From a virus (Duplodnaviria > Caudoviricetes): a stretch of 50,385 nt of DNA. Made by a program: the position numbers and the translations under genes. Below are positions 1 through 50,385 of this stretch, one piece after another. The notes beneath the pieces were generated by a model. That model saw nothing but the letters and a program-made list of their open reading frames with translations. It was not told the DNA's origin and ran no database searches. Positions within the stretch are counted from its first letter, which is position 1, and each line of letters begins with the position of its first letter. The DNA is taken from the IMG/VR virus record IMGVR_UViG_3300005253_000363, positions 1 to 50,385 of that record, one strand, 5' to 3'.

Positions 1-2
1 CA

Positions 3-149
3 CCTGAACCATGGTACTGGGAGCAGGATTACAAGCCCTTGGATATCGAGCTGGAATGCCTGGCTCCGGAAGTAGCCGAGGAGAGGTTCCTGGCAATGTA
101 CAAGCTCCTGACAGGTGACGGTGACTCACAAAGGGTGCTGCTCAAATGA
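3..149 (+). CDS. Partial hypothetical protein (5' end outside window)
   Basis: Open frame PEPWYWEQDYKPLDIE...RVLLK*; its stop overlaps the next ATG (ATGA). Confidence 0.5.
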   Translation, partial: PEPWYWEQDYKPLDIELECLAPEVAEERFLAMYKLLTGDGDSQRVLLK

Positions 150-286
150 AAGCCCGGGACATCAAATACAAGCCTGGCAGATTCGAGTGGACGTGTGACT
201 GTGGCAGGAAACTCTGCTGGGTAGGTGGCCCTCCCGGTATGGAGCTCGTATGTGAGTGTGGTCGGGAATTCAGGTTGGTGCCATGA
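146..286 (+). CDS. 46-aa Cys-rich (CxC...CxC) zinc-ribbon-like protein
   Basis: MKARDIKYKPGRFEWTCDCGRKLC...VCECGREFRLVP*; ATGA overlaps at both ends. Confidence 0.55.
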   Translation: MKARDIKYKPGRFEWTCDCGRKLCWVGGPPGMELVCECGREFRLVP

Positions 287-834
287 TGAAAGTCTTAATC
301 GCATGTGAATTTAGCGGAGTTGTCCGGGATTCTTTCAGGGCGCGGGGGCATGATGCCTGGAGTTGTGATCTGCTTGAATGTGAAGGCGCCCCGAAATATC
401 ACATCCAGGGTGACGTGCTGGAAATCCTCGATGATGGATGGGATTTGATGATTGCTTTTCCTCCCTGTACTCACTTGTCGGTATCTGGCGCAAGGTGGTT
501 TAAGGGCAAGGAAAAAGAACAGAAGCAAGCCTTAACCTTTGTGCGTGATTTAATGGAAGCATGCAGCCCTAGAATTGCCATTGAAAATCCCATTGGCGTT
601 ATTAGCACGAAAATCAGAAAGCCGGATCAGATTATTCAGCCTTGGCAGTTCGGACACGGAGAGACTAAAGCAACATGCCTGTGGCTGAAGGGCTTGCCTG
701 AACTCGTGCCGACAAATATTGTTGAGGGCAGAGAAGCGAGGATACACAAAATGGCACCGTCGAAAGACAGGGGAAAGCTCAGATCAATAACCTACCAAGG
801 CATTGCCAACGCAATGGCAGAACAGTGGGGCTGA
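283..834 (+). CDS. Phage DNA cytosine methyltransferase (short C5-MTase-like family)
   Basis: KVLIACEFSG SAM-binding start, catalytic FPPC, IENP and QPWQFGH motifs. Confidence 0.85.
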   Translation: MMKVLIACEFSGVVRDSFRARGHDAWSCDLLECEGAPKYHIQGDVLEILDDGWDLMIAFPPCTHLSVSGARWFKGKEKEQKQALTFVRDLMEACSPRIAIENPIGVISTKIRKPDQIIQPWQFGHGETKATCLWLKGLPELVPTNIVEGREARIHKMAPSKDRGKLRSITYQGIANAMAEQWG

Positions 835-1068
835 ATGGAGATTAAATTCATCATAGATCAAACCGGACACAAGCTCCATACTTTCCTCAACGGTAAGCGT
901 ATCCATATGATACTTTCCAAGTCACATCTGAAGGAAATCAAAAACGTGTCCGGTATGGCACACCTTGAGGACTTGACCGAGTATGCTAACTACTTGAAAC
1001 AAATGGGTTTCTGGGATATTGAGCTGATTGGGAAAGAATATGAGGTTTTTTACAGGGAAATAACTTGA
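835..1068 (+). CDS. Hypothetical protein
   Basis: ORF abutting the MTase stop. Confidence 0.6.
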   Translation: MEIKFIIDQTGHKLHTFLNGKRIHMILSKSHLKEIKNVSGMAHLEDLTEYANYLKQMGFWDIELIGKEYEVFYREIT

Positions 1069-1092
1069 CAGTGGGTGACAAATGACTATACT
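1065..1092 (+). promoter_or_regulatory. sigma70-type promoter
   Basis: TTGACA (1065-1070), 16 nt spacer, TATACT (1087-1092); GAGGAG RBS downstream before ATG 1122. Confidence 0.6.
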
Positions 1093-1121
1093 TTCTAACA
1101 TGCTGAATGAGGAGTTGAGAG

Positions 1122-1451
1122 ATGATTAAGACGAATAAAAGAAGGCGTGATTTGTATACGAAGCACTTGAACAAGCTCTATGATTATGCTGATAGGACTT
1201 TTAATGATTGGACTTGTTACCTATGTGATGCCTCTTCTTCTCAAGCTAGTTATAGAAACTGTGATAATTGTCCATTGCCTGGAGATATTAACTCCTGCGA
1301 TACAAGTATGAGGAAAAAGAATCTCAGGACGGTAGATGGGAGCCAGACAAGAAGCTACAATCACGCAACTTCTATCTCTATCCGTAAACATGCTCGGTGG
1401 ATTGAAAAGCAGATCGTCAAAAATACTGATTGTGAGTTCTACTGGAAATGA
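1122..1451 (+). CDS. Cys-rich hypothetical protein
   Basis: CYLC and CDNCPL motifs; good RBS. Confidence 0.65.
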   Translation: MIKTNKRRRDLYTKHLNKLYDYADRTFNDWTCYLCDASSSQASYRNCDNCPLPGDINSCDTSMRKKNLRTVDGSQTRSYNHATSISIRKHARWIEKQIVKNTDCEFYWK

Positions 1452-1684
1452 CAACCCTCATCAACATACCCATCAACGGAGAACGCTACCGAGCTACGAC
1501 TATCAGGAAGTTCCCGGATTCGCTTAAAGAGCGGCTTTGGAAGATCAAAGAGGAGACTTTGAAGCAGGTTTCTCTGGAAGCTATTATTGTGGAGGCCCTG
1601 ATACTTGGACTGCCGAAGATCGAGCGCAGGGTGTTCTTTAAGATACCTGATGTGGTGTTTGATCCGGTGGAGGGGATTGAGTGA
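1448..1684 (+). CDS. Putative ribbon-helix-helix DNA-binding protein
   Basis: TTIRKFPDSLKERL...VSLEAIIVEAL fits an Arc/CopG-like pattern. Confidence 0.5.
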   Translation: MTTLINIPINGERYRATTIRKFPDSLKERLWKIKEETLKQVSLEAIIVEALILGLPKIERRVFFKIPDVVFDPVEGIE

Positions 1685-1866
1685 TGCGGAAACTTCATAA
1701 ATTATATCGAGCGGTTTCAGAATCCATAGACGACACAAAATGGAGTTTTTATGGTGAGGTTAAATGCGACAGCCCTAACTTTAATACAATGGAGATCACA
1801 GAAAAGGATAATGAGGTTACTTGTAAAAGGTGCCTCAAAATAATGAAAGAGTTAAGAGTTACTTGA
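1684..1866 (+). CDS. Small Zn-binding protein (paralog of 10026-10169)
   Basis: MRKLHK...C...VTCKRCLKIM. Confidence 0.6.
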   Translation: MRKLHKLYRAVSESIDDTKWSFYGEVKCDSPNFNTMEITEKDNEVTCKRCLKIMKELRVT

Positions 1867-2165
1867 ATAACGGGTTGAATGGAGGTGGAAGGATAGAAGC
1901 TCTTAAAAATAAAGAACTGATGGATATCCCTAAATTGTATGTCGGAGCAATGAACGACGCTCTTTTTATCATTGACGAACAACCGGGGCCGTGTCCATTG
2001 GACTATGTAAATCCGAGGGCGCACAAGGACTGTAATACGATCGCCAGAGTTGAGTATAACCCTGAGTTGGCTAATGAGCTTGTTGACGCGTGGAATGCCG
2101 TCCTTAAAAAATATGACATTAGCTATGGAATAACCCCAACCCCCCGCAACCCAATAACGAGGTGA
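1830..2165 (+). CDS. Hypothetical protein (true start probably downstream)
   Basis: ORF track; ANELVDAWN ending typical of small phage proteins. Confidence 0.5.
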   Translation: MPQNNERVKSYLNNGLNGGGRIEALKNKELMDIPKLYVGAMNDALFIIDEQPGPCPLDYVNPRAHKDCNTIARVEYNPELANELVDAWNAVLKKYDISYGITPTPRNPITR

Positions 2166-2322
2166 AGTGAATGAAGAACTTTATTATCCAATCCAAATGG
2201 TGTGATGAGAATCCTCTCCCACCGGATATGGTTACGATACAGAAGGCTGCTTATGAAGAAGCTCTGAGGCGATTGAAGCCTAAGAAATCTTGTAAAGCTC
2301 TTGTCAAATATGGGGGAAAAAG

Positions 2323-2367
2323 ATGCCAGTCCTAATCGACAATTCCACTATGCAACACAAATGTTAA
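2323..2367 (+). pseudogene. Orphan N-terminal stub of the 2548 nuclease gene
   Basis: MPVLIDNSTMQHKC* versus MPILIDNSTMEKT at 2548; has its own G-rich RBS. Confidence 0.8.
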
Positions 2368-2567
2368 ATCAAACCTACGAACTTAGGATGATAGAACATA
2401 CGAATTATGTTAGGGGGGAGGTCGTACGCAACAAGCCTCAAGTGCGTGAACACGAATACAGGAAGTTTCTTGCCAAATGTGCTGACCACGCTTTTGTGGT
2501 TGGTGATTATGAGATTCAACACAAACTAATAAAGGAGCTTGAGTTAATTGCCAATTCTTATAGATAA
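2361..2567 (+). CDS. Inserted hypothetical protein
   Basis: MLNQTYELRM...; overlaps the stub stop and the nuclease start. Confidence 0.6.
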   Translation: MLNQTYELRMIEHTNYVRGEVVRNKPQVREHEYRKFLAKCADHAFVVGDYEIQHKLIKELELIANSYR

Positions 2568-3549
2568 TTCCACAATGGAAAAAACCGCTTCCTGCCACAC
2601 AGCAGTTGCAATGGAGCGTGTCCTCCATCTCAAACCCAAAGCTGGCTCCCCCCAACTCGAAGCCGGAACCGCCATGCACAAAGCATGGGAGAAATTCTTT
2701 AATGGAGAGGATGTGGAAGTCTGTATCCTGGCCCTTCGTGAACACTACTCCTCTAAGCTCCCCTATTTTGAAGACATTAAGCCTACCTATGATCTAGCTA
2801 ATCTTGAAAACCTCTTCAGGATATGGGCTTCCAAACATCCCAACAGAGAATTTCCCTGGGTTTCTCAATATGTTGAAAAAGGATTCCAAGTCAGGTTGTT
2901 TCCTGATCTGGGAGTTGACCTGATTGGAAAGATGGACACTTTCGGGGCTGATGGAACCGGGTCTTACTGTGTGGTGGACTGGAAGACTACTGGATATAAT
3001 CTGGATACCAGATGGTTTCGTAAAATTCAGAATGGTTCGCAGGTAAGTGCATACCTCTACGCAACACAGAGACTCTTTGGATCAGCTGTATGGGTGTTAT
3101 ATATTATGGCCCTCAAGATGAAAGTGGTTCCGATGTCTAATCGGACCTGTAAGGAACATGGAATGAAATACTGGAATCCTGAGAAGAAAGAGGGATGCTA
3201 CCATGAGCATGCTGACTATAAGGTGGAATCTGCATATCGGAACAAAACGCAACTCTTGGGCTGGTATCAGGATGCCCGGTTGATTACTCAGGACTATCTT
3301 CACATCCTCGAAAATGTAAAGTCTATAGAGGACATTGGCAGGGTTCCCATGCAGGGAGTATTTAATAATTCCTGCCAGGATTGCAGCTACCGGGAATTCT
3401 GTCACTCATTCAATCGAAAGCCTGAATCAGCAGAGCAGTTATTTGATTACAAACCGTGGAGCCCATTGCTTGATATGGATAAAGAGGATATCTTTTATGA
3501 AAAAGAAATTGACTATGACGGAGCTGACGGTTCTTTGCTGGTTGTATAA
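2548..3549 (+). CDS. PD-(D/E)XK exonuclease, Cas4/AddB-like with Fe-S Cys staple
   Basis: GTAMH, GKMD, VVDWKT and QVSAY motifs; N-terminal Cys plus C-terminal CxxCx5C. Confidence 0.85.
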   Translation: MPILIDNSTMEKTASCHTAVAMERVLHLKPKAGSPQLEAGTAMHKAWEKFFNGEDVEVCILALREHYSSKLPYFEDIKPTYDLANLENLFRIWASKHPNREFPWVSQYVEKGFQVRLFPDLGVDLIGKMDTFGADGTGSYCVVDWKTTGYNLDTRWFRKIQNGSQVSAYLYATQRLFGSAVWVLYIMALKMKVVPMSNRTCKEHGMKYWNPEKKEGCYHEHADYKVESAYRNKTQLLGWYQDARLITQDYLHILENVKSIEDIGRVPMQGVFNNSCQDCSYREFCHSFNRKPESAEQLFDYKPWSPLLDMDKEDIFYEKEIDYDGADGSLLVV

Positions 3550-3796
3550 GAAACCAAGAAGGCCAGATAAGATAAAACTTCCTATGATGATAACCTTGGT
3601 TTCTGTAGCCTCTCTGATTCAACGGCTGCGAAGAAAAGATTTTGTTGCTGGCAGGGTAATGGAAAAGCGCGAGATTTTCTCTTTACGGAGACCGGGAAAG
3701 ATATACAAGATTACTGCCGCTGGTAGAACGGCTGTTGAAAGCCAGATGAAATTAATGGGCCAACAATTAAGTTATTTGAGGAGTTTGGTGAGATGA
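3497..3796 (+). CDS. PadR-like winged-helix regulator
   Basis: SLIQRLRRKDFV...KIYKITAAGR; RBS GAGGA before ATG 3497. Confidence 0.65.
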   Translation: MKKKLTMTELTVLCWLYKKPRRPDKIKLPMMITLVSVASLIQRLRRKDFVAGRVMEKREIFSLRRPGKIYKITAAGRTAVESQMKLMGQQLSYLRSLVR

Positions 3797-4170
3797 ATAA
3801 AGAATCGAAAGAATCCATTGATAAGGTTGTAGAACTGGTTGATAAAAATATTGACAGGTTGGTTGAAAAGATTGCAGAGCTAGGACCGGAAGCTGCGTAT
3901 GGTTTTAATGAGATAATAGCAAAAATCTCTGTTGAGGCTTGGACAATTGTTTTTATGGTTCCTTTAGTTTGTTTTGCGTCTTGGACAGCATTTTACAAAG
4001 CAGTAAAATACGGAATAAAAAAGGACTGGGATGGAGCAAGTTTTGCTTTTGGGGTGTCTTCTGGAATTCTTTGTTTATTTTCTACAGTAGGTCTGGTTGT
4101 TGATGTTCCAAGATTTTTGGCACAAGCATTGCATCCTGTAGGCTATTTCCTGTTGGAGGTTCTTAAATGA
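3793..4170 (+). CDS. Membrane protein (2 TM)
   Basis: Two hydrophobic segments. Confidence 0.65.
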   Translation: MNKESKESIDKVVELVDKNIDRLVEKIAELGPEAAYGFNEIIAKISVEAWTIVFMVPLVCFASWTAFYKAVKYGIKKDWDGASFAFGVSSGILCLFSTVGLVVDVPRFLAQALHPVGYFLLEVLK

Positions 4171-4211
4171 AAATCCCCCTACTTCACATCCTTATAGTAG
4201 GAGCTCAGTAG
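4167..4211 (+). pseudogene. Orphan N-terminal stub of the 4377 ATPase gene
   Basis: MKIPLLHILIVGAQ* versus MKIPPLHILIVGEP at 4377; RBS GGAGG. Confidence 0.85.
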
Positions 4212-4212
4212 A

Positions 4213-4380
4213 ATGAATGACCATGATTGGTTTGGTATTATTTGTGCCTTGCTAACGTTATTTGTTGGATTTCATTTAACAGTTAACACAAATGATATCC
4301 TTTGTAATTATCTAATTGGTCCGGTCTTTTTAGGGCTGGGGTCAACTGGACTTTATATTGAATGGGAGCAAATTAGATGA
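4213..4380 (+). CDS. Inserted 55-aa membrane protein
   Basis: MNDHDWFGIICALLTLFVG...; ATGA overlap with 4377. Confidence 0.6.
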   Translation: MNDHDWFGIICALLTLFVGFHLTVNTNDILCNYLIGPVFLGLGSTGLYIEWEQIR

Positions 4381-5177
4381 AGATACCACCTTTACATATT
4401 CTTATTGTTGGAGAACCCTTCGCCGGAAAAAGTACCTTCTGCCGTACCATGCCCACCCCGAATCTTGTATTCTTCTTTGATCCTGTTGGTAAAGATGAAG
4501 CCTATCTCGAATGCGGGGATGTACAGGATTTAGACAACGGCCAACCATTAAAGACCCTTCAAGGGGCTCCAATGAAAAGAGTCTGGAGCCGTGAGAAGGA
4601 GCCTAAACTGCTCTTTCAGGTGGAATACTATCATGATGGGGAATGGGTTGAAGATCCAATAAAGGGAGGGTTCAAGCCTACTCCCGTAGCCTACGAGCAA
4701 TTTTGCAAGAGACTTATCAACATAGACCAAGAGTTTGATTACTGGAATACAATCAGTCTTGACTCTTACTCCGGAGCTGAACTTTCTGCCATGCTCCGTG
4801 AAAAATTTAAGCTTAATCCAGGAACAAAATTCGATCTCCGGCATTGGGGTGGCGGGGCTAGATCGGAACTTGAGATGGCGATATTCGCAAGGTTCGGGAT
4901 GTTTCCAATGAATGTTGTAGTGATCTGCCACGAGAAAGTATACCAGAACGATAAGACCGGAGAAATTATCCGGCAGGCAGATACCTACGGAAATCTTGGT
5001 AACACATTTGGCAGAGGCTTCTCCGAAATGTATCGTATGGTTAATATCCCGAATGTAGGTCGCCAGTTACAAACCCAGAAAGACGCAATGTGGAACGCAA
5101 ATTCCAAATATGCTCCAAATCCCTGTGAGCCTAGTTATCAAGCGGTAATCGCTTCAATCACCAATCAAGGAGAATAA
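4377..5177 (+). CDS. P-loop ATPase, Sak4/AAA_24-like recombinase
   Basis: Walker A GEPFAGKS, ISLDS Walker B, NVVVICHE; lies between exonuclease and SSB. Confidence 0.8.
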   Translation: MKIPPLHILIVGEPFAGKSTFCRTMPTPNLVFFFDPVGKDEAYLECGDVQDLDNGQPLKTLQGAPMKRVWSREKEPKLLFQVEYYHDGEWVEDPIKGGFKPTPVAYEQFCKRLINIDQEFDYWNTISLDSYSGAELSAMLREKFKLNPGTKFDLRHWGGGARSELEMAIFARFGMFPMNVVVICHEKVYQNDKTGEIIRQADTYGNLGNTFGRGFSEMYRMVNIPNVGRQLQTQKDAMWNANSKYAPNPCEPSYQAVIASITNQGE

Positions 5178-5178
5178 A

Positions 5179-5787
5179 ATGGCAAAGATAGGTACTGTAC
5201 CAAATGTAGTAAATGATCCATCAACACAGATTGATCCGGGGGCTTATGTTTTTAATTGTGAGTCCGTAAAAGAGGGAGACTACGAAGGACAGTTGATCTA
5301 TGACGCAGTATTCCGAGCCCAGCAACCGGTCACTCATCTAGGGCAGACTCATTACGAGCGTTGGTTTATCGGGAATGAGGAAGACCCTGAAGCTCTTCTA
5401 CCGGATACTTGGACAAAGAGAGCCGGACACATGAAAAAATGCTGCGAAGCTATGGGCGTTCCTTTTCTTGGGCAGAATCCTGATATGATCGTTCAGCAGA
5501 TGGTCGGTAAGCAGGTCTGTGCAAAGGTTGTTCATAAAGCAAGCAAAGACGGGAAGTATACCAATGCCCGTGTCTCTCAGTGGGGCCAACCTGGAACCAT
5601 GACCCCGGAAGTCATTGGATCGGATAATGGGCAGCCTCCTGTCCAAGCTCCGGCAGTAGCGGCTCCAATGCCTGCTGGAACACCGGGAGTAGGGACTCCA
5701 GTAGCTCCTCAGACTGGAATGCCTGCAAGCCCAGCTGGAGGTCAATCGGCACCTGCGGGCCCTCCTCTGCCTCCTCAGTACCAGTAA
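5179..5787 (+). CDS. Single-stranded DNA-binding protein (DUF669-like) with Pro/Ala-rich tail
   Basis: IDPGAY start, beta-rich core, MVGKQVCAKV...YTNARV; position after Sak4-like gene. Confidence 0.65.
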   Translation: MAKIGTVPNVVNDPSTQIDPGAYVFNCESVKEGDYEGQLIYDAVFRAQQPVTHLGQTHYERWFIGNEEDPEALLPDTWTKRAGHMKKCCEAMGVPFLGQNPDMIVQQMVGKQVCAKVVHKASKDGKYTNARVSQWGQPGTMTPEVIGSDNGQPPVQAPAVAAPMPAGTPGVGTPVAPQTGMPASPAGGQSAPAGPPLPPQYQ

Positions 5788-5816
5788 CGGGGAGGCCACA
5801 AGCAGGAGTTGTCTGG

Positions 5817-5924
5817 TTGACTTGTGATGTATGTAATCAGAAGGTGGATTCAATGGATTTTGATGGACATACGACCAAGCATTTGACTGATCCAAAAGAT
5901 CCTTATTTTGTGCAGTTACGATAA
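5817..5924 (+). CDS. 35-aa C2H2 zinc-finger-like micro-protein
   Basis: TTG start after AGGAG; MTCDVCNQKVDSMDFDGHTTKHL (CxxC-x11-HxxxH). Confidence 0.45.
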   Translation: MTCDVCNQKVDSMDFDGHTTKHLTDPKDPYFVQLR

Positions 5925-5925
5925 A

Positions 5926-6097
5926 GCTGGGCCTAAGTGCATAAGCGTAGGTGCGTCCTAAGAGACCTTGTAAAGGGCAGACAATGACCCTACCGCCCAG
6001 TGATTAATCTAGCGGGGGAAGATTCTCGGCTGGCCCAGTCGTTAGGGATACTCAGGCCCCGCTCACCTGCTTCTGGTGTTAATTACCTGGGTATCTC
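5926..6097 (+). ncRNA. Two closed-stem structured RNA candidates (5926-6039, 6045-6097)
   Basis: gctgggcc/ggcccagt and gggatactcagg/cctgggtatctc terminal pairings. Confidence 0.45.
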
Positions 6098-6132
6098 TGG
6101 GCAGGAATTTTAGACTTGGAGGTAGATCAATA

Positions 6133-6282
6133 ATGCTCAATCCTCAACGCCAGAAGTTTTTGGAGAAGAAACTGGAGATTGCCAGGGCGCGTGATCCGAT
6201 AATCAAATCGGAGATTGAATTAATCGAAATTGCCGAAGAGTTATCAGCGGCGTTGTGGAAGTTGCGGGAGAAGAAGAAATAG
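6133..6282 (+). CDS. Small hypothetical protein
   Basis: GGAGG RBS; MLNPQRQKFL... Confidence 0.6.
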   Translation: MLNPQRQKFLEKKLEIARARDPIIKSEIELIEIAEELSAALWKLREKKK

Positions 6283-6736
6283 GACTGTGAGCGGCGTGGA
6301 AGGACACGCGGAAAGGACACATCATTGGATAACTCACTGGCTAGAGTTTGCAGGTTAGTACGCTTGGATCGATACCATAGCTGGGTGTGTCTGGAAACCT
6401 GAAGCAGACATCAATCTCTGCCTCACAGTCTGATTTAAATTTGAGTTGTGAGGGGCCTTTCTCAGGGTGCCGCTGGGGAAATCCCAACCGTACGGGCCAG
6501 CGAGAGCGAAAGCAAATCGGGAAGCCTAGGTTGACTGACGAACTGGTCACATCAGGTCGTGAGTACACAGGAGGGAAAGGATAAAACGTAGGCGTCGGAC
6601 CACGCCAACCCTCACAACTCATTCAAATATATTGCCGGGTAAAGCATCTGTTCAAGGCCGCGCAACATCCTAGGGTGCGGTTGCAGATGGGCGGTCCACT
6701 CTCATGGAGAAGGGAAGTTGCAACCCGCCACCCGGT
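6282..6736 (+). ncRNA. Three tandem structured RNA candidates (6282-6431, 6442-6621, 6634-6736), partly tRNA-like
   Basis: gactgtgag/ctcacagtc, gagttgtgaggg/ccctcacaactc and gccgggt/acccggt closing stems with internal hairpins and GAAA loops. Confidence 0.6.
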
Positions 6737-6755
6737 TCGATTTTGGAGGAAGAAA

Positions 6756-6941
6756 ATGAAGCCGAAGCATGTATGGATTATTGAGTATGGGACTGGCAGT
6801 GAGTGGAATCCTGATAGTGACCACGACGGAGATTTTACTATTTTCTTTGTCAAGAGGGATGCCGTTGAACACATGAAAAAGAACCATACAGGACACCCAA
6901 CCAATCTCCGGGTCCGCAAATATATGAGGGAAGAAAAATGA
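6756..6941 (+). CDS. Hypothetical protein
   Basis: GGAGG RBS; MKPKHVWIIEY...LRVRKY. Confidence 0.65.
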   Translation: MKPKHVWIIEYGTGSEWNPDSDHDGDFTIFFVKRDAVEHMKKNHTGHPTNLRVRKYMREEK

Positions 6942-7267
6942 CCCCCACCGATGAAGTCCTAGCAGAGTTTGTCTTTAAGTTACTGAAAGCCGAAAAAGCT
7001 GATGAAGCTTATTGGGTATCCTATTATTCAAGACAATTTCTGGAAACCAGCAAAGCAATGTTTGAAGGCTATAATGCCCCCTTTATCCGCCACCTGATTG
7101 AGGAGGCGATGGTTGAGCGGAGGTTCAACTGTTTTAGTGAATTTCGAGATAATCAATGGAGTTATACTTTTGCTTTTGCTCTTGGGGATGAGAACAGAGA
7201 ACCAGAAATGAACGAAAACAAAACCCGCGCCGTAGCACTGGCCGCATTTAGAACGGGGGAAAGATGA
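6938..7267 (+). CDS. Phage ABA-sandwich-like protein (paralog 1)
   Basis: N-terminal LAE helix; C-terminal RAVALAA. Confidence 0.5.
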   Translation: MTPTDEVLAEFVFKLLKAEKADEAYWVSYYSRQFLETSKAMFEGYNAPFIRHLIEEAMVERRFNCFSEFRDNQWSYTFAFALGDENREPEMNENKTRAVALAAFRTGER

Positions 7268-7479
7268 ACACTTGTAAGGATTGTAAGTGGTGGGATGCCT
7301 ACCACAAAGATGACCCGGCTAATTCGTTTGGGATGTGTAGGGCCGAGAGGTTCGCTGAAGATGTCCAGGCTGTTGTTAAAAGTCCAATTGAAGGTGAGTG
7401 GCCTGCTGATGGGAAATATGACGGATTCGACACAGCCCCTGACTTCGGCTGTATCCACTGGGAGAAGAAAAATGAGTGA
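7264..7479 (+). CDS. Small Cys-rich protein
   Basis: CKDCKWW...GMC...FGCIHWE. Confidence 0.65.
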   Translation: MNTCKDCKWWDAYHKDDPANSFGMCRAERFAEDVQAVVKSPIEGEWPADGKYDGFDTAPDFGCIHWEKKNE

Positions 7480-8134
7480 CATTCTTGAGGAAGCAAAGAA
7501 AGAGGTTGATAGGTGGTATGGTCCAGGAAATTACGAGACGCCGAGGAATATAGTACAAAGGCTCATCGCAGAAGTGGAGCGGTTGCGTCACGAAGCGTTG
7601 CCTCATCCAAAGATATTAGCCGACAGATATCAGTTTTTAAAAGAGGCCGTGAATAGCCAGTATTGCAAAAGTGGTAAGCAAATTGATTGGAGTAATGATG
7701 ATGTTGTCTGGGCTGTCCAGAAAATCGACTCCCTCACTAAGGAGCGGGATGAGTACCGCAAAACAATAGAGCTTGCTGAAGAGGGGCTACTAGGGACAGA
7801 TGTTCAGTTGGCCGCAAAAATCAAAGACCTCACCGTCAAGCTGGCCTCTGCTAAAGCTGATAATGAGCAACTGGAAAAGGACTGGGCGCGTTGCTCGGAA
7901 GGTTGGTCGAAGAGTCAGTTAGATTTGAAGTGTCTTGAAGAGTCCACTGTTGACAAGAAAGCGTGGGATCAGTTGAAAGCCGAAAAAGCCAGGCTCAAGG
8001 AGCGGGTGGGGAAGCCAACTCTGGATGTGAAATCAATTCAGTGTGATAGATGCGGAGAAACGCTTGTAAATATTCCAAAACTCCGGATGTATCACACCTG
8101 CAACGATCCAGCGCAAGGGAGTGAAAAGATATGA
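7472..8134 (+). CDS. Coiled-coil protein with Ead/Ea22-like N-terminus and C-terminal Zn motif
   Basis: IVQRLIAEVERLR, heptad repeats, CDRC...HTC. Confidence 0.6.
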   Translation: MSDILEEAKKEVDRWYGPGNYETPRNIVQRLIAEVERLRHEALPHPKILADRYQFLKEAVNSQYCKSGKQIDWSNDDVVWAVQKIDSLTKERDEYRKTIELAEEGLLGTDVQLAAKIKDLTVKLASAKADNEQLEKDWARCSEGWSKSQLDLKCLEESTVDKKAWDQLKAEKARLKERVGKPTLDVKSIQCDRCGETLVNIPKLRMYHTCNDPAQGSEKI

Positions 8135-8502
8135 CCCCCTCCAATCAGAAGCAACTAGCAGAGAAGGCGGCGGAGTTTTTGGGGTTGGAAAAAGCAAATA
8201 ATCCCATTAATGGCAACTACTATGTAATGCCCTTACATATGCTTCAAGCAGGACGCCTAGAAGACTTAGCGGACCATTTCTTCGAGGAAACTACCTCTGC
8301 CCCCATCCTCATGCACCTTGCGTTAAAGGAGATGGAGAAGAGGGGAATACGGCTTTGTATGATGCAAGGATTCAAAGATAATAGATGGCATTGTCAATAT
8401 ACGGATACTCCTGAAGGCGTAGCAAACACGCACGATGAAATGTCTATTCATGAAAACTATTTCATAGCATTCTGGACGGCGTTACTGGAGGCGACAAGGT
8501 GA
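8131..8502 (+). CDS. Phage ABA-sandwich-like protein (paralog 2)
   Basis: LAEKAAEFLG...IAFWTALLEA. Confidence 0.5.
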   Translation: MTPSNQKQLAEKAAEFLGLEKANNPINGNYYVMPLHMLQAGRLEDLADHFFEETTSAPILMHLALKEMEKRGIRLCMMQGFKDNRWHCQYTDTPEGVANTHDEMSIHENYFIAFWTALLEATR

Positions 8503-8723
8503 TTCGTAAATGGGAGGAAGCAGAGCGCGACGGAACTTTAAGAAGTAACGCTTGGTTGTTTCCTGATTATAAACTAGACCCATGCCCTAAGTGTGGCGGA
8601 GAACCAAGAAATCTTGATGCTGGATGGGCCACAGCTATTCAATGTAGTGAATGTGATTTTGTTGGCCCAATACATGATCCCTACACTTGTTGTCATTGGG
8701 CTTGGAATAATTTGGAGAACTAA
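8499..8723 (+). CDS. Lar-family (restriction alleviation-like) Zn-binding protein
   Basis: LDPCPKCGG...IQCSEC...GP...WAWN. Confidence 0.6.
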   Translation: MIRKWEEAERDGTLRSNAWLFPDYKLDPCPKCGGEPRNLDAGWATAIQCSECDFVGPIHDPYTCCHWAWNNLEN

Positions 8724-8724
8724 A

Positions 8725-8925
8725 ATGATTGAATGTTATAAATGTGATGTATTTACTAATGAAGTCGGAGAAGCAGAGTGCTGTAAATTTATATTTTGCC
8801 CAGACTGCCTTGCAGATCATGAGCCATTGGAATGTATCAAAGAATATGTTGAGGATGGCAAGAAAGCTGTTCCACGTTCAATGGTGCATTGGCTTATTAA
8901 GCAATTAGAAGAGGCAGAAGTATGA
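8725..8925 (+). CDS. Cys-rich hypothetical protein
   Basis: CYKC...CC...FCPDC...H. Confidence 0.6.
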   Translation: MIECYKCDVFTNEVGEAECCKFIFCPDCLADHEPLECIKEYVEDGKKAVPRSMVHWLIKQLEEAEV

Positions 8926-9001
8926 CAATCCAGGAAGCGACGCGGGAATTGAACGACAACCTAACCCTTGTTGTTTGCGAGGCTTTTATGGAGACGAAGT
9001 T

Positions 9002-9178
9002 ATGATACTTGAATCTACAATAGCATTTCTGATAGGGTTGCCTTTTATTTTTGCTGGTTGGATGACTCCAGCTAATAAAGAGAACGTATGGATACCTTTA
9101 TTCATTATTGGTTTAGTTTTCTGTTTTATTTCAATAAGCATCAGCATGATTAGTGTTGCTTTAATGGTAGACAAATGA
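9002..9178 (+). CDS. Small 2-TM membrane protein
   Basis: Two hydrophobic segments. Confidence 0.55.
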   Translation: MILESTIAFLIGLPFIFAGWMTPANKENVWIPLFIIGLVFCFISISISMISVALMVDK

Positions 9179-9561
9179 CTGACAACGAAGTCACTGAGGC
9201 TTACTTTCGGGCGATGGGGTGGAAACGCTTCAAAGATCGCAGAGATGATGGTTCAGGGCATGGTCGTAATGAAAACGTAACTGGCTGGGTAGACTCAGAT
9301 GGGGAGGAATGGTATGACTTACCAAACATCCTCGAATCCAACTCCGCCTATATCCGTGAGGTTGCTGATGTGATGGAAGGAGAGGGATGTAGACTATTCA
9401 TTTGGCAACCAGCAACTGATCCTTACTCAGTTGTATGGTCTATACCTGATCTAAGAGAAGGGTGCAATAAAGTAGTGGGACGGGAACCAGTCATCAAAAA
9501 CAACACTTCCCGCGCCGCTGTTATTGCCGCGACTCGGTACTTTGAGGAGAAATCAAAATGA
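9175..9561 (+). CDS. Phage ABA-sandwich-like protein (paralog 3)
   Basis: MTDNEV...AMGW...LPN...SRAAVIAA. Confidence 0.6.
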   Translation: MTDNEVTEAYFRAMGWKRFKDRRDDGSGHGRNENVTGWVDSDGEEWYDLPNILESNSAYIREVADVMEGEGCRLFIWQPATDPYSVVWSIPDLREGCNKVVGREPVIKNNTSRAAVIAATRYFEEKSK

Positions 9562-9683
9562 AATGGGAATACATGCTTACCAGTAATTGGGGCCTCGATG
9601 AAATGAATAAACTAGGTCAAGAGAGATGGGAGTTCATAGCAACAATTAATAACTCCTTAGTTTGGAAGCGAGAGATAAAATGA
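9558..9683 (+). CDS. DUF4177-like micro-protein
   Basis: MKWEY...MNKLGQERWEFI...WKR signature. Confidence 0.6.
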   Translation: MKWEYMLTSNWGLDEMNKLGQERWEFIATINNSLVWKREIK

Positions 9684-10042
9684 CCCTAGAGCAAATAACA
9701 GCCGTGGCAGAGGAAGTTTGGGGATGGGATAAGCATAGCTCTCCGGGATTGTGGTTTGATCTTAATAGGGTTGAAAGCAAATTAAGAACCTTAGATGATT
9801 TGAAGCTGGAGTTAGAATCCTGGTCCGGCTTCGGCAGGACGGTGGAGGCTATGGCTGATAGGGAGTTTGTATTGTTGATTGACAACACCCCAGGCTTCGT
9901 TAAATTAAAGCCAAATTTAATCAGCTACAGCTACGAAGGTGGTCCTGTCCCAAAGCTTACAGCTAAAGAAATAATCGAAGCAACCCACCTCGCCGCCCTC
10001 GAAGCGAAGCGGAAGGAGAAGGAAGATGCGGAAGGTTCATAA
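9680..10042 (+). CDS. Phage ABA-sandwich-like protein (paralog 4)
   Basis: AVAEEVWGW...EATHLAALEA. Confidence 0.55.
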   Translation: MTLEQITAVAEEVWGWDKHSSPGLWFDLNRVESKLRTLDDLKLELESWSGFGRTVEAMADREFVLLIDNTPGFVKLKPNLISYSYEGGPVPKLTAKEIIEATHLAALEAKRKEKEDAEGS

Positions 10043-10169
10043 GAGTATTAACGCTATCTGTCGAGTTCTTTGTGGGCCTACTAATTGGTTCGCTTCTGGA
10101 GTTAATGTTACTCGCTACAATAAAAAAGTAACCTGCCTCCGGTGCTTGAAGATTATGGAGAAGAAATGA
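10026..10169 (+). CDS. Small Zn-binding protein (paralog of 1684-1866)
   Basis: MRKVHK...LCG...VTCLRCLKIMEKK*. Confidence 0.6.
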   Translation: MRKVHKSINAICRVLCGPTNWFASGVNVTRYNKKVTCLRCLKIMEKK

Positions 10170-10242
10170 TGTGGGAAATTATTGACTTTTGGGTAGGCTT
10201 AATCTTAGGAGCGGTATTTATCACAGTGAATAGGGGACGAAG

Positions 10243-12144
10243 ATGATCCAATCCAATAAACAAGTCCCCGACTGGGGAGATGCTTCATCCCGTCTTATTC
10301 TTATCGGGGAAGCTCCAGGCCGTGAAGAGGAACAACGTGGTCAGCCCTTTGTAGGAGCTTCAGGGCTCAAGCTCAATGAGTGGTGGGCCAGAGCAGGACT
10401 TCATCGTGGGATGTTTTACATTACAAATGTCCTTCCATCCCGTCCGTGGAATAATGACATCTCCAAGGTTCCTCAAGAGGAGTTGGATTATTGGGCAGAG
10501 CATCTGAGGAAGAAGATTAGTGGACTCCCGGAGCCGTTTATTCTGATTCCAACCGGGAAGACTGCACTCAGAGCACTCTTAGGAAAGGATAATATCTCAG
10601 ACCTCAGAGGATCTATTCTCTCTTATGAAGACGAGGGTAGGACAATCAAAGTGATTCCTACAATTCATCCAGCGGCGACTCTCAGAGCAAAGAAGTTCGA
10701 GGCCAGATGTATCTATGACTGGATGAGGATTGCTTATGAGGGAGGGTTTCGGGAGGTCAGACTGCCGAAAAGGGACCATATTATAGCTCCTCCAATGGAT
10801 CAGTGTGAGAACTACGCATATAGGGTCTTAGAGCTCCAAAAACCTCTGGCTGTAGATATTGAGACCCACCCTCAAGAAGGAATTACCTGTGTAGGGTTTG
10901 CAACTGGACCTCAGCAGTCGTTCACCATTCCCTTCGGAGTCAAACGCTCTATCCACCTTACCGGCAACAAACCGAAAGAAGTAAAGGAACGAGAGACGAA
11001 GAAAGCCAATGACCGCATCTCCAAGGCAGTCTTTCACAAGGAGCATCCCCTCGAAAGTTACCATACAAAGAAGAGAGAGCTCAATTCAATAGAGAAATGG
11101 AAGATCCAGAAGAGACCTCTCGTAGTAATCTGCCGGATTGTAGAGGAGTATGAGAAGGAGCATAAGCTGCCCTCTCCAGATTGGGAATCAGATGGCGGGT
11201 ATTTTATTACAGTAGGCTACTGGGAAACGGAGGAACAGAATGAGAAAGCTAAAGATATTATCAGATCGCTTATTGAAGGAGAGAATCCACTCATCTTCCA
11301 CAATGGATTCTATGATACCTACTGGCTCAAGGACTGGCTCGGTTGTGATATACAGAACTGGCACTGGGACACCCTTGCTATGCACCATTGTCTTGTCCCC
11401 AATGAGGAACACTCACTTGACTTCCTCGCATCAGTCTACACCTCAGAACCATTCTGGAAGAAAGAAACCAAAGAAGCAGAGGCCAGTGGAAAGTATTACA
11501 AGAAGCAGGAAGTCCTCTGGAAATACAACGGGAAAGATGTAGCGGTTACTTTTGAGCTTTACGAGAAATTCCTGAAGATGCTCCAGGATTCTGGGCGGAT
11601 GGATTTCTACTGGAAGCATTATTATAACTTGTATGAGCCTCTGCTGGAGCTATCTTTGACTGGAATCAAGACTGACATTGAAAAGAGGAGTCAGCGGCGG
11701 GTGCAGTTTCAGGAGGAGCTTCAAGTTCTCCTCAAAGAAATCGAAGAACTGGCAGAGAAGCCTCTGCATGGAGCGAAGGCCCTTTCCAGTAAAAAGGTTC
11801 AAGAGTATCTCTATGAAGACCTGAAACTCCCCAAGCAGAAACGATACCGACCAGAAAAGAAAGAGAAAACTTCTACGGCTGATGAACTGGCAATTAGGAC
11901 TCTGATGCTCAGGTTTCCTGAGAAGTTGAATGTTGTAGGAGAGAAGATTCTTAGATGCCAGAGACTGAATAAATTACTTGGGTATCTGAAAGAAGCAAAG
12001 ATCGACCCTGATGGAAGATTGAGAAGTCAGTATAAATTCAATACGACTACGGGAAGATTGGCGAGTGGAAGTAATCCTTACGGAACTGGCGATAATGCCC
12101 AGAACGTTGACCGGGAGCTTCGAAACATTTATGTTGCTGGCTGA
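10243..12144 (+). CDS. polA: DNA polymerase A, N-terminal part: family-4 uracil-DNA glycosylase, 3'-5' exonuclease, thumb and first palm segment
   Basis: UDG motifs GEAPG, PFVGASG, YITNV, HPAA; Exo motifs DIET, HNGFYD, YNGKD; PolA TTGRLAS...NAQNV...RNIY; stops just before motif A. Confidence 0.92.
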   Translation: MIQSNKQVPDWGDASSRLILIGEAPGREEEQRGQPFVGASGLKLNEWWARAGLHRGMFYITNVLPSRPWNNDISKVPQEELDYWAEHLRKKISGLPEPFILIPTGKTALRALLGKDNISDLRGSILSYEDEGRTIKVIPTIHPAATLRAKKFEARCIYDWMRIAYEGGFREVRLPKRDHIIAPPMDQCENYAYRVLELQKPLAVDIETHPQEGITCVGFATGPQQSFTIPFGVKRSIHLTGNKPKEVKERETKKANDRISKAVFHKEHPLESYHTKKRELNSIEKWKIQKRPLVVICRIVEEYEKEHKLPSPDWESDGGYFITVGYWETEEQNEKAKDIIRSLIEGENPLIFHNGFYDTYWLKDWLGCDIQNWHWDTLAMHHCLVPNEEHSLDFLASVYTSEPFWKKETKEAEASGKYYKKQEVLWKYNGKDVAVTFELYEKFLKMLQDSGRMDFYWKHYYNLYEPLLELSLTGIKTDIEKRSQRRVQFQEELQVLLKEIEELAEKPLHGAKALSSKKVQEYLYEDLKLPKQKRYRPEKKEKTSTADELAIRTLMLRFPEKLNVVGEKILRCQRLNKLLGYLKEAKIDPDGRLRSQYKFNTTTGRLASGSNPYGTGDNAQNVDRELRNIYVAG

Positions 12145-12616
12145 TAAACAAATCAAAGAATTAATCCTGAATCATAACTTGTTGACTCCCTACGAACTGG
12201 AGAAGAAAGTCTTTGAGGGAGTCTCCTATGGACTGTCGAGTTGTAGTTATGATTTGAGGCTTAGTGAGCTGGAACTTCTTTGGGGATCACCTCTAAGTCT
12301 CAAGATCGAGCCGGGTGGGTTTCGTCTAGGTTGTACCCTCGAAACAATTAAAATGCCGCATAATATAGTAGGGCTCATCAAGGACAAATCTACATGGGCC
12401 AGAAGGGGATTGTCTGTATTCAATACTTTAATTGATCCAGGCTTCGAGGGACAGATTACTCTTGAGTTGAAGAATCAAGGAACAGAGCTTCTTAAGATGC
12501 CCTATGGTATTGGTATCGCCCAAATCATATTCTTCGAGTGCGGGGAAGTGGAGAATCCTTACAGCGGAAAATATCAGGGCCAGACTGGAATTACTGGGCC
12601 GAAGGAGGAGAAATGA
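12131..12616 (+). CDS. dcd: dCTP deaminase (trimeric dUTPase fold)
   Basis: SYGLSSCSYDLRL, KSTWARRGL, IDPGFEGQITLE, IAQIIF and YSGKYQGQ motifs. Confidence 0.9.
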   Translation: MLLADKQIKELILNHNLLTPYELEKKVFEGVSYGLSSCSYDLRLSELELLWGSPLSLKIEPGGFRLGCTLETIKMPHNIVGLIKDKSTWARRGLSVFNTLIDPGFEGQITLELKNQGTELLKMPYGIGIAQIIFFECGEVENPYSGKYQGQTGITGPKEEK

Positions 12617-12619
12617 AAA

Positions 12620-12865
12620 ATGAGTAGAAAAACTGTTTTTATTTATGTTATTGAGGTTAAACTCCCGTGGAAAAGAACTTATCAAGTGCCTGCTGGTCCT
12701 CAAGGTATATTTTGTACCGACTACAAAACTGCATTAAAAGAACTTGAAGAATACCGAATAGACCTTGATCCTGAAAAGGATTGTCCTAAGTCTGAATATA
12801 GGATTGTTATTTATGCGGCTGTAAGAGACCTTTACGGGATACTTGCAAAAGAGGCTGTGAAATGA
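12620..12865 (+). CDS. Hypothetical protein
   Basis: Strong RBS; coupled to neighbours. Confidence 0.6.
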   Translation: MSRKTVFIYVIEVKLPWKRTYQVPAGPQGIFCTDYKTALKELEEYRIDLDPEKDCPKSEYRIVIYAAVRDLYGILAKEAVK

Positions 12866-13044
12866 AACCCTTCGACATCGGACTTACAATTTTATTCAGC
12901 TTTGGACTAGGTATTGCAATAGGTCACATACAGGAAGCTCAGTGGGCTCAAATTGATATCAATGCTCTCAAAGCTCAGGTGGAGAAGTTGCATTGTGTTG
13001 GAGAAATCACTTATCCTGAAATGTTGGAGGAGGGGAGGAAATGA
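12862..13044 (+). CDS. Small membrane-anchored protein
   Basis: N-terminal hydrophobic helix. Confidence 0.55.
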   Translation: MKPFDIGLTILFSFGLGIAIGHIQEAQWAQIDINALKAQVEKLHCVGEITYPEMLEEGRK

Positions 13045-13211
13045 GGAATACAAATTCGCCAGTCTGGGTTGTTGAAACTGTTTATCGTAATATGCTCCAT
13101 ACGAGAGAGGACGCAAGGAAATTTCAACGTTATAGAATTAAGAATCCAGAAGCCTTTCCAAAGAAAGAGAATCAACACAGAGTTATTATAAGAAAGGCAA
13201 AAATGAAATGA
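13041..13211 (+). CDS. 56-aa basic hypothetical protein
   Basis: MRNTNSPVWVVE...KAKMK*; ATGA overlap with 13208. Confidence 0.55.
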   Translation: MRNTNSPVWVVETVYRNMLHTREDARKFQRYRIKNPEAFPKKENQHRVIIRKAKMK

Positions 13212-13987
13212 CTCCCTTCCTCATGGAACTCGACCTCTCCCAGGTAGAATCACGCATCTGTTATATGCTCACTCGTGATCCTGTCCTAGTCAAGCAGGCT
13301 CAAAGCCAGCCTTGGGAGTTTAACGGGCATACAGAAACTGCTCGGATGATTTATGGAGTAGAAGACCCTACTCCCCTCCAGTACTATCTAGGCAAGAAAA
13401 CATCTCATGGAGTCATGAGAGGAATGCAGGGAAAGAAACTGGCAGACGAATTATTAAAAGAAGGCACCGTAATGGCAGTCACTGAATGTGATTGGCTGAT
13501 TCAACGATTCTTCGAGACGAAACCAGCAATCCGGGATGTGTACTTTGTTGAAGTCCGTCAGCAGGTTTGGGATCACCGGAAACTTACGAATTCTTTTGGC
13601 CGTGTTATCGAGTGGCCTTTTGATAGATTCGGGGACGATCTCTATCGAGAAGCTTACTCGTGGCCTCTTCAATCGGATGCTGCTGACCTTATCAATCAAC
13701 AGGGATTGATTCCAATGCATCATTGGTTGAAGCAGGGTAAAATGTATACCAAGATCCTGGCTCAGGTTCATGATTCACTGCTGTTCAATACCTGTATCGA
13801 GGAAGCCTATGATGTAGCACTGGCCTTTAAAGGATGGATTGCAGAGCCTATTGAGTATCCGGCTGGGCCACTTTCGGTGCCGGTGACTTTTAAGATTGGC
13901 AAGACTTGGGCTGGGGATCATGAGTGGAAGAGACTACCGAGTAGGGAAGAATTTAACGAGAAAATAAAAGAGATTATAGGAGGTTAG
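13208..13987 (+). CDS. polA: DNA polymerase A, C-terminal catalytic part (motifs A, B, C)
   Basis: DLSQVESR (A), KKTSHGVMRG (divergent B), NSFGR, QSDAAD, QVHDS (C). Confidence 0.92.
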   Translation: MTPFLMELDLSQVESRICYMLTRDPVLVKQAQSQPWEFNGHTETARMIYGVEDPTPLQYYLGKKTSHGVMRGMQGKKLADELLKEGTVMAVTECDWLIQRFFETKPAIRDVYFVEVRQQVWDHRKLTNSFGRVIEWPFDRFGDDLYREAYSWPLQSDAADLINQQGLIPMHHWLKQGKMYTKILAQVHDSLLFNTCIEEAYDVALAFKGWIAEPIEYPAGPLSVPVTFKIGKTWAGDHEWKRLPSREEFNEKIKEIIGG

Positions 13988-13988
13988 G

Positions 13989-14237
13989 ATGTGTTATTTA
14001 GAGCAAGTTGTAAAGAGTCTTGAAGAAGATTTTTCTAGTTGGGATGGTTCAACCAACAAACGGTATTTGTTGCATAAGGAATCAAGTATTCGTTTATATA
14101 TTGATGGAGGAGAGGAGAATATTTTTATAACAGAGCCTCTAACTGTAAACCCTTCGAATATAGAGAAGAAAGCTCTTTGGGGGGCTGTCCAAAAATGCTG
14201 CGAGAATATCCTTCTAGCACACTGTAAAAAGTTATGA
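13989..14237 (+). CDS. Hypothetical protein
   Basis: GGAGG RBS; AT-rich ORF. Confidence 0.6.
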   Translation: MCYLEQVVKSLEEDFSSWDGSTNKRYLLHKESSIRLYIDGGEENIFITEPLTVNPSNIEKKALWGAVQKCCENILLAHCKKL

Positions 14238-14443
14238 TTAAAAAACCAACCCTAGACTCAATCGACAAACGACTTCTCCACATGCGGAGACTGTTCAATA
14301 TCATGAAGGCTCACAAGAGGCATCCCTTGATGGATGATGCTTTCAAGTCCCTCAAGCGTGAAGCTCGTAGCCTTGATTCCATGATGCGCGAAGCTGTTAA
14401 ATCCGGTGATGTGGAGTTCAGGCCCCGTGAAAAAAAGGTATGA
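14234..14443 (+). CDS. Hypothetical protein
   Basis: Coupled ORF. Confidence 0.55.
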   Translation: MIKKPTLDSIDKRLLHMRRLFNIMKAHKRHPLMDDAFKSLKREARSLDSMMREAVKSGDVEFRPREKKV

Positions 14444-15653
14444 GTATGAGACAAATACCAACTTTATAGCTCTTTACAAGTACCATTGTGGAACTTCTCA
14501 GGTTCCTGATTCGTTTCATAAATGGAGTTCGATCAGCCTTCTGGCTGCTTGTATGGGGAATAATATATGGTTGGAGAAATTCAAGGGGGATAGGCTTTAC
14601 CCGAATCTCTATGTCCTCCTGATCGGTCCTTCGGCTGTTGGTAAGGGTATAGCTATCGGCAAGGCCCACAAGTTTGCGGATTATGAACCTGGAATCATAA
14701 ATCCCCATAGAATATCTACCACTAAGAGGGGAAATATCCAGCTCATGTCCCGTCCTGCAAGATTTAAGGCGCAAGAGTATCACGGTTCCAGGATATATAC
14801 CATCTCACCAGAGCTGGTTAATGACATTGGTTCCGGTCCCTTGGCTGATGAATGGGTTCGCTGGATGACTGCCATGTTCACTGAAACAGATACCAAGTGT
14901 ACTGATTCTACGGGAGTACATGGTATTCAGCTGCTTGACGAACCTATGATTAATTGGCTTGGTGGGAGTACCGAGGAGTGGATGCGAAAGAGTATTACGG
15001 AGGATGCAATCACTGGCGGGTTCTTTGCTCGAACTGTAGTAGTTTCAGAGGAGGCTAATTACAGTCGCCGCATTCATAAGCCTACAGTTCCTTGGGACTA
15101 TGACGCTGTTAAAGAGCATCTTATAAGGAGAATACAAGGTTTCTGCCGCGTTGAGGGTCAGATGGTACTCTCACCGGAAGCAGAACAGATTGATGCTATT
15201 TGGTTTCATAATCGTCCACCACCTGATGAAGAGTGGGAGAGTGCGATGTGGAACCGGGAGCATGATATTATCCTGAAGGTTGCAATGGTGGTTGCCATGA
15301 GCGATCTTTCATGTTGGGGACATGATAGATATAACTTGGTAATTAATGGCCTTCATATTCAGGCCGCTCAACAATGGGTGACTAAAGTGCATAGTGATGT
15401 CAAGCCTCTTATAAAGATTCACGCAACTACGAGAGAGTCTATGTTTTTTGATATAGTCGTTAAATTTATTAAGGGATCAAGGGACGGTATTAATCATACA
15501 ACTCTCCTGAGAAAAGTTTATGGGCGGGGAGTTACGACAAAGTATCTGGCAAATATAATAGCGACTCTTATGGAAGCCGGGCATGTGGATATAGATTTCC
15601 GGGGAGATAGGAGAGCTAAATATTATGTGTGGAAGAGGAAGAGGTTAGGGTAA
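14406..15653 (+). CDS. DUF3987/YfjI-like P-loop NTPase, putative replicative helicase with C-terminal wHTH
   Basis: FHKWSSISLLAA, YPNLYVLLIGPSAVGKG (Walker A), GGFFAR; true start may be GTG near 14427. Confidence 0.75.
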   Translation: MMWSSGPVKKRYEYETNTNFIALYKYHCGTSQVPDSFHKWSSISLLAACMGNNIWLEKFKGDRLYPNLYVLLIGPSAVGKGIAIGKAHKFADYEPGIINPHRISTTKRGNIQLMSRPARFKAQEYHGSRIYTISPELVNDIGSGPLADEWVRWMTAMFTETDTKCTDSTGVHGIQLLDEPMINWLGGSTEEWMRKSITEDAITGGFFARTVVVSEEANYSRRIHKPTVPWDYDAVKEHLIRRIQGFCRVEGQMVLSPEAEQIDAIWFHNRPPPDEEWESAMWNREHDIILKVAMVVAMSDLSCWGHDRYNLVINGLHIQAAQQWVTKVHSDVKPLIKIHATTRESMFFDIVVKFIKGSRDGINHTTLLRKVYGRGVTTKYLANIIATLMEAGHVDIDFRGDRRAKYYVWKRKRLG

Positions 15654-15698
15654 TGGGCAAGATTATATTTGAGGCTATTCTACAGATTTCAATAGTGA

Positions 15699-17633
15699 TT
15701 ACTCTCCTGTTATGGTTCTTCTGAAGTCTTCTACGCTATTGAAAGTCCCGTCCGGTTTCTGTAGATTCGGGAAGAACTGCTGGATTGGAAGCCCTGAATC
15801 TTTGAATTGCTTGATGAACCGGCTTCGAGTTTTAGGATCAGCTGCGATTGTTCTTGAAGCAGAGCCAATAAGAACGTCTGTAATGTTCTGCATGGCTTGA
15901 GCTGCGAGTGGGTGATCGTTAGTAAGCCTAAGTCCGACAGTCAACCAGCGAACTCCCGTTTGACTTGTTAGAAGTTTTGCGATCATAGGAGGAGACAAAA
16001 CAATAAGTCCCTGAGCCAGTCTATTATCCCCAACCCCTCTTTCTCCCAGGGCTAGGTTAACCATCAGACCACCCTGCCCAATATTAATTAGGTTGAATCC
16101 AGGTCTTACACGAGCCGATTGAGCTAACTCGCCCGGTCTAAATCTTTCGGCGATTGTAGCAATATCCTGCAAGACTTGAATCTGACCGTCAGTAAAAACT
16201 TGTTGAAGGCTTTCCATTTGTTGCTTGTCCATGATTTGATTAAAGTTTTCAATGTTACCTTTACTCATTAGATCGTCAGCGAAAGCTCTTTGGAACATCG
16301 GCCAGTCACGTTCTCCAATTATACTTCGTAGGGCTTTAATGTTTGTTACATCACCAGTCTGGAATATCCCCCTAAATAAATCTTCTGGGTCTTTGCCTAC
16401 AATCTTTTTTCCAAGCCCTGATTTCTGCAACTCAAGCATCTCAATGAAACGATCCTTAGCTTCTCGTAATACTGTAAGAGCTTCCTGCTTATCTCCCTTT
16501 CCCTTAAACTGAGCCGACTCAATACTTTCAGCAATTCCTTTAAAGAGTTGTTTGACTTCCCCTTCCGGAAGATTCTTGAGTTTGGCAGTCTTAGCTCCAA
16601 GGCGTTTCTGAATCTCTCTTGCCTGTTTAAAGGTTATAAACTCTGGAAGCTCTTTCATCTCGTTTGCCAGCCTCTGTATTGATCTGAATTGAAGTCCTTT
16701 TGTTACTAAGGCTTCCTGCCCCAGTATCGTGTTTGCAGCAACCTTCAATTCCGCTGTTGGAATGATTTTAGTTTCTCCTGCTAATGATTCTGCCTTAGCG
16801 AAAAGTCTTCCAGCTTCATCATCCAGAATCTTAATCGTGTCATCAAAGGAACTCTCCGCAAATTCTCCGAGTGCAGACATTACTTTCTTGGGACCAGTCT
16901 TCTCCAAGAATCTATTCTGGAAAGCTTTAAATAGATTTATCCGTTTGTTATTGAAACGCTTTAGGATACCACCAGAGATGAGTCCTTGTCCTGCAAAGCT
17001 TTCCAGTCTGCCCACGAATGTTCTTCGGGTAATATCGAATGGAGTTGGTTGAATACCAAGTCTTTCAAAAGCCTGTATTGCTGCAATATCTTCTGGGAGC
17101 AAGGAATCAGCAAAAGGAGCAAGTCCAGTATTCTTTAAGGTTCTTACTCCTCTAACAATACCTTGTCCTCCAGCCTCAGCAATCAGCCCAAAGACTCCTT
17201 CTTGTCCGATTCTTTGCATAGCTTCTTTGGTCGTTTGTGGTGCATTTGGATCGGATGTTATTTGCTCAATAATTTGTTGAATTGCTTCTCCACCAGCAGA
17301 ACCTAATGAAGCAAGACCAGCCATCGCAGGAGGACCACCAGGAATCCCTGCAATACTACCAGCTGTTCCGCCAATGACTGCTCCTGTAGGGAATCTTTCT
17401 TCTTCTGGTGCCACAAGAGGTTCTTGTGTGGGAACTACCGCTTTGTCAGGATCAAGATTGATTTCGAGTTCGGGTCCTTCTTCAAGTTCTATGTTGAATC
17501 CGAGCTTCTTCTGCTGAAGCTCAAACAATCTACTCTTTTTACGGAGTTCTTGCAAGCGGAGAAACTTCTGTTCCGTTGTCAGCTGTTGACTGGGGATTAC
17601 ATTATCTACCAAGTTCTTTCTCCAAGGCTTCAA
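15699..17633 (-). CDS. Large internal virion / DNA ejection protein
   Basis: Last gene of the structural arm; Gly/Ala-rich segment followed by a helical region. Confidence 0.6.
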   Translation of the reverse strand: MKPWRKNLVDNVIPSQQLTTEQKFLRLQELRKKSRLFELQQKKLGFNIELEEGPELEINLDPDKAVVPTQEPLVAPEEERFPTGAVIGGTAGSIAGIPGGPPAMAGLASLGSAGGEAIQQIIEQITSDPNAPQTTKEAMQRIGQEGVFGLIAEAGGQGIVRGVRTLKNTGLAPFADSLLPEDIAAIQAFERLGIQPTPFDITRRTFVGRLESFAGQGLISGGILKRFNNKRINLFKAFQNRFLEKTGPKKVMSALGEFAESSFDDTIKILDDEAGRLFAKAESLAGETKIIPTAELKVAANTILGQEALVTKGLQFRSIQRLANEMKELPEFITFKQAREIQKRLGAKTAKLKNLPEGEVKQLFKGIAESIESAQFKGKGDKQEALTVLREAKDRFIEMLELQKSGLGKKIVGKDPEDLFRGIFQTGDVTNIKALRSIIGERDWPMFQRAFADDLMSKGNIENFNQIMDKQQMESLQQVFTDGQIQVLQDIATIAERFRPGELAQSARVRPGFNLINIGQGGLMVNLALGERGVGDNRLAQGLIVLSPPMIAKLLTSQTGVRWLTVGLRLTNDHPLAAQAMQNITDVLIGSASRTIAADPKTRSRFIKQFKDSGLPIQQFFPNLQKPDGTFNSVEDFRRTITGE

Positions 17634-19491
17634 GTTCAGTCTTCTCTGCCGGTGATAATCCTCCGCTCGTTATTGGAGGCTGCCCAATAATTCTTCTGCG
17701 ACTGTTGTCGATAATTCTTGCCAGTTGTGCTAACTTTTTATCGGCTAAAGTCTTACTGTCCGGAACAAAGAAAGTTTCTCCTCTTCCTGGAAGTAGTTTT
17801 GGGAAGCTTTTTCTAAAATCTTCTGCATCAAAGTCGGTAATTCTGGCTTCGCCGAAGGCTCTTGCAATAGTTCTGGTGACAGCTGTTACAGTAGATTCGT
17901 AAAGAATTGCATCTGGATTCGTTTGTGTGATTTGTTGTACTGCATTGGGTCCAGCTTGTATAATCCTCGAAAGAAGATTATTATCAGTAAATAGTTTCTT
18001 TGCGAGTTCTGTAATGATTCTTACATTGTCCAAAGATGAATTTATGTTTGCCAATGCTGTACGCTGTCCGGCAGTTATAGCAACCCCATTCGCATCTTTT
18101 ATTTCTTGCCAAGTTGTTCCGGCTTTAAATCCCGCAAAAGTTTTTGGGTTAATTATCTTGATGAGGTCGTTAGGGTCTACCGGAAGTTTTAATCCGGCTG
18201 TGATCTTAGCTTCTATTACAGCAGTTCCCTTCTTCGACTCCAAGTCAATTCTTCGTTTCTGTACTTTCTGTATAGCCTTTTCCAATACAGCTGCCGTACC
18301 TTTAGAATCGTCTTTCATTGCCTGTGCAAACTCTGCTGGACTTCTGAAAGTTTGTTGTAATTCTGCTTGGATTTCATCAGAAAGTTCAAAAGTCTCGACA
18401 TCAGCTTCTTGGAACATCTTCTCATGACGCTTAGAAACGAAACCGTTGAAACGATTTACTTCGTTATTGATTGATTCGGCTAATAGTGCATTATTCTCAG
18501 CAGTTGTGGGCTTCCTTTTATTGTCCAAGCGGAAATTGTCCCGCTTAATCTTAAGTCCTTGATTGACTTCCTTATTAAACTCACGATCAAAAAATGCTCT
18601 GGCTTCCTTGGAATTCCGCATCGGACTGTTTGCCAATAATCTTGCTTTGTCGGCTGCGTTAATACTAGGAAATGCCTTTGAGACTTCATTGTTAAAGTGA
18701 ATAAACTTCTGGTCCAATGTAGCATTCTTACCAATTGTTTTGGAGATAGAGCCACCACCGGGAACGGTCAAGGTTACGATAGTCGATGAGTCTATACGAA
18801 CTACATTAAGCTGTGATATGAAGTCTTGGATGGAAGCAAGTTGCTGTCCTCTTACGTCCGGTTCTACAGGTTGCGGCTCTCTGGCTTGGGGTCTTGGAGG
18901 AATTACAGTTGGAGTAACAATCGTTGGCTGTATTGGCTGCGGAACTTCCAAACCGAATGTCTGAGTATCAAAAGGAATCTGACCCGGTCCCGGCTGAATT
19001 GTAGGTCTTTCTGCTGGGCGTGGTGCAGGTTGAAAACCTTCTTGAGGAACTGTTGTAATCTCGGAGATATCTGGAGCTGACGGCCTTTCGGATACTATCG
19101 AAGGAATTCTTGGCTGCACAGGTGGAGTTGTAACAGTTCCTAGAGTTGCTGGTTGTACTGGACCGCCTAGAGGATTGAATGGTTGAGGTGGTTGTATAAC
19201 TGGCTGCTGTGCTGGAGTAGGAGCTGTACCTAAACTTGGCAAAGCTTGACCTCCCAGCTGTGGAACTAACTGCTGAAAGAACTTGTCCCGAAATTCTTGC
19301 GCCTCTAAAGCTTTCTGTTCGTCAAGTGTCAGTTGTCCTTCACGTAACTCCAGTCCCCTTTCCTGCAATGCAAAGCCCTTCTCCTTAAGTTCTCTTGCTC
19401 TCTTCTGCTGTTGAATCTGCTGATTCAGCTGAAGTCCCTGAGCTATTCCTTGGAAGAGACTATTGATCGCATTTTTATTTCTGCGTGCCAT
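17602..19491 (-). CDS. Internal virion / ejection protein with Pro/Gln-rich linker
   Basis: Position and composition (FQGIAQGLQ start, helical C-terminal half). Confidence 0.55.
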   Translation of the reverse strand: MARRNKNAINSLFQGIAQGLQLNQQIQQQKRARELKEKGFALQERGLELREGQLTLDEQKALEAQEFRDKFFQQLVPQLGGQALPSLGTAPTPAQQPVIQPPQPFNPLGGPVQPATLGTVTTPPVQPRIPSIVSERPSAPDISEITTVPQEGFQPAPRPAERPTIQPGPGQIPFDTQTFGLEVPQPIQPTIVTPTVIPPRPQAREPQPVEPDVRGQQLASIQDFISQLNVVRIDSSTIVTLTVPGGGSISKTIGKNATLDQKFIHFNNEVSKAFPSINAADKARLLANSPMRNSKEARAFFDREFNKEVNQGLKIKRDNFRLDNKRKPTTAENNALLAESINNEVNRFNGFVSKRHEKMFQEADVETFELSDEIQAELQQTFRSPAEFAQAMKDDSKGTAAVLEKAIQKVQKRRIDLESKKGTAVIEAKITAGLKLPVDPNDLIKIINPKTFAGFKAGTTWQEIKDANGVAITAGQRTALANINSSLDNVRIITELAKKLFTDNNLLSRIIQAGPNAVQQITQTNPDAILYESTVTAVTRTIARAFGEARITDFDAEDFRKSFPKLLPGRGETFFVPDSKTLADKKLAQLARIIDNSRRRIIGQPPITSGGLSPAEKTELEALEKELGR

Positions 19492-19501
19492 GATGTTTAC
19501 C

Positions 19502-20236
19502 CTAAGCGAATGAAGATGCACCAAGAGCGAGTGCTGTCCCAAAACCGCTAAGATCCTTACTTTCCGGTGGAATTCCTGCTTGTCCTCTCTGAACTGCCTG
19601 GGCCTGCCTGCCTAAACTGACAGGTTCAAAAGCCTGTGCCGAACTGAGTGCCGCTTGACCCGTTGCAGCTCTGCCTAACTCTGCTTGGACTTTCTGCATT
19701 AATAGGGGGAGAAAATTCTGAATGGTATTCGTGAAAACATTCAGCGGGATTCCAGCTCTCTGACGACCAAACTCTGAACCTGTTTGAGCCAACAGCCTAT
19801 CTACCCCAAACTGTCCTCTACCGCCTGCTTGACGAGCTGCAAACCGTTCTACATCGCCTGTTGCAGCAGATTGGGACAAGAGGCTGGCCTCAGTTCCTCG
19901 TGCAATAAGAGGAGCTAAGGTGCCTGTAGCCTTTCCTTGAATAGCGTCGATAAGTTGCTGTAAAGGTAAATCAAAGCCACTGATTGCCTCTTCCAATTTA
20001 GTTTCGCCGGGAGCACCTTGAAGGATAAGGTTCAAAAACTCTTGTCCTGTACTGACTACTCCTTTAGGTGAAGTGGGACCAGTCGGAGTAATATCCGGGC
20101 CTTCGCCTTTACCTCCTCCTCCCACTAAACCACCTAATGCACCTGCACCTAATAGGCTACTTAATCCTGCTCCACCTGCGGCACTCCCCCCAAATAGTGC
20201 GCTAGGTAGTGCTACTGCTGCCAATGGGACTACCAT
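19502..20236 (-). CDS. DNA pilot / small ejection protein
   Basis: Gly/Ala-rich hydrophobic N-terminus and Gln/Ala-rich body. Confidence 0.55.
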   Translation of the reverse strand: MVVPLAAVALPSALFGGSAAGGAGLSSLLGAGALGGLVGGGGKGEGPDITPTGPTSPKGVVSTGQEFLNLILQGAPGETKLEEAISGFDLPLQQLIDAIQGKATGTLAPLIARGTEASLLSQSAATGDVERFAARQAGGRGQFGVDRLLAQTGSEFGRQRAGIPLNVFTNTIQNFLPLLMQKVQAELGRAATGQAALSSAQAFEPVSLGRQAQAVQRGQAGIPPESKDLSGFGTALALGASSFA

Positions 20237-20741
20237 CTTTAGGTTTCCTTATGTATTTGAAGTCGTTTTTGTGGAGATATACCATCCAACCAGGAGAATC
20301 CCCAAAAAGTTCTGGTACTACTAAACTTATATTGTACCCCAATTTCTTGTGAATCTCCAGAAGGTCTGGTTGTTGAGTGACTCCCATAATAACCGGAGTC
20401 AGTTTGAAAGCCTCTGACATGATCTTGAATAGATTCTTGGAGAAGGACAGATGCGGTCTCATATCCTCTCGACACCACAGGCCCATCCATGCTGAGTTCA
20501 GCCAAGGAGTGAACCAGACCAGCATCCAGATTCCCTTCTCGTCTACATCGAAAAAGGAGTAGCGTGGGGCAGCCAGTAGAGTCATAAAGTCGTAGGAGCT
20601 GGTTTGCTCTCCCTTGAAAAACATCTTCTGAAGATCGCCGGATTTCTCTAATTCCATCCATAGTTGCTGTACCAGTAAATTGTGATTATTGTCCCTGCTG
20701 TTGTAAAGATACATTGTTTTCCCTCGGAACGTAAATATCAT
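20202..20741 (-). CDS. GNAT-fold-like virion assembly protein
   Basis: Lies between nozzle and ejection genes; HKKLGY motif; likely start MYLYN near 20714. Confidence 0.5.
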   Translation of the reverse strand: MIFTFRGKTMYLYNSRDNNHNLLVQQLWMELEKSGDLQKMFFKGEQTSSYDFMTLLAAPRYSFFDVDEKGIWMLVWFTPWLNSAWMGLWCREDMRPHLSFSKNLFKIMSEAFKLTPVIMGVTQQPDLLEIHKKLGYNISLVVPELFGDSPGWMVYLHKNDFKYIRKPKDGSPIGSSSTT

Positions 20742-22383
20742 AAAGGATACGGAATATTTCTACCCGCTTGGAAACTGATCCTGCGAAGCGAAGACTCAGG
20801 CGGTTTCCGGGTTTAAGGATTTTGTATTGCTGGATTGTTCTTGTAGGAGTCTTCAGGAGTGGGAGTGCGATGGAGACTTCATTGATGAACAGGGTCGGAG
20901 TCAGTGTTTCATCCTGGGTATCTGATTCAATAAAGATACTCTTGATTACAGCATCCTTGTCCGGGTCCATTGCCAGAGTTGGAATCTCCCATTCGATGTC
21001 AATTGCCGTAGCATCATCGAGGACACTTCCTACATTTTCCAGTAACTGAATCTTGGCAGCAACAGTTGCTTGAAGGCTACCTGTTTCTCTTTCATAGAAT
21101 AAAGCATTTGTGCCTACTCCTACATTCCTCCAAGTCTTCTTTACGAGGTTATAGGCAAGAGTAACTGAGAGATCGGAGATAATGTATTCAGTCTCTGTAA
21201 CCGTTGCAACGATTCCAGTGAAACCTGTAATGTCCTCCAGAGTCTCTCCTTTAAAGATTCCTTCGATTGGGCCTATGTTTAAAGGCTCTGCTTTGATTCC
21301 ATTGAATATCAGGACTGAGTTCTGGCCTTGATAGATGATTCCATTCGTAGTAGGAATGACCGTAAATGGTTGAGTGGTTCCAGGAGCTCCTTCGATACCA
21401 CGGACTGTGAAAATTCCCTCGGCACCTGAACCAGTTACTTCAGCAATCTTTGTAGGCGTGAAACCATATAAAACCCCATTCCAAAGAACTGCTGGATTTA
21501 TCGTGTCATCATCGCTGCTTACATCTAAGTTTCCTTCAACGGCTTCAGCGCGGCCTTCAGGAGAGAAGTAGACTCTGCCCCTTGCTCCGAGAGTGGAATC
21601 GTTATACCACCACATCCTCCCGACATGGGGACCAACGCAGCCATTGTAGACATCCAGAGGAGGAGTATTATCAAGTGGAAGCTCGGTTGCTCCACTGAGA
21701 GCGGCATCAGGAGCATTGTCTGTAAAAACTGTAGTCACATTGTCGAGGATTGTCGCCACTAAAAAGAAACTCGTCCCACCTGATACAGTGCGCCAGATTT
21801 CTCTGGCATCGACTTGGGAGTCTGAGGATACGGGAATAGATGAAAGGTCTGCCTTGTCAGAAGACAGAGTAACAGATGCTGCTACGGGATTTGAGTTGGA
21901 ACGAGTTCCTGTGGCTGTATTTGTGAAGGTTATCTTATATTGGTAGTCTCCGCTGAGAACTCCAGCGGCTCCTACGGCTGCTGTGGGATTTGTGAGTGGA
22001 GCATCAATTCCCCACTGGGTTACAGTTCCTGCTGCGTTTATCTTAAAAAGGTCTCCGCCCCCGGCGACAAATAGACTGTCCTCAACACCAAGAGTGGGGG
22101 GCATCTTGGCGAACCGGAGGCGGTCTCCTGTGAGACCTGTTTTGACTGAAGAGCCGTCACGGTAGAATACTGTAGTGGCCCCGGCAAAGCGGAGATTGTT
22201 GAACTCGAAGAGGGAATGGGCATCAAGGCTCTTGACTAATATGGAACCGTTTCTGGATTTCATAGTAGTCAGAGAATCTGGATGTAACCCTTTATTGCGT
22301 CTCTGGGTATTCTCAGGGAGCTGATCCTTTCTTCCTTCAAGAAAGAGACCACCATCGAATCTGTTGAATGTAACGTCAGGCAC
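20686..22383 (-). CDS. Tail nozzle / tail tubular protein B-like
   Basis: FDGGL start, beta-propeller-like composition, RVYFS; podovirus position. Confidence 0.7.
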   Translation of the reverse strand: MPDVTFNRFDGGLFLEGRKDQLPENTQRRNKGLHPDSLTTMKSRNGSILVKSLDAHSLFEFNNLRFAGATTVFYRDGSSVKTGLTGDRLRFAKMPPTLGVEDSLFVAGGGDLFKINAAGTVTQWGIDAPLTNPTAAVGAAGVLSGDYQYKITFTNTATGTRSNSNPVAASVTLSSDKADLSSIPVSSDSQVDAREIWRTVSGGTSFFLVATILDNVTTVFTDNAPDAALSGATELPLDNTPPLDVYNGCVGPHVGRMWWYNDSTLGARGRVYFSPEGRAEAVEGNLDVSSDDDTINPAVLWNGVLYGFTPTKIAEVTGSGAEGIFTVRGIEGAPGTTQPFTVIPTTNGIIYQGQNSVLIFNGIKAEPLNIGPIEGIFKGETLEDITGFTGIVATVTETEYIISDLSVTLAYNLVKKTWRNVGVGTNALFYERETGSLQATVAAKIQLLENVGSVLDDATAIDIEWEIPTLAMDPDKDAVIKSIFIESDTQDETLTPTLFINEVSIALPLLKTPTRTIQQYKILKPGNRLSLRFAGSVSKRVEIFRILYDIYVPRENNVSLQQQGQ

Positions 22384-22678
22384 TGGCTATAACTCCTAAG
22401 TTTCTGAGAACGGGTAGCATTGCATTGATCGCTGTTTGATTCTGTGCTGAGGAACCTGCTGAGTCCGCTATTGCATTTGCTTGGACTACCGGAGTTGCTG
22501 AGTAAAACCCTACTGTGTCTCCGGTATGCTTGATCGGACCGAATAATTCTGTTGAGTACCCATCAAGGCCTTCAATGCGCTGGAGCTGGACTGTGATCTC
22601 CTGAAGAGTTGTATTCAGGTCCACAATCAAATCCTGGAGCTTCTCCGTTGCGTTTACCCTGTAAAATTTTCTAGCCAT
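22376..22678 (-). CDS. Virion structural protein
   Basis: VGFYSATPVVQ...INAMLPVLRNLGVIA, resembling short head or tail fibre ends. Confidence 0.5.
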   Translation of the reverse strand: MARKFYRVNATEKLQDLIVDLNTTLQEITVQLQRIEGLDGYSTELFGPIKHTGDTVGFYSATPVVQANAIADSAGSSAQNQTAINAMLPVLRNLGVIASA

Positions 22679-23249
22679 TGAGCACCAAATCAGCAAGTTG
22701 GTTGCATACTTGAGCAAAGTCCGGGTCTTGGTATTTGGATTCTTTCTGGAATTCCTTGGCTACTACTTTCAAGGCAATCGGAAGATCCAGCCAGTCTGGG
22801 TTCGCGTTCTGGACTTTTGTATGAATGAGTCCCACTGAGTATTCAGGGAAGTCCCTTCCCAGAGGCTCTCCCAAAAGAAACGAGAAATCCTTGCTGGAAA
22901 TCTGAGGCTCCGGGACCAATCTGAATTGCTTGGATGTCTCGGATTCTACCACATAAAACTCCGGTGGTCCCTTGAGATCTTTCCAGTTCCTGTTATGAAC
23001 ACTCATGGATGTTAAAGGCTCTCTGAAAACTATTTCTGAGTCATAGAACATTTCCAGGATGAGACCTACATTATCAGGGATTGTGTATTGAGAGGTTTCA
23101 GCGGTTATTTCGATAAGCCTGACATCAGTGAACAAAGGTTTCAGGCTGAGTTCTTTCAGTGTATTCTGGTAAAAGGATTCAGTGGTTCCTGCCTCATTCT
23201 GAGTCAAGGCCATGTCGGATACTAAAGATTCTACAGTTGTTTTACTCAT
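22671..23249 (-). CDS. Head-tail adaptor / ring protein (paralog 3)
   Basis: QYTIP, GPPEFY, LVPEP. Confidence 0.55.
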   Translation of the reverse strand: MSKTTVESLVSDMALTQNEAGTTESFYQNTLKELSLKPLFTDVRLIEITAETSQYTIPDNVGLILEMFYDSEIVFREPLTSMSVHNRNWKDLKGPPEFYVVESETSKQFRLVPEPQISSKDFSFLLGEPLGRDFPEYSVGLIHTKVQNANPDWLDLPIALKVVAKEFQKESKYQDPDFAQVCNQLADLVLNG

Positions 23250-23823
23250 CTCTGTAACTCTCCAAATCCTTCTCGAACTCTTGGATTAATTGAACTGCTG
23301 GAGCAAAGTCTCTCTGTCGGATCAGAAGTACGGCAGTCGCCAGATCGCTGACTAACTGGATTGCATGATCTGGAAGACTCATATCCTGGTCCTCTCCGGG
23401 GATCAGTCCTATATCTCTTATATAGGTCAAAGTAACAACAGCCGGATCTACCGGTACAGGATAAATCAATAAAAGGTCCAAGCCAATTTGGGCAAATACT
23501 TCGGGTTCTCCCTTGATGGTGCGCGGCCATGTGATATCTACATTTGTCAGAAACTGGAAGTTTGTCTTGATTAATTCCTCTCCACGATAAGATGCCTCAG
23601 TGACTACGAGAGCATCCGTAAAGGTTCCAGTCAGATCGTAAATCAGTTTCTTCGGCTGAAGTGTTAAGGTTCCAGTTGTGGTGACTGATCCCGTGAATCT
23701 ATTAATAATTCTCTGGGCATGGGATATGATATCCAAGGTAAAGCTTCTCGAATGCCCCGCTCCAGCTTCGTCACGGACTCTTCTTAATACTTCGGTAACA
23801 ATTACTCCAGCCGTAGTCGTCAT
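23242..23823 (-). CDS. Head-tail adaptor / ring protein (paralog 2)
   Basis: IYDL, GEPEVF, LIYPVP. Confidence 0.6.
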   Translation of the reverse strand: MTTTAGVIVTEVLRRVRDEAGAGHSRSFTLDIISHAQRIINRFTGSVTTTGTLTLQPKKLIYDLTGTFTDALVVTEASYRGEELIKTNFQFLTNVDITWPRTIKGEPEVFAQIGLDLLLIYPVPVDPAVVTLTYIRDIGLIPGEDQDMSLPDHAIQLVSDLATAVLLIRQRDFAPAVQLIQEFEKDLESYRDE

Positions 23824-24770
23824 CAGGTCAAGGGTGTCCAATTAAGGAGGATATTATCTCTGGCTGTTCTTACATCTCCTTGGAATTCACCCCGTGAAGA
23901 TCCATAGGACTCCAGAATAAACTTTGCATCTTCCACTGATTCGTTGTTTGCTATGAAATCTGTTCGGGCATTCTTCCAGATAGTCCTCTGGCGAGCTGCC
24001 ATGTTTCCCCAAGTAGCCCCTACGTCAGCATTTCCGGCTTCTAGGGATTGGGACATTTTATGCTCGTAGATATTCATTTTGACTCCTTCAATAATCATGT
24101 AGAAGTCTATAAAGTTGGGAACCTCTTGATGACCTTCAAATCTCTCCAGCTTTAGATAGCCTGTGTAGGCTACAAGGACATCTTCACTGGTATAGGGATA
24201 GAACTCGATGATTCTCTCCTCGTTGTCATTGACACCCACCTCGGAAAAAACTTGTGGACCTCCGTCTCTTTGTGTTCTTCCGGGGTCTGCAAAGTCGAGA
24301 TCATCCAGCATGATTCTGGATATAGAAGTATTATGCTTTAGATCACGCATAGCTCCTATGGCACGAATGTTTTTGGGGAGGGTGATTGTGCGCGTAGTTA
24401 TAGTATAGCCACCAGCGGTGACTGTATCATCAAACCAATTGGAGCGGAGAGTGATCTGGTTGTTGGAGAACGCAGCTATCTCAAACCAACCGTTTTTAGA
24501 GTCGGCCTTGAGATACTTTCCTACAAGAGAATTGTCCCAAACAGCTTGGGCTGTGGCATCCCCAGTAACCGTCTTGGAGCCTTGAGTAGTCGTTATCGTC
24601 CCTGCTGTGATTGTGGCAGGAACAGTCAACTCCAGTAATTTGCGAAGGGGTTTCGCAAGCGTGGCTGTACTGAGTTCCACAATCCGGTCTGAGACCCATT
24701 TCTGGGCGAACAGGGGATCAACTCCGACTGTATATCCAATAGCAGATTGAGCGATTTCTCTGATGTTCAT
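23823..24770 (-). CDS. Head-tail adaptor / ring protein with inserted beta domain (paralog 1)
   Basis: ITLPKN, GGPQVF, IEFYPY; inserted GTITTTQGSKTVTG domain. Confidence 0.55.
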   Translation of the reverse strand: MNIREIAQSAIGYTVGVDPLFAQKWVSDRIVELSTATLAKPLRKLLELTVPATITAGTITTTQGSKTVTGDATAQAVWDNSLVGKYLKADSKNGWFEIAAFSNNQITLRSNWFDDTVTAGGYTITTRTITLPKNIRAIGAMRDLKHNTSISRIMLDDLDFADPGRTQRDGGPQVFSEVGVNDNEERIIEFYPYTSEDVLVAYTGYLKLERFEGHQEVPNFIDFYMIIEGVKMNIYEHKMSQSLEAGNADVGATWGNMAARQRTIWKNARTDFIANNESVEDAKFILESYGSSRGEFQGDVRTARDNILLNWTPLT

Positions 24771-24790
24771 GAGGAACCTCCAGAGAAAGG

Positions 24791-25687
24791 TTAGCCCGTA
24801 CTGCCATAAACGCCCCGCCAACTACCAAACCCGTCAGAATGGTTCTGGTATACAGTAAAGACTGCATTCTTGGATCGAGGATCATCAAAAGAGTCGAAGA
24901 TCGGAGTGTTCATCCATTTGAAATGAAGATCGTGCTGATCCTTGTTTGCCAACAGGAACCAATTCGTACTGGTTGTCAGATAATGATATACAAAGATTTT
25001 CAGGTCATCATCTACCAAAGAGTTGATTTCATTGTTCGCTGTAAAAGGTCTGGACGAAGATCCTAAGATCTCTCGTGCAACGAACCTGTTTGCGGGGTCA
25101 ATCATTATGATGGATGGAGACAGAAGCATGGGAAGTCCCCGGCCATTAACCAGAGTTTCAAATGCTTGAATTCCATCTTGGATTCCAGTGATTGACAGCC
25201 CAATATCCACGGCTGGTCGATTGGCAATCGTTTGACCGCCCGGAGTCGTGTGAGAGGTTGAACACAGTTCATCACCGTCGAAACCTGTTACTGCCGAGTC
25301 AAACGCTGAATTGAAAACTGTTGCAGCATTGACTTCCATCCGGTTTCTGGATGATCGAGCAAGTTCTTGGGCCATTTGACCCATGACACCGAATAAATCC
25401 TGGTGCCACATTTCAAACGTGACTTCCATTGCCAGCCCAAAAGGGACTGCGGTGTAGGTTACAGCACCGCCTGCAATGGGTTGGTCGAGTGTAAACTGTT
25501 GACCTTCAGGTTTTGAGGGCATAACACCTAACCCGGCAAATTCCTGATCCTGCTCGTTCTGACGAATATGATTACTGACGTTTAGAACTTCCTTGAATTC
25601 CAGAGGCCGCTCTCTGCGGGTATCCAGATAAATCCGATCGATTGCTGGATTAAGAAGTTCCGCAAATCCACTTGTTGCGTTAATCAT
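24791..25687 (-). CDS. Major capsid protein (Mu gpT-like HK97 fold)
   Basis: FAELLNP, KPEG, FGLAMEVTFE, LARS, DGDELCSTSH, WFL, WRGVYGS. Confidence 0.88.
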   Translation of the reverse strand: MINATSGFAELLNPAIDRIYLDTRRERPLEFKEVLNVSNHIRQNEQDQEFAGLGVMPSKPEGQQFTLDQPIAGGAVTYTAVPFGLAMEVTFEMWHQDLFGVMGQMAQELARSSRNRMEVNAATVFNSAFDSAVTGFDGDELCSTSHTTPGGQTIANRPAVDIGLSITGIQDGIQAFETLVNGRGLPMLLSPSIIMIDPANRFVAREILGSSSRPFTANNEINSLVDDDLKIFVYHYLTTSTNWFLLANKDQHDLHFKWMNTPIFDSFDDPRSKNAVFTVYQNHSDGFGSWRGVYGSTG

Positions 25688-25700
25688 TACTGCCTCCTTA

Positions 25701-26174
25701 TCAGGTTGTGTTCACAAGTAAAGCGTCTTTGATGAATACAAAGTACACTCTACCGTTGGTCGTTCCTATTGCGTCCTTGAAGCCGGTTACTCGAACAGCA
25801 GGATTAGTATTGTCGGTTTTATCGACAAACCATTCAGTGCCGGTAAGTGTTAAAGGATAATCCTCGAAAAGATCGGTTGCTGCAATGTCACCAGCAGTTA
25901 TGCTGGTTCCAATGTTTCCTTCAAAGACTACTCCAGAGACATCAGCCGGGACATAGAGTGTATCTGTACCAGTTACTGTAGATGCATCAGCAACAGCTAT
26001 ACCGATGATATCCGCTACAGGTTCATTTCCCGCTTCTTTAATTTCACCAGTTGCTAGATCTGGAATCAAGACAGATCCTCTTTCCCATGTCATAGAAGCA
26101 TCTTCTGGGCCGTTTCTTATGGGGATTGCTGATAATCCCTCTAACTTACCCACTGTCATTTCTTGAACTGCCAT
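25701..26174 (-). CDS. Capsid decoration/cement protein
   Basis: Beta-rich; IIGIA motif; directly upstream of the MCP. Confidence 0.6.
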   Translation of the reverse strand: MAVQEMTVGKLEGLSAIPIRNGPEDASMTWERGSVLIPDLATGEIKEAGNEPVADIIGIAVADASTVTGTDTLYVPADVSGVVFEGNIGTSITAGDIAATDLFEDYPLTLTGTEWFVDKTDNTNPAVRVTGFKDAIGTTNGRVYFVFIKDALLVNTT

Positions 26175-26176
26175 GT

Positions 26177-26854
26177 TTACCTCCTGTTGATTTCTAGCCC
26201 AGGAATATTTCCGGTCCTGACCATGTTATCAAGTTTCATTTTTAGTGCGTTTCCGAATAAAGAAAAGTTCGCGTCTTCTTTATATTTACTGTAAGCAGCT
26301 TCTCCGCCAGAGGCGTTGTGACTAAGAGCTATATCAACAAGAGCTGAATCAGTACCGTAAGTTCTTTCAAGAGTCTTCCTGCGCTTTTCCAGTGTCAGAA
26401 GAGCATAATGATCTTTACGGCAACGCATTAGAAGTACGTCTCCGATGGTGCAGGTATTTTCTGCTGATATCTTGAGTCCTTTGGCATCTGGATCATTGCC
26501 CATAACAACCTTCCAAGGACGGACCCACTTACCGCTGACTTTAACTTTCTCGGACAGCTTTATTTCTACCATGCGAGAGGGATGGTCTACTGGATGGCGG
26601 CACTGGACCCAATTGTATTCATAATTGGGATCAGCACTGGGCGGGTATAGAAAGCCTTTGTCGATGTCATTGAGAATTTCATTGTCCGGCTCCATCTTGG
26701 ATGGATCAACAGCAAGGAATTGATCCGACTTCTGGTCGATCTGCTCTTCCAGTTGGTCGGTTCTCTTCTTGAGTACCTCCTGCCTTTCGTTGCCGGGGGG
26801 AGGAAGATTGGGTTCTACTTGTACGGGTCGTCCAAATTCGTCTAGTTGTACCAT
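26177..26854 (-). CDS. Head-module hypothetical protein
   Basis: YEYNWV and IGDVLLMR; lies between scaffold and decoration genes. Confidence 0.6.
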   Translation of the reverse strand: MVQLDEFGRPVQVEPNLPPPGNERQEVLKKRTDQLEEQIDQKSDQFLAVDPSKMEPDNEILNDIDKGFLYPPSADPNYEYNWVQCRHPVDHPSRMVEIKLSEKVKVSGKWVRPWKVVMGNDPDAKGLKISAENTCTIGDVLLMRCRKDHYALLTLEKRRKTLERTYGTDSALVDIALSHNASGGEAAYSKYKEDANFSLFGNALKMKLDNMVRTGNIPGLEINRR

Positions 26855-27729
26855 TCGAATTCCTCCTCCATCTTTTTGTTTTCTTCTTCAACTTTCTGAA
26901 GGTCTTTGAATCCTCCCTCAAATCGTTTGACTCTCTTGGATTTCAGAGTTCCATCTTCCTTTGCCTCATAATCACGGAAAGGCATTGAACTTCCTACTTT
27001 CTTGAGGAACTGATCTGCGTCAATGTTTTTCTGTTCTAGAAGACTCTGGGCTCTATCGCTATAAACTTCTTCAGGTTTCGGTCCTTCATCCATTGGTTTA
27101 CCTCTTCCGGTTTTGCCCCCGCCTGGAACTAAGACACCGCCATTATCCTCTGCTTGACGGAGCATCTTTTCCTGTTCCTCTTTGAGGATTTCATCCATAT
27201 GTTTTCCCCTGACATAGACATAAGCCTCTTGCACCATTGCTGGATCAGAGCTACCAGAGCGGTTGACAACTTCCATGATCTCGGCTTTGTAACGGGAGAA
27301 ATGAGTATTACTAGGATTAGCTTCTGCCTGCTGAATTGCAAGAGAGGAGATTTGACTGCCACCGAGTTGCTGGAGATTGGTAATCTTGTCTTCGTAGGAT
27401 TTTGCTTGAGCATCCATACGATTATCGTAATATTCCATCACTTTGGAAGGGTCTCCTTCGTCCTGCATGTGACGGAGTGCTTCCTCTTTGGTGACAGTTG
27501 GAGCTGCGGGTGGAGGCTGTTGCTGGGTATTTTGGTTGTTTAGGGAACTGATGAGCTGGGTTTCTCGATTCTTATAGAGGTCGCGTTCTTGCTGGAGTTT
27601 TTCTTCGTGTTGCTTGGTGACTTCTGCAACCTTTTGATCGAGTTGCTCTTGTGTGATGGGCTGAGGGTCTGGCTGAGGTGGTGTTCCATCAGCTGGGACC
27701 GTCTCTTGTTTGATCGGTTCCGTAGCCAT
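26842..27729 (-). CDS. Capsid scaffolding protein
   Basis: Acidic Gln/Pro-rich coiled coil downstream of the portal. Confidence 0.65.
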   Translation of the reverse strand: MATEPIKQETVPADGTPPQPDPQPITQEQLDQKVAEVTKQHEEKLQQERDLYKNRETQLISSLNNQNTQQQPPPAAPTVTKEEALRHMQDEGDPSKVMEYYDNRMDAQAKSYEDKITNLQQLGGSQISSLAIQQAEANPSNTHFSRYKAEIMEVVNRSGSSDPAMVQEAYVYVRGKHMDEILKEEQEKMLRQAEDNGGVLVPGGGKTGRGKPMDEGPKPEEVYSDRAQSLLEQKNIDADQFLKKVGSSMPFRDYEAKEDGTLKSKRVKRFEGGFKDLQKVEEENKKMEEEFEWYN

Positions 27730-27934
27730 GTGATTGTGACTCCTTTTGAGATTCCTTTAATATGTACTGTATCTGGCGAAGGGCTTTAACAGAGCCCTGT
27801 TGAACGCGCAGAGCATCATAATTACTACGTGTGTCTTCAAGCGGTTTTCGGTAGAACTCAATCTGGGCTTCAAGATATTCCTCAAAGTTTTGATACGCTT
27901 CTTTATTAGACTCCAGATATGTAATCCATCTCAT
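27689..27934 (-). CDS. Small post-portal protein
   Basis: Helical; QQGSVKALR. Confidence 0.55.
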   Translation of the reverse strand: MRWITYLESNKEAYQNFEEYLEAQIEFYRKPLEDTRSNYDALRVQQGSVKALRQIQYILKESQKESQSHGYGTDQTRDGPS

Positions 27935-27969
27935 GATAAGTTCTCCTGTAAAGTGTATGAAAAGGTAGG

Positions 27970-29826
27970 TTAAGAGGTTGGTTGAAGGGCTCCTTGAGGA
28001 TTCTGCTGATCTAGTTCATCAAGAGCGTTTGTTAGGAAACCCAACTCATTCATAGTGCTTTGATCTTGAATCTGAGCTGCTTGATCCAGTTCCTGCCCAA
28101 ATTCTATTATAAACGCTTTTGGGTCACGAATGGTATCCATTTGTCGAGCTATGCGTTCAACCAGTTCTCCAGCAGCCTTGGAAATCTTTAAAGCGATCTC
28201 TCTCATCGGAGCTGGTGTTTGGGAATTCGTGGCAACGGCTCCAAGCTGTGCTATCTTCTCCCAATACTGTAACATAATCTGAGATATCTGCAACAGTGAT
28301 TGTAAACGGGCTCCTGAAGATGTTCGCTCTGAGGTGGCTGTTAGCTCTATGATAACTGATTCATCGAAGTCTTCTCGTTTGAGCATGTCGATAACCAGTT
28401 GACCTCTTTTACCCAGAACATTATTGATGTGATCCATAACATCTTGCTTGCCTGACTTGATCTGTTCTTGATATCTGAAAGCTCCCTGTTTTATAGAGTT
28501 TGCAAGACCAAAGCGCATGGAATCAAAAGGCGCGACAAAGCGGCTATTCTGTTGAGCAAATCCAAGCTGGGCAGTAGTGGCTGGAGTACGAGATGAGAGG
28601 ATTCCACTGGGACGGGCGGAGGTCATTTCGTTGATGCCGACTAACTCTTTTGCCATACTCAGTGAAAGCATCTCAGCTTGAGGAGCGGAATTATAGATCT
28701 CTCCCATTTGCTCTCCTTGGAGATCCTCTGGATTCTGCATTGTAATTTGTTTGCCGGGATAAATCTTCATATTCTCCGGGATTCCGGCTCCGCGCTTGAC
28801 TTTCCAGAGACGAGTATTTGCCAGAAGCATATTGAGATTCCGGTAGTTGTGGATATCGGAGATTTCCTGCTGAAAGGGTCCAAGCTTCTCCATCATTCCC
28901 ATGCCATAACCGAGGAATGCTCTTTTCTGGTAGCTCATTAATTCTATTGGTTTGCGGTCATAGGGATTATATCTGAGTTTCAGGATTTTCTGGGAATGCC
29001 GATCAAAGGTGACTAAGAGTTCTTCCTCGAAGCCATCATTGTCTATATCGTAGTCCACATAACAGTCAAAGACTTCGTAGATTTCCCCGGTTCGATTATG
29101 ATGCGTGTTTCCAAGAGCTTCTCGTTTGGTTCTGACCCAGCCGACTGCTGAAGCCGGAGTTGCGAATTCAGTCTTCCAACCAAAGGTTTTACGATTGAAT
29201 TCCAAGTCCCACTCGGTTAGATAAGAACGCAACCAGAGCCGAGGCATGTTCTGGACTGCTTGAAAGGAACCTGCCGGAAGAACTACATCTTCGATGGGCC
29301 AAGGCATGACTTGGGGATGGGAGCTGATGATTTTGTGGACTTTGGTTTTCTTTCGATCTGTGATCCAGGGAGTGAATAAGGCTCCTGTTCCGAGTTGGAC
29401 CACATCCATGAATGCGTGTTCTGCGGCATTTCGGATATCCATCTCTTGACGGACGGACCAGTTTAAAAAGTCCTCTACAGCTTTCTTGTGTTCTATAAAT
29501 TCTCCGCGTCCGGGGGAGAGGGCTACTGAGACTAATGGAGCCGTGTTGAATACCGTCTGAAGAGAGATGGAATAGAAGATATCCACTCCCAGCATTCCAA
29601 CCGGGATTTCTATGTTGGGAGCGTTTTCGACTGGAACATTTCGGACTTTTTGTCTGGGTTGAGCATCGTATTGACGGAGGGCTTCCCGCCAAGCTACCTC
29701 TTGCCGCCAACGGGCTGAGAGGTCGTCTTCTAGGTTGTGACTAAGAAATCTCTCCAGCTCCTGAATAGCTTCAGCACTTGGTTGGAGCTTCTCGATTTCT
29801 GGGTGTGTGATTATGAGTTTAGGCAA
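27970..29826 (-). CDS. Portal protein
   Basis: About 620 aa; VQLGTG, GYGMGM, TATTAQ-like and Gln-rich C-terminus typical of P22/T7-type portals; start taken as TTG at 29826. Confidence 0.85.
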   Translation of the reverse strand: MPKLIITHPEIEKLQPSAEAIQELERFLSHNLEDDLSARWRQEVAWREALRQYDAQPRQKVRNVPVENAPNIEIPVGMLGVDIFYSISLQTVFNTAPLVSVALSPGRGEFIEHKKAVEDFLNWSVRQEMDIRNAAEHAFMDVVQLGTGALFTPWITDRKKTKVHKIISSHPQVMPWPIEDVVLPAGSFQAVQNMPRLWLRSYLTEWDLEFNRKTFGWKTEFATPASAVGWVRTKREALGNTHHNRTGEIYEVFDCYVDYDIDNDGFEEELLVTFDRHSQKILKLRYNPYDRKPIELMSYQKRAFLGYGMGMMEKLGPFQQEISDIHNYRNLNMLLANTRLWKVKRGAGIPENMKIYPGKQITMQNPEDLQGEQMGEIYNSAPQAEMLSLSMAKELVGINEMTSARPSGILSSRTPATTAQLGFAQQNSRFVAPFDSMRFGLANSIKQGAFRYQEQIKSGKQDVMDHINNVLGKRGQLVIDMLKREDFDESVIIELTATSERTSSGARLQSLLQISQIMLQYWEKIAQLGAVATNSQTPAPMREIALKISKAAGELVERIARQMDTIRDPKAFIIEFGQELDQAAQIQDQSTMNELGFLTNALDELDQQNPQGALQPTS

Positions 29827-30541
29827 GAGTAGCTGTACCTCCCATAAAATGCCATGCTGCATTGGTGAAGAGAAGACTTGCTGAATCTCCTACATCATCA
29901 AAGGTTATAGTTGAGCCGTTTCCGAGATTATCTGGAGTAAGTGTTCCAACTCCACCATCAGTTTTCATGACAATAAACTTTTGCTGATCTGCTACACCAT
30001 CTACCAGAGTAAGAGCATCTGCTCCTGTTGTTACAATATGGGTGATTCTTGAAACGATGTCAACCGCTCCCGGACCTGTGAGAACTTGAATGATACTTGC
30101 TATTACCACTGGATAAGTGATTCGAGCATCCTCAACTGCTGTGATCGAACCACTGGCTGTAGTGACTTTCATTAGGAGAGCTGAATCTGTTGGAACAGTA
30201 GGAGTAGTTGCTGATCCGGTATTCCTGAAGAGGTAATGGGTTCCAGACTCGCGGGTCCAATTGGTGACGACTGAAGTTGTGTCCTTGTGGCAAATGACCC
30301 ATACATGAGTTGCGTCGTCTGGGTAGGTTATGGAGCCTGTTTCTGTAATGAAGTGACCTCCGGGGTAGGCTGTCAAAGAGGTCGGAGTGTGGGTGAGACT
30401 TCCAGCAGTTGCTCCAAGGCCACCAGAGACTATGAAGCCCGTGAACATATCTTTGAAACGATCTGCGTCCTCTTCGGAGAGGAAAGTGGAGAGATCGTTC
30501 TCGAATGCTGGACCTGCTGTTGGGAGTGGGTTAATTGTCAT
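29819..30541 (-). CDS. Short tail fibre / virion protein (paralog of 30546 gene N-terminus)
   Basis: Shares EEDADRF, ETG.I.Y and SGTHYLF blocks with the neighbouring gene. Confidence 0.6.
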   Translation of the reverse strand: MTINPLPTAGPAFENDLSTFLSEEDADRFKDMFTGFIVSGGLGATAGSLTHTPTSLTAYPGGHFITETGSITYPDDATHVWVICHKDTTSVVTNWTRESGTHYLFRNTGSATTPTVPTDSALLMKVTTASGSITAVEDARITYPVVIASIIQVLTGPGAVDIVSRITHIVTTGADALTLVDGVADQQKFIVMKTDGGVGTLTPDNLGNGSTITFDDVGDSASLLFTNAAWHFMGGTATLA

Positions 30542-30545
30542 AATT

Positions 30546-32168
30546 TTACTCGATTGGGGTTATTATCATATAACCGTCTGCTCCATCACCACCAACAGTA
30601 GGGGCGCTACTGCTACCGCCACCACCACCGCTTCCTAATAGAGTAGCATCATTACCGTTTCCACTAGCTGCACCGAGGCCACCATTAAATTCAACCCATT
30701 CTTCAGGAGCAGAACCACCATTACCCCCAGTTCCACTACCACCGGCAGTACCTGCATGAGCAACAGGGATAGTTATATCAGTGCCTGTAGTTGAACTACC
30801 CGTACCCGCTGCCCCACCAGCTCCTGCGGGATTTGCGGTAGCACCACCGGAGCCTCCCTTTGCCGTAACTAAAGAACCAAATGTGGTGTCGCCACCAGCA
30901 TTCCCAGGAGATCCTGTGCCCCCACCACTCGTCCCTCCAGCACCAATCGTAACAGTCTCAGAACCACCCGGAGTTACAGTAACAACCGCTTTAATAATCT
31001 GCGCTCCGCCTCCCCCACCCCCTGTATTAGCACCGGAAGTACCTCCACCACCTTGCCCTCCTGCGGCTACAGCTATAACAAACACTGACGCAATTCTATC
31101 GGGTACAGTATAAGTACCACTGGCTGTAAATACTTCGGTTCTGCCGCCAATGGCTTGAGTCGTTCTAAGCGGAGTCATACGCTTTGTGTTATTTGTACCA
31201 GTCTCTGCCTCTGATTGTGAGGCAATTGGAATTAAATCTTGAGTGATAACTTTTCGTGTTTTAACCCCGGTTGCGGAATCGTCATGAACAATTACTGTAT
31301 CGGCAGTTTCATCCACAACTCCTGTAATTGTCGCTGTCCCGTTAATATCAAGGACAGTCCCATTAGAATCTATTGCGACTACGCCATTAGCAACTGTGTT
31401 GACTCGAAGTTTCCCCCCAGTGAATTCCATCCCAGAAGTGGTTGCCAAGTCTATATCGAGCAGTAAGTCTTCATCCCCAAAAGCATTCTGGACAGTTTCT
31501 TTAAGGCCAGCTCCTGCTGTGATCTTGTCTTCAATGAATCCCGGAGTCGTGTCATTTGTGCTGACTACGCTTAAAGCATCTGCATCAATTGTAATTTCTT
31601 CATTGGCTCCTGGATTGGTTTCGGTCAGAGTGATTCCACCACCAGCCGTTAATTTAGCTAGAAGAGTATTCGCTGTAGTGTCATCTGAAGAAACCTTTAC
31701 CTTGAATACATCCTCCTGAACTGCAAATGCTGAAAGGTTTCTGAGGTCGGTGACTGTGGTGATTGATCCACCGGAAGTGACTACATCCATTAGAATGAGT
31801 CCTCCGGCAGGGACTGAAGGCTGAACTGCTGCAACTGGATCGAAGAGATAATGAGTACCAGATACCCGAACCCAATCTCCCCCAACAACTGTAGTAGTGT
31901 CCTTGAAGATGATTACCCAATGATGGGCTGTATTATCGTTGTAGACAATTGTTCCAGTTTCGTTGACGAAGAAGCCTTGAGGGAAGGCTATGGTGTCTCC
32001 GGGATCTCCTGTGAGAGAGCCGCCTGTACCGTGGAGACCATTCTGGACTACAAAGGGATTTAGAATCAGATCGAATCTATCTGCGTCTTCTTCACGCAGA
32101 AAGTTTTGGAGAACAGCAAGAAATGAAGCCCCTGCTACTGGAATTGTGTTAATTGTAGAAGTGACCAT
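30546..32168 (-). CDS. Tail fibre with C-terminal glycine-rich domain
   Basis: ASQSEAETGT...MTPLR repeat, FTASGTYTVP and GGGGG tracts. Confidence 0.75.
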   Translation of the reverse strand: MVTSTINTIPVAGASFLAVLQNFLREEDADRFDLILNPFVVQNGLHGTGGSLTGDPGDTIAFPQGFFVNETGTIVYNDNTAHHWVIIFKDTTTVVGGDWVRVSGTHYLFDPVAAVQPSVPAGGLILMDVVTSGGSITTVTDLRNLSAFAVQEDVFKVKVSSDDTTANTLLAKLTAGGGITLTETNPGANEEITIDADALSVVSTNDTTPGFIEDKITAGAGLKETVQNAFGDEDLLLDIDLATTSGMEFTGGKLRVNTVANGVVAIDSNGTVLDINGTATITGVVDETADTVIVHDDSATGVKTRKVITQDLIPIASQSEAETGTNNTKRMTPLRTTQAIGGRTEVFTASGTYTVPDRIASVFVIAVAAGGQGGGGTSGANTGGGGGGAQIIKAVVTVTPGGSETVTIGAGGTSGGGTGSPGNAGGDTTFGSLVTAKGGSGGATANPAGAGGAAGTGSSTTGTDITIPVAHAGTAGGSGTGGNGGSAPEEWVEFNGGLGAASGNGNDATLLGSGGGGGSSSAPTVGGDGADGYMIITPIE

Positions 32169-32485
32169 TACTGATTATTCCATTCATCGACTTGGATTTC
32201 GTGCAGATCAATCACATGATTGAGTATTACAATATGTTTCGTGATCGTAAGAAATTCGTCCTGACTGAGACAACTTTTGGAATCAGAAGAGTGGTCCCAT
32301 AGGATTGCAGAGCGGCACTCATACTTCCCGTCTATCCAGTCACAAGTCTCAGGAAACTTTGAAGGCCTCTCAAACTTATCTAGCTTTGGGAGGCTTGTCG
32401 TTCCACATCCGAGTAGCACGCTCAAAGTCAGAAGCAGCAGACAGATTCTTTTTATGCTCCAGTTCTTTTTTAGTGACGGCTTCAT
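32168..32485 (-). CDS. o-spanin-like lipoprotein (Rz1-like)
   Basis: Lipobox VLLG-C; overlaps the upstream TM gene in another frame. Confidence 0.6.
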   Translation of the reverse strand: MKPSLKKNWSIKRICLLLLTLSVLLGCGTTSLPKLDKFERPSKFPETCDWIDGKYECRSAILWDHSSDSKSCLSQDEFLTITKHIVILNHVIDLHEIQVDEWNNQ

Positions 32486-32618
32486 CGACTCTTTCCTTTA
32501 TTTTATTGGCTTGAACGAGTTTATCCACCTTTTTACTGGACATTCTCCAACTGCTTACTTTCCAGATTACAAGCACTAAGAAGACTATGAATCCGATTAT
32601 AAGATAGATACCACTCAT
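32376..32618 (-). CDS. i-spanin-like protein (Rz-like)
   Basis: N-terminal TM followed by a helical periplasmic part. Confidence 0.55.
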   Translation of the reverse strand: MSGIYLIIGFIVFLVLVIWKVSSWRMSSKKVDKLVQANKIKERVDEAVTKKELEHKKNLSAASDFERATRMWNDKPPKAR

Positions 32619-32710
32619 TTCTTTTTTGCCTTCTTGTAGTCTCGATACATTAAATAAATCACGAGCACAAATGGAGAGCACAGGGCCATAAACAGGAGGA
32701 GAAAATCCAA
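32615..32710 (-). CDS. 31-aa single-TM peptide
   Basis: TTG start; MDFLLLFMALCSPFVLVIYLMYRDYKKAKKK*; ATGA overlap with the i-spanin. Confidence 0.4.
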   Translation of the reverse strand: MDFLLLFMALCSPFVLVIYLMYRDYKKAKKK

Positions 32711-32711
32711 C

Positions 32712-32855
32712 CTACTGCACTACTGGTGCTACTGGTACTTCCGGTACGATACCGAGAAGACTCGTTAAAAAGTCCGGCATTCCAACACCGAAAGCCATCA
32801 AAGCTGCAACGATAGCGATAACTACTCCCATAATTGCTTTAGTTTTCTTTTCCAT
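32712..32855 (-). CDS. 47-aa membrane protein, holin candidate
   Basis: MEKKTKAIMGVVIAIVAALMAFG...; lies in the lysis cluster. Confidence 0.45.
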   Translation of the reverse strand: MEKKTKAIMGVVIAIVAALMAFGVGMPDFLTSLLGIVPEVPVAPVVQ

Positions 32856-33220
32856 TATGTTCCACCTCCTAATCCTTGAATGTTTGCGGTTGATCCTGAA
32901 GTATTTTCCAGTGATGCGTTTGATGTTCCTGCACCTGCGTCGATATCTACATCTAAAAGGAGGAGAAGACCACCGGCGTTGAGGACTATACCTGCATCAG
33001 TTTGACCGTCTAATCTGACGGTGACTTGCTGGTCGGATTCAAGGAGGAGTGCTTGAATCTCATCAAGCTGATCGAGGGGTATCGCAGTAAAGCCTGCTCC
33101 GGTAGCCTTCTCATATTTGAATTGCTGGTTCTCATCCACTTCGAGTCTACGGATTTTTGGGTATCCGGGAAGACTGCGGGAATCCAGTTCAACATTGACT
33201 GTGACCTTGAACGTAGACAT
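32855..33220 (-). CDS. Virion-associated beta-rich protein
   Basis: Composition and position. Confidence 0.55.
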   Translation of the reverse strand: MSTFKVTVNVELDSRSLPGYPKIRRLEVDENQQFKYEKATGAGFTAIPLDQLDEIQALLLESDQQVTVRLDGQTDAGIVLNAGGLLLLLDVDIDAGAGTSNASLENTSGSTANIQGLGGGT

Positions 33221-33354
33221 TAGCGTTTCCTTGTCAGTCGAACTGGTTGACCGCTACGAGAAGGCTTGACTACATTGGTCGGTCGTGTCGGTGGATTGAA
33301 TTCACTTGATGGTGTTCTGGGCGGTTTGTTGACCAGCCCTTTTTTGATTGCCAT
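33220..33354 (-). CDS. 44-aa basic Pro-rich peptide
   Basis: AGGAG RBS; MAIKKGLVNKPPRTP...RKR*. Confidence 0.5.
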   Translation of the reverse strand: MAIKKGLVNKPPRTPSSEFNPPTRPTNVVKPSRSGQPVRLTRKR

Positions 33355-33388
33355 GGTTTTCTCCTATGCCATTGTAGTTAATATCCTA

Positions 33389-33955
33389 TCAAGTTACAGC
33401 TTCATATCCAATTGTGAGAGAAACATCAACTGACCCCGCCGATCGTTCAATTATCATAGCTAAATCACCATTCCCTGAGGGATAACTGGTTGCTCCATCT
33501 GGCCCCTCTAAATTAACATCTGTTTGGAATAAGGTACTATCAGCCATTATAGGACCAAAATGATGATCTGCCTCACAATCAAATCCATGAGAGCCGAAAT
33601 TTATCACTTCTACTAATAAATCAGACTTTCTAGCCATATCAATATCTATAATTTGATGAAAGTCGCCATTAGTTGCATCAACATTGGAGAGAAACCCAAG
33701 TTTCACTTCACCAAGATATGAACTGTCAGGATCAACCTCAAGGATCATATATTCAAGATTTATATGCCCTGTCAGAGAATGAGGCCAGTTTATTATGTCA
33801 GACAAATCAATCAGCATGAAGGCAGTCTGAGTGATAATAGCCTGCGTATCCAGATGGATGGTGTGAGTTTCAGTGAATCCACTCGCTATATACTGAGATG
33901 TCTTACCATCTTTTGTTATTAAATCTCCGCCTGATCTTTGGTTCCAAAATGGCAT
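33389..33955 (-). CDS. Acidic beta-rich protein, probably virion or receptor module
   Basis: ORF with GGGAG RBS. Confidence 0.55.
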   Translation of the reverse strand: MPFWNQRSGGDLITKDGKTSQYIASGFTETHTIHLDTQAIITQTAFMLIDLSDIINWPHSLTGHINLEYMILEVDPDSSYLGEVKLGFLSNVDATNGDFHQIIDIDMARKSDLLVEVINFGSHGFDCEADHHFGPIMADSTLFQTDVNLEGPDGATSYPSGNGDLAMIIERSAGSVDVSLTIGYEAVT

Positions 33956-33993
33956 AATTAATTATCTCCCACTTTCTTTGGTGTCAATAGCCA

Positions 33994-35319
33994 TTATATA
34001 TCCGTCCAAGTTGTGCCGAACCTTGCGGCGAGGACATTGCCAATATAGTTTATTGCGGCGTCTGAAAAGTTGGAGTTATAAGCAAGAAGATAAGCCACCT
34101 TTCTGTTCCCCCAGTTTGCACCATTAAATCTGGAAAACAAAGTTATTCCATCCCACGGATTAGCACCAATCGTCCCGGCAGGAATCGTAGGCACGCCATC
34201 TTCCCATGAATTAGACGACGCTCCATTAAACAGGTATGCGCTAACATGAGCGTTTAAATCAATCAATGAAAGAGCTTGCGAAGTACCGGCAAATATCTCC
34301 TGATTAGGACCTCCCGAACCATCAAAGATAGCATGCCTTTTTGCGGCGTTAGTGTGACCATCAAATAAATAATCGCTTGCAGCAACATTAGAAACAGTTT
34401 TATGGACTATAAAAACTAAATTCGGTTGCGCCTTGTCTCCGCCTGAAAATAATGCGCTTTTTAAAGACTCACTAACACCATCTGCCTCAACACTTGGATT
34501 CCCATTAAAATCGGAATCACTCACATTCCAGTCAGGCTGATCCACCGCCGTTGCCTGTGGTACGTTGTTACCATCACCGGACTGATCGGCCCAATTGGTA
34601 ACTTGTGCCGGAGAAGCCCCAGTGGTGCCGACTTTTACATCGTCAGTGCGTTGGAGAACACTTGCTTGCGAGCTAGCAAGATTACCCCCGACTTCGATAT
34701 GGTCTCCATCCTCCGCATTATTATCGACAGTCTGTTCATCCAGCACCTTTATAGTGTCGATCCAAATTTCACATATTCCATCATTTGAACTGGTCGTCGT
34801 TGCTTGTTTATAATGCAAAGTTATTTTATATTTTTTCCCTAAAACAGGAACGGGAGAACTTAATGTTGCATCATTTGCTCCCGCATCGTCAGCATAACCT
34901 GCTGCAAATTTTATTCCGCTCGACTCAACAAGATAAATTTCTACCCTTATACCGCTAAGGCTATGTAACGCAAATACTCCAGCCGAATGAGTAGCACCAA
35001 AACTAAAAGAATCAAAACTAATAATAGCTTCAGCCCATAATTCTGTTTGAGCGGCAAAAGTTTTAACTGAATAAGCGTCCACCCCAGCAACAGTATTAGA
35101 AACTATTTTACCATTGACAACACTGGAATCACCAAACTCAGTCCAACCCGGATCAACTGTAAAGTCCTCGTCAATCAGGTCAGCACCGGAGCCGTTGAAG
35201 GTTAATCCCTTCTTAGCATCTAGTAAGATAAACGGACGCGCTCCTCCCATAATAGGCGCATATGGGAAGGGGTGTAATACCCCCTTCACAGGATCATATT
35301 CTATTGACCAAGGAGACAT
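33994..35319 (-). CDS. Receptor-binding protein with two LamG/ConA-like jelly-roll domains
   Basis: WADQSGDGN...Q...QP...DGV motif, EIWID, LAARFG end. Confidence 0.6.
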   Translation of the reverse strand: MSPWSIEYDPVKGVLHPFPYAPIMGGARPFILLDAKKGLTFNGSGADLIDEDFTVDPGWTEFGDSSVVNGKIVSNTVAGVDAYSVKTFAAQTELWAEAIISFDSFSFGATHSAGVFALHSLSGIRVEIYLVESSGIKFAAGYADDAGANDATLSSPVPVLGKKYKITLHYKQATTTSSNDGICEIWIDTIKVLDEQTVDNNAEDGDHIEVGGNLASSQASVLQRTDDVKVGTTGASPAQVTNWADQSGDGNNVPQATAVDQPDWNVSDSDFNGNPSVEADGVSESLKSALFSGGDKAQPNLVFIVHKTVSNVAASDYLFDGHTNAAKRHAIFDGSGGPNQEIFAGTSQALSLIDLNAHVSAYLFNGASSNSWEDGVPTIPAGTIGANPWDGITLFSRFNGANWGNRKVAYLLAYNSNFSDAAINYIGNVLAARFGTTWTDI

Positions 35320-35321
35320 AA

Positions 35322-35711
35322 TTAACTTCCACCACTATTCATTGTAAGAATAGTATTCGCTCCAGCGGCCCTTGCAGCTCTTATCCTTAGCCCATAGAAT
35401 CCCTTGGGATATAAAAGGAGCCATCCAGTAGCTGCATCCGCCAATATTGTAAGATCACCACTAGCCCCAATGAGAATACCCGCAGGACTCGTGAAGTCAG
35501 CTGCCGCATTGAACAACACCTCAAAAGTGCCGTTCACAACAACCTGACCAGCAACCTCAAACTGATCCAGCACATTTCCGGCGTTAGCAAGTTGTATTGA
35601 TAGTGAATCTCTATCACCGGTCATAATCGTATCAATAACTGTTAGAGTTTCATCAGATAGAGTAACAGCAACCTGGGTTCTATCCCTGTGAAACCTCATA
35701 AGTGCTACCAT
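35322..35711 (-). CDS. Beta-sandwich virion protein
   Basis: SIQLAN...GLRIRA pattern; AGGAG RBS. Confidence 0.55.
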   Translation of the reverse strand: MVALMRFHRDRTQVAVTLSDETLTVIDTIMTGDRDSLSIQLANAGNVLDQFEVAGQVVVNGTFEVLFNAAADFTSPAGILIGASGDLTILADAATGWLLLYPKGFYGLRIRAARAAGANTILTMNSGGS

Positions 35712-35818
35712 TATTCTTCTCCTATATTCTTTTCTTATATTAATGTTTCATGAATTACAGAATAGGTCTCCGTCATAGACCATGCCATCCGGATCACCGT
35801 AATAGATTCTCCAACGCA

Positions 35819-37114
35819 TCAGGTAACAGCAGCAGCAGCGATAATCGAAGCACCGTCTTCTGCCGGAGCCCAGATGCAATAGTAGTCGATTTGACCTCCA
35901 GTAACATTGGCAGTTAGTGGAGTCTCGATGATGTCAAGACTGTCATTAATGGCAAAGAGTCCTGTGTTTGAGATTGCTGCAACACCAACAGCTTGAGTAG
36001 CACTGACGTAGACATTGCCATCGTCAATCTCAGTTGCAGTTTCTAATGCAATGAGTCCTGCCGTTCTGCCGACGACTCCAACTGAAATCGTTGCTGAGGC
36101 TCCAGTAAGGTCTGTATTACAGATGCCCCAGATAGCCTCAATGATAACATCTCCGGTTACAGTGAAGATCGTGTATGGGTCATTGGTCCCAGCGAGGTCT
36201 CCATGAGAGTTGGTAGTACCTCCATCAAAGACACTTGAACGGTGAACTGTAATTTGCCAGTTGAGTGTAGAGCCGGAAGCTGCAACAAAGAGTTGGTTAG
36301 CGTGTGCTTGATCGTCTTCGTAACTGAAGGTATTATCTCGAATGATTCCATTAGAGCCGACTAAATTGCTGATGCCACGAGCAGTCGCAGAGCCGTTCCA
36401 CATCCTGTTGTCGCGGATTTCTACACTATCCGAAGCAACTCCAGTCATTCTAATACAACCGTTTGTGAAATCACCTATAAATCGATTTCCAATAATTTGA
36501 ACTTCATCAGCACTATTTAAATTAATACCAGTAGCCGTTCCAGCAACTCCGTTCTCAGTGATAAATCGACAATTGAGCACTGCTGCTCTATCCACAGTAG
36601 CAATATTCATTATCGTAACAAAGTCGAAAGCGGTAGTAGAAAAGTCAAACTCGCAGTTAACGAGGGAACAGTCGGCTGCGTCTACGTTAATACCGACTAC
36701 GACTGCTGAGATTCCGGCGACGAACACTATGTTTTCGAGAGTGCAGTTTGCAGCATCCATTTCAACGGTGCTGCCAGTTGCCGTGTAAGTGAGCACTGGA
36801 CGGGAACGACCCCAGCCCATTCCGATGATACGGACTCCAGCTACATCCATGACCAGAGAGGTGGCTGTCGAGATGTTTTCAGCATGTCCCGGCATAACGA
36901 AGATTACATCTCCGTTGTTTGCCGTACAGCGGCCTACTGCGAAGTCGATAGTTGAAAACGGGGTGTCTGGGGCTGAACCTTTGTCTGGGGTGTCGCCACG
37001 AGCGGTATTACCGGAATCTACAAAGAATATGTTACCTGTGGTTGTAAGGTCACTGGACCCTACCATTGGAATTCCAAACGATGTAATCCCATTCGGGAAA
37101 TTGGTGAGCGTCAT
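35819..37114 (-). CDS. Tailspike-like parallel beta-helix (pectin lyase fold) protein
   Basis: FFVDSG, PFSTIDFA, GDVIFVMPGH and repeated IxxNxF rungs. Confidence 0.75.
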   Translation of the reverse strand: MTLTNFPNGITSFGIPMVGSSDLTTTGNIFFVDSGNTARGDTPDKGSAPDTPFSTIDFAVGRCTANNGDVIFVMPGHAENISTATSLVMDVAGVRIIGMGWGRSRPVLTYTATGSTVEMDAANCTLENIVFVAGISAVVVGINVDAADCSLVNCEFDFSTTAFDFVTIMNIATVDRAAVLNCRFITENGVAGTATGINLNSADEVQIIGNRFIGDFTNGCIRMTGVASDSVEIRDNRMWNGSATARGISNLVGSNGIIRDNTFSYEDDQAHANQLFVAASGSTLNWQITVHRSSVFDGGTTNSHGDLAGTNDPYTIFTVTGDVIIEAIWGICNTDLTGASATISVGVVGRTAGLIALETATEIDDGNVYVSATQAVGVAAISNTGLFAINDSLDIIETPLTANVTGGQIDYYCIWAPAEDGASIIAAAAVT

Positions 37115-37226
37115 GAGGTGCTCCTGGTGTTGGGACGCAAATGCGCCTGATAGTATTTAACCTATCTTTACCCAAGGAGTAAAGAGGCTGGATTTTGAAA
37201 AGGATATGAGAAGGAAGGGAAGGATG

Positions 37227-37388
37227 TTACTTTTGTTTGGTGCCTTGAGTGGAACGGTTGATACCGCCACCTTTTCGGGGATTGGTCTTGAGGCCTTTCT
37301 TGCGCGTGATGATTGGACCTCCTCCAGACTGTCCCATTGAGAATTGATTCTTTTCTCTGAAATTCGATGCTTTCGGTGTTGCAGTCAT
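37227..37388 (-). CDS. 53-aa basic Gly-rich peptide
   Basis: AGGAG RBS; MTATPKASNF...TKQK*. Confidence 0.5.
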   Translation of the reverse strand: MTATPKASNFREKNQFSMGQSGGGPIITRKKGLKTNPRKGGGINRSTQGTKQK

Positions 37389-37399
37389 AAGATATCTCC

Positions 37400-37618
37400 T
37401 TATTGTTTATCCTGTTTAGTATCTATTCTTTTGTGAATCCTGTCAAGTCTGGTATCCAGTTCTGTACGGGTCGGTCGTTCTGCCACCATCTCTGTAAGGT
37501 GTTCATGACCTTTCTGAAGTCCTGTGATAGAAGGCTTTATCTCCGTTTGGAGATATTGCATAACATTCATTCCATTGCCATTTCCTAAGACTTTTCTCAG
37601 GAATTTCAGCCAGTTCAT
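37400..37618 (-). CDS. Hypothetical coiled-coil protein
   Basis: RBS GGAGG; coupled to TerL-C. Confidence 0.55.
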   Translation of the reverse strand: MNWLKFLRKVLGNGNGMNVMQYLQTEIKPSITGLQKGHEHLTEMVAERPTRTELDTRLDRIHKRIDTKQDKQ

Positions 37619-38295
37619 TAATGACCTCCTTTGACGAGTTGAAGATAGTCATCCATTGTATTGATGTGAAGGTCATCTCTGGAGCGGATTCTGGCTTGCT
37701 GTTCGATATAGTCCACTGGGGCTCCTGAGTTTCTAAGGTAATCCAAGTAGGCCTGGGTTTCATCCGAGGCCTTGGAGACAAATGTCTGCTTGGGGAGGAT
37801 ACTGACTGCTGAGGCCAAAGCGTCGATGATGTCTTTAATGGTGGACATGGGGAAGTCCAAGACTTCTTCCAGAAGGGAATACTGGGATTTCTTGACAAAG
37901 AGGCGGCCTTGGGAGACTACCGGCTGAAGATGGGTTCTGATCCTGAAGTCCTTGTTCATGGAGGTAGGGTGGACTATGGACTGGGAAGGAAGGTTGATTC
38001 CTTTTTCGTAAGCATCAAGAGAGACTGAATCCGCAAAGAGTCCTTGCTGGGCGTTGCCTTCAATGCCGAAGACTTCAGGCTTGTACTTGGCGTTGAATTC
38101 GTAGATTTTCTGGTAGATCTTTTGGGTGGCACAGCGTTCAGCCCATGTTTCACGGACAAAGATTCGGTTGGCTGCATCGGAGGAGACTGCTACGATTGCA
38201 GATCGGGCTTTGGTTTTTTGTTTGTTCTCCTTGCCTCCGGCTGGATCTAGGAAGCAGACTGTGGAGATGAGGTAGTCTCTTGAGAGCTTCTGCAT
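37618..38295 (-). CDS. terL: Terminase large subunit, C-terminal RNase H-like nuclease part
   Basis: FLDPA, FGIEGNAQQ, KDFRI, DFP...KDIIDALA motifs. Confidence 0.88.
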   Translation of the reverse strand: MQKLSRDYLISTVCFLDPAGGKENKQKTKARSAIVAVSSDAANRIFVRETWAERCATQKIYQKIYEFNAKYKPEVFGIEGNAQQGLFADSVSLDAYEKGINLPSQSIVHPTSMNKDFRIRTHLQPVVSQGRLFVKKSQYSLLEEVLDFPMSTIKDIIDALASAVSILPKQTFVSKASDETQAYLDYLRNSGAPVDYIEQQARIRSRDDLHINTMDDYLQLVKGGH

Positions 38296-38507
38296 GCTTC
38301 AATCTGTTCCCAACGAACTCTGGGAACTGGACCTCCTTCAGGGACGTTGGGAAACTGAGGACTGGAGAGTGTGATGTGAATAGCGTTGAATTCGTGGACA
38401 AGAGCCCCCGAACCGACTCCTACGATTTCTACTCCTTCTGGCAAGTCTAGGATCTCTTTTAAGTCTTTATAAGTAAGACGAAGATAGCCGACTTTATCCT
38501 GATTCAT
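38247..38507 (-). CDS. Hypothetical protein
   Basis: LDLPEG...FPNVPEG; RBS. Confidence 0.6.
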   Translation of the reverse strand: MNQDKVGYLRLTYKDLKEILDLPEGVEIVGVGSGALVHEFNAIHITLSSPQFPNVPEGGPVPRVRWEQIEACRSSQETTSSPQSAS

Positions 38508-39069
38508 GTTCCTTCTCCTCAGTTAAGATTGTATAAAGTTTCCTTGTTGCTTTGATGTCCTCCAGTGCATCATGGGCATCGAACTCGATGTCGAAGTGGT
38601 GGCAGACAGTTTCCAGCTTTTGATTGGGAAGACTGGTATCTGTCTCGATCAGGTATCGAGCGAGGAATGATTGGACATCCAGCTTGGCCCACATGATGTA
38701 AGCTCCGTAGTAGTCGTTCTTGTTTTTCTTGAAGGCTGCTCGGAGGAACTTGTCATCGAAGCCTACATTGTAGCCTGCAAGCACGAACTTGTCTCTGGAA
38801 TCGAATCGGTCTATGTGGCGTTGCAGAGCAGTCTCGAATTTGTAGATTCCCTCGGATTGGGATTGGAAACTCTCGAAGTCCTTTTCGGAGAACTTGTTCT
38901 TCATGAGAGCTTCTGGAGAAATGACTGAATCGGGACCGGGCTTCATGAAGATTTCGGATTCTTCCATCATCTGGCCGTCGATTTCGATTAAATAACCGAT
39001 TTGGATGATATCGTTTGTGAAGGCGTTTATGCCGGAGGTTTCTGTGTCGAGCCAGAGGATTTTTCCCAT
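38494..39069 (-). CDS. DEDDh 3'-5' exonuclease (DnaQ-like)
   Basis: LDTETSG, GYNVGFD, AHDALED. Confidence 0.9.
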   Translation of the reverse strand: MGKILWLDTETSGINAFTNDIIQIGYLIEIDGQMMEESEIFMKPGPDSVISPEALMKNKFSEKDFESFQSQSEGIYKFETALQRHIDRFDSRDKFVLAGYNVGFDDKFLRAAFKKNKNDYYGAYIMWAKLDVQSFLARYLIETDTSLPNQKLETVCHHFDIEFDAHDALEDIKATRKLYTILTEEKEHESG

Positions 39070-39368
39070 TAGATTTTAGTTTCGTCCAGTTTATGTTCTC
39101 CACACCAATCACTAACAAACACTACAGGCCAACCATTCAAGGTAGGCGCATTTCGGCGACAACGACCAATATTGGATTCAGTGGTTCGTACAGACTCGGC
39201 TTCTTCCACAGGAACAATTTTTCCCGGCCTCGCTTCTACAATCTTACTAAAACTCCCTTTAACGATATAAACTGGGGGTTGCTTCAAAACAAACCACATG
39301 CAAGTCTTACATTTATTTTTTCCTTCGTGATGATTCCAGTTATCTTCTGACATATTATTTCTCCTCAA
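39069..39368 (-). CDS. Cys-rich hypothetical protein
   Basis: CKTC...GRCRRNAP...WP...DWCGEH. Confidence 0.65.
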   Translation of the reverse strand: MRRNNMSEDNWNHHEGKNKCKTCMWFVLKQPPVYIVKGSFSKIVEARPGKIVPVEEAESVRTTESNIGRCRRNAPTLNGWPVVFVSDWCGEHKLDETKI

Positions 39369-39652
39369 AAACCGAAAAGTTTTTTTAGTCTGATATAATA
39401 TTCAGACTCGTCCATAAATTCAGTGTTTGTTCTAAATCTAACAATACGATCAAACTCAAATGATTTACTTTTAAGCCTTTCAAGTTCCAAGATAACTTCT
39501 TGAGTCTTGTTTTTCTTGCCGAGCAGTTCAGTTGTCCTTCCGGTTATTTCTGAAGACCTTAAACCAAGATATTGTTTCAAATCGTCAAATGAGGTCATGT
39601 AAATTTCATCCATGAGTTTAAGATTGATTAACAAAACTTCCCAGTTATCCAA
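39365..39652 (-). CDS. Hypothetical protein (AT-rich)
   Basis: ORF overlapping the TerL-N stop. Confidence 0.55.
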   Translation of the reverse strand: MDNWEVLLINLKLMDEIYMTSFDDLKQYLGLRSSEITGRTTELLGKKNKTQEVILELERLKSKSFEFDRIVRFRTNTEFMDESEYYIRLKKLFGF

Positions 39653-40824
39653 GCATCTCGTTTGAATTCTATGTCAGCCCAAGAAGCATATTGTTTGTAC
39701 TCAGGCTTCTTCGGTTCTTCCTTCTCAGGTTCAGCCATCATCAAGGCTACCATACTCTGATCCCTTTCGTCATCCTCAAAAATGAAATCATTGCCTACTT
39801 CTTCGTAGAAGCGGAGATCGGATTCCCGGAAATCTGTGAGTCCTGCGTCGCGGGGATTGTTCAGGTAGAGTAGGGAGAACAGGGGGCCGAGGGATTCTTT
39901 GAGATTGTGAACGGCCTGCTTGGAGAATTCTTCGGGAAAGATGATCTTCCCATTCTCGATTAGAGAGCGTTTGTAGACGGATACTGTAGGATCATTCTCG
40001 ATCATTTCTGCGTAGAGATCATTAGTTGCCCAGTGTGTCCCGACTGTAAACTCTTGTGATATATCCAAGTCCTCCATCATAGGCCGGGAAACTCTTTGCC
40101 ACTCTTTAGCAGTTTCCATTACGGATTCAGAGCCTCGTGCTTCAAGGGAGATGAGATCGTCGTTGATGAGGTCAGTGAAATGACCGCCTGTGATGGCACC
40201 GCCTACACCGATTCCCTGCATAGTAGGATCGGACTGCTCAAATGACAGGTCTCTAGGAAGAAAGAACATAGAACTGTTCCATTTCCGGGCTTGTCTTCGA
40301 GGAGCATCCCAGCACTTGTCGGGCCATAAGACACGGAGTAATGCGTTTCTCTCGAAGTGCTGCTGAATCCATTGAATATGCTTGGAAGCATGATGCTCTG
40401 TCTCGCAGGATAAAAGGATTTTGCATTCCAGTCCGTTATGTCCGGGCCAATAGACATTGCTTTCCTTGGGTTGTATAAACTTATGGATTGGAAGTCCTTT
40501 GGAGACTATCGTGGACTTGAACGTATCTCGTGGAAGCATGATGAGCTTTCTGTACGGGGGAATCTTCTGGATAAACTCACAGACTTCACGGTGGAGGTGA
40601 TTTGTTAAACGGGTGAGGCCAAGAATAGCTTTGCAGAAGAAGTGGAGGTCTGTTTCAGCTTTCTTTTTGACAAGTTTTAGAAGGCGGCCATTAGGGTCTG
40701 TGGTTCCTGCTTGACGGGGTTCCCCGTTTTTCTGGATGACGAGTTCCCGGTCCAGGAGTTGTTTTGGGGGTGGGGGGATGTATTGTGGGGATTCCTTTGA
40801 AAGTGTATCCAGTATGTCCATCAA
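39628..40824 (-). CDS. terL: Terminase large subunit, N-terminal ATPase part
   Basis: MLPRDTFKST (Walker A), ITGGHFTDLINDD (Walker B), GTHW..NDLY, FPEEF, YLNNP. Confidence 0.92.
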   Translation of the reverse strand: MMDILDTLSKESPQYIPPPPKQLLDRELVIQKNGEPRQAGTTDPNGRLLKLVKKKAETDLHFFCKAILGLTRLTNHLHREVCEFIQKIPPYRKLIMLPRDTFKSTIVSKGLPIHKFIQPKESNVYWPGHNGLECKILLSCETEHHASKHIQWIQQHFERNALLRVLWPDKCWDAPRRQARKWNSSMFFLPRDLSFEQSDPTMQGIGVGGAITGGHFTDLINDDLISLEARGSESVMETAKEWQRVSRPMMEDLDISQEFTVGTHWATNDLYAEMIENDPTVSVYKRSLIENGKIIFPEEFSKQAVHNLKESLGPLFSLLYLNNPRDAGLTDFRESDLRFYEEVGNDFIFEDDERDQSMVALMMAEPEKEEPKKPEYKQYASWADIEFKRDAWITGKFC

Positions 40825-41033
40825 CGATCACTTCTTCCGACAGAGATGCCATCTAATACATTCGTAAATTCCCGCCACTTTCTCAGGAGCGTCATAGTCA
40901 TCCCGCCTTTAGGAAATGCAGCGAGTTGGCCTCTCGACAGAGCCTCTTTCAAGGATTTTCTGGTCAGCGTTTTGGATGAGACTATTCTTCTGAGTTTACC
41001 TTCTGGACTGAAAACTTTTACTTGATAGATCAT
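40821..41033 (-). CDS. Hypothetical protein
   Basis: GGAGG RBS; coupled to TerL. Confidence 0.55.
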   Translation of the reverse strand: MIYQVKVFSPEGKLRRIVSSKTLTRKSLKEALSRGQLAAFPKGGMTMTLLRKWREFTNVLDGISVGRSDR

Positions 41034-41364
41034 GGTCTACCTCCGTTTTCTTCCCTTGGTGCTTCGTTCTTTTGCTTGCTGGATTATCTCCTTCGGGGTT
41101 GGCGACTGGGGCTTTACCTGATTCCCGAACTCGTCCTTCTGTTTCTTCTTTGGATTGTTGGGGTGCGTTCCCATAATTTCTTTCCTCTGTGTAAGTAATT
41201 AAGGATGCTTGCAGGATTTCTTTGAGGCGTTCTGCTATGACTATCTGGTCACTTACATCTGTAGATGAGGCTCTGGCCATGTGGCCTAGATCTACAATAT
41301 GTCGGCTGACTCTTGCAATCCAAGTTTGAGTAGTATCGGCTTGGAAATCATTTTCTATTTTCAT
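40996..41364 (-). CDS. Hypothetical protein
   Basis: MKIENDFQ... start after GGAG. Confidence 0.5.
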   Translation of the reverse strand: MKIENDFQADTTQTWIARVSRHIVDLGHMARASSTDVSDQIVIAERLKEILQASLITYTEERNYGNAPQQSKEETEGRVRESGKAPVANPEGDNPASKRTKHQGKKTEVDHDLSSKSFQSRR

Positions 41365-41564
41365 TCTGGAATCTCCTGCATTCTTTGAAATTCTGCCATA
41401 ATTGTTTGACACAGACGATCTCCCACACTTTTGGCATTTGTTGAGTCGAACTCACCTGCCCCACCCGGGGTCTGCCAACACATAGAAGCCTCACCCATTG
41501 CCACCATGACAGGCTCCCGAATTTGTTCAGGTACTTCAAATGATTTCTCGTTAATCGTTTTCAT
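41361..41564 (-). CDS. Hypothetical protein
   Basis: MKTINEK...GEASMCW...GEFDS. Confidence 0.55.
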   Translation of the reverse strand: MKTINEKSFEVPEQIREPVMVAMGEASMCWQTPGGAGEFDSTNAKSVGDRLCQTIMAEFQRMQEIPE

Positions 41565-41695
41565 TTTTTTCCTCCACATTCTCCACGACACGAGTTATCC
41601 CAGACATGACTGGTTCTACTACAACTATCTGGGGGGTGGACGCTGATACAAGCAGAAAGCGTCAGGATTACAAATAAGACAGTTAAGAGTTTCAT
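41561..41695 (-). CDS. 44-aa lipoprotein
   Basis: MKLLTVLFVILTLSA-C lipobox; AAGGAG RBS. Confidence 0.55.
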   Translation of the reverse strand: MKLLTVLFVILTLSACISVHPPDSCSRTSHVWDNSCRGECGGKK

Positions 41696-41880
41696 TTCTT
41701 TCTCCTTTTAAGCATTTTCATTCTTTCTTTCAAGTAATCCGGCGAAAGTCCGATATCAAAATCTTTCCGGCAATGTGAACACCAAACAGTGTGCTTAATC
41801 AGATACTGCATTGGATCAGCTAAGTCGTGTCTTTCCCGTAACTTTTTTTCCTCGTGTTCTTTTACTGCATCACGGTACAC
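41692..41880 (-). CDS. Small CxxC protein (inserted)
   Basis: GTG start after the duplicated RBS; CSHC. Confidence 0.55.
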   Translation of the reverse strand: MYRDAVKEHEEKKLRERHDLADPMQYLIKHTVWCSHCRKDFDIGLSPDYLKERMKMLKRRKK

Positions 41881-41900
41881 TATTTCTTTCTCCTTTTAAG
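41694..41900. repeat. 19-bp perfect direct repeat flanking gene 41692-41880
   Basis: atttctttctccttttaag at 41694-41712 and 41882-41900. Confidence 0.9.
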
Positions 41901-42062
41901 TTTCTGCCCCGAAGCAATAGCTCCAAATAGTCCACGTTGCTTCTCTGTCAGTGGCTTCCCTCTGACTTCCTTGTCACTAAGAATCTTCCGGGCCTTGGTT
42001 CTGCTGAGGGGCCTCTTGGGTTTCTTGTTCTTGCGTTTGGTGGATTTCTGGTGCGGCATCAA
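41880..42062 (-). CDS. Basic hypothetical protein
   Basis: KARKILSD...GKPLTEKQRGLFGAIA. Confidence 0.6.
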   Translation of the reverse strand: MMPHQKSTKRKNKKPKRPLSRTKARKILSDKEVRGKPLTEKQRGLFGAIASGQKLKRRKK

Positions 42063-42624
42063 TCTCTCCTTCCAACAAATCTATCACTTCTTCATCGGAT
42101 TTTCCAGTGAGTTGTTCCGGTTTGATGCTCAGATTATCCGCCAGAGCTGCTGCCAGGTTTTGAACGGAATCTCCGAATTCGATTATCTTGGTTTCCTCGT
42201 GTTGGGTCTTGGACACCTTCGGCATCTGTCGGTCAAAGAGTTCCTTGGCTGCGGAGACACGGACATTTTCAGAATCAGCATCGTCCATGAGATGCTCCAG
42301 TGTTCGCATGGTCTTTTCCGTGATTCGGTCCAAATACTTCGTGGCATCGAAGACCGAGGCTTCCTCCACCTGTTTTCTGAGATCACCGATATAGATTTTA
42401 TAGACTGGAGAACTCCTGACTCGGTGGATGGTCATCTGGTGGCAATTAAGTTCTCTTGCAATCTGTTTGTTCTTGTAACCCATGATTTCCATTTGGGCGA
42501 TTGCGCGGTGGCGATCATTGAGTTCTTCGATGGGAGCGTAGGATAAAGGGGGAGCGGATTCAAGCTCTGGAAAAGCTTGGAGGGCGGGGAGTTCGTGATT
42601 TGGAATACCAGTGCCTTCACTCAT
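41977..42624 (-). CDS. terS: Terminase small subunit candidate (HTH)
   Basis: GYKNKQIARELN HTH and VRVSAAKELFDR; upstream of TerL. Confidence 0.6.
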   Translation of the reverse strand: MSEGTGIPNHELPALQAFPELESAPPLSYAPIEELNDRHRAIAQMEIMGYKNKQIARELNCHQMTIHRVRSSPVYKIYIGDLRKQVEEASVFDATKYLDRITEKTMRTLEHLMDDADSENVRVSAAKELFDRQMPKVSKTQHEETKIIEFGDSVQNLAAALADNLSIKPEQLTGKSDEEVIDLLEGEIDAAPEIHQTQEQETQEAPQQNQGPEDS

Positions 42625-42977
42625 TCATAAATCTCCTTGTGAAGGTCGTAGAAAGCCCTTTCAAGCAATACTACACATTTTTCTTCGTCAGATACAATTC
42701 CTTTTGCTTTCCTTGGCCTCAATGCCGCAGTATGGCAATGCAATAGCTCATGGATTACTGCCCTTTCAAATTCCTCTTCTTTTTCATGTTCTGGTATTTC
42801 GTAAAATCGAGGGTCTTTTATTTTCATGTGTGAATTAAGATAATCCGTCTGAACCGAAGAGAACCCCCAGCCCTCGATAGCCTTATCCCCGACCAACGCG
42901 CAGGAAATATCCCAATGATCGAGCTTCAACTTCTTCTGCCAGTACCGGACTTTGCGTTCAAGTTGTTTTTGGTTCAT
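42621..42977 (-). CDS. HExxH zincin-like protein
   Basis: VIHELLHCH and WQKKLKLDHW. Confidence 0.65.
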   Translation of the reverse strand: MNQKQLERKVRYWQKKLKLDHWDISCALVGDKAIEGWGFSSVQTDYLNSHMKIKDPRFYEIPEHEKEEEFERAVIHELLHCHTAALRPRKAKGIVSDEEKCVVLLERAFYDLHKEIYE

Positions 42978-43204
42978 AGAGAAATCCCCCAGTCATCATA
43001 AAGATCTTTAACAGGTTTACAATCTACAGGCATCACCAGATAAACGTATCCCTCTCTAATGCCATCAGAGTGAACCCAATAATTCTGATTGCATCTGACA
43101 ACATCACCCCTATTTTCGTTAACCGCCTTTAAAATAGTCCAAGACATTTTCAGGCCGCCCCTAAGTTTTTTTAACCTTTGTCGAATACTTTTGAATACTT
43201 GCAT
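42974..43204 (-). CDS. Hypothetical protein
   Basis: Coupled ORF. Confidence 0.5.
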   Translation of the reverse strand: MQVFKSIRQRLKKLRGGLKMSWTILKAVNENRGDVVRCNQNYWVHSDGIREGYVYLVMPVDCKPVKDLYDDWGISL

Positions 43205-43233
43205 TTAAGACTCCAAAGTAAAGTTTGTTTAAT

Positions 43234-43479
43234 TTAAGCTGCTTTTGGTTCATCGGGAGGTTCTCCTGGCCCAAGCCGCCCCATTCCTTGAATTAAATCA
43301 AGATTTGGATTGGTCGGATCATGAAAGGGTTTCTCAGTAAGATCTTGGGGTACATAGGGAACTTCACGTTGATACAGTTCACTACGGCACCACGGGCAGT
43401 ATTTAATGTGGATCATCCCAATCGCTTCGTGGAAGAGGTTTCCAATTGCTTCCCAGTCTTTACAGCTACAAGAATTCAT
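43234..43479 (-). CDS. Small Zn-binding protein
   Basis: CSC...YCPWC. Confidence 0.55.
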   Translation of the reverse strand: MNSCSCKDWEAIGNLFHEAIGMIHIKYCPWCRSELYQREVPYVPQDLTEKPFHDPTNPNLDLIQGMGRLGPGEPPDEPKAA

Positions 43480-43679
43480 ATACTATCCTCAGTCTTATCA
43501 ACAGAAATCTTTAATGGTACACAGGAGAACCAAGTCCCTCTTTGATGACCGGGTTCATCCCTGAGGCGGTTCATTTCCTTCATGCACTGTTCTTGTCCCT
43601 GGATCGTATCGATGTGGAATATGTCGGTAATCTCTCCGGGACGATTGAAGAGTATCATGAGGAGGAGGTAGTAGGTCAC
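43476..43679 (-). CDS. Hypothetical protein
   Basis: Hydrophobic N-terminus; C...C pair. Confidence 0.5.
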   Translation of the reverse strand: MTYYLLLMILFNRPGEITDIFHIDTIQGQEQCMKEMNRLRDEPGHQRGTWFSCVPLKISVDKTEDSI

Positions 43680-43930
43680 GAAAAAAGCTCCTTCATATAT
43701 TTCCAGAGAGTGACTTTTACGGGTTTACGAGCTTGTTCAAAACTCGAACAATCTCCTTTTTTATTCAAACTGGAACACAACCCATAACTGTCTCGTCCGT
43801 TAGAGGAGTAATCCTCCCTGGCAACCAAGCAATGCGAATAGGACAGATTATAATAGTTAGGCCAGATGTGACTGCAATCAGTACAAACTTTCACACCGTC
43901 ACCCATCCTTTCCCGTAACAGCCAATACAC
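43676..43930 (-). CDS. Cys-rich hypothetical protein
   Basis: CTDC...C...C...NKKGDC. Confidence 0.55.
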   Translation of the reverse strand: MYWLLRERMGDGVKVCTDCSHIWPNYYNLSYSHCLVAREDYSSNGRDSYGLCSSLNKKGDCSSFEQARKPVKVTLWKYMKELFS

Positions 43931-44088
43931 TCATGTTTTACCCGCGATAATAATTGACCCCAAGGCGACCATATTTCATCGGCCTTCTTTTTGCTTTCTA
44001 TTTCGCCAACACCATTACACATTGGGCATTTCACAAACTGTAAAACCTCAATCAAAGAATTAAATTGACCTCCATCACTACCCATCAA
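43891..44088 (-). CDS. DnaJ-type zinc-finger micro-protein
   Basis: CPMCNGVG and CIGCYGKG. Confidence 0.6.
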   Translation of the reverse strand: MMGSDGGQFNSLIEVLQFVKCPMCNGVGEIESKKKADEIWSPWGQLLSRVKHECIGCYGKGWVTV

Positions 44089-44357
44089 TTCCTCCTCTTT
44101 TCCATTTCAGCTTCCATCACACATTCCACCGAGCAGAAGTTCTTCTCACCTTCCCAGTATAAGGTATTTCCGGTCTGCTCGTCCGATGGAGAGCCACAGT
44201 GCCAGCAGGGAGAGACAAGTCGGACTCCGCACCAGGGGCAGAAGAGGAAGCTGGAAAGTTCAACACTTCTTGTTTCTTGTGGGGATATTGTTCCAATATG
44301 AGAAAGACGCTTTTCTTCCAACTCTTTCCACTGATCGCATTTGCAGTAACGGGTCAT
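44085..44357 (-). CDS. Zn-binding protein (FCPWCG and FCS motifs)
   Basis: CKC, FCPWCG, CWHCG, FCSVEC. Confidence 0.6.
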   Translation of the reverse strand: MTRYCKCDQWKELEEKRLSHIGTISPQETRSVELSSFLFCPWCGVRLVSPCWHCGSPSDEQTGNTLYWEGEKNFCSVECVMEAEMEKRRN

Positions 44358-44545
44358 TTTAATACTCTTTTAATAATGCTTTTGGCTTCTTTAGCAGCAG
44401 AGTCTACTACAAATTTGTTGAAACTAGCACGCTGGCCAACTTCGCTGGTTGCGTTCAATAAATCTATAGCACGCTGGATGGAATCCATCTGTTCTAGGGA
44501 TTTAAATCTAATCATCCGCTTGTCGGATTTTCTTTCGCTTGTCAT
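44354..44545 (-). CDS. RHH / DUF1778-like DNA-binding protein
   Basis: RMIRF...IQRA...SFNKFVVDSA. Confidence 0.5.
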   Translation of the reverse strand: MTSERKSDKRMIRFKSLEQMDSIQRAIDLLNATSEVGQRASFNKFVVDSAAKEAKSIIKRVLK

Positions 44546-45000
44546 TTCTTCGGCCTGTACAAAAAAACTTCCACATCAGGAAGCCTCGAAAAAGTTTCCT
44601 CGATCTTGGGAAGAACATGATTCCAATTGAGTCCACCCAGACCACAACCGAGAGCCGGAATCGCAATTGATTTAATGTTTAGTCTCTCAATCGTTTGTTC
44701 CAGGGCTTTTAATCCCTTTGTAATATAAACAAGTTCCGAAGGTTTCTTCCAAGTGCTCTTTGTCGGGAAGTTTATGATGTATTTTGGGTGCGGCCTCTCA
44801 AGTCTTGTTGCTGAGACAAGAACAGTTCCAATATTCAGCTCCCCACTTTTACAGGCTTGTTCGTAAAATTTAAAGTTCAGGTTGAATTGTTTTTTCATGT
44901 GAAGTGCCAGTCCTTTACCCATAACACCTTCACAGTTGACTGGATTGACGTAGGCTTCGGCAGTTGAGCTTAAAAGGTCGTTAGAGAGTATCTGGATCAT
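44542..45000 (-). CDS. Macrodomain ADP-ribosyl hydrolase, DarG-like
   Basis: VNPVNCEGVMGKGLA, IINFPTK..W, SIAIPALGCGLGGLNW. Confidence 0.9.
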   Translation of the reverse strand: MIQILSNDLLSSTAEAYVNPVNCEGVMGKGLALHMKKQFNLNFKFYEQACKSGELNIGTVLVSATRLERPHPKYIINFPTKSTWKKPSELVYITKGLKALEQTIERLNIKSIAIPALGCGLGGLNWNHVLPKIEETFSRLPDVEVFLYRPKK

Positions 45001-45395
45001 GGTTGATTCTCCCAAAACTTTGGAAAGGCATCGTTTGATACTAACCAATTGCCCACTGACTGGTCATAGATCAAAATGATCGGCTTTGTTCGACTTGACC
45101 ACATAGAAATTATGCCGTCCCTTGCATGGTTCTGGCTGTATTTTAAAATTTGAATTATATGCCCGAAATATGGAATCAGATATTTTTCAATCTCTTCTTC
45201 ACTAAAATCTCGTAGGTTACCAGTGAATACCAATGTGTCCCATCGACCTGTACAGCCAATAGAAAAGTGCATTGGCCCCTCAGATCCGTATGGACGCGCT
45301 TCATCATTGATGTCAAATTCCAACTGCTCTAACGAAGTTTCACTTCCACGACTGTCAAAAGAGATTACTCCGGCCATTTGCGTCCATTCACTCAT
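44997..45395 (-). CDS. Hypothetical protein
   Basis: MSEWT...PYGSEG...GNLRD. Confidence 0.6.
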   Translation of the reverse strand: MSEWTQMAGVISFDSRGSETSLEQLEFDINDEARPYGSEGPMHFSIGCTGRWDTLVFTGNLRDFSEEEIEKYLIPYFGHIIQILKYSQNHARDGIISMWSSRTKPIILIYDQSVGNWLVSNDAFPKFWENQP

Positions 45396-45565
45396 TCCCT
45401 TCCCTCCTCCACAAGTTTCTTCAGTTCGAGATCCCAGTCGGTGTCGGGAGTTGAATTGACGGGCTCGGCAAATATGTCAACACTGAGATATGCGAGCATT
45501 TTCTGCTCCTGCACTTCAAAGGCTTCTCTCAAAATCTTTAGGAGTTCTTCATCCATAGTCATCAT
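45392..45565 (-). CDS. Acidic hypothetical protein
   Basis: MMTMDEELLKILREAF...; coupled. Confidence 0.45.
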   Translation of the reverse strand: MMTMDEELLKILREAFEVQEQKMLAYLSVDIFAEPVNSTPDTDWDLELKKLVEEGRE

Positions 45566-45579
45566 CCTCACTTTCTCCC

Positions 45580-45867
45580 CTAAACTTTTTCTTCTTCTAG
45601 TGGTATAGTTATCAGTGAAAGATAGTGTTTTTCAACCTGCTTGTAATTAATGATATCGGCTTCGAGTTCTGCATTTAACTCCTTTAAATCATCACGCTCT
45701 TTGGTGAATCTATTAACTTCACTGATGTGACAATCATTTGAAGTTTGTAATTCAGAACGGAACCGCTCCACTTCCTTGATGAGCCATCTAAAATCAACAG
45801 TCGGCATTTCACGGTACTTTGCCATTCTCCTTTTAATCCCGTCCAACCTATCATTATCTGTTGCCAT
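45580..45867 (-). CDS. Ead/Ea22-like coiled-coil protein
   Basis: WLIKEVERFR; GGAGG RBS. Confidence 0.55.
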   Translation of the reverse strand: MATDNDRLDGIKRRMAKYREMPTVDFRWLIKEVERFRSELQTSNDCHISEVNRFTKERDDLKELNAELEADIINYKQVEKHYLSLITIPLEEEKV

Positions 45868-45887
45868 GGTTTGCCTCCTTCCTTGCA

Positions 45888-45916
45888 AAGATAATCCCCC
45901 ATCCTCAAGGTGTCAA
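45888..45916 (-). promoter_or_regulatory. sigma70-type promoter
   Basis: TTGACA-17-TATCTT on the minus strand, upstream of ATG 45867. Confidence 0.65.
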
Positions 45917-45951
45917 GTGGAAACTGTAATAGAATAACAGTGACTGTAATT

Positions 45952-46200
45952 TTATTTTTTATTGTGATTGTGCCAGATATCTTTGCACTTGGAACAGCAA
46001 AATAGAGTTCTTTGAGTATACCCCTTCTGAAGGAAAGCTTTTCCACATTGCTTGCATTGCTTTACGTTTAGAGCCTCATTGACTTCAATCACCCTAGATT
46101 CCATAAATCTAAGTGCTTTGTGGGCTTGTGGATACAGGTCCACAAGTTCACTGAAATGGCTCAACATAAATTGTAATCGACTTCTACTATCATTATCCAT
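45952..46200 (-). CDS. Zn-finger protein (CxxC...CSxxC)
   Basis: CKQCGKAF...FCCSKCK. Confidence 0.6.
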   Translation of the reverse strand: MDNDSRSRLQFMLSHFSELVDLYPQAHKALRFMESRVIEVNEALNVKQCKQCGKAFLQKGYTQRTLFCCSKCKDIWHNHNKK

Positions 46201-46221
46201 GATGAATCTCCTTTCAAACCA

Positions 46222-46250
46222 AGATTAGACTTCTTACACTCAAATGTCAA
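46222..46250 (-). promoter_or_regulatory. sigma70-type promoter for the leftward arm
   Basis: TTGACA-17-TAATCT on the minus strand, followed by AAGGAG RBS. Confidence 0.6.
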
Positions 46251-46576
46251 CAATAAAGTGCGAATCTGAAAATTTGGTGCGTGTTTTGAAATTCAGCTTC
46301 ATCGCTATCTCCACAACTCCGGTTGGGGGCCCTGGGGGGTCTATTATTTACATTGACACTCCCTGATAGGCTGTGATCGACTGAGTTACAGTCACAGTGA
46401 CACTGAGGCAGGGGAGTGAGCAGGCACAGGGCTAGAGCCTTAGAATATAATACTACTATGCTAGCATCTTAGAGCCTGGCTTAGCCAGACACACAGGAGC
46501 AAGCTATTCCCAGGTATCTGGAACCCTTGCATGTCACATGCTTTCAGGCCCTCAGATCGCCTCTCAATCCCAAAAG

Positions 46577-47160
46577 AACTCATATTAACAGCTAAGTGTA
46601 GGACTCTAATGACTAAAACGCATGTTGCTCTGTTTATATAACTCATATTAACAGCTAACTATCCAATTCTAAAGGCCTAATCCTTATTGTCTCTAAGTTC
46701 ATGCGAAAAAAAGAACTCATCTTAACAGTTAACTATATGATTCTAAAGCATCTATCCTTATTGTCTATGTTCACTAAGTTCTTTCTCTGCCCTTCCCCCC
46801 AAACACCCCCCCTAAGGACTTGCTAAGAAGCTAAGCTGCTAAGCAACCCAACCAGGCGAGCGAGCAAGAGAAAACCCCGGAGAGAGAAAGCGGGAGAGAA
46901 ATACTCTAAGCCCTTGTTATATATGATGTTTTTTTATAATAATAAAATATATACCCCTATAGGGGCTTACTTTCTTAACAAGTCCTCCATAGGGGTGTAG
47001 CCAGACACGCACAGAGGAATACAATAGTGAGCATAGACAATAGTCTCAACTCCTTATGATTCAGTAGCTTGACTGTTAATATGAGTTATAGAAGACGCCT
47101 ATAACTTAGAGACAATAGTCCCAACTCTTTATTATTCAATGCTGTTTTTGTTAATAAAGT
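46577..47160. repeat. Iteron-like direct and inverted repeats around an AT-rich core (candidate origin or packaging site)
   Basis: aactcat(a/c)ttaacag(c/t)taa at 46577, 46640, 46714; inverted copy at 47073; CCCCTATAGGGG at 46954. Confidence 0.7.
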
Positions 47161-47300
47161 ATCTTCTGGCTTCTTTTTACCCCAAGACAGTGTAGGCCAA
47201 GGCAATTATAACAGGTTTAAATACAGATGCTTAGCGTGTGCAGTTTAATCACATTGAACAGGTTACACTTAGCTTCAATATTCACTTACCCTGAATAGAC

Positions 47301-47369
47301 TGTAACATCTCTGTTACACTCTTTTTGGGCTGTATCAAATCTGCTACAAACTGTAACGAATCCGTTACA
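47301..47369. promoter_or_regulatory. Three TGT-N12-ACA palindromic operator or enhancer sites
   Basis: 47301-47318, 47331-47348, 47352-47369; two are TGTAAC-N6-GTTACA. Confidence 0.6.
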
Positions 47370-47481
47370 ACTGCTTTTGGGGGTAATAATTATTGTCACA
47401 AGGGGTGACGCAAATTGTCATAGGTAACTATTTGATTTGATTGGTTATTCGGTATACCCTGCGCGTTATTTGTCACCTTTC

Positions 47482-47556
47482 TTGGCATGGTTCTTGCGCC
47501 GCCTCCTTTAACTGCTTAATATCATTCACTTTCATTACTTTGGCATGGTGATTGCA
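47482..47556 (+). promoter_or_regulatory. Two tandem sigma54-type (-24/-12) promoters
   Basis: TTGGCATGGTTCTTGC and TTGGCATGGTGATTGC, both GG-N10-GC. Confidence 0.7.
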
Positions 47557-47570
47557 TATCTTTTAATATT

Positions 47571-47801
47571 ATGAGAACAACATACCTTGATCCAGACTAT
47601 AGAAAAGACCCGACCAGTGATTTCTTTTGTTGCCGCTGTCAACGGTCACTCAATGGCAAGGCTCACAGATGGGCATTTTTTGAGCGTGATATTTGGGATC
47701 AAGTGATTCATCCAGACGACAAACTTGATGAGCATGAAGGCTTCCCTATTGGCTTAGACTGTGCAAGACAGATTGGAATTGAGTCTACTGTAAAATTGTG
47801 A
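47571..47801 (+). CDS. Early Zn-binding hypothetical protein
   Basis: CCRC...PIGLDCA. Confidence 0.65.
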   Translation: MRTTYLDPDYRKDPTSDFFCCRCQRSLNGKAHRWAFFERDIWDQVIHPDDKLDEHEGFPIGLDCARQIGIESTVKL

Positions 47802-47827
47802 TTATCAATTGAGAATAAGGGGATAAG

Positions 47828-47989
47828 ATGAAATATCAAATTAGGCCGCATTGGTCGGGGGTTGGTTATGAGGTATTTGACTCTGAAAACCTGCACCATG
47901 CCGCCCTGTACATTAGCTCAAAAAGTTGCTGTGAAGCGGTCGCCAGAGAATGCAATAAGGGAGATTTTTCGAGCCTGTCGCCAAATTAA
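47828..47989 (+). CDS. 53-aa early protein
   Basis: AAGGGG RBS; MKYQIRPHWSGVGYEV... Confidence 0.5.
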   Translation: MKYQIRPHWSGVGYEVFDSENLHHAALYISSKSCCEAVARECNKGDFSSLSPN

Positions 47990-48073
47990 CCCCCCGCCGG
48001 AAGGCTTCAATTCTGGAGCCTTCTAACAGGTGATTAAGCCTGATTATCAATTGAACCAAAGGGAGATCAAGAC

Positions 48074-48253
48074 ATGACAACCGCTGAACGAGCTAGAATA
48101 AAAAGGGAGCACGAAGAGGAACGCATTAATCTATGGTATGTGGATGGTATGCAGGACCGAGTAAGAAAAGCATTTCCTGGCTTGCCCCATAATCTCCAGT
48201 TACTCAAATATATTGAGAAGCTGGAAAAGGAATTGTTTGGGGAAACCCTATAA
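48074..48253 (+). CDS. 59-aa early protein
   Basis: GGGAG RBS; MTTAERARIKREHEEE... Confidence 0.55.
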   Translation: MTTAERARIKREHEEERINLWYVDGMQDRVRKAFPGLPHNLQLLKYIEKLEKELFGETL

Positions 48254-48503
48254 AGTTGACCCCAGCACCACAACGCGAACAAAAGGCGAAGAGATTATCA
48301 ATTGAACCGAGAGGTGTTAAAATGAATCACCATGTGATCGCATTTTATAAACATAGAGCAAAATATTGGTATAAGCAGTATCTCCTCGTCCATGAAAAGT
48401 GGTATTGCCTGAATAATTATTAACCCCCCACCGGAGCTTGTCAGGGTCCGCCCTGGTCGGTTTCTGCGGAGAGTTAATCACCATCAAAAGGGAGTATAAA
48501 ATC

Positions 48504-48737
48504 ATGGGAATTTACACAAAAGAGACTGAAATGTTTTCACCCAATGAAGCCTTCGAGGATGCGATCAGGGAAGGGTTGCTGGTTCCTGACAAGGACGCGG
48601 AAAACTCTGCTTATAAATTCATGTACATGTTTTCCAAGCGTGGCAATCCTACTGTTTTTGAATCCGGTACTAAGGGCTTTCACTACCATCATTATTTTAA
48701 GCATTATCATACGCGGGAATATGTCAATACAAAATAA
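48504..48737 (+). CDS. Early hypothetical protein
   Basis: GGGAG RBS; AFEDAI...YKFMYM...FKH...TREY. Confidence 0.6.
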   Translation: MGIYTKETEMFSPNEAFEDAIREGLLVPDKDAENSAYKFMYMFSKRGNPTVFESGTKGFHYHHYFKHYHTREYVNTK

Positions 48738-48794
48738 ATTCCTTATCCACCTGTCAATGTATTCTTACATCTTTACATGTCCTAGAGGCATATC

Positions 48795-49016
48795 ATGAAA
48801 ACCATAATACTATTAATTGGCCTTTCCATTCCCTCTTGGGAAGCACTTCCTAACCGCATGGTATTAATCAACGGTGTTTCATATCACGCGATCCGGGAAA
48901 TCAATTACTGTAAGCGGATGCACTTCAAAAAGTACGATGAAATCATTTTGAAAGCTGGAAAGGTGTGTTACCGGATTGACCGGATGGGGTTCCGTGTTGA
49001 TCTATTGGAGCATTAA
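48795..49016 (+). CDS. Early hypothetical protein
   Basis: ORF with GAGG RBS. Confidence 0.5.
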   Translation: MKTIILLIGLSIPSWEALPNRMVLINGVSYHAIREINYCKRMHFKKYDEIILKAGKVCYRIDRMGFRVDLLEH

Positions 49017-49036
49017 CTTTTGAAAGGGGTAAGGTT

Positions 49037-49243
49037 ATGACAATCACGGTACCTAAATTCAGTGACGCGCACAAGTTAAGAGAAGCAGTCAAGCATTATG
49101 GCCAAACTTGTGAGGCATTCGGCTTTTCCTTAGCTGATAAATGGATGGATATTATTCCAGAGAAAAGGAACAAGATGGACCAGGCTTTAAATGAATTGAA
49201 CGCACTCATTTCAAAGTATGTCGATAACGTGGTAAGGGGGTAA
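49037..49243 (+). CDS. Early hypothetical protein
   Basis: RBS; flanked by a 15-bp repeat. Confidence 0.6.
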   Translation: MTITVPKFSDAHKLREAVKHYGQTCEAFGFSLADKWMDIIPEKRNKMDQALNELNALISKYVDNVVRG

Positions 49244-49247
49244 GGTT

Positions 49248-49439
49248 ATGAAATTTAAACTCGAAGTCGGCCTTAATGATGCTGGTATGCAATTGGATTG
49301 CGGTAGTTTGGACCGTCCAGCACTTTGCGAGGTTCTGGAAAATTGCGAGATCGCTATTATGATGGACCTTGAAAAAGGGAATTTGAAAGACTCAAACGGC
49401 AACACAATCGGCAAGTGGGAGATTATTGAGGATGTTTAA
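49248..49439 (+). CDS. Early hypothetical protein
   Basis: MKFKLE...LKDSNGNTIGKW. Confidence 0.65.
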   Translation: MKFKLEVGLNDAGMQLDCGSLDRPALCEVLENCEIAIMMDLEKGNLKDSNGNTIGKWEIIEDV

Positions 49440-49528
49440 ATCCTGGTGGGACGTATTTGAGTTTATGTTCATAGCCGCGATCCTCTGGCTTATGGCTGTG
49501 CTGATATTAACGCTTTGAAGGAGCAAAA

Positions 49529-49798
49529 ATGAAAGCTAATTGGCCTTCAATAGATCATTCAATACTTTCGCCATCCGGTAAAATATCTAAACGTTCCAAG
49601 GATGCCTACATGAAACGGTTTGTTAAAGAACTATTTGGCCCTGATGGGTTACAGCCTCCCCAATGTCAACAGCTCACCGAAAAAGAGAGGCTGTTAAGAA
49701 ACGCTGGAATGTGGCGTGATTTAGCGAACCGTGGAATGAACCCAGGGAAATATAACAAACAAGCTGATGAAGCTGAGGCCAAAGCGGCATTATTATAA
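49529..49798 (+). CDS. Early hypothetical protein
   Basis: AAGGAG RBS. Confidence 0.6.
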   Translation: MKANWPSIDHSILSPSGKISKRSKDAYMKRFVKELFGPDGLQPPQCQQLTEKERLLRNAGMWRDLANRGMNPGKYNKQADEAEAKAALL

Positions 49799-49839
49799 CC
49801 GACTCCGGCATCTATGCACCAATTAAATGAGGGAGAGTT

Positions 49840-50115
49840 ATGATTACCATAGAGCTTGACATTATGGGAAGTAAGGACAAGCAATCCGTAAAGGGTTACG
49901 CAACTGCCAGTGAGTTTTTAGGGGTGCATAAAGACTCTTGGAATTACTGGAACGTAACTCATTTACTTTCCGGGTTTAAAGTCAAAGGTAAACTGGAACG
50001 TAAGAAGGACGCTATGCACCTGGCTAATGAGATCAAGGATAAACTGGATTGGAGCCAGTCAGCCGAAGATGTCCTAAAAGAGTTTGAATCCAAGGATAAG
50101 AAGCCTTTTATTTAA
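49840..50115 (+). CDS. Early hypothetical protein
   Basis: WNVTHLLSG motif; RBS. Confidence 0.6.
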   Translation: MITIELDIMGSKDKQSVKGYATASEFLGVHKDSWNYWNVTHLLSGFKVKGKLERKKDAMHLANEIKDKLDWSQSAEDVLKEFESKDKKPFI

Positions 50116-50145
50116 TCAACTCACAATTCGAGTAAGGGGGTGGTT

Positions 50146-50346
50146 ATGCTTAAAGTAATCAGTACATCTAAAAATGGATTAAGCCGTCAAGTGGTACACC
50201 TTCTGTCCTTGGGTGGTCTGAGGACTAGGACAAAGCTTGAGGATGTATCAAGACATAAAAAGCCGCGTCAACATTCAACCACGCGCCATCAATGGAAAGT
50301 CGGCGGCAAGTGGCAGGAAATTGATTTCTATTTTGTTAAAGATTAA
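50146..50346 (+). CDS. Early basic hypothetical protein
   Basis: AGGGGG RBS. Confidence 0.5.
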   Translation: MLKVISTSKNGLSRQVVHLLSLGGLRTRTKLEDVSRHKKPRQHSTTRHQWKVGGKWQEIDFYFVKD

Positions 50347-50385
50347 CACCGCCTCCCGGTACGGCGGATTCGGGGAATCTAACGC

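Follow-up and report, generated by a model that had tools for sequence, protein, structure and literature searches.

Stubs of two recombination genes in an uncultured marine-sediment phage as probable scars of recombination among diverged relatives

The window analysed here, a stretch of 50,385 nt (IMGVR_UViG_3300005253_000363:1-50385), comes from an uncultured, marine-sediment, apparently lytic, podovirus-like clade of phages, and a near-identity search of it against 50,697 phage records gave no match. Small genes are lodged in this DNA at translation starts and at domain joints, and their neighbours remain intact. The locus thus raises the question of whether a dedicated system inserts such genes, as the initial annotation had proposed, or whether recombination among related phages can account for them.

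The most informative junctions are two short reading frames in front of recombination genes. Stub 1 (2323..2367, plus strand) consists of ATG, 13 codons and TAA, reads MPVLIDNSTMQHKC up to its stop, and is a synonymously diverged copy of the first 10 codons of a nuclease gene, the live start of which is a TTG at 2548, followed by PILIDNSTMEK. The start of the stub is overlapped by 13 nt by the 3' end of a 54-aa gene (2171..2335, plus strand). Stub 2 (4167..4211, plus strand) consists of ATG, 13 codons and TAG, reads MKIPLLHILIVGAQ, and is a synonymously diverged copy of the first 12 codons of a Sak4-like gene that starts at 4377 with MKIPPLHILIVGEP; its ATG is overlapped by the TGA stop of a 125-aa membrane-protein gene (3793..4170, plus strand; ATGA). 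Between each 14-codon stub and its live gene start lies one small gene. The first, a 68-aa gene of no known family (2361..2567, plus strand) in a frame open from 2310, has an ATG that overlaps the stub-1 stop, which comes 2 nt after it, and a 3' end that overlaps the nuclease start by 20 nt; a Protein Atlas look-up gave a top score of 0.78 and no lead. The second, a 55-aa membrane-protein gene of no known family (4213..4380, plus strand), begins 1 nt after the stub-2 stop, takes its GGAG ribosome site from the stub-2 codons VGA, and shares an ATGA overlap with the Sak4-like start.

The first 12 residues of 102 called genes were compared with the 1500 nt upstream of each, the downstream region serving as control. 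Stubs 1 and 2 scored 8/11 and 10/11, the remaining 100 genes 3-6 and the downstream control at most 7, and in a gene-call-free scan the same two stubs were again the outliers. The recoded stubs described at the outset are therefore present, and above chance in the 102-gene scan. A corresponding scan of C-termini in eight genomes (the final 10 residues against the 600 nt that follow, threshold 7/10) gave no downstream match in the window, where the sole match fell in the upstream control, and one 7/10 match in G002, a relative. Both strong stubs are exactly 14 codons long, lie less than 2 kb apart and belong to recombination genes. Pure chance does not predict this closeness and equal length, and detection bias towards conserved N-termini accounts for only part of the clustering. 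The N-termini concerned are indeed conserved, as M[PT][IV]LIDNSTM for the nuclease in the relatives G001 and L008, and as M.IPPLHIL among Sak4 homologues.

Compared with the live starts, stub 1 has 7 differences in 30 nt and stub 2 has 11 in 36 nt, each with a single amino-acid change. Under random substitution, so few amino-acid changes have a probability of 2e-3 for stub 1 and arose in 0 of 200,000 trials for stub 2 (P < 5e-6). Since the differences are almost exclusively synonymous, both copies of each start diverged while they were real N-termini. The stubs come from diverged (foreign) alleles, and not from in-place duplication at insertion, and the displaced nuclease allele had the 54-aa gene as its native neighbour on the left.

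Diverged relatives do co-occur with the window phage. G001, with a genome of 52 kb, is found in the same sediment samples as window-type genomes, and in runs X1 and X2 there are contigs that agree with the window from 2552 rightwards and have G001's sequence upstream. The search for relatives with flanking sequence yielded only G001, in two instances, G002, a 1.5-kb contig and a G001-like contig. The parental arrangements would be the 54-aa gene directly followed by a stub-1-spelled nuclease gene, and the 125-aa gene directly followed by a stub-2-spelled Sak4 gene; neither was found among the three clade genomes and the short contigs.

We consider it probable (about 0.62) that the stubs, duplicated starts and clean junctions are scars of unequal recombination among co-occurring diverged relatives, filtered by translational coupling. 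One side of the crossover would be anchored by homology in a conserved gene, and the other would join out of register, a process known as unequal recombination or as homology-facilitated illegitimate recombination. From the left parent would come the upstream gene and the 10-12 initial codons of that parent's nuclease or Sak4 allele; from the right parent, the small gene and a full-length allele of its own. With genes tightly packed by stop/start overlaps, and ribosome sites placed inside the upstream gene, the only survivors would be recombinants in which no neighbour has lost its ribosome site, start or stop; owing to this selection on intact signals, the junctions would appear non-disruptive. 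We infer both this crossover geometry and the identity of the acting enzymes. Recombination of this kind would resemble the phage mosaicism described for lambda Red and Rad52-like recombinases (passages of PMC2327257 and PMC3945230), in that diverged relatives exchange DNA, novel joints survive mainly at gene boundaries and a phage-encoded annealase module is present. Unlike those cases, the present clade is uncultured and known from sequence only, and it displays legible allelic stubs of 10-12 codons, which are rarely preserved.

Not all junctions need have the same history. A 62-aa gene (41692-41880, minus strand) is accompanied by an exact 19-nt repeat (41694-41712 and 41882-41900) that supplies the upstream ORF and the 62-aa gene alike with LKRRKK and a stop, and holds the next ribosome site as well. 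Likewise, a 68-aa gene (49037-49243, plus strand) is accompanied by the exact 15-nt repeat GGGGTAAGGTTATGA (49026-49040 and 49237-49251). The duplicated ribosome-site and start regions that had been noted at these places are thus real, with exactly one gene inside each pair, and exact direct repeats of at least 13 nt at 100-700 nt spacing are enriched overall (7 observed, 0.80 expected from the distant-repeat density). Within each of these two pairs the copies are identical in DNA, and both pairs may have arisen in another way, more recently or locally. Local duplication at insertion, by target-site duplication or by slippage or template switching, with subsequent drift, could fit both of them, as well as the AAAATGA repeats described below. 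As an account of the locus it is nevertheless unlikely: the two strong stubs, given their synonymous bias, cannot have drifted from identical duplicates, the repeat lengths of 2-36 nt are unlike a fixed target-site duplication, integrase and reverse transcriptase were not found in the window, and purine-rich RBS-ATGA junctions recur by convergence, the same type of duplicated junction being present around single genes in the unrelated phage CVT22. A third, weaker stub (42957..43258, minus strand; at 43253) takes the form of a 26-nt repeat with 81% identity (43233-43258 and 42957-42982) that encloses a 76-aa gene (42974-43204). The upstream copy represents the native 3' terminus of the gene at 43234-43479; in G001, this gene and the downstream start share 20 nt.

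The proposal that accretion is non-disruptive holds well: small genes are gained or lost exactly at gene boundaries, with intact neighbours, and empty sites exist for at least four cassettes, at 42978-43253, 39070-39626, 13989-14237 and 9558-9683, in G001 or in variant contigs. A 41-aa cassette (9558..9683, plus strand), which overlaps each neighbour by ATGA and has AAAATGA repeated at its two junctions, is missing from a variant contig of run X1. An 82-aa cassette (13989..14237, plus strand), which has its own GGAGG, adds two residues to the C-terminal PolA part and is without a flanking repeat, is missing both in G001 and in a run X1 contig of depth 230. Small genes are in high flux, with matches in G001 for 21 of the 63 window ORFs shorter than 100 aa, against 38 of the 48 ORFs of at least 100 aa. 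Downstream starts are kept by stop/start overlap, as had been suggested, but this is not special to insertions, since 55 of 100 same-strand neighbour pairs in the window genome overlap in this way.

The module that the initial annotation had named as the candidate agent of the insertions is present in the order nuclease, then Sak4-like ATPase and OB-fold protein, and recurs in G001 and G002. The PD-(D/E)XK (Cas4-like) exonuclease gene (2548..3549, plus strand; TTG start) matches PF12705 PDDEXK_1 (E 7.4e-16, 59.3 bits against a cut-off of 22) and phrog_1218 exonuclease (E 7.5e-15). Its PD-(D/E)XK core is thus secure, and the likeness to Cas4 is a resemblance only: its 26 bits against Cas4 proper (TIGR00372 equivalog) fall short of the cut-off of 65, and the match is confined to a Cys-rich stretch at the C-terminus (248-286). 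The RecA-core-only ATPase (4377..5177, plus strand) agrees with its earlier assignment, matching phrog_124 'Sak4-like ssDNA annealing protein' (E 1.8e-8) and carrying the Walker A motif GEPFAGKS; PF13479 AAA_24 scores 21.1 bits, below the cut-off of 27, and is found in 9 of 14 Sak4 homologues according to precomputed annotation. The third protein (5179..5787, plus strand), claimed as an SSB, has no Pfam, PHROG, NCBIfam or PDB-sequence match, to SSB families or otherwise, and is assigned by fold only. Its AlphaFold2 model, of moderate confidence (mean pLDDT 63, core blocks 73-88), predicts an OB fold like that of ssDNA-binding proteins; Foldseek ranks PrgE of pCF10 first (E 5.9e-6, probability 1.0) and lists many SSBs behind it (E 0.03-0.1). 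Going by passages of PMC2327257, PMC3945230 and PMC5928155, phage recombinases are established agents of recombination between diverged sequences, and a role of the trio in short-homology recombination is plausible from the literature.

A dedicated system, in which these three proteins insert genes at starts and domain joints through diverged homologies of 15-35 bp, would draw on the presence and adjacency of the module genes, on the location of both strong stubs on two of them, and on the divergence tolerance that passages of PMC5928155 and PMC5499656 report for annealases of this kind. It would also draw on the rarity of stubs elsewhere: the window has 2 in 50 kb, and about 0.89 Mb of other phage DNA (216,671 nt and 670,653 nt) has at most 2 stub-like matches. 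With G001 and G002 included, the comparison DNA amounts to about 0.99 Mb, the expectation for the window to about 0.10 and P to about 0.005 by Poisson arithmetic, and the window genome is therefore unusual. However, G001 and G002 (102,070 nt) have no stub despite possessing the same module, and so the stubs do not track it. The flanking repeats are 2, 4, 7, 15, 19 and 26 nt long (the last at 81% identity), or 30-36 nt when synonymously diverged, and several junctions have only 2-7 nt, which is no usable homology. Such heterogeneity argues against one enzyme-defined mechanism. The stubs are, moreover, allelic and not made at insertion, and CVT22, which is unrelated, has similar duplicated junctions. 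A single accretion system with one mechanism is thus not upheld, and a dedicated role of the module of this kind seems improbable.

A more specific idea is that, in this clade, the conserved first 10-12 codons of core genes, with their ribosome sites, are preferred recombination anchors, that the stub ORFs are kept as translated units that hand ribosomes to the new gene, and that the phage's own exonuclease, Sak4-like and SSB-like proteins catalyse the joints. This fits the sequence because the stub stops lie 1-2 nt from the ATGs of the inserts and because stub 2 supplies the GGAG. If it were true, a new gene would be expressed at once from resident signals, and the resident gene would restart by stop/start overlap; we regard it as quite unlikely.

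It is similarly doubtful that the stubs are relics of homing-endonuclease cassettes that landed a few codons into a gene, brought a respelled start and have since lost or replaced the endonuclease. A dead original start together with a differently spelled live start, a trait of such cassettes, is seen at stubs 1 and 2, and the clade member G001 carries an HNH gene, at a different locus. Against this, a six-frame search of the window found no HNH, HNH_3, GIY-YIG or LAGLIDADG_3 domain, and the inserted genes (55-76 aa, one membrane protein) have no Pfam or PHROG family match. The same search found no tyrosine integrase (PF00589) and no RVT_1 (PF00078), in agreement with the earlier statement that integrase, homing endonuclease and reverse transcriptase are lacking. 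Insertion by a transposon or integrase was rejected on the absence of PF00589 and PF00078 and on flanking repeats of 2-36 nt, which do not form a fixed-length target duplication.

That the contig is a chimeric assembly of co-occurring strains is very improbable even with window-type and G001-type genomes in the same samples, as stub 2 and its insert are spanned with 0-4 differences by independent contigs from three runs (X1 record 2, X2 record 11, X3 record 17) and strain chimerism does not yield a diverged in-frame duplicate of 30-36 nt. The contig layout gives 15 of 76 joints, neither strong stub site being among these, and no contig that bridges stub 1 is among the pieces listed, which weighs neither for nor against the stubs.

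The two essential genes described as split at domain boundaries by four-gene blocks, polA and terL, have profile-matched parts on both sides of the gap. The N-terminal part of PolA (10243..12144, plus strand) comprises UDG, 3'-5' exonuclease and positions 6-128 of Pfam DNA_pol_A, and the C-terminal part (13208..13987, plus strand), with positions 154-380, begins 8 residues before DLSQVESR; the pieces abut without extra sequence. The gap (12131..13211, plus strand) holds a dCTP deaminase-like gene (12131-12616) and genes at 12620-12865, 12862-13044 and 13041-13211. The TerL nuclease part (37618..38295, minus strand; phrog_38 positions 549-713) and ATPase part (39628..40824, minus strand; positions 266-539) are separated by a gap (38247..39598, minus strand) with genes at 38247-38507, 38494-39069 (DEDDh exonuclease), 39069-39353 and 39365-39598, the last two of which G001 lacks. 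Only 5 phage records matched the ATPase part, all at 31% identity or less.

Both splits are ancestral to the clade and serve as long-lived cargo sites with changing cargo. An intron or intein origin was rejected: Rfam gave no match at the gathering threshold in the whole window and none at E <= 1 in the two gaps, the PolA and TerL pieces contain no intein domain, and the gaps contain no endonuclease or intron. Separately translated enzyme parts with genes between them are known from Aeh1 nrdA, split by mobE, and from split-intein fractured genes (PMC3045599 and PMC2677866, respectively), and from the LUZ24-type split DNA polymerase (AM910650; PMC3890496), for which the record annotates parts I-III with eight genes between I and II. 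Unlike in these cases, the gaps in the window are free of endonuclease, intron and intein, and the cargo varies among clade members. The jumbo-phage terL genes that passages of PMC12880540 describe are split by group I introns, whereas the TerL of the window has no intron and no splicing to rejoin the halves. The fissions of PolA and TerL are old, and under the preferred reading of recombination among relatives the gap between two separately translated ORFs acts like any gene boundary and gathers cargo.

In the early region (47800..48435, plus strand), the repeated motif reported upstream of ribosome sites (47800-48305) could be confirmed as GATTATCAATTGA, a 13-nt, palindrome-containing element just 5' of the ribosome site. 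It occurs in three copies only (47800, 48042 and 48293), spaced 242 and 251 nt, with one small unrelated gene after each; G001 has one degenerate copy at the homologous place. A 3' motif, TTAACCCCCCRCCGGA, is present twice (47986 and 48420; 0.02 expected). One of four folded intergenic stretches forms a strong hairpin (around 47999-48024; -25.9 kcal/mol, z -2.4), and a consensus scan of 46400-50385 detected 14 promoter-like sites (shuffles, 9.5 +/- 3.5), the motif coinciding clearly with none of them. PeSL-type cassettes are marked by a conserved motif next to single ORFans in a variable early region, and the cassettes here share this trait. A strong sigma-70 promoter and a terminator stem-loop likewise characterise that type, for which the window offers the promoter-like sites and the single hairpin just described. 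In the known examples (PMC2839356, PMC4122927), short conserved regulatory motifs flank small ORFans in an early hyperplastic region, and in the window, too, a hairpin follows at least one small gene. The difference lies in the three-copy, palindrome-containing 13-nt element before the ribosome site, known from its sequence alone.

The locus brings no new type of mobile system to light. Its interest lies in the joints themselves: in phages, mosaic joints are usually invisible, erased by selection and drift, and here three can still be read in the nucleotide sequence. In two of these, the synonymous spelling is a direct sign that the partners were diverged alleles of one gene, and candidate partners are present in the same samples. 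The clade, with its intron-free two-piece TerL and PolA and with gaps that serve as cargo sites, should be useful for packaging-motor research. Finally, the window and its relatives are a natural data set on how lytic phages in the environment acquire small genes while their tightly coupled operons stay intact.

Two short, dead copies of gene starts set the upstream neighbourhoods of two genes of the window apart from all others. Stub 1 (2323-2367, MPVLIDNSTMQHKC*) copies the start of the PD-(D/E)XK nuclease gene (2548, PILIDNSTMEK), and stub 2 (4167-4211, MKIPLLHILIVGAQ*) that of the Sak4-like ATPase gene (4377, MKIPPLHILIVGEP). A single small gene separates each stub from its full gene. When the first 12 residues of each of the 102 called genes were compared with the 1500 nt upstream, stubs 1 and 2 scored 8 and 10 of 11, the remaining 100 genes scored 3-6, and the downstream control reached a maximum of 7. 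The same two outliers emerged from a scan that is free of gene calls.

Stub 1 differs from the live nuclease start in 7 of 30 nt, five of them at third codon positions, and stub 2 from the live Sak4-like start in 11 of 36 nt, nine of them at third positions, with one amino-acid change in either case. For stub 1, equal numbers of randomly placed substitutions give so few amino-acid changes with P = 2e-3; for stub 2, they did so in none of 200,000 trials. Therefore, both copies diverged as working N-termini, and the stubs are thus the starts of foreign, diverged alleles. Duplication in place with subsequent decay is ruled out by the synonymous bias of the substitutions. The N-terminal peptides of the stubs are conserved in the clade relative G001, in a relative with 66% identity and in Sak4 homologues. 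As an allelic stub is recognisable only where the N-terminus is conserved, detection is biased towards such genes, and this conservation explains the bias.

The simplest origin of such a stub would be a single crossover that joined two collinear but diverged genomes out of register, a geometry that we infer. The left parent would contribute sequence up to codon 10-12 of its own allele, and the right parent from just upstream of the small gene preceding its own allele, and selection for intact translational coupling would filter the recombinants. The left context is native at both stubs: a 54-aa gene shares 13 nt with stub 1, and a 125-aa gene has an ATGA overlap with stub 2. The similarity of stub 2 stops exactly at GGAG, now the ribosome site of the inserted gene. 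A joint at this point would fit microhomology. The stub region is found in four marine-sediment runs, three of them from one study. The population evidence consists of assembled contigs rather than reads, and contigs of three runs, aligned on 1-16000, span stub 2 and at least part of its insert, with 0-4 differences, which opposes an assembly artefact. The 15 joints listed, of 76 in this alignment, lie away from the two strong stubs. Contigs in the sediment runs X1 and X2 agree with the window from 2552 to the right and have the upstream sequence of G001 on their left; diverged partners therefore share samples.

Ordinary mosaic recombination of this kind still leaves unexplained why the two stubs lie less than 2 kb apart, both on recombination genes, both exactly 14 codons long and both ending at the start of the insert. 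Because of this pairing, a role of the stubs in start capture or translational coupling retains a modest probability.

The features listed in the initial annotation are all present, namely the stubs, the exact 19-nt and 15-nt repeats, the three-copy motif and the PolA and TerL splits. To these we add stub 3 (MNQKQL at 43253, - strand), which echoes the start of gene 42621-42977 and is separated from it by a 76-aa gene (42974-43204). In DNA it is a 26-nt repeat of 81% identity, a weaker case than stubs 1 and 2. G001 has no 76-aa gene at this site, and there the 3' end of the upstream gene and the start of the downstream gene have 20 nt in common. The window carries two copies of this overlap, one as the end of the upstream gene and one as the start of the downstream gene. 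An insertion that spares two overlapping neighbours must therefore bring a second copy of the overlap.

The proposal that one accretion system made all these features is not supported, in view of the heterogeneity of the junctions (repeats of 2-36 nt), the foreign alleles in the stubs, and gene overlap as the norm of this genome. The exact 19-nt and 15-nt repeats bracket one gene each. There are 7 exact direct repeats of at least 13 nt spaced 100-700 nt apart, where the density of distant repeats predicts 0.80, and the top five are the sites of the initial annotation. The motif GATTATCAATTGA occurs in three copies, each immediately 5' of the ribosome site of a small, unrelated early gene, the 3' motif TTAACCCCCCRCCGGA has 2 copies versus 0.02 expected, and a strong hairpin lies 3' of one of the early motif-bearing genes. 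Two genes at 39070-39626 are placed exactly between the stop of the TerL ATPase part and the exonuclease start, which are 1 nt apart in G001, and the ends of this insert share TAAT only. An 82-aa gene (13989-14237), missing from G001 and from a contig of run X1 at depth 230, comes with a GGAGG of its own and gives the C-terminal PolA part a new stop and two further residues; no flanking repeat was found at its junctions. A 41-aa gene (9558-9683), missing from a variant contig, has AAAATGA on either side. The flanking repeats thus measure 2, 4, 7, 15, 19 and 26 nt (the last imperfect), or 30-36 nt where synonymously diverged, and such a spread does not point to a single enzyme-defined mechanism.

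At 41146-42058, a replacement with joints inside genes distinguishes the window from G001. A Lys/Arg-rich 60-aa ORF (41880-42062, - strand), starting with MPH, shares about 85 nt with the 3' end of a 215-aa gene (41977-42624, - strand) that is read in a different frame. An ORF of G001 also starts with MPH but has a different body, whose C-terminus matches the window gene 40996-41364. The shared start and the different body therefore place a replacement joint inside genes at 41880-42624.

Stop/start overlaps occur in 55 of 100 same-strand neighbour pairs, 24 of them of the 4-nt ATGA type, so that surviving insertions would look "non-disruptive" whatever the mechanism. Small genes turn over fast in this clade: matches in G001 exist for 21 of the 63 window ORFs shorter than 100 aa versus 38 of 48 of at least 100 aa, and in the second relative, G002, for 0 of 63 versus 17 of 48.

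G001 (52,257 nt) has blastn matches spanning 31,414 window bases, mainly at 74-83% identity. G002 (49,813 nt, with terminal repeats) is more distant, with 32% identity in Sak4 and 40% in the ATPase part of TerL. A search of sequence collections added a 1.5-kb contig with the nuclease gene at 66% identity and one G001-like contig. A near-identity search found no near relative of the window among 50,697 deposited phage records, and the ATPase part of its TerL has matches in only five deposited records, each at 31% identity or less. The window (50,385 nt, estimated completeness 97%) carries replication genes at 1-15653 (+ strand), structural, packaging and many small genes at 15699-46646 (- strand), and small early genes from 47571 (+ strand). 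No tRNA or Rfam family was found in it. Among the small accessory genes are a DNA methyltransferase (286-834; phrog_757, E 2e-71) and a protein matching phrog_335 "phosphatase" (44542-45000, - strand; E 1e-33). A gene-poor stretch of about 0.9 kb separates the divergent - and + gene blocks and contains a 53-nt repeat in three copies and a 47-nt repeat in two (46577-46766 and 47035-47156). At their ends, the two families are reverse complementary to each other, and the region is a possible origin or divergent promoter.

The PolA split falls between Pfam positions 128 and 154, 8 residues ahead of DLSQVESR, which we take to be motif A of family-A polymerases. TerL is split between positions 539 and 549 of the phrog_38 profile. 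The position of the TerL break is shared by the window, G001, G002 and the deposited record MW202554 (about residues 330-347 of an unsplit reference TerL), and MW202554 is annotated with two "terminase large subunit" genes and one small gene between them. PolA is also split in all four. The cargo differs between the genomes. The window has four genes in each gap. G001 has two genes in its TerL gap and five ORFs in its PolA gap, and G002 has three unrelated small ORFs in the former and four ORFs, none matching dCTP deaminase, in the latter. In MW202554, one gene lies in the TerL gap and the PolA gap is empty. No intron-like RNA was found in either gap at E <= 1, and no intein or endonuclease domain in any tested piece or cargo gene. 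The fissions are therefore old and the pieces translated separately, and the gaps act as ordinary gene boundaries that gather cargo. The deposited record of phage LUZ24 likewise has a split family-A polymerase with genes between the parts; the literature searched on split terminases contained intron-split cases only. In the window, the N-terminal PolA part (10243-12144) begins with a family-4-type uracil-DNA glycosylase domain (PF03167, 88 bits) fused to exonuclease and polymerase, and a dCTP deaminase-like gene lies in the PolA gap. The TerL gap of the window and of G001 includes a DEDDh (RNase T-type) exonuclease (38494-39069, - strand; PF00929, 60.6 bits; phrog_192 "DNA polymerase exonuclease subunit").

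The recombination trio is real in outline. The nuclease is a PD-(D/E)XK exonuclease (PF12705, 59 bits) that is Cas4-like in its Cys-rich C-terminus only (TIGR00372, 26 bits versus a cut-off of 65). The ATPase has a Sak4-like PHROG match (E 1.8e-8) and 14 homologues only, itself excluded, among 5.8 billion proteins. The product of the neighbouring gene matched no sequence family; its AlphaFold2 model, built from 7 sequences with a mean pLDDT of 63, matches the OB-fold ssDNA-binding protein PrgE (E 5.9e-6) and then many SSBs. That the trio may have made the junctions is a proposal drawn solely from the literature on relaxed annealing. The suggested tie between stub frequency and this module fails within the clade, since neither G001 nor G002 has a stub of at least 8 of 11, despite the same nuclease, Sak4-like and OB-fold genes. 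G001 (locus L007) has an HNH endonuclease gene (43710-43832, - strand; 23.5 bits, above the cut-off) in a 146-aa open frame, and no other homing-type gene was seen in the clade; the window has only about 110 nt at the equivalent place.

Five named phages (216,671 nt) have no stub of the type of stubs 1 and 2, and their hits are a tandem paralogue pair, a repeat protein and origin iterons. Among 80 IMG/VR loci (670,653 nt), sampled by a generic ribosome-site pattern, 99 upstream hits reached at least 8 of 11. Nearly all are low-complexity or DNA-level tandem repeats, and at most two loci (L087 and L044), both with near-identical DNA repeats seen on both strands, look stub-like. At most 2 stub-like hits per about 0.99 Mb of comparison DNA correspond to about 0.10 expected per 50 kb, and P(>=2) is about 0.005, a simple Poisson estimate from a small, biased control set. 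The window is unusual in its number of stubs, and this excess does not follow the presence of the recombination module. Duplicated ribosome-site/ATGA junctions are also found in an unrelated phage, Citrobacter phage CVT22 (locus L018), where they flank single genes in the same pattern and account for all 4 near repeats. Exact repeats of 13-18 nt bracket single small genes there at 37320/37544, 30345/30556/30820 and 42391/42894.

Taken together, the data are best read as the product of ordinary mosaic recombination among diverged relatives that occur together, with selection for intact translational coupling as the filter, and of two ancient fissions serving as sites for cargo.

Follow-up and report, generated by a model that had tools for sequence, protein, structure and literature searches.

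In the Hendrix-Hatfull model, the mosaic joints of tailed-phage genomes arise by illegitimate or short-homology recombination near gene boundaries. One report on mycobacteriophage Island3 describes a small inserted gene beside a duplicated gene end, the C-terminal 18 residues of gene 68 repeating those of the upstream gene 67 (PMC3029335). Two further papers concern homology-facilitated illegitimate recombination and its 'displacement' scars, for example the orphan gene ends in T6SS effector-immunity arrays (PMC3240628, PMC5361080).

Here I describe a locus of this general kind in a marine-sediment phage (the window, the whole 50,385-nucleotide stretch analysed), in which a 14-codon copy of the start of an ATPase gene stands directly upstream of a small membrane-protein gene. 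As in tailed-phage mosaic joints, homology breaks at gene boundaries and close relatives carry alternative alleles. As in Island3 and in such joints generally, a small ORFan lies between conserved genes and is flanked by a short duplicated gene end. The window departs from Island3 in several respects: the duplicated piece is the 5' end of a gene (the start codon and 6-12 codons), not the 3' end; its copies show strong divergence at synonymous sites; one genome contains the layout three times; and a translatable mini-ORF is left over. The heavy synonymous divergence of the copies points to two lineages of origin.

The likeness to homology-facilitated illegitimate recombination is that one side appears anchored in homology (here the body of the ATPase, where the break lies near codon 175) and the other at microhomology (here AGGAG). 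As in displacement scars, the displaced end of a resident gene seems to have been left as a stub beside the incoming DNA. Those scars, however, belong to bacterial chromosomes taking up linear DNA and involve displaced 3' ends, whereas here the partners were likely two co-infecting or co-resident phage genomes, the displaced end is the 5' one, and the donor arrangement is a reconstruction. All considered, the stub is most likely a real but fairly ordinary trace of phages swapping small genes.

The stub and the genes of its slot

The stub is the plus-strand ORF MKIPLLHILIVGAQ* at 4167-4211 (ATG AAA ATC CCC CTA CTT CAC ATC CTT ATA GTA GGA GCT CAG TAG), read directly from the sequence, and the ATPase gene starts at 4377 with ATG AAG ATA CCA CCT TTA CAT ATT CTT ATT GTT GGA, its protein opening MKIPPLHILIVGEPF. 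Positions 4167-4203 are a copy of ATPase codons 1-12 and the first G of codon 13 (4377-4413), and the end of the copy falls inside the ATPase Walker A motif, at G12 of GEPFAGKS (residues 12-19). Between the two, identity is 11 of 12 at the residue level and 25 of 36 (69%) at the base level; three codons are the same (ATG, CTT, GGA), eight show synonymous differences and one a non-synonymous difference (CTA Leu / CCT Pro), the longest identical run being 5 bases. The first-pass annotation had placed the stub, the inserted gene and the ATPase at 4167, 4213-4380 and 4377, and had counted 11 of 12 residues identical with 8 of 12 codons synonymously different; checked base by base and codon by codon, both its coordinates and its codon differences are correct. 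Its reading of the stub as a second copy of the ATPase N-terminus, the two bracketing a small inserted membrane gene, is likewise supported.

Chance does not explain the similarity. A scan anchored at start codons and run on both strands, requiring at least 7 of 9 residues to match at a distance of no more than 2 kb, returned only the pairs at 4167 and 2323, and nothing in each of 10 shuffles, and a frame-free 10-mer scan gave 0, 1, 0, 0 and 0 matches in five shuffles. Of the 33 non-start bases, 11 differ between the ATPase-start copies, against only 1 of 11 residues. When 11 random base changes were simulated on this pair, none of 200,000 trials left one residue change or fewer, so the copies diverged under protein-level selection on both; the corresponding fraction for the exonuclease pair of the 2323 stub is 0.0023.

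The slot that holds the stub has as its conserved left border a winged-helix (wHTH) gene of 99 aa (3497-3796, plus strand), whose match to Pfam HTH_34 is weak and falls below the cutoff (E 0.0028). It is 79.8% identical at the amino acid level to its counterpart in the relative G001 and 80.7% at the nucleotide level, in a homology block that ends at 3797, and its stop codon and the following ATG overlap in an ATGA. The first slot gene (3793-4170, plus strand; 125 aa; GC 0.37, GC3 0.27) is an ORF with two hydrophobic segments by hydropathy, and its protein belongs to a small family with 13 representatives at E<=1e-3, the best 73% identical. The gene was not found in G001 or in a second relative, L007; a profile HMM of the family run over all relative loci compared matched the window alone, and a smaller alignment of the family found no match in IMG/VR or GTDB genomes. 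Neither this protein nor the 55-aa one gave a match in IMG/VR. The second slot gene (4213-4380, plus strand; GC 0.35) encodes that 55-aa protein, hydrophobic by hydropathy and an ORFan, which has no Pfam or PHROG match and, among 5.8 billion clusters, no homologue besides itself. Its stop overlaps the ATPase ATG, again as ATGA.

The working ATPase gene (4377-5177, plus strand; 266 aa), whose first 36 bases form the second copy, encodes a putative Sak4-like annealase-ATPase, judging from profile matches and synteny. It matches PHROG 124 (E 1.8e-8, covering residues 163-250 only) and reaches 21.1 bits against Pfam AAA_24, below the 27-bit cutoff, although all 12 aligned family members match it at E<=1e-3; the synteny of exonuclease, ATPase and a 202-aa gene recurs across many relative loci. 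No PDB sequence match was found, and tblastn against GenBank phages gave none either. The region around the ATPase start is unusually unstructured (z +1.79).

Relatives, slot variants and two further stubs

The slot is variable among relatives. In L007 it is empty, the wHTH gene abutting the ATPase gene by ATGA, and in G001 and L006 it carries two other genes, of 64 and 82 aa; the search for empty and filled alleles that the first-pass annotation had proposed therefore turned up empty and differently filled ones. Across the relative loci compared, the gap between exonuclease and ATPase ranges from about 15 nt to about 2.3 kb, and the homology blocks shared by the window and G001 start or stop exactly at gene starts (2546, 3498-3797, 4377).

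Compared with the ATPase starts of relatives, the stub matches G001 at 30 of 36 bases and L007 at 22 of 36, and the working copy matches L007 at 29 of 36 (the first 23 bases identical) and G001 at 27 of 36, preferences that are based on 36 bases and are not significant by themselves. Between G001 and the working copy, 8 of 11 codons differ with no residue change. Both codon versions, on these alignments, occur as real ATPase starts in relatives. This is why 'recoded', the word first used for the stub in the sense of codons changed in place, does not fit: the synonymous differences are ordinary orthologue divergence, each version being nearest to a different relative's real start. A codon-usage test of which copy suits the gene body, also proposed at that stage, was run and proved uninformative because codon bias is weak; adding up ln relative codon frequencies gives the stub -14.3 and the working copy -12.4, mainly through the one non-synonymous codon.

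At the nucleotide level the ATPase body is mosaic against G001. In sliding codon windows, identity is 60-66% in codons 46-165 and 79-89% in codons 181-266, with a jump near codon 175 (~4893) that places an approximate breakpoint at 4880-4915. The G001-like contigs in runs X1 and X3 start aligning at 4893. Degenerate pattern scans for both N-termini in IMG/VR found G001 only, with one copy each. A search for stubs in 69 loci (319 kb, some of it redundant) turned up none elsewhere, only a direct repeat of 851 bp in L064, which is unrelated, and a pair of low complexity in L039 and L066.

The joints are physically present in assembled DNA. Three contigs cross those of the 4167 region with 0-4 mismatches (X1 record 6, 3767-4226, depth 124; X2 record 14, 3936-4819; X3 record 21, 3478-4408) and one more bridges the 2323 stub (X1 record 2, 2255-2598, 0 mismatches); all are short-read assemblies from three runs, two samples and one study, and one run may be the window's own source. 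An assembly merge of two strains, named at the outset as the outcome that would undo the observation, would here mean that the contig fuses co-occurring strains with the orders 125aa-ATPase and 55aa-ATPase. The window is a metagenome-derived virus record, and several strain variants, a G001-like one included, occur in the same runs, but independent contigs from three runs bridge the joints, and a graph assembler switches strains only at a shared long word, whereas no run shared by the copies exceeds 5 bases. An artefact is thus extremely improbable. The slot variants that co-occur in these runs comprise the G001-like strain and joints 3804->4376, 3800->4197, 3798->4363, and 3973->4125 with 4179->4363, so that candidate partners for exchange were present. 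Among the contigs listed, none fuses the stub directly to the ATPase body.

Two further stubs occur in the window. The first, MPVLIDNSTMQHKC* (2323-2367, plus strand), was identified in the sequence and in both repeat scans as a copy of codons 1-10 of a PD-(D/E)XK exonuclease gene with a TTG start (2548-3549, plus strand; Pfam PDDEXK_1, E 7e-16), and it is identical at 23 of 30 bases to the start of this working copy, (TTG)PILIDNSTMEKT at 2548. The inserted gene, taken from the ORF list (2361-2567, plus strand), encodes a 68-aa ORFan with no Pfam or PHROG domain; it is without a Shine-Dalgarno motif and its ATG overlaps the stop of the stub. The gene caller's version of it, 85 aa from an ATG at 2310, crosses the stub in another frame. 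The exonuclease gene is 82% identical to that of G001 from 2546 on, without an internal identity break, and thus lends no mosaic support to the 2323 case. The stub itself is nonetheless real, and the likeness in layout between the two cases, which the first-pass annotation had placed in the same recombination operon, is borne out. Both stubs are also 14 codons long, as had been remarked, but only 12 codons of the one and 10 of the other are homologous, which makes the equal length coincidental (12+2 and 10+4).

Two candidate features of the 2323 case were discarded. The repeat ATGCAACACAAA / ATTCAACACAAA (2350, 2514), considered as the microhomology of that joint, was dropped on finding eight comparable chance repeats in the same 2.5 kb, and a remnant of the 3' end of a Cys-rich gene upstream of the 68-aa gene, seen by eye at about 10 of 13 bases with one gap, was too weak. 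Separately, a contig in run X4, from a different study, has a loose end before 2318, and an arrangement like the stub plus the 68-aa gene may exist there.

The third stub, at 43253, is shorter: ATGAACCAAAAGCAGCTT (MNQKQL; 43236-43253, minus strand) is identical at 16 of 18 bases to the true start at 42977 and doubles as the overlapping 3' end of the upstream 81-aa gene. An inserted 76-aa gene (42974-43204, minus strand) lies between it and the 118-aa HExxH-motif gene (42621-42977). The 76-aa gene is absent from G001, in which the 81-aa and 118-aa homologues overlap directly by 20 nt, an empty allele.

A proposed crossover and its competitors

With a probability of roughly 0.7, I regard the stub at 4167 as a recombination scar: two diverged relatives would have undergone a single illegitimate crossover at AGGAG, which put their alternative slot genes one behind the other. 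The left parent would have had the order wHTH-125aa-ATPase, its ATPase starting ATGAAAATCCCCCTACTTCAC..GGAGAA directly after the 125-aa gene, and the right parent the order wHTH-55aa-ATPase, with the wHTH gene followed by AGGAGCTCAGTAGA-ATG(55aa)-ATPase. Neither parental arrangement (the 125-aa gene directly followed by the ATPase, or the wHTH gene directly followed by the 55-aa gene) occurs in the relative records examined. An out-of-register crossover would have joined codons 12/13 of the left ATPase (GTA GGA G) to the end of the right wHTH gene (..AGG AGC TCA GTA GAA TGA) at the 5-base microhomology AGGAG, which is common to ATPase codons 11-13 and the wHTH 3' end. The product would have taken from the left parent the 125-aa gene and the first 12 ATPase codons, that is, the stub, closed two codons later by TAG, and from the right parent the 55-aa gene and a complete ATPase, after which a homologous exchange near ATPase codon 175 would have returned it to the common backbone. 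On this proposal the synonymous differences would predate the joint, each copy having been a real N-terminus in its own lineage, with nothing recoded in place.

A possible trace of the right parent is AGGAGCTCAGTAGAATGA (4199-4216, plus strand), proposed as a remnant of the 3' end of the donor wHTH gene; its own frame reads RSSVE* and its stop overlaps the 55-aa ATG. Against the wHTH end of the window, AGGAGTTTGGTGAGATGA (RSLVR*), 12 of 18 bases are identical, with 6 transitions and 0 transversions. In a post hoc test among the other 297 ATGA sites, four (this site among them) reach 12 of 18, and only the AGGAGCTCAGTAGAATGA site has 0 transversions. The RSSVE* tail with its ATGA overlap also resembles the wHTH ends RSLVR*, RGLVR* and RSLKA*. 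Together these likenesses to a wHTH 3' end are suggestive only, and they may reflect convergence, as a well-spaced Shine-Dalgarno motif and an overlapping start would look the same (AGGAG, 9 nt, ATGA).

Three cases of the same architecture in one genome, whose recombination operon encodes an exonuclease and a Sak4-like annealase, might instead suggest a portable cassette, consisting of a small gene between two copies of the ATPase start, that moves between related phages by relaxed homologous recombination. The exonuclease/Sak4 system would use the gene start as both arms, and the divergence of the arms would block deletion by single-strand annealing. Sak4 annealases tolerate about 20% divergence in the substrates that they anneal (PMC5928155). 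The runs of no more than 5 identical bases between the copies would block such deletion, and the contigs listed include no stub-to-ATPase-body fusion. I nevertheless consider the cassette unlikely: the inserts, at three different target genes, are ORFans without relation to one another, and none was found elsewhere; neither the 69 loci nor the IMG/VR pattern scans yielded a second stub-bearing locus; a 36-base arm at 25/36 identity falls short of what is reported for Sak4; and the first stub would still need an illegitimate event.

All three junctions lie no more than 6-12 codons into a gene, which could speak for a targeted process instead of selection among random joints. It is a doubtful but conceivable extension that gene starts in this phage lineage serve as reusable docking sites, where small accessory genes would be stacked into tightly coupled operons by crossovers a few codons in, possibly via the operon's own exonuclease and Sak4 acting on very short, diverged homology, with the stubs kept as ribosome relays through which each new gene would be expressed from the outset. 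If this were true, it would amount to an integrase-free cassette-capture system, seen three times in one 50-kb genome.

Integrative elements such as e14 or phage 21 in icd, and those found in tRNA genes, integrate at the end of a gene, for which they bring a substitute. As with these elements, the target here is intact by way of an incoming gene-end copy and the old end is an orphan fragment; unlike them, the locus carries neither an integrase nor an identical, att-like core, only one gene, of 55 aa, has been inserted, and it is the 5' end that is affected. A target-site duplication by a transposon, an integrase element or a homing-endonuclease cassette that repairs the gene it interrupts would account for a direct repeat of the target flanking the insert and for an insertion that restores an intact gene. 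Such an origin is very improbable, given that the inserts are without a transposase, integrase or nuclease domain (Pfam, PHROG), that no terminal inverted repeats bound them, that an Rfam search of the 50-kb window at gathering thresholds found nothing, and that the repeats, with 69% identity and a bias toward synonymous differences, do not look like att sites or target-site duplications. Promoter and terminator scans stayed at background level.

Probable translation of the stub and significance of the joints

Short upstream ORFs can couple translation to the gene that follows through termination-reinitiation at overlapping or adjacent stop and start codons. The stub has the features of such an ORF. 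It is preceded by a Shine-Dalgarno-like GGAGG (4155-4159, plus strand, read from the sequence) 7 nt before its ATG, this ATG overlaps the 3' end of the 125-aa gene (ATGA), its stop lies 1 nt before the 55-aa ATG, and the Shine-Dalgarno motif of the 55-aa gene (AGGAG, 9 nt spacing) is situated within it. Read-through of the stub TAG meets a TGA three codons later. Given this layout, the stub is probably translated as a 14-residue peptide, passing ribosomes on to the 55-aa gene as a translational relay. Unlike dedicated coupling leaders, however, the mini-ORF here would be a by-product of recombination, and its role in expression is put forward from its position.

The same signals would also suit a selected leader mini-gene, which would have arisen by local duplication and been kept because its translation or its peptide controls expression of the 55-aa gene, by termination-reinitiation and by opening a hairpin over its Shine-Dalgarno motif. 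Besides the intact Shine-Dalgarno motif and ATG and the close-set stop, the predicted minimum-energy fold pairs UCCU and CUACU of the stub with AGGA and AGUAG downstream, the 68-aa gene of the 2323 case has no Shine-Dalgarno motif of its own and an ATG overlapping its stub's stop, and the arrangement that may exist in X4 would come from a different study. The fold, however, is no better than shuffles (z -1.32; 22 of 200 shuffles at least as stable). Coupling needs any short ORF, so that the conservation of the peptide is left unexplained; a local duplication begins identical, and neutral drift is not synonymous-only; and the codon version of the stub matches a relative's real start. A selected leader is, in my estimation, quite unlikely, and the recombination scar is the reading that I carry forward.

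As such a scar, the stub would be a clear example of a known process and not of a new one. Phage mosaic joints are rarely caught before selection trims them, and this one genome holds three fresh-looking joints; for one, a relative shows the empty site, and for another the crossover can be reconstructed base by base, at AGGAG, where an ATPase codon would have met the end of the upstream gene. The locus also carries a warning for annotation: gene callers can be led astray by stub mini-ORFs and by calls in overlapping frames, of which the 85-aa one across the 2323 stub is an example. Finally, the joints suggest a route by which phages may add accessory genes to operons of overlapping genes: a crossover falls just inside the next gene, and the incoming DNA supplies that gene with a fresh start.

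Arrangement and reality of the stub

The record is complete or nearly so (50,385 bases; 97% by CheckV), and a tightly packed early operon lies at its left end on the plus strand. A PD-(D/E)XK exonuclease gene (2548-3549; PDDEXK_1, E 7e-16) is followed by a small winged-helix (wHTH) gene (3497-3796), a 125-aa gene with two hydrophobic segments (3793-4170), a 14-codon stub (4167-4211), a 55-aa hydrophobic gene (4213-4380), a Sak4-like/AAA_24 ATPase gene (4377-5177; PHROG 124, E 1.8e-8) and a 202-aa gene. The AAA_24 score of this ATPase, 21.1 bits, is under the 27-bit cutoff; all 12 of its aligned relatives match the family at E ≤ 1e-3. The 125-aa and 55-aa genes are AT-rich (GC3 0.27 versus 0.41-0.47 in their neighbours). 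A search for homologues of the 55-aa protein found none, and the 125-aa family is small, with 13 representatives.

The stub encodes MKIPLLHILIVGAQ* and the ATPase begins MKIPPLHILIVGEPF, so that 11/12 residues and 25/36 bases are identical; eight codon differences are synonymous and one is non-synonymous. Rechecking the sequence confirmed every figure that the first-pass annotation had given for this pair. A start-anchored scan of both strands returned only this pair and that of the 2323 stub with the exonuclease start at 2548 (none in 10 shuffles), and a frame-free scan was consistent with it. When 11 random substitutions were placed on the working copy, at most one residue changed in 0 of 200,000 trials (the fraction for the exonuclease pair was 0.0023), and the near-absence of such outcomes indicates that both copies diverged under protein-level selection. 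Elsewhere, on the minus strand at 30253-32105, peptides repeat about 1,615 nt apart (WVRVSGTHYLF/WTRESGTHYLF and FLREEDADRF/FLSEEDADRF), which suggests a pair of diverged paralogous genes.

The possibility raised earlier that two strains were merged in assembly is contradicted by contigs from three public runs, which cross the joints with 0-4 mismatches: X1 record 6 (3767-4226, 0 mismatches, depth 124), X2 record 14 (3936-4819, 4 mismatches) and X3 record 21 (3478-4408, 0 mismatches). X1 record 2 spans 2255-2598, the 2323 case. These are independent assemblies of runs from two samples of one study, all of them short-read, and one run may be the window's own source. Furthermore, the longest identical run between the two copies is 5 bases, which leaves a graph assembler without a common word on which to jump between strains.

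The stub start has GGAGG 7 nt upstream and forms an ATGA overlap with the stop of the 125-aa gene; the stub ends 1 nt before the ATG of the 55-aa gene, whose AGGAG (spacing 9 nt) lies in stub codons 11-13, and the stop of the 55-aa gene in turn overlaps the ATPase ATG. Judged from these overlaps and Shine-Dalgarno (SD) signals, the stub is very probably translated within an unbroken chain of coupled translation. A predicted hairpin between the stub bases and the downstream SD does not stand out from shuffled sequences (z -1.32), and the RNA at the working ATPase start is unusually open (z +1.79).

The wHTH-ATPase slot and the proposed crossover joint

Close relatives of this phage are few. In G001 (IMG/VR; 52,257 bases; ATPase 75% identical) and in the metagenome contig L006, which has the same genes over this region, the order is wHTH, 64-aa gene, 82-aa gene, ATPase, with no stub. 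The proposed comparison for empty and filled alleles thus yielded two relatives with other genes and one empty allele, L007 (68% identical), in which wHTH adjoins the ATPase by an ATGA overlap. Among the more distant loci compared, the exonuclease-to-ATPase distance ranges from ~15 nt to ~2.3 kb; this interval has thus long been a variable slot. Aligned at the nucleotide level, the window and G001 share homology blocks whose limits coincide precisely with gene starts (2546, 3498-3797 and 4377).

At least four further arrangements of the slot (3798-4376) occur in contigs of the X1-X3 samples. One is a G001-like strain with a joint from 3804 to 4376 (depth 18); another has a 73%-identical 125-aa gene and a loose end at 4125, and this family member appears to belong to a co-occurring strain. 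In a contig from a different study (X4) the 2323 stub seems to lie directly after a 111-aa gene, without the 54-aa gene. G001 carries 181 extra bases between exonuclease and wHTH (a 64-82-aa ORF, MKMNREM...), and in the window the exonuclease and wHTH homology blocks overlap by 10 bases (3498-3507). The window's exonuclease ORF extends 53 nt into the wHTH gene (3497-3549) with a different C-terminal tail; the whole difference resembles a deletion or insertion bounded by microhomology. Within DNA that otherwise does not resemble G001 lie patches of 31-77 nt with 77-100% identity to it, several of them where a gene begins or ends (for example 6891-6941, 7259-7308, 7441-7477 and 9974-10034), and an intergenic-looking 31-mer (6420-6450) is identical in G001.

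The first-pass annotation was right in part, in that the stub is most likely the displaced start of a gene, lying next to an insert. The insert cannot be shown to be mobile, and "recoded" does not describe the stub, since both codon versions are real ATPase starts in relatives. The G001 start matches the stub at 30/36 bases and the working copy at 27/36, whereas that of L007 matches the working copy at 29/36 (the first 23 identical) and the stub at 22/36. G001 and the working copy differ in 8/11 codons without a single residue change, a degree of "recoding" equal to that between stub and working copy, and the synonymous differences are thus ordinary orthologue divergence older than the join. 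Thirty-six bases are too few for a significant lineage assignment, yet they make special recoding unnecessary as an explanation.

Homology between stub and ATPase stops after GTA GGA G. Bases 4199-4216 (GGAG included) read AGGAGCTCAGTAGAATGA and in their own frame give RSSVE*, whose stop overlaps the 55-aa ATG as ATGA, exactly as the wHTH end does against its next gene. The window's wHTH gene ends AGGAGTTTGGTGAGATGA (RSLVR*), and those of G001 and L007 end RGLVR* and RSLKA*. The two window segments agree at 12/18 bases and all six differences are transitions; compared with 297 other ATGA sites on the strand in a post hoc test, 4199-4216 alone lacks a transversion. A similar appearance would be expected of any SD placed at standard spacing ahead of an overlapping start. 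I favour the reading that 4199-4216 represents the last codons of a wHTH gene from a second lineage, and the crossover would then lie within the 5-base microhomology AGGAG, which occurs both in ATPase codons 11-13 and at the 3' end of wHTH.

Against G001, nucleotide identity in the ATPase rises from 60-66% (codons 46-165) to 79-89% (codons 181-266), the exonuclease and wHTH genes on its flank reach ~80-88% identity, and the alignment of G001-like contigs starts at 4893. From this change within the ATPase and the contig boundary, the segment from ~4204 to ~4890 looks as if it derived from a more distant lineage. Such a segment would hold the 55-aa gene together with the wHTH remnant and two-thirds of the ATPase, and would rejoin the common backbone through homologous exchange within the ATPase near 4890.

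Sister cases in the same genome

The 2323 case indeed has the same layout of stub, inserted gene and working gene start. Its stub overlaps the end of a 54-aa gene by 13 nt, its stop is overlapped by the ATG of a 68-aa gene, and the exonuclease start lies within the end of that gene. The 68-aa start (2361), which overlaps the stub stop, has no SD, and so the true start is uncertain. An 85-aa call that begins at ATG 2310 (2310-2567) and crosses this stub in another frame is present in a public protein collection.

I found a third such layout on the minus strand (42621-43479). The stub ATGAACCAAAAGCAGCTT (MNQKQL, ATG 43253) matches the start of a 118-aa HExxH-motif gene (42977) at 16/18 bases, coincides with the end of an 81-aa gene, and is separated from the 118-aa gene by an inserted 76-aa gene (43204-42974). 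G001, which lacks the 76-aa gene, has a true empty site here: its 81-aa and 118-aa homologues share a direct overlap of 20 nt. The start is duplicated because the 81-aa end and the 118-aa start occupy the same bases, and both genes survive only with two copies.

In G001, a 76-aa gene start (49317; L005:7018) matches the exonuclease start 580 nt downstream (49899; L005:7600) at 17/18 bases (MTTLID/MTILID). The window's 78-aa homologue (1448) comes after a Cys-rich gene, at the very junction that in G001 opens into the exonuclease, and these two genes stand in opposite order in the two genomes. The swap may come from unequal crossover between similar gene starts; the L007 homologue starts MTKLHN, so some of the resemblance may be old. 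In another IMG/VR locus (L067:4920-5711), a Sak4-like ATPase ORF is apparently circularly permuted, with the equivalent of window ATPase residues 64-261 first (hhalign probability 99.9) and the N-terminal Walker-A part, corresponding to residues 5-40 at 58% identity, at its C-terminus. It could be a relic of tandem gene duplication.

Position of the joints and their meaning

Where an operon lacks intergenic DNA, a joint upstream of a start would cut the preceding gene, and one far downstream would leave a truncated protein of some length. That joints lie just inside gene starts is therefore sufficiently explained by selection among random joints, and placement by a targeted mechanism is improbable.

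Sak4 is described as an ATP-dependent annealase that acts with a cognate SSB and can pair oligonucleotides differing by up to 20% (PMC5928155), and mosaicism has been linked to phage SSAPs (PMC5499656). A report on mycobacteriophages describes mosaic joints near gene boundaries, made by illegitimate exchange, and includes a similar case, in which the final 18 residues of an inserted ORFan, Island3 gene 68, duplicate the end of the upstream gene (PMC3029335). Homology-facilitated illegitimate recombination and effector displacement are reported elsewhere (PMC3240628, PMC5361080). My search for literature on duplicated gene starts beside phage accessory genes found nothing more specific, which does not prove absence. 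The stub is most likely a phage mosaic joint of a known kind, unusually well preserved, and one of three in a single genome.

Follow-up and report, generated by a model that had tools for sequence, protein, structure and literature searches.

Conserved folded modules on the gene strand of an early operon in an uncultured marine-sediment phage: possible punctuation of the early mRNA

A short stretch within the replication genes of an uncultured marine-sediment phage carries four folded elements, here called modules E, A, B and C, and the analysis supports these as conserved, strand-specific structures outside current RNA families. The window referred to below is the whole stretch of DNA that was analysed, a 97%-complete virus record of 50,385 nucleotides. 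We suggest that the modules may act in cis as punctuation and insulators of the early mRNA and may also mark cassette boundaries, a reading to which we assign a probability of roughly 0.45. The original prediction had described five closed-stem units in tandem, some of them tRNA-like. Four of the five (A, B, C and the second unit, which lies within E) were borne out, whereas the first was not.

Setting and units of the structured stretch

The structured stretch (Table 1) lies on the gene strand of a replication/recombination operon of early genes. It has Sak4-like and 202-aa genes on one side and primase/helicase-like and PolA genes on the other, and all of its flanking genes are on this same strand. 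The phage encodes its own recombination set, consisting of a PD-(D/E)XK exonuclease and the Sak4-like annealing protein (PHROGs and Pfam). The comparison set comprised three genomes, namely the window, a phage 75% identical to it (G002) and an unrelated phage (G001, which gave no tblastx match to the window at 1e-5), together with short contig pieces. Between the window and G002 the 202-aa flanking gene shows 77% DNA identity (z 39.7), and tblastx of 5739-5924 against G002 1197-1382 gives 79%, in a match that partly overlaps the end of the 202-aa gene. The homologue of ORF61 lies at 3012-3185 of G002, in a different gene order.

Table 1. Features of the structured stretch, in window coordinates
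Feature	Position	Strand	Description
35-codon ORF	5817..5924	+	TTG start, C-x2-C ... H-x3-H pattern; conserved in G002
Variable spacer (first predicted unit)	5926..6026 (claimed 5926-6039)	+	Weak, ambiguous folding
Module E	6027..6100	+	6-bp hairpin 6027-6041, then 15-bp hairpin 6042-6100 with small apical hairpin
Degenerate second copy of A 5' strand, AGACTTGGAG	6108..6122	+	Pairwise alignment of 5985-6135 with G002 1540-1690
ORF49, small gene cassette between E and A	6133..6282	+	49 codons, Shine-Dalgarno sequence
Module A	6282..6431	+	10-bp closing stem (6282-6291 with 6422-6431, including one G-U), D-like hairpin 6294-6309, long central arm, T-like hairpin 6404-6421
A/U-rich A-B linker	6432..6441	+	
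Module B	6442..6621	+	Perfect 13-bp closing stem (6442-6454 with 6609-6621), 1-nt bulge, 8-bp helix, multi-hairpin interior
A/U-rich B-C linker, TTCAAATATATT	6622..6633	+	
Module C	6634..6736	+	Three-way junction: P1 6634-6640/6730-6736 (7 bp, including one G-U), P2 CATCTG/CAGATG, P3 GGCGG/CCGCC; two variable hairpin tips
Shine-Dalgarno sequence and ORF61	6745-6749 and 6756-6941	+	Start 8 and 19 nt past module C end

Relatives were sought in several ways. The 202-aa protein as query led to one related stretch out of two candidates (G002), and a 279-aa protein to none out of two. Alignment of PolA, with N-terminal peptides as queries, gave one related sequence in 32, again G002. A metagenome scan gave one in 264, whose locus is identical to G002 over 6242 bases and is therefore not independent. 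A blastn search of 5700-7000 against GenBank phages returned no match, and the 12 runs listed as containing parts of the stretch include no RNA run.

Terminal stems of 10, 13 and 7 bp close the units that begin at 6282, 6442 and 6634, as had been predicted, and the stem of the second unit (6045-6097) sits within the 15-bp hairpin of module E. By textbook standards, RNase III would cut closing stems of 7-13 bp poorly where they sit on multi-branch junctions, which counts against the punctuation reading. The closed stem proposed for the first unit did not hold up: its 5' strand pairs equally well with 5995-6001, and its folding z-score is -0.43. Nor is this unit conserved, being unalignable with G002 1383-1565 (z 0.2), where the sequence is longer and different. 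A packing like that of a tRNA operon had also been proposed. The short A/U-rich spacers are there, but the array is interrupted by ORF49, which separates the first two predicted units from the last three. The Shine-Dalgarno sequence of ORF49 is a GGAGG within AGACTTGGAG, its stop codon abuts the A stem, and its product matched no Pfam or PHROG family.

The internal hairpins were likewise found as described. In module B, GAAA loops are present and the hairpin GGCGT-CGGACC-ACGCC adjoins the 3' strand. In module A, the D-like hairpin (GCGTG-GAAGGA-CACGC) and the T-like hairpin (GCAGA-CATCAATC-TCTGC) both appear in the minimum-energy fold. The T-like loop of A, CAUCAAUC, has 8 nt and no UUCRA, CCA is absent, as the prediction had said, and UGAUUU lies 3' of the A closing strand. 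ARAGORN found no gene in the window, either with default settings or with introns allowed and a lowered threshold (-ps); at an 80% threshold it gave three hits, none fitting unit boundaries. The Rfam tRNA and tmRNA models gave nothing in 5700-7000 up to E = 10. This lack of a canonical match had been anticipated, and the A stem has 10 bp rather than 7. Moreover, other class A members have no cloverleaf shape, one G002 copy being a 46-nt hairpin. The proposal that the units are tRNA-mimic decoys is thus not supported. Across the whole window no Rfam family matched at the gathering score. The three matches within 5700-7000 (E 3.5-6.7) were all on the minus strand, and the families concerned are eukaryotic or belong to animal viruses. 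On inspection by eye the stems were not read as hammerhead, box C/D or K-turn elements, the core motifs being absent. We found no description of the modules in the full-text literature; the supplementary motif list of a catalogue of 10,006 candidate viral RNAs (PMC10690425) lay outside that search and may contain C or E.

In register, the folding z-scores are -1.6 for E, -2.3 for A, -2.7 for C and -4.09 for B. None of 200 shuffles folded as well as B, whose closing stem alone stands out in window-only statistics. Out of register, ten 150-nt windows across the region gave a mean z of -0.52; 184 windows from other parts of the first 15 kb averaged -0.06, and the folding energy of the region is not exceptional in this sense. 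The whole window contains 12 inverted repeats of at least 11 nt within 220 nt, two of which are those of A and B. The gap within the split polymerase gene (12610-13215), considered as a second structured region, gave a z of -0.36 and no Rfam match. Statistics drawn from the window are therefore weak as an argument for structure, and the case is a comparative one.

Recurrence of the modules in other phages

Modules A, B and C are present twice each in G002, in the order A-B, C-A-B, C, compared with A-B-C in the window. The array of G001, in the order C-C-B (modules C, C' and B), is on its gene strand and follows a RecF/SMC-like ATPase gene and an unnamed 333-aa gene. Within each genome the copies occupy one locus only, and all of them have one orientation relative to the genes. 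In seven of seven arrays, 18-48 nt lie between the end of the last module and a start codon with a Shine-Dalgarno sequence. Closing stems, linkers and the C core recur in G002, in the unrelated G001 and in contigs of all four metagenome runs that were compared (four studies). These contigs carry parts of A or C, and their flanks differ from those of the window in at least two of the runs. We accept units A, B, C and E as real because stems, linkers and the C core recur in other phages. From these comparisons the modules appear to be independent of the phage backbone.

These observations bear on two alternatives. It is hardly credible that the stems are functionless chance inverted repeats in a non-coding gap. 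Such a view would agree with the weak window-only statistics and with the lack of support for the first unit, but for A, B, C and E it is contradicted by the comparison: stems, linkers and C core turn up again, with compensatory changes, in several metagenomes and in a phage that is unrelated. Very improbable, too, is the idea that the stretch forms all or part of a replication origin, where a structured transcript or a single-stranded DNA hairpin would prime synthesis or load the replisome. The stretch does lie inside the replication module of the window, and in G001 it follows the RecF/SMC-like ATPase and 333-aa genes. However, close relatives (window and G002) differ in how many modules they have and in what order, and genes are inserted between modules. 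Iterons are absent here, as is any extended AT-rich stretch for unwinding, and a better origin-like repeat region lies at 46.5-47.2 kb of the window.

The outer 8-10 bp of the A and B closing stems have the same letters in all copies, and the inner pairs change on both sides. The closing stem of A is shared with both G002 copies, A1 (12 bp) and A2 (9 bp); in A2 pair 9 has changed from U-A to G-C. In a contig of run X6 the stem lacks its inner 3 bp. The outer 9-10 bp of B are the same in four of four copies (window, G002 B1, G002 B2 and G001 B). At pair 10 the window has A-U where the three others have G-C, and pairs 12-13, G-C in the window, are C-G in G002 B2. A core of GACTG/CAGTC is kept in all three copies of A. 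At each of the three A-B junctions, the A 3' strand, linker and B 5' strand form a 24-25-nt pattern, once with an extra T. For the A and B interiors, six comparisons gave z from -0.7 to 1.8, no better than shuffled sequence. These interiors are unalignable between relatives, and no conserved protein ORF runs across A-C. Compensatory changes among homologues, which the original prediction had proposed as a check, were found in the closing stems, in E and in the metagenome contigs, and on this evidence pairing in the modules appears to be under selection. The identity of the letters in the outer stems across unrelated phages exceeds what pairing needs and could reflect a sequence-specific protein or recent transfer.

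Module E can be aligned with its counterpart in G002 (z 14.2). In the 15-bp stem, two pairs have changed on both sides and one on one side, one is broken (A.C), and three U.G pairs are kept in both phages. Pairing in the small hairpin is retained through a change from U-A to U.G. A contig of run X5 spans 5963-6113, which includes module E, with 12 differences and 4 gaps.

The alignment of module C behind model R1, which was built from three copies, has 96.7% of its cells paired, compared with 29-56% when slid. The model finds the unseeded C2 of G001 at E = 0.006, and the window copy shares a 23-nt exact match with that unrelated phage. The B-C linker TTCAAATATATT is near-identical before G002 C2 and in a contig of run X4. 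Covariation in C is thin: only two pairs have changed on both sides, and the alignment, which was fitted by the model, shows both changes in its two weakest rows. One of these rows is probably a chance match inside a gene. A model R1 match at 9938-9989 (E 0.87) lies inside a 126-codon ORF (TTG start, internal ATG) and was taken as chance. A pattern for the C ends returned 14 stretches. Those of G002 and G001 are real, and the other 12, in contigs of 56-69% GC with unrelated interiors, were rejected. The C core pattern found only G001 and G002 among viral contigs; in species genomes it gave 49 stretches, none with the upstream 5' strand.

The four patterns used on species genomes revealed no real module copy there. 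The A interior pattern (gap 34) had no match, and the A-B junction 17-mer gave 91 stretches, about the number expected by chance, none with the adjoining B strand and one sharing 4 further bases. A single match to the B pattern, in a GC-rich stretch that reads as coding, was rejected. A scan with the D-like hairpin pattern also gave one match, in a GC-rich coding region. Among viral contigs the A-B junction pattern was found only in G002.

Small ORFs come and go between the modules. ORF49 is present in the window only: in G002, module E leads directly into module A where the window has AGACTTGGAG and ORF49. In run X5 there is no cover over 6178-6254, and a loose end before 6284 reads as the end of a different ORF, in the place of ORF49. 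In G002 alone, B and C are separated by ORF70 and a lipoprotein-like ORF.

At six variable positions (A, B2, C P1, C P3 and two in E), pairing is kept through G-U on the gene strand only; the A.C in E of G002 is the one variable position that favours the opposite strand. The gene strand also gives the more stable fold in 13 of 15 units. A crude consensus scan of 4300-8300, covering sigma-70 promoters only, found no plus-strand promoter-like site inside 5788-6755 and no plus-strand terminator-like site, with totals that did not exceed those of shuffles.

The strand bias is relevant to the view that these are DNA elements whose RNA structure is incidental, either hairpin-ended selfish repeats (MITE/REP) or recombination linkers of a PeSL- or integron-like kind. 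The stems would then be terminal inverted repeats or sites folded in single-stranded DNA. Several findings fit: arm letters are conserved while the content between them is replaced, and presence/absence differences in small ORFs fall exactly at module borders, with the degenerate duplicate of the A 5' strand flanking ORF49. The elements also occur in unrelated phages, the phage encodes a PD-(D/E)XK exonuclease and a Sak4-like annealing protein, and the PeSLs of T4-type phages, as far as their published description goes (PMC2839356), offer a precedent. Yet there are six gene-strand G-U substitutions against one opposite, and double-stranded DNA sites need no complementarity. No target-site duplication flanks the three full A copies, the four B copies or the A copy of run X6. 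Each genome has the elements at one locus, with no dispersed copies and, for the four patterns, none in species genomes. All copies have a single orientation, and C and E are conserved inside and not just at their ends. Neither integrase, transposase, reverse transcriptase nor HUH enzyme was found in the 69 window ORFs (Pfam 69, PHROGs 59; ORFs of <45 codons and some overlapping frames fell outside the scan). We regard this view as quite unlikely.

Possible functions in the early transcript

We hypothesize that the modules are self-contained folded RNA elements within a long early transcript that runs through the replication/recombination genes in the sense direction. Closed by its terminal helix, each would be kept from pairing with neighbouring ribosome-binding sites, and short conserved single-stranded A/U-rich linkers (GAUUUAAAUU, UUCAAAUAU, CAUCAAAUU) would join one to the next. 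Host endonucleases might make either of two kinds of cut, an RNase E type of cut within the linkers or an RNase III type within E and B, whose helices are long and quasi-continuous. Upstream of the cut, the mRNA would then terminate in a closed module that blocks 3' exonucleases; downstream of it, the mRNA would start with a closed module that precedes the start codon by 18-48 nt and serves as 5' stabiliser and insulator. Closing-helix ends and linkers would in addition be crossover points for the swapping of small accessory genes and module interiors. We infer this crossover role for the outer 8-10 bp and the linkers because theirs are the only letters common to otherwise different phages. 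The comparisons show the structures, their conservation, their strand and the differences in gene presence; transcription of the modules, their cutting and their stabilising action are likewise what we infer.

One observation that bears on function is the constancy of the A interior in one subfamily, which is 93-98% identical across contigs of four runs from four studies, compared with 84% for the flanking gene in run X5. This suggests a function of its own, beyond the needs of a plain insulator. Run X11 has a D-like hairpin of GTGTG/CACAC where the window has GCGTG/CACGC, and in run X4 the T-like hairpin is swapped for another with a 5-bp stem and an 8-nt loop. Flanks vary as well, A carrying a B-type 3' strand as flank in run X4 and a Shine-Dalgarno sequence and ATG directly 3' of it in run X6.

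The modules might accordingly be genes for separate, processed, trans-acting small RNAs, in which helix and linker form a processing handle and the variable interior carries specificity, as a decoy, sponge or guide against host defence or host RNA. They would then travel between phages as RNA-gene cassettes, like tRNA genes. The near-identity of the whole A unit in four runs and four studies, at least two with other flanks (X6, X4), fits this, as does the figure of only 84% for the X5 flanking gene. D-like and T-like hairpins are kept in that A subfamily by compensatory change or like-for-like replacement, closed ends suit exonuclease-resistant stable RNAs, and the modules are common to unrelated phages. 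Against it, no tRNA, tmRNA, Y RNA or other Rfam family matched, and the units are not bracketed by promoter-like or terminator-like sites. The A and B interiors are unrelated in the closest relative, where one A copy is a bare 46-nt hairpin, which would be odd for a syntenic trans function. Partner proteins (Ro, RtcB and Cas in a Pfam scan, and reverse transcriptase) were not found among the window ORFs scanned. We consider trans-acting RNAs an unlikely explanation.

A bolder and likewise improbable proposal is that the modules are an undescribed class of portable RNA cassettes moving between unrelated marine-sediment phages. The letter-conserved terminal helix and A/U linker would be a universal 'foot', read by a dedicated host or phage factor for excision or loading, and the replaceable interior would do the work, perhaps as a decoy, sponge or guide directed at host defence or host RNA. 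Unlike the plain insulator reading, this would account for both the letter identity of the foot and the 93-98% identity of the A interior. If true, it would describe an RNA counterpart of gene cassettes.

Should the punctuation and insulator reading that we prefer be true, standardised self-closing RNA modules would separate and protect early cistrons in uncultured marine-sediment phages. The same modules would be seams for the exchange of small accessory genes, even between phages that have no other detectable similarity, and RNA-level expression signals would be linked to mosaic phage genome evolution. They would also be ready-made candidates for RNA insulators. The three-way junction of C and the multi-study A interior are concrete new candidate RNA families.

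Comparison with known systems

T7-like phages have RNase III processing hairpins between early genes (R0.3, R0.5, R1.1 and others), and Bacillus phages have the SP82 5' stabiliser; in both, protective structured ends remain after cutting. Like them, the modules are conserved and lie between genes, where they would fold in the sense RNA of a polycistronic early message. Each T7 site is one hairpin of ~50-60 nt that has an internal loop and spans about two turns of helix, a geometry approached only by E (15 bp plus apical helix) and B (13 + 8 bp), whereas A and C are junction structures (10 and 7 bp).

In t-elements and the tRNA punctuation model, tRNA-like processing signals are cut by RNase P and RNase Z. 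Module A of the window is similar in being stem-closed and cloverleaf-like with a hairpin stacked on its 3' strand, and the tandem packing between genes is also shared. It differs in matching no tRNA model, in its 8-nt loop without T-loop sequence and in its 10-bp stem, and neither the other A copies nor the members of classes B and C have the shape of a tRNA.

Correia/NEMIS, ERIC and REP/BIME elements are bacterial hairpin repeats of MITE-like or REP-like type that are transcribed. The modules have a similar size range, have terminal inverted repeats, lie at intergenic sites inside operons and may have comparable effects on RNA cutting and stability. Unlike these repeats, they show no target-site duplication, dispersed copies, host copies or transposase in the material searched; their interiors are unrelated within a class and their orientation is the same throughout.

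Integron attC sites have conserved paired ends and a centre variable in sequence and length, with one element per small promoterless cassette, and function as a folded single strand, features that the modules recall. In attC, R'' (RYYYAAC) is on the 5' arm and R' (GTTRRRY) on the 3' arm, and the tyrosine integrase IntI is encoded nearby. Module B, in contrast, has GAGTTGTG on its 5' arm and CACAACTC on its 3' arm, which is the opposite order (GTTG 5', CAAC 3'). No integrase was found among the window ORFs scanned, and modules occur in tandem without a gene between them.

Parallels also exist with the promoter-early stem-loops (PeSLs), whose cassettes in T4-type phages were reportedly also treated by Comeau et al. 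in 2014 (PMC4122927). PeSLs of T4-type phages are described as intergenic motifs mediating shuffling (Arbiol et al. 2010, PMC2839356), each consisting, in that account, of a strong sigma-70 promoter and a small G/C stem-loop that terminates transcription. According to the same description they are conserved motifs of ~100 bp with a stem-loop, beside small orphan genes in variable early regions; their ends lie just 5' of a Shine-Dalgarno sequence with its start codon, and it is at these motifs that relatives differ by insertions, deletions and replacements (PMC2839356). The modules are alike in these respects, and their borders also coincide with insertions or deletions of small orphan genes (ORF49, ORF70 with the lipoprotein-like ORF, and the coding end in run X5). 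Set against PeSLs as described there, the modules have no promoter-like or terminator-like site on the gene strand within the stretch. They are 46-180-nt multi-branch folds with long-range closing stems and fall into three sequence classes common to phages without detectable protein similarity. If our preferred reading is correct, the PeSL idea would extend past T4-type phages and past promoter/terminator motifs.

Closed structures in the replication module

The window comprises an entire IMG/VR virus record (50,385 bases, completeness judged to be 97%), and the structured stretch is located in its replication/recombination module, where all neighbouring genes are on the + strand. Judged by its structural genes, this is probably a tailed phage whose portal and adaptor are of the SU10 type. 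When 69 window ORFs were compared with Pfam, and 59 of these also with PHROGs, no integrase, transposase, reverse transcriptase, RNA polymerase, RNase III, Ro or RtcB was found.

Features of the window, with closing stems of the structured modules
Feature	Position	Strand	Remarks
PD-(D/E)XK exonuclease	2548-3549	+	
Sak4-like annealing protein	4377-5177	+	
202-aa protein without family	5179-5787	+	
35-codon zinc-finger-like ORF	5817-5924	+	TTG start; C-x2-C ... H-x3-H pattern
Hairpin E	6042-6100		15-bp stem
ORF49	6133-6282		good Shine-Dalgarno
Module A	6282-6431		6282-6291/6422-6431, 10 bp, one G-U
Module B	6442-6621		6442-6454/6609-6621, 13 bp, perfect
Module C	6634-6736		6634-6640/6730-6736, 7 bp, one G-U
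UDG-PolA fusion	10243-12144	+	UDG, exonuclease, N-terminal polymerase part
Conserved ORF	12065-12616	+	between polymerase pieces
Rest of PolA	13208-13987	+	C-terminal polymerase part
DUF3987 protein	14406-15653	+	
T7-type terminase nuclease domain	37621-38295	-	
RNase T-like exonuclease gene	38497-39069	-	
398-aa ORF without family	39631-40824	-	
Macro-domain protein	44545-45048	-	E 2.7e-20; among small early genes
Three 53-nt direct repeats	46577-46766		spacing 63 and 74
Two 47-nt repeats	47035-47156		spacing 75

Four of the five closed units in the original prediction were recovered: A, B and C at their predicted positions, and the second unit as part of hairpin E. The first (5926-6039) did not hold up, its 5' strand having an equally good second partner, its z-score being -0.43 and the corresponding sequence of a related phage being unrelated and longer. 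The proposed tandem array is interrupted, in that ORF49 separates E from A; A, B and C are joined by short linkers. Both the D-like and the T-like hairpin described for A are present in its minimum-energy fold; the idea of tRNA mimicry failed all tests run (ARAGORN; Rfam tRNA and tmRNA models).

In register, the folding z-scores are -2.3 for A, -4.1 for B, -2.7 for C and -1.6 for E, and none of 200 shuffles of B folds as well. Taken as one piece, the 861 nt have z-scores of -2.4 (+ strand) and -1.4 (minus strand). Out of register, ten 150-nt windows over the region have a mean z of -0.52, compared to -0.06 for 184 windows taken from the rest of the first 15 kb, and the whole 50-kb window contains 12 inverted repeats of at least 11 nt within 220 nt. 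The statistics from the window alone are modest.

Between A and B (6422-6453), the 3' strand of the former and the 5' strand of the latter would be perfectly complementary were it not for differences that are almost all transitions. The two could form a hairpin of seven Watson-Crick and four G-U pairs, with one mismatch and a 7-nt loop, UUUAAAU. Judged from the letters, such a hairpin would compete with both closing stems; it might be left over from a common origin or might serve as a switch.

Elsewhere in the window, the family A DNA polymerase is split, and the conserved ORF between its pieces is followed by approximately 590 nt with small ORFs; the split region showed no match to an intron family and no excess of folding. 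The terminase gene may also be split or interrupted (37621-40824). The Macro-domain protein is a possible counter-defence candidate, through removal of ADP-ribose marks, and the two groups of repeats, in a region without long ORFs, look like an origin or operator region.

Conservation among diverged phages

The comparison set consisted of three genomes (the window, G002 and G001) and short contig pieces. G002 (loci L002, L003 and L163), with flanking genes about 75% identical, was the single close relative obtained; metagenome locus L095 is the same sequence and not another relative. Its polymerase has the same split and an additional gap, about 590 nt long, following the first piece, and the 35-codon ORF directly 5' of the structured stretch is kept in both phages (L002 1277-1382). 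Downstream of the 202-aa gene and this small ORF, G002 has a long spacer unlike that of the window. The order E-A-B-ORF70-C-short A-B-lipoprotein-like ORF-C follows, and then the next shared gene. G001 (27.9 kb, 81% complete), recovered with a pattern for both ends of C, carries a tandem C-C-B array on the gene strand, 48 nt 5' of a small secreted-looking ORF. Over its whole length, tblastx at 1e-5 gave no match to the window, and the sole blastn match, from its 6-kb locus L101, is 23 letters within C. That the modules arose by chance is extremely improbable.

The outer closing helix of A and B is the same in all copies, with 9-10 outer pairs of B in 4/4 (one G-U) and the core of A in 3/3. Further in, at pair 10 of B the window has A-U where the three other copies have G-C, at pairs 12-13 of B it has G-C where the second B of G002 has C-G, and A pair 9 is U-A or G-C. 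Whole units vary from 46 to 152 nt for A and from 125 to 180 nt for B, and alignment of their interiors between copies does not improve on shuffled sequence (z -0.7 to 1.8, six comparisons; 39.7 for the adjoining gene). The A-B junction, comprising the A 3' strand, linker and B 5' strand, follows a 24-25-nt pattern in 3/3 copies, with an extra T in one, and an A/U-rich stretch of the UCAAAU or UUAAAU type lies 3' of most modules.

Copies of C are homologous, being alignable over their full length (z 4.3-10.6). C forms a three-way junction of P1 (GCCGGGU/ACCCGGY), a joining strand AAAR, P2 (CAUC(UG)/(CA)GAUG) and P3 (GGCGG/CYGCC), in which P3 abuts P2 and P1 and both hairpin tips are variable. 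A covariance model built on three copies found the unseeded second copy of G001 at E = 0.006 and the most diverged G002 copy only at E = 1.1. In the model-fitted alignment 96.7% of cells are paired, compared to 29-56% with the partners slid. Since the only two pairs altered on both sides come from its two weakest rows, C rests on conservation and consistent pairing rather than on strong covariation. A partial match to the P3 domain at 9938-9989 (E 0.87), with one pair altered on both sides, falls inside a 126-codon ORF and was treated as chance. The stem of E is kept in G002, with two pairs altered on both sides, one altered on one side and one broken.

Contigs of four metagenome runs, from four marine and marine-sediment studies, were compared with window 5100-7400, and all four runs contained parts of the structured stretch. 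One (X4) matches 6299-6401 with 2/103 differences, followed by 21 other letters forming a new hairpin (5-bp stem, 8-nt loop), a B-type 3' strand and the beginning of a C. X6 matches 6291-6422 with 8/132 differences; it differs from the window in its flanks, closes with a shorter stem, and has a Shine-Dalgarno and ATG 21 nt past that stem. X11 matches 6322-6404 (4/83 differences), and at its loose 5' end the D-like hairpin has one pair altered on both sides. X5 represents a phage related to the window phage; identity amounts to 84% in the 202-aa gene and to 93% in A. The interior of A is 93-98% identical across the four studies, which speaks for stand-alone, trans-acting RNAs, a reading we nevertheless consider unlikely.

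Strand preference and module borders

Six variable positions pair only on the gene strand, via G-U, and one favours the opposite strand. The gene-strand fold is the more stable in 13/15 units (10/12 and 3/3), and every copy has the orientation of the genes. On the + strand, a crude consensus scan found nothing terminator-like in 4300-8300 and nothing promoter-like within the stretch. Each genome carries the elements at one locus, no consistent target-site duplication was seen at them, and four patterns failed to find them in the species-genome collection. Together, these observations favour sense-strand RNA structures on a polycistronic early transcript, which would be transcribed and processed as such. 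Selfish repeats or recombination sites acting as DNA only are rather improbable: the strand bias speaks against them, as do the occurrence at one locus per genome and the failure to find an enzyme. An origin of replication is very improbable.

Small genes are present or absent precisely at module borders. ORF49 sits between E and A in the window only, where it is preceded by a degenerate duplicate of the A 5' strand (6108-6117) that supplies GGAGG as its Shine-Dalgarno; in G002, E directly joins A and two gene-plus-module insertions lie between B and C. In X5, the coding end of another gene takes the place of ORF49. In 7/7 arrays, 18-48 nt separate the end of the last module from a start codon. 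Genes after B modules are small and accessory-looking: Cys-rich and zinc-ribbon-like (L002 1946-2158), lipoprotein-like with a signal peptide ending LIGC (L002 2488-2669), or secreted-looking (G001, L101 2-235, - strand).

A model for the modules and its precedents

We tentatively propose, at a probability of roughly 0.45, that the RNA modules, each closed on itself, serve as punctuation and insulators of the early mRNA. Their closed helices would stop them pairing with adjacent ribosome-binding sites; endonucleases might cut either in the A/U linkers or in the long E and B helices, and closed modules at the newly made ends could shield the mRNAs. Because feet and linkers are the only letters common to the diverged phages, they would be the sites at which recombination exchanges interiors and small genes. 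Two features fall outside insulation: an A interior more conserved than neighbouring genes, and letter-identical outer stems in unrelated phages, which pairing alone does not demand.

Rfam 15 has no family matching the modules, and full-text literature searches gave no description of them; a large viral RNA catalogue (PMC10690425) may list C or E in its supplements. We group the modules with the conserved intergenic RNA or cassette-boundary motifs of phages. The nearest precedent for module borders as swap sites is provided by the PeSL motifs of T4-type phages (PMC2839356).

Follow-up and report, generated by a model that had tools for sequence, protein, structure and literature searches.

A family A DNA polymerase encoded by two separate genes with four unrelated genes between them in an uncultured marine-sediment phage

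The window, i.e. the whole stretch of 50,385 nucleotides analysed here (IMG/VR record IMGVR_UViG_3300005253_000363), derives from an uncultured marine-sediment phage whose DNA polymerase is encoded by two separate genes with four unrelated genes in between. The first gene (10243..12144, plus strand) encodes an N-half of 633 aa comprising a family-4-like UDG domain, a 3'-5' exonuclease domain and the start of the polymerase domain, which extends to the beta-strand NIYVAG. The second gene (13208..13987, plus strand) encodes a C-half of 259 aa that carries motifs A, B and C and starts 8 residues ahead of the motif A Asp. The N-half ends with ...NAQNVDRELRNIYVAG and is closed by a double stop, TGA (12142-12144) and TAA directly after it, and the C-half, beginning MTPFLMELDLSQVESR, possesses its own ATG at 13208 with AAAGG upstream. 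Further downstream a DUF3987/primase-like gene (14406..15653, plus strand) was detected, which is a syntenic neighbour of the polymerase in fused and split relatives and is annotated as a neighbour in the fused-type Mel-JY34 as well.

The Pfam scan assigned residues 9-151 of the N-half to the UDG family (PF03167, 8.2e-25) and residues 336-448 to the 3'-5' exonuclease family (PF01612, 1.9e-11), so that the order UDG, 3'-5' exonuclease and polymerase of the SPO1-like UDG-fused PolA is present in the window. The UDG segment includes GEAPG, which we take to be the family-4 UDG motif. In the C-half, motif A reads DLSQVESR compared with DYSQIELR in Taq polymerase and retains the catalytic Asp together with the Glu that follows five residues later; these residues (D9 and E14) are nearly invariant among 22 sequences. 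In motif B K63 is invariant, the first Arg of RRAAK in Taq, also the consensus residue of the clade at this position, is replaced by Tyr in the window, and an invariant H67 and an invariant R71 occupy the positions of the Phe and the Tyr, respectively. Motif C reads QVHDS compared with QVHDE in Taq and includes the second catalytic Asp; H188 and D189 are invariant and the next residue is S, E or A across the clade. The deviations in motifs B and C were also found in fused relatives and are for this reason uninformative about the split. Given the unusual motif B and the HDS motif C, activity of a two-chain PolA cannot be assumed from the sequence.

The whole PF00476 profile is present jointly across both chains, which identifies them as a family A polymerase. 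A six-frame family search placed positions 6-148 of the 381 profile positions in the N-half and 153-380 in the C-half, leaving at most about four positions unaccounted for between the halves, and the Pfam scan of the ORFs placed the DNA_pol_A positions 6-128 and 154-380 in the N-half and the C-half, respectively. With 31.5 bits the N-half alone remains below the cut-off of 34.3 bits, whereas the C-half exceeds it (78.6 bits) and represents the sole C-terminal match to PF00476 in the record, which is 97% complete according to CheckV. Across the joined halves the distance from the R of LRNIYVAG to the motif A Asp amounts to 15 residues, as in the fused relatives P0026 and P0027, while P0024 and P0025 are one residue longer; in an alignment with Taq polymerase, position 4 of the C-half falls on the strand LLVALDYSQIELRV. 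A previous reading of the sequence only (hereafter the sequence-only reading) had placed the split of the polymerase just before motif A with this 15-residue register and essentially nothing lost, which agrees with the complementary profile coverage, the position of motif A at the start of the C-half and the spacing in P0026 and P0027.

The gap between the halves (12145..13207, 1063 nt) is fully coding, containing four ORFs with a spacer of 3 nt in total. The first cargo gene, dcd (12131..12616, plus strand), is predicted to encode a dCTP deaminase-like protein of 161 aa (PF22769, 1.1e-19; phrog_1663 dCTP deaminase, E 5.3e-47), and its ATG overlaps the end of the N-half gene by 14 nt; the upstream GTG at 12065 given as its start in the mechanical ORF list was replaced by the ATG at 12131. 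Three small ORFs follow on the plus strand, encoding 81 aa (12620..12865), 60 aa with a hydrophobic N-terminus (12862..13044) and 56 aa (13041..13211). The last three junctions of the series, into 12862, 13041 and 13208, are ATGA overlaps, so that the 56-aa ORF has one at either end and the six genes from 10243 to 13987 are linked throughout by overlaps or the one 3-nt spacer. The 1.06 kb block of dcd and three chained small ORFs, and the coupling of the C-half's own ATG by ATGA, were described correctly in the sequence-only reading. In 9500-16000 the numbers of promoter-like and terminator-like sites were close to those expected from shuffled sequence, and the gap contained no terminator-like site on the plus strand.

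The dcd gene shows a dN/dS of 0.115 compared with relative L007. The 81-aa ORF has a homologue directly upstream of the C-half in L029 (69% identity, dN/dS 0.215), the 60-aa ORF has relatives in the gaps of L007 and L026 (47% identity and dN/dS 0.288 to the 65-aa ORF of L007), and the 56-aa ORF shares only 23% identity with its positional counterpart in L007. The 81-aa and 56-aa ORFs had no match in the Pfam and PHROG scans. Within the first 27 nt of the 60-aa ORF, a similarity to the start of the C-half was noticed (repeat D1). Neither Pfam nor PHROG revealed a nuclease family match in the four gap ORFs of the window, and one of the 24 gap ORFs scanned in the relatives and the window matches a nuclease family (Endonuclease_7, 5.1e-19, in L065). 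The gap content differs among close relatives, and the gap in L053 comprises only 144 nt; the gap is a variable cargo slot. In X2 a joint from 12609 to 13205 hints at a variant without the three small ORFs, one side of the joint being only 30 letters long. Loose ends in the comparison with other contigs are concentrated at the borders of the gap (12128-12159 and 13200-13208). For the SP15-like group a T-modified genome with dCTP deaminase, dUTPase and a thymidylate-synthase homologue is stated in the accessible text of PMC13697223. Because it is stated for that group, this feature may not define the clade of the window; a search of the 97%-complete record for PF00303 and PF02511 gave no match.

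Among 97 sources classed, 59 are fused, 17 are split at the hairpin and five are split at a site some ten residues before it, and a tree of split and fused states requires at least four to five state changes. The same-site split was found in all nine determinable sources with a C-half identity of at least 55%, namely the window (WIN) itself and L007, L024, L023, L025, L026, L028, L029 and L030 (relatives' range 55-97%); the relative L039, with a C-half identity of 52%, is fused. Thus, the split is conserved in the clade of the window and fused alleles are present in its sister lineages. Wherever one contig contains both halves, the C-half is located 0.15-1.5 kb downstream of the N-half. Of 21 aligned protein-database hits with a length of 142-454 aa, 17 start 1-13 residues before the motif A strand. 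All 14 C-half starts listed are ATG or GTG with a purine-rich, Shine-Dalgarno-like stretch upstream. The free ends of the halves differ in length among lineages (...YVAG, ...FVPD, ...FVPDE or ...FVPDEESTNGADI), which indicates free termini since splice junctions could not vary in this way.

Both halves are under strong purifying selection. In comparison with L007 the N-half and the C-half show dN/dS values of 0.055 and 0.059, respectively, at a dS of 1.5-1.8 that is close to saturation, and in comparison with L023 the C-half shows a dN/dS of 0.092 at a dS of 0.26. The comparison with relatives shows the cut at the hairpin to be old, recurrent and maintained by selection.

Co-folding of the N-half with the C-half gave a score of 0.87 compared with 0.00 for the best control; the mark used was attained by 58 of 80 solved complexes and by two of 110 mismatched pairs. 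The contact agreement between runs was at least 93% and the partner pLDDT at least 90. In the predicted complex, residues 627-633 of the N-half contact residues 3-5 and 231-236 of the C-half, the terminal strand of the former thereby meeting strands of the latter. However, this pass may only mirror the likeness to solved single-chain PolA structures, and since two parts of a single fold can pass in this way the co-fold serves as a consistency check only.

Most probably, the replicative family A polymerase of this phage consists of two separately translated polypeptides which reassemble non-covalently. Chain 1 (633 aa) would contribute the UDG and the proofreading exonuclease as well as the thumb and the first strand of the palm, and chain 2 (259 aa) the strand with the motif A catalytic Asp, the fingers with motif B, and motif C. 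The cut lies in the turn of the beta-hairpin just ahead of motif A, and due to this position nothing is lost and the palm sheet would be completed across the two chains. From the chaining of the genes between 10243 and 13987 we infer that both halves are co-expressed from one transcript. The natural two-subunit PolA proposed in the sequence-only reading is thus supported by the conservation of the split, the selection on both halves, their own starts and, as far as a model can indicate, the co-fold. Relaxed selection on either half, considered there as a counter-indication, was not found (dN/dS about 0.06).

It seems unlikely that the halves no longer cooperate, in which case the N-half would act as a lone UDG/exonuclease repair protein, the C-half would be decaying or serve another partner and a host polymerase would replicate the phage genome. 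Such a loss would fit the non-canonical motifs B and C, but the fused relatives carry the same motif deviations, and the C-half, with a dN/dS of 0.06-0.09, is as constrained as the N-half. Furthermore, the C-half is kept close behind the N-half down to 55% identity in the clade of the window, and the 97%-complete record contains no other PF00476 match.

Still less probable is that the 1063-nt block represents an intron of group I, group II or another type removed at the RNA level, the mature mRNA encoding one fused polymerase. Group I introns do occur in this phage polymerase family, as in gene 31 of SPO1 with an insert of about 880 nt and a homing-endonuclease ORF, and a possible intron was suggested for the split gene of phage MEP401 by its authors, according to the accessible text (PMC10580990). 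However, no Rfam family was detected at E<=1 in 9500-14500, nor any Rfam match at the gathering score in the whole window or in eight related loci including MEP401. An intron core would be conserved, yet the gap content varies between close relatives, shrinking to the 144 nt of L053. Moreover, the gap is fully coding apart from the 3-nt spacer, relatives of dcd and of two among the three small ORFs occur elsewhere, at dN/dS values of 0.115, 0.215 and 0.288, and every C-half has its own start. On this sequence evidence splicing appears to be excluded for the split PolA of the window, in line with the sequence-only reading, which had seen no room for an intron core.

Post-translational ligation of the two chains by a split intein ('fractured gene') is hardly credible: split-intein loci whose intein halves flank a homing-endonuclease gene are described from metagenomes in the accessible text of PMC2677866, but here, as the sequence-only reading had likewise concluded, there are no intein termini, the joined ends having the length of the fused relatives and leaving no residues for intein halves. 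The relative P0029 does contain an intein with LAGLIDADG and intein-splicing domains; it was rejected as a marker of the split site due to its location in the exonuclease domain, away from the split. An equally negligible chance attaches to a chimeric contig or a false stop, since, despite the window being a metagenome-assembled viral record, other records with a C-half identity of 76-97% (L023, L007/L024, L025 and L026) show the same layout and both junctions are spanned by independent contigs of two studies, 11672-12720 and 12698-13900 without differences in run X1, possibly the source sample, and 12580-13269 (X2) as well as 12055-12212 and 12698-13286 (X3) in the second study.

Regarding the origin of the two-chain polymerase, an ancestral fused gene may have been cut at the hairpin by the insertion of foreign DNA, perhaps a free-standing homing-endonuclease cassette, and the gap may later have become a recombination-prone slot for small accessory genes. 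The Endonuclease_7 gene in the gap of L065 and the group I intron of SPO1, about 38 codons upstream of motif A, are consistent with such an event. As the gap of the window lacks a nuclease gene, a homing-endonuclease origin is suggested by one relative and by analogy. More tentatively, and with the odds somewhat against it, the pre-motif-A hairpin, back to the ...QN motif, could be a general insertion hot spot of phage PolA genes, where independent hits each gave rise to a stable two-chain enzyme and the gap was domesticated as a hypervariable expression slot within the replication operon. This reading counts hits at split site A in three or more branches of the UDG-PolA tree and at site B in another, together with MEP401 from a different subfamily and the nearby SPO1 intron. 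Nucleotide-pool and small genes would then be swapped by recombination at short conserved junctions, i.e. stop/start overlaps of the GAAATGA type.

The family A fold seems to tolerate, over long evolutionary periods, a palm sheet interrupted at a distance of eight residues from the catalytic aspartate. For enzyme engineering the pre-motif-A hairpin would represent a naturally validated split point, and for phage genomics the locus suggests that variable cargo can land in, and be expressed from, an essential gene; 'truncated' polymerases reported by gene callers may in fact be halves. In the accessible text of the 2023 family A reclassification the split between exonuclease and polymerase is introduced as the first case of a split PolA (PMC10201439), which implies that splits inside the catalytic domain are barely recognised. 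Likewise, the accessible text of PMC13697223 and PMC10201439 makes no mention of a split inside the polymerase domain, the word 'split' being absent from that of the former.

The closest parallel is provided by the cultured OM43 phages MEP401 and MEP402 and related metagenomic genomes (Zobellviridae), for which a split PolA is described (PMC10580990). As in the window, their family A polymerase is cut at the same hairpin inside the polymerase domain with a small ORF between the halves: gp13 ends with ...IKTLFLSRYGE and gp15 begins with MILNADAKALEW, and the Pfam positions (up to 132 in gp13, 154-380 in gp15) are divided as in the window. Unlike the window, they belong to another PolA lineage without a UDG domain, and their gap of 236 nt contains one ORF of 77 aa instead of four genes in 1063 nt. 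The accessible text describes this split as a possible intron and does not place it relative to motif A (PMC10580990). Since these phages are cultured, lytic and plaque-forming, the split layout is compatible with growth, and the MEP401/OM43 system makes the two-chain question directly testable. The arrangement is therefore less novel than the sequence-only reading had taken it to be.

The SPO1-like phages, the nearest named relatives in the tblastn search with only 22-29% identity to the window, share the order of UDG, exonuclease and polymerase, and the gene of Bacillus phage SPO1 (gene 31) is likewise interrupted between the TGR...QN motif and motif A. However, its record annotates a self-splicing group I intron, which results in one chain, and the intron is inserted about 38 codons ahead of the motif A Asp, away from the hairpin.

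Natural two-gene family A polymerases are also reported from the T7-like cyanophages S-SBP1 and S-TIP37 (PMC10201439) and, as 'DNA polymerase part I/II', from LUZ24-like phages (PMC3890496), and an association of the parts was predicted by AlphaFold2 according to the accessible text. In these phages the cut is located at the border of the exonuclease and polymerase domains, in contrast to the cut inside the palm in the window, and in S-TIP37 no cargo separates the parts, compared with four cargo genes here. Both were rejected as the same case, the S-TIP37-type 'split DNA polymerase' as an exonuclease/polymerase split or a frameshift and the LUZ24-like 'part I/II' as an exonuclease/polymerase split.

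As a mechanistic model for the PolA of the window we adopt, by analogy, the genes-in-pieces of T4-related phages, i.e. the PolB gp43A/43B of Aeromonas phages 25 and 44RR and the nrdA gene split by mobE in Aeh1, whose two polypeptides co-purify and are active according to the accessible text of PMC2988022. As proposed for the window, inserted DNA, sometimes a free-standing homing endonuclease, interrupts a gene that is essential for replication. Different from the window, the PolB and RNR families are affected and the insert is a nuclease gene or an untranslated spacer; the insert of the window is a variable set of metabolic and small ORFs, and activity of its polymerase is only predicted. The same-site split in MEP401 and MEP402 (PMC10580990) and other forms of split phage polymerases are already known, and new here are the survey of split and fused alleles in 97 sources, the state changes on the tree and the variable cargo slot.

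The polymerase of the window record, which is linear according to IMG/VR, 50,385 bases long and 97% complete according to CheckV, is encoded in two ORFs. A six-frame family search assigned positions 6-148 of the family A DNA polymerase domain (PF00476) to one ORF and positions 153-380 to the other, and these were the sole two PF00476 matches in the whole record. The division of PolA before motif A by a four-gene block, as proposed by the sequence-only reading, is thereby confirmed. The N-half (10243..12144, 633 aa) comprises a UDG domain (residues 9-151; Pfam PF03167, 8.2e-25), a 3'-5' exonuclease (residues 336-448; PF01612) and the first third of the polymerase domain, and terminates in ...NAQNVDRELRNIYVAG with a TGA stop immediately followed by TAA. 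The C-half (13208..13987, 259 aa; PF00476 positions 154-380, 4.3e-22) starts with MTPFLMELDLSQVESR. Aligning the 22-sequence C-half profile placed its position 4 on the motif A strand LLVALDYSQIELRV of Taq polymerase, followed by motifs B and C, so that the cut lies eight residues ahead of the catalytic Asp. In the joined halves 15 residues separate the R of LRNIYVAG from the motif A Asp, which matches fused P0026/P0027 and falls one short of fused P0024/P0025; no residues have been lost.

Motif B is non-canonical across the whole clade including its fused forms (window C-half 13208-13987; alignment A1). His replaces Phe and Arg replaces Tyr of Taq ...NFGVLYGM, the first Arg of RRAAK is Arg or Tyr, and in motif C the residue after HD is S, E or A.

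The gap between the halves (12145..13207, 1063 nt) is coding throughout. Its first gene is dcd (ATG 12131 to 12616; PF22769, 1.1e-19; phrog_1663, 5.3e-47), followed by ORFs of 81, 60 and 56 aa without a Pfam or PHROG family match. The gene chain from the N-half to the C-half is connected by a 14-nt overlap, a 3-nt spacer and three ATGA overlaps. As previously noted, the C-half has its own start, ATG 13208, preceded by AAAGG and coupled to the preceding ORF by ATGA.

Comparison with related loci shows that the gap is a variable slot. Its counterpart holds five ORFs in L007 (77 aa, 105 aa, dcd, 65 aa, 62 aa), dcd and a different 107-aa ORF in L023, a MazG-like dATP/dGTP pyrophosphohydrolase (PF04447, 4.5e-07) and a 48-aa ORF without dcd in L025, a homologue of the window's 81-aa ORF in L029, a single 43-aa ORF in 144 nt in L053 and an Endonuclease_7 protein (PF02945, 5.1e-19) in L065. 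A SLOG/YspA-type protein (PF10686, 2.1e-10) occupies the gap of L012, which is cut at site B, about ten residues earlier than the hairpin cut of the window (site A). Between the window and L023 dS is 0.26 for the C-half but 1.9 for the dcd part, which indicates that the gap and its flank differ in history, and loose ends of related metagenome strains cluster at the gap borders (12128-12159 and 13200-13208). GAAATGA-like stop/start overlaps are common to the gene junctions (12603-13230), and a 27-nt stretch at the start of the 60-aa ORF (12858-12884) is 78% identical to that of the C-half (13204-13230; repeat D1). These similarities could possibly serve as microhomology substrate for cassette exchange.

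Fused and split relatives, whose survey had been suggested by the sequence-only reading, were both found among 97 sources (96 loci and the window) classed by an in-frame walk upstream from the C-half match. Fused genes were present in 59 (58 plus L102 with 621 open codons upstream), 17 were split at site A, including two pairs with identical C-halves (L007/L024, L033/L034), and five at site B after ...QNLKR (L012, L048, L050, L055, L070; three near-identical). The state of the other 16 was not assignable: in 10 the C-half start fell outside the locus or alignment, and 6 were located at a contig edge. The protein database contained 23 proteins of 142-454 aa matching the C-half, 21 of which were aligned (partial P0017 and P0019 were left out). 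Seventeen of these start 1-13 residues ahead of the motif A strand; P0015 and P0023 are pieces of fused genes and two start downstream of motif A. Identities of 49-55% are reached by longer relatives (about 800-900 aa) that combine UDG, exonuclease and polymerase domains. A third split site in the same polymerase family was observed in Caulobacter phage Kuura (OQ067476, 2986-6390), where a 369-aa ORF (UDG and exonuclease part) is followed by two small ORFs and a 560-aa 'DNA polymerase' ORF.

A tree of the C-half region was built with the quick search of IQ-TREE, SH-aLRT being the sole support measure, from 67 distinct rows (46 fused, 14 split, 7 untold) matching from position <=10 to >=220, after 10 duplicates had been dropped. 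The window falls into an 8-row clade (support 98) of seven split rows and one untold, which L030 (split) and L039 (fused) join in a surrounding clade of 10 rows (support 99). Five changes of the split/fused label are required, at least four of them forced by starred branches, the tree being unrooted and the count covering gains and re-fusions alike. Forcing the 11 site A rows together, a group named after the tree was seen, cost 266 log-likelihood units (p-AU 1.2e-116). The state has therefore changed several times.

The split is neither an assembly artefact nor a sign of decay, either of which would have spoken against the sequence-only reading. The same pair of ORFs, there flanking a 1448-nt gap, recurs in another viral record (L006/L007; C-halves 88% identical), and the frame is closed by a stop shortly before the motif A strand in the metagenome records L023, L024, L025, L026, L028, L029 and L030 (C-half identity to the window 97% for L023, 80% for L025, 76% for L026, 60% for L028, 55% for L030). 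Contigs of run X1, which may be the source sample, span 11672-12720 and 12698-13900 with zero differences, and contigs of a second study also bridge the junctions (X2, 12580-13269; X3, 12055-12212 and 12698-13286). Relaxed selection was detected on neither half: in the comparison with L007 the N-half has a dN/dS of 0.055 (dS 1.78) and the C-half one of 0.059 (dS 1.48), and in that with L023 the C-half value is 0.092 at dS 0.26; the neighbouring DUF3987 gene has 0.128.

An intron within the gap block, of the kind that the authors describing the split polymerase of the OM43 phages MEP401/402 suggested for that gene (PMC10580990, available part), seems unlikely since the gap offers no non-coding room for an intron core and its content is not conserved between relatives. 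Moreover, Rfam yielded zero matches at E<=1 in 9500-14500, and at gathering score both the window and eight related loci were free of matches, in line with the earlier reading. The N-halves end in ...YVAG in the window's clade, ...FVPD in L053, ...FVPDE in L043, ...FIPDLED in L059 and ...FVPDEESTNGADI in L056, and the start codon of the C-halves is ATG, or GTG immediately ahead of IFLE.D, in most cases behind a purine-rich stretch. Such ends, which differ in length and come with separate start signals, are compatible with free protein termini and not with splice junctions. Joining by a split intein is still less probable, since the joined halves leave no extra residues, in agreement with the intein termini reported missing before, and the intein of the UDG-PolA relative P0029 sits in the exonuclease domain. 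That 1017-aa protein carries LAGLIDADG_3 and intein-splicing domains there. Read-through is opposed by the double stop of the N-half.

A two-subunit PolA with a palm assembled from two polypeptides is well supported in silico. The proposed co-fold was run with N-half residues 320-633 (16-row alignment) and the C-half (22-row alignment), and scored 0.87 against 0.00 for the best control. Of 80 solved complexes 58 attained this mark, and of 110 mismatched pairs 2 did so; as single-chain PolA structures are already solved, this pass demonstrates likeness, not binding. At least 93% of contacts are shared between runs, and the partner pLDDT is 90 or higher. N-half residues 627-633 contact C-half residues 3-5 and 231-236, so that in the model the final strand of the first chain is adjacent to strands of the second.

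A further divided gene is that of the terminase large subunit (37618-40824, - strand), with ORFs 39628..40824 (phrog_38 positions 266-539) and 37618..38295 (positions 549-713) flanking an RNase_T/DnaQ-like exonuclease (38494..39069; PF00929, 3.5e-16). Three related viral records have a divided terminase, in two pieces with L007, two with L008 and three with L012. The record further encodes a Macro-domain protein (44542-45048, - strand; PF01661, 2.7e-20), a DNA methyltransferase (256-834, + strand; phrog_757) and a Sak4-like annealing protein (4377-5177, + strand; phrog_124); thymidylate synthase (PF00303) and ThyX (PF02511) were not found in it.

Split polymerases are known from other phages. 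In T4-related phages the products of split PolB (gp43A/B) and nrdA reportedly co-purify and show activity (PMC2988022, available part). The accessible part of a PolA reclassification (PMC10201439) presents the split between exonuclease and polymerase in T7-like phages as seen "for the first time" in PolAs; S-TIP37 and LUZ24-like phages have this kind of split. By comparison with the intron-less SPO1L1, the 880-nt intron of the SPO1 polymerase gene is located near codon 598 (...EPNAQQ...), 38 codons ahead of the motif A Asp and thus close to site B. In the literature searched, as far as its texts were accessible, a PolA split at motif A is described by the MEP401 paper alone (PMC10580990). According to its available part, the polymerase of these cultured, lytic phages is divided over ORF13 and ORF15, which a small ORF separates, and the majority of related metagenomic genomes show the split too. 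In their record gp13 ends ...IKTLFLSRYGE (Pfam positions up to 132) and gp15 starts MILNADAKALEW (positions 154-380), a cut at the same hairpin as in the window. Since sites A and B differ in position and the PolA of MEP401 is of a separate lineage, no fewer than three cuts are independent. A PolA split before motif A is of a known, little studied kind, to which the survey of relatives, the second split site and the cargo slot are new additions.
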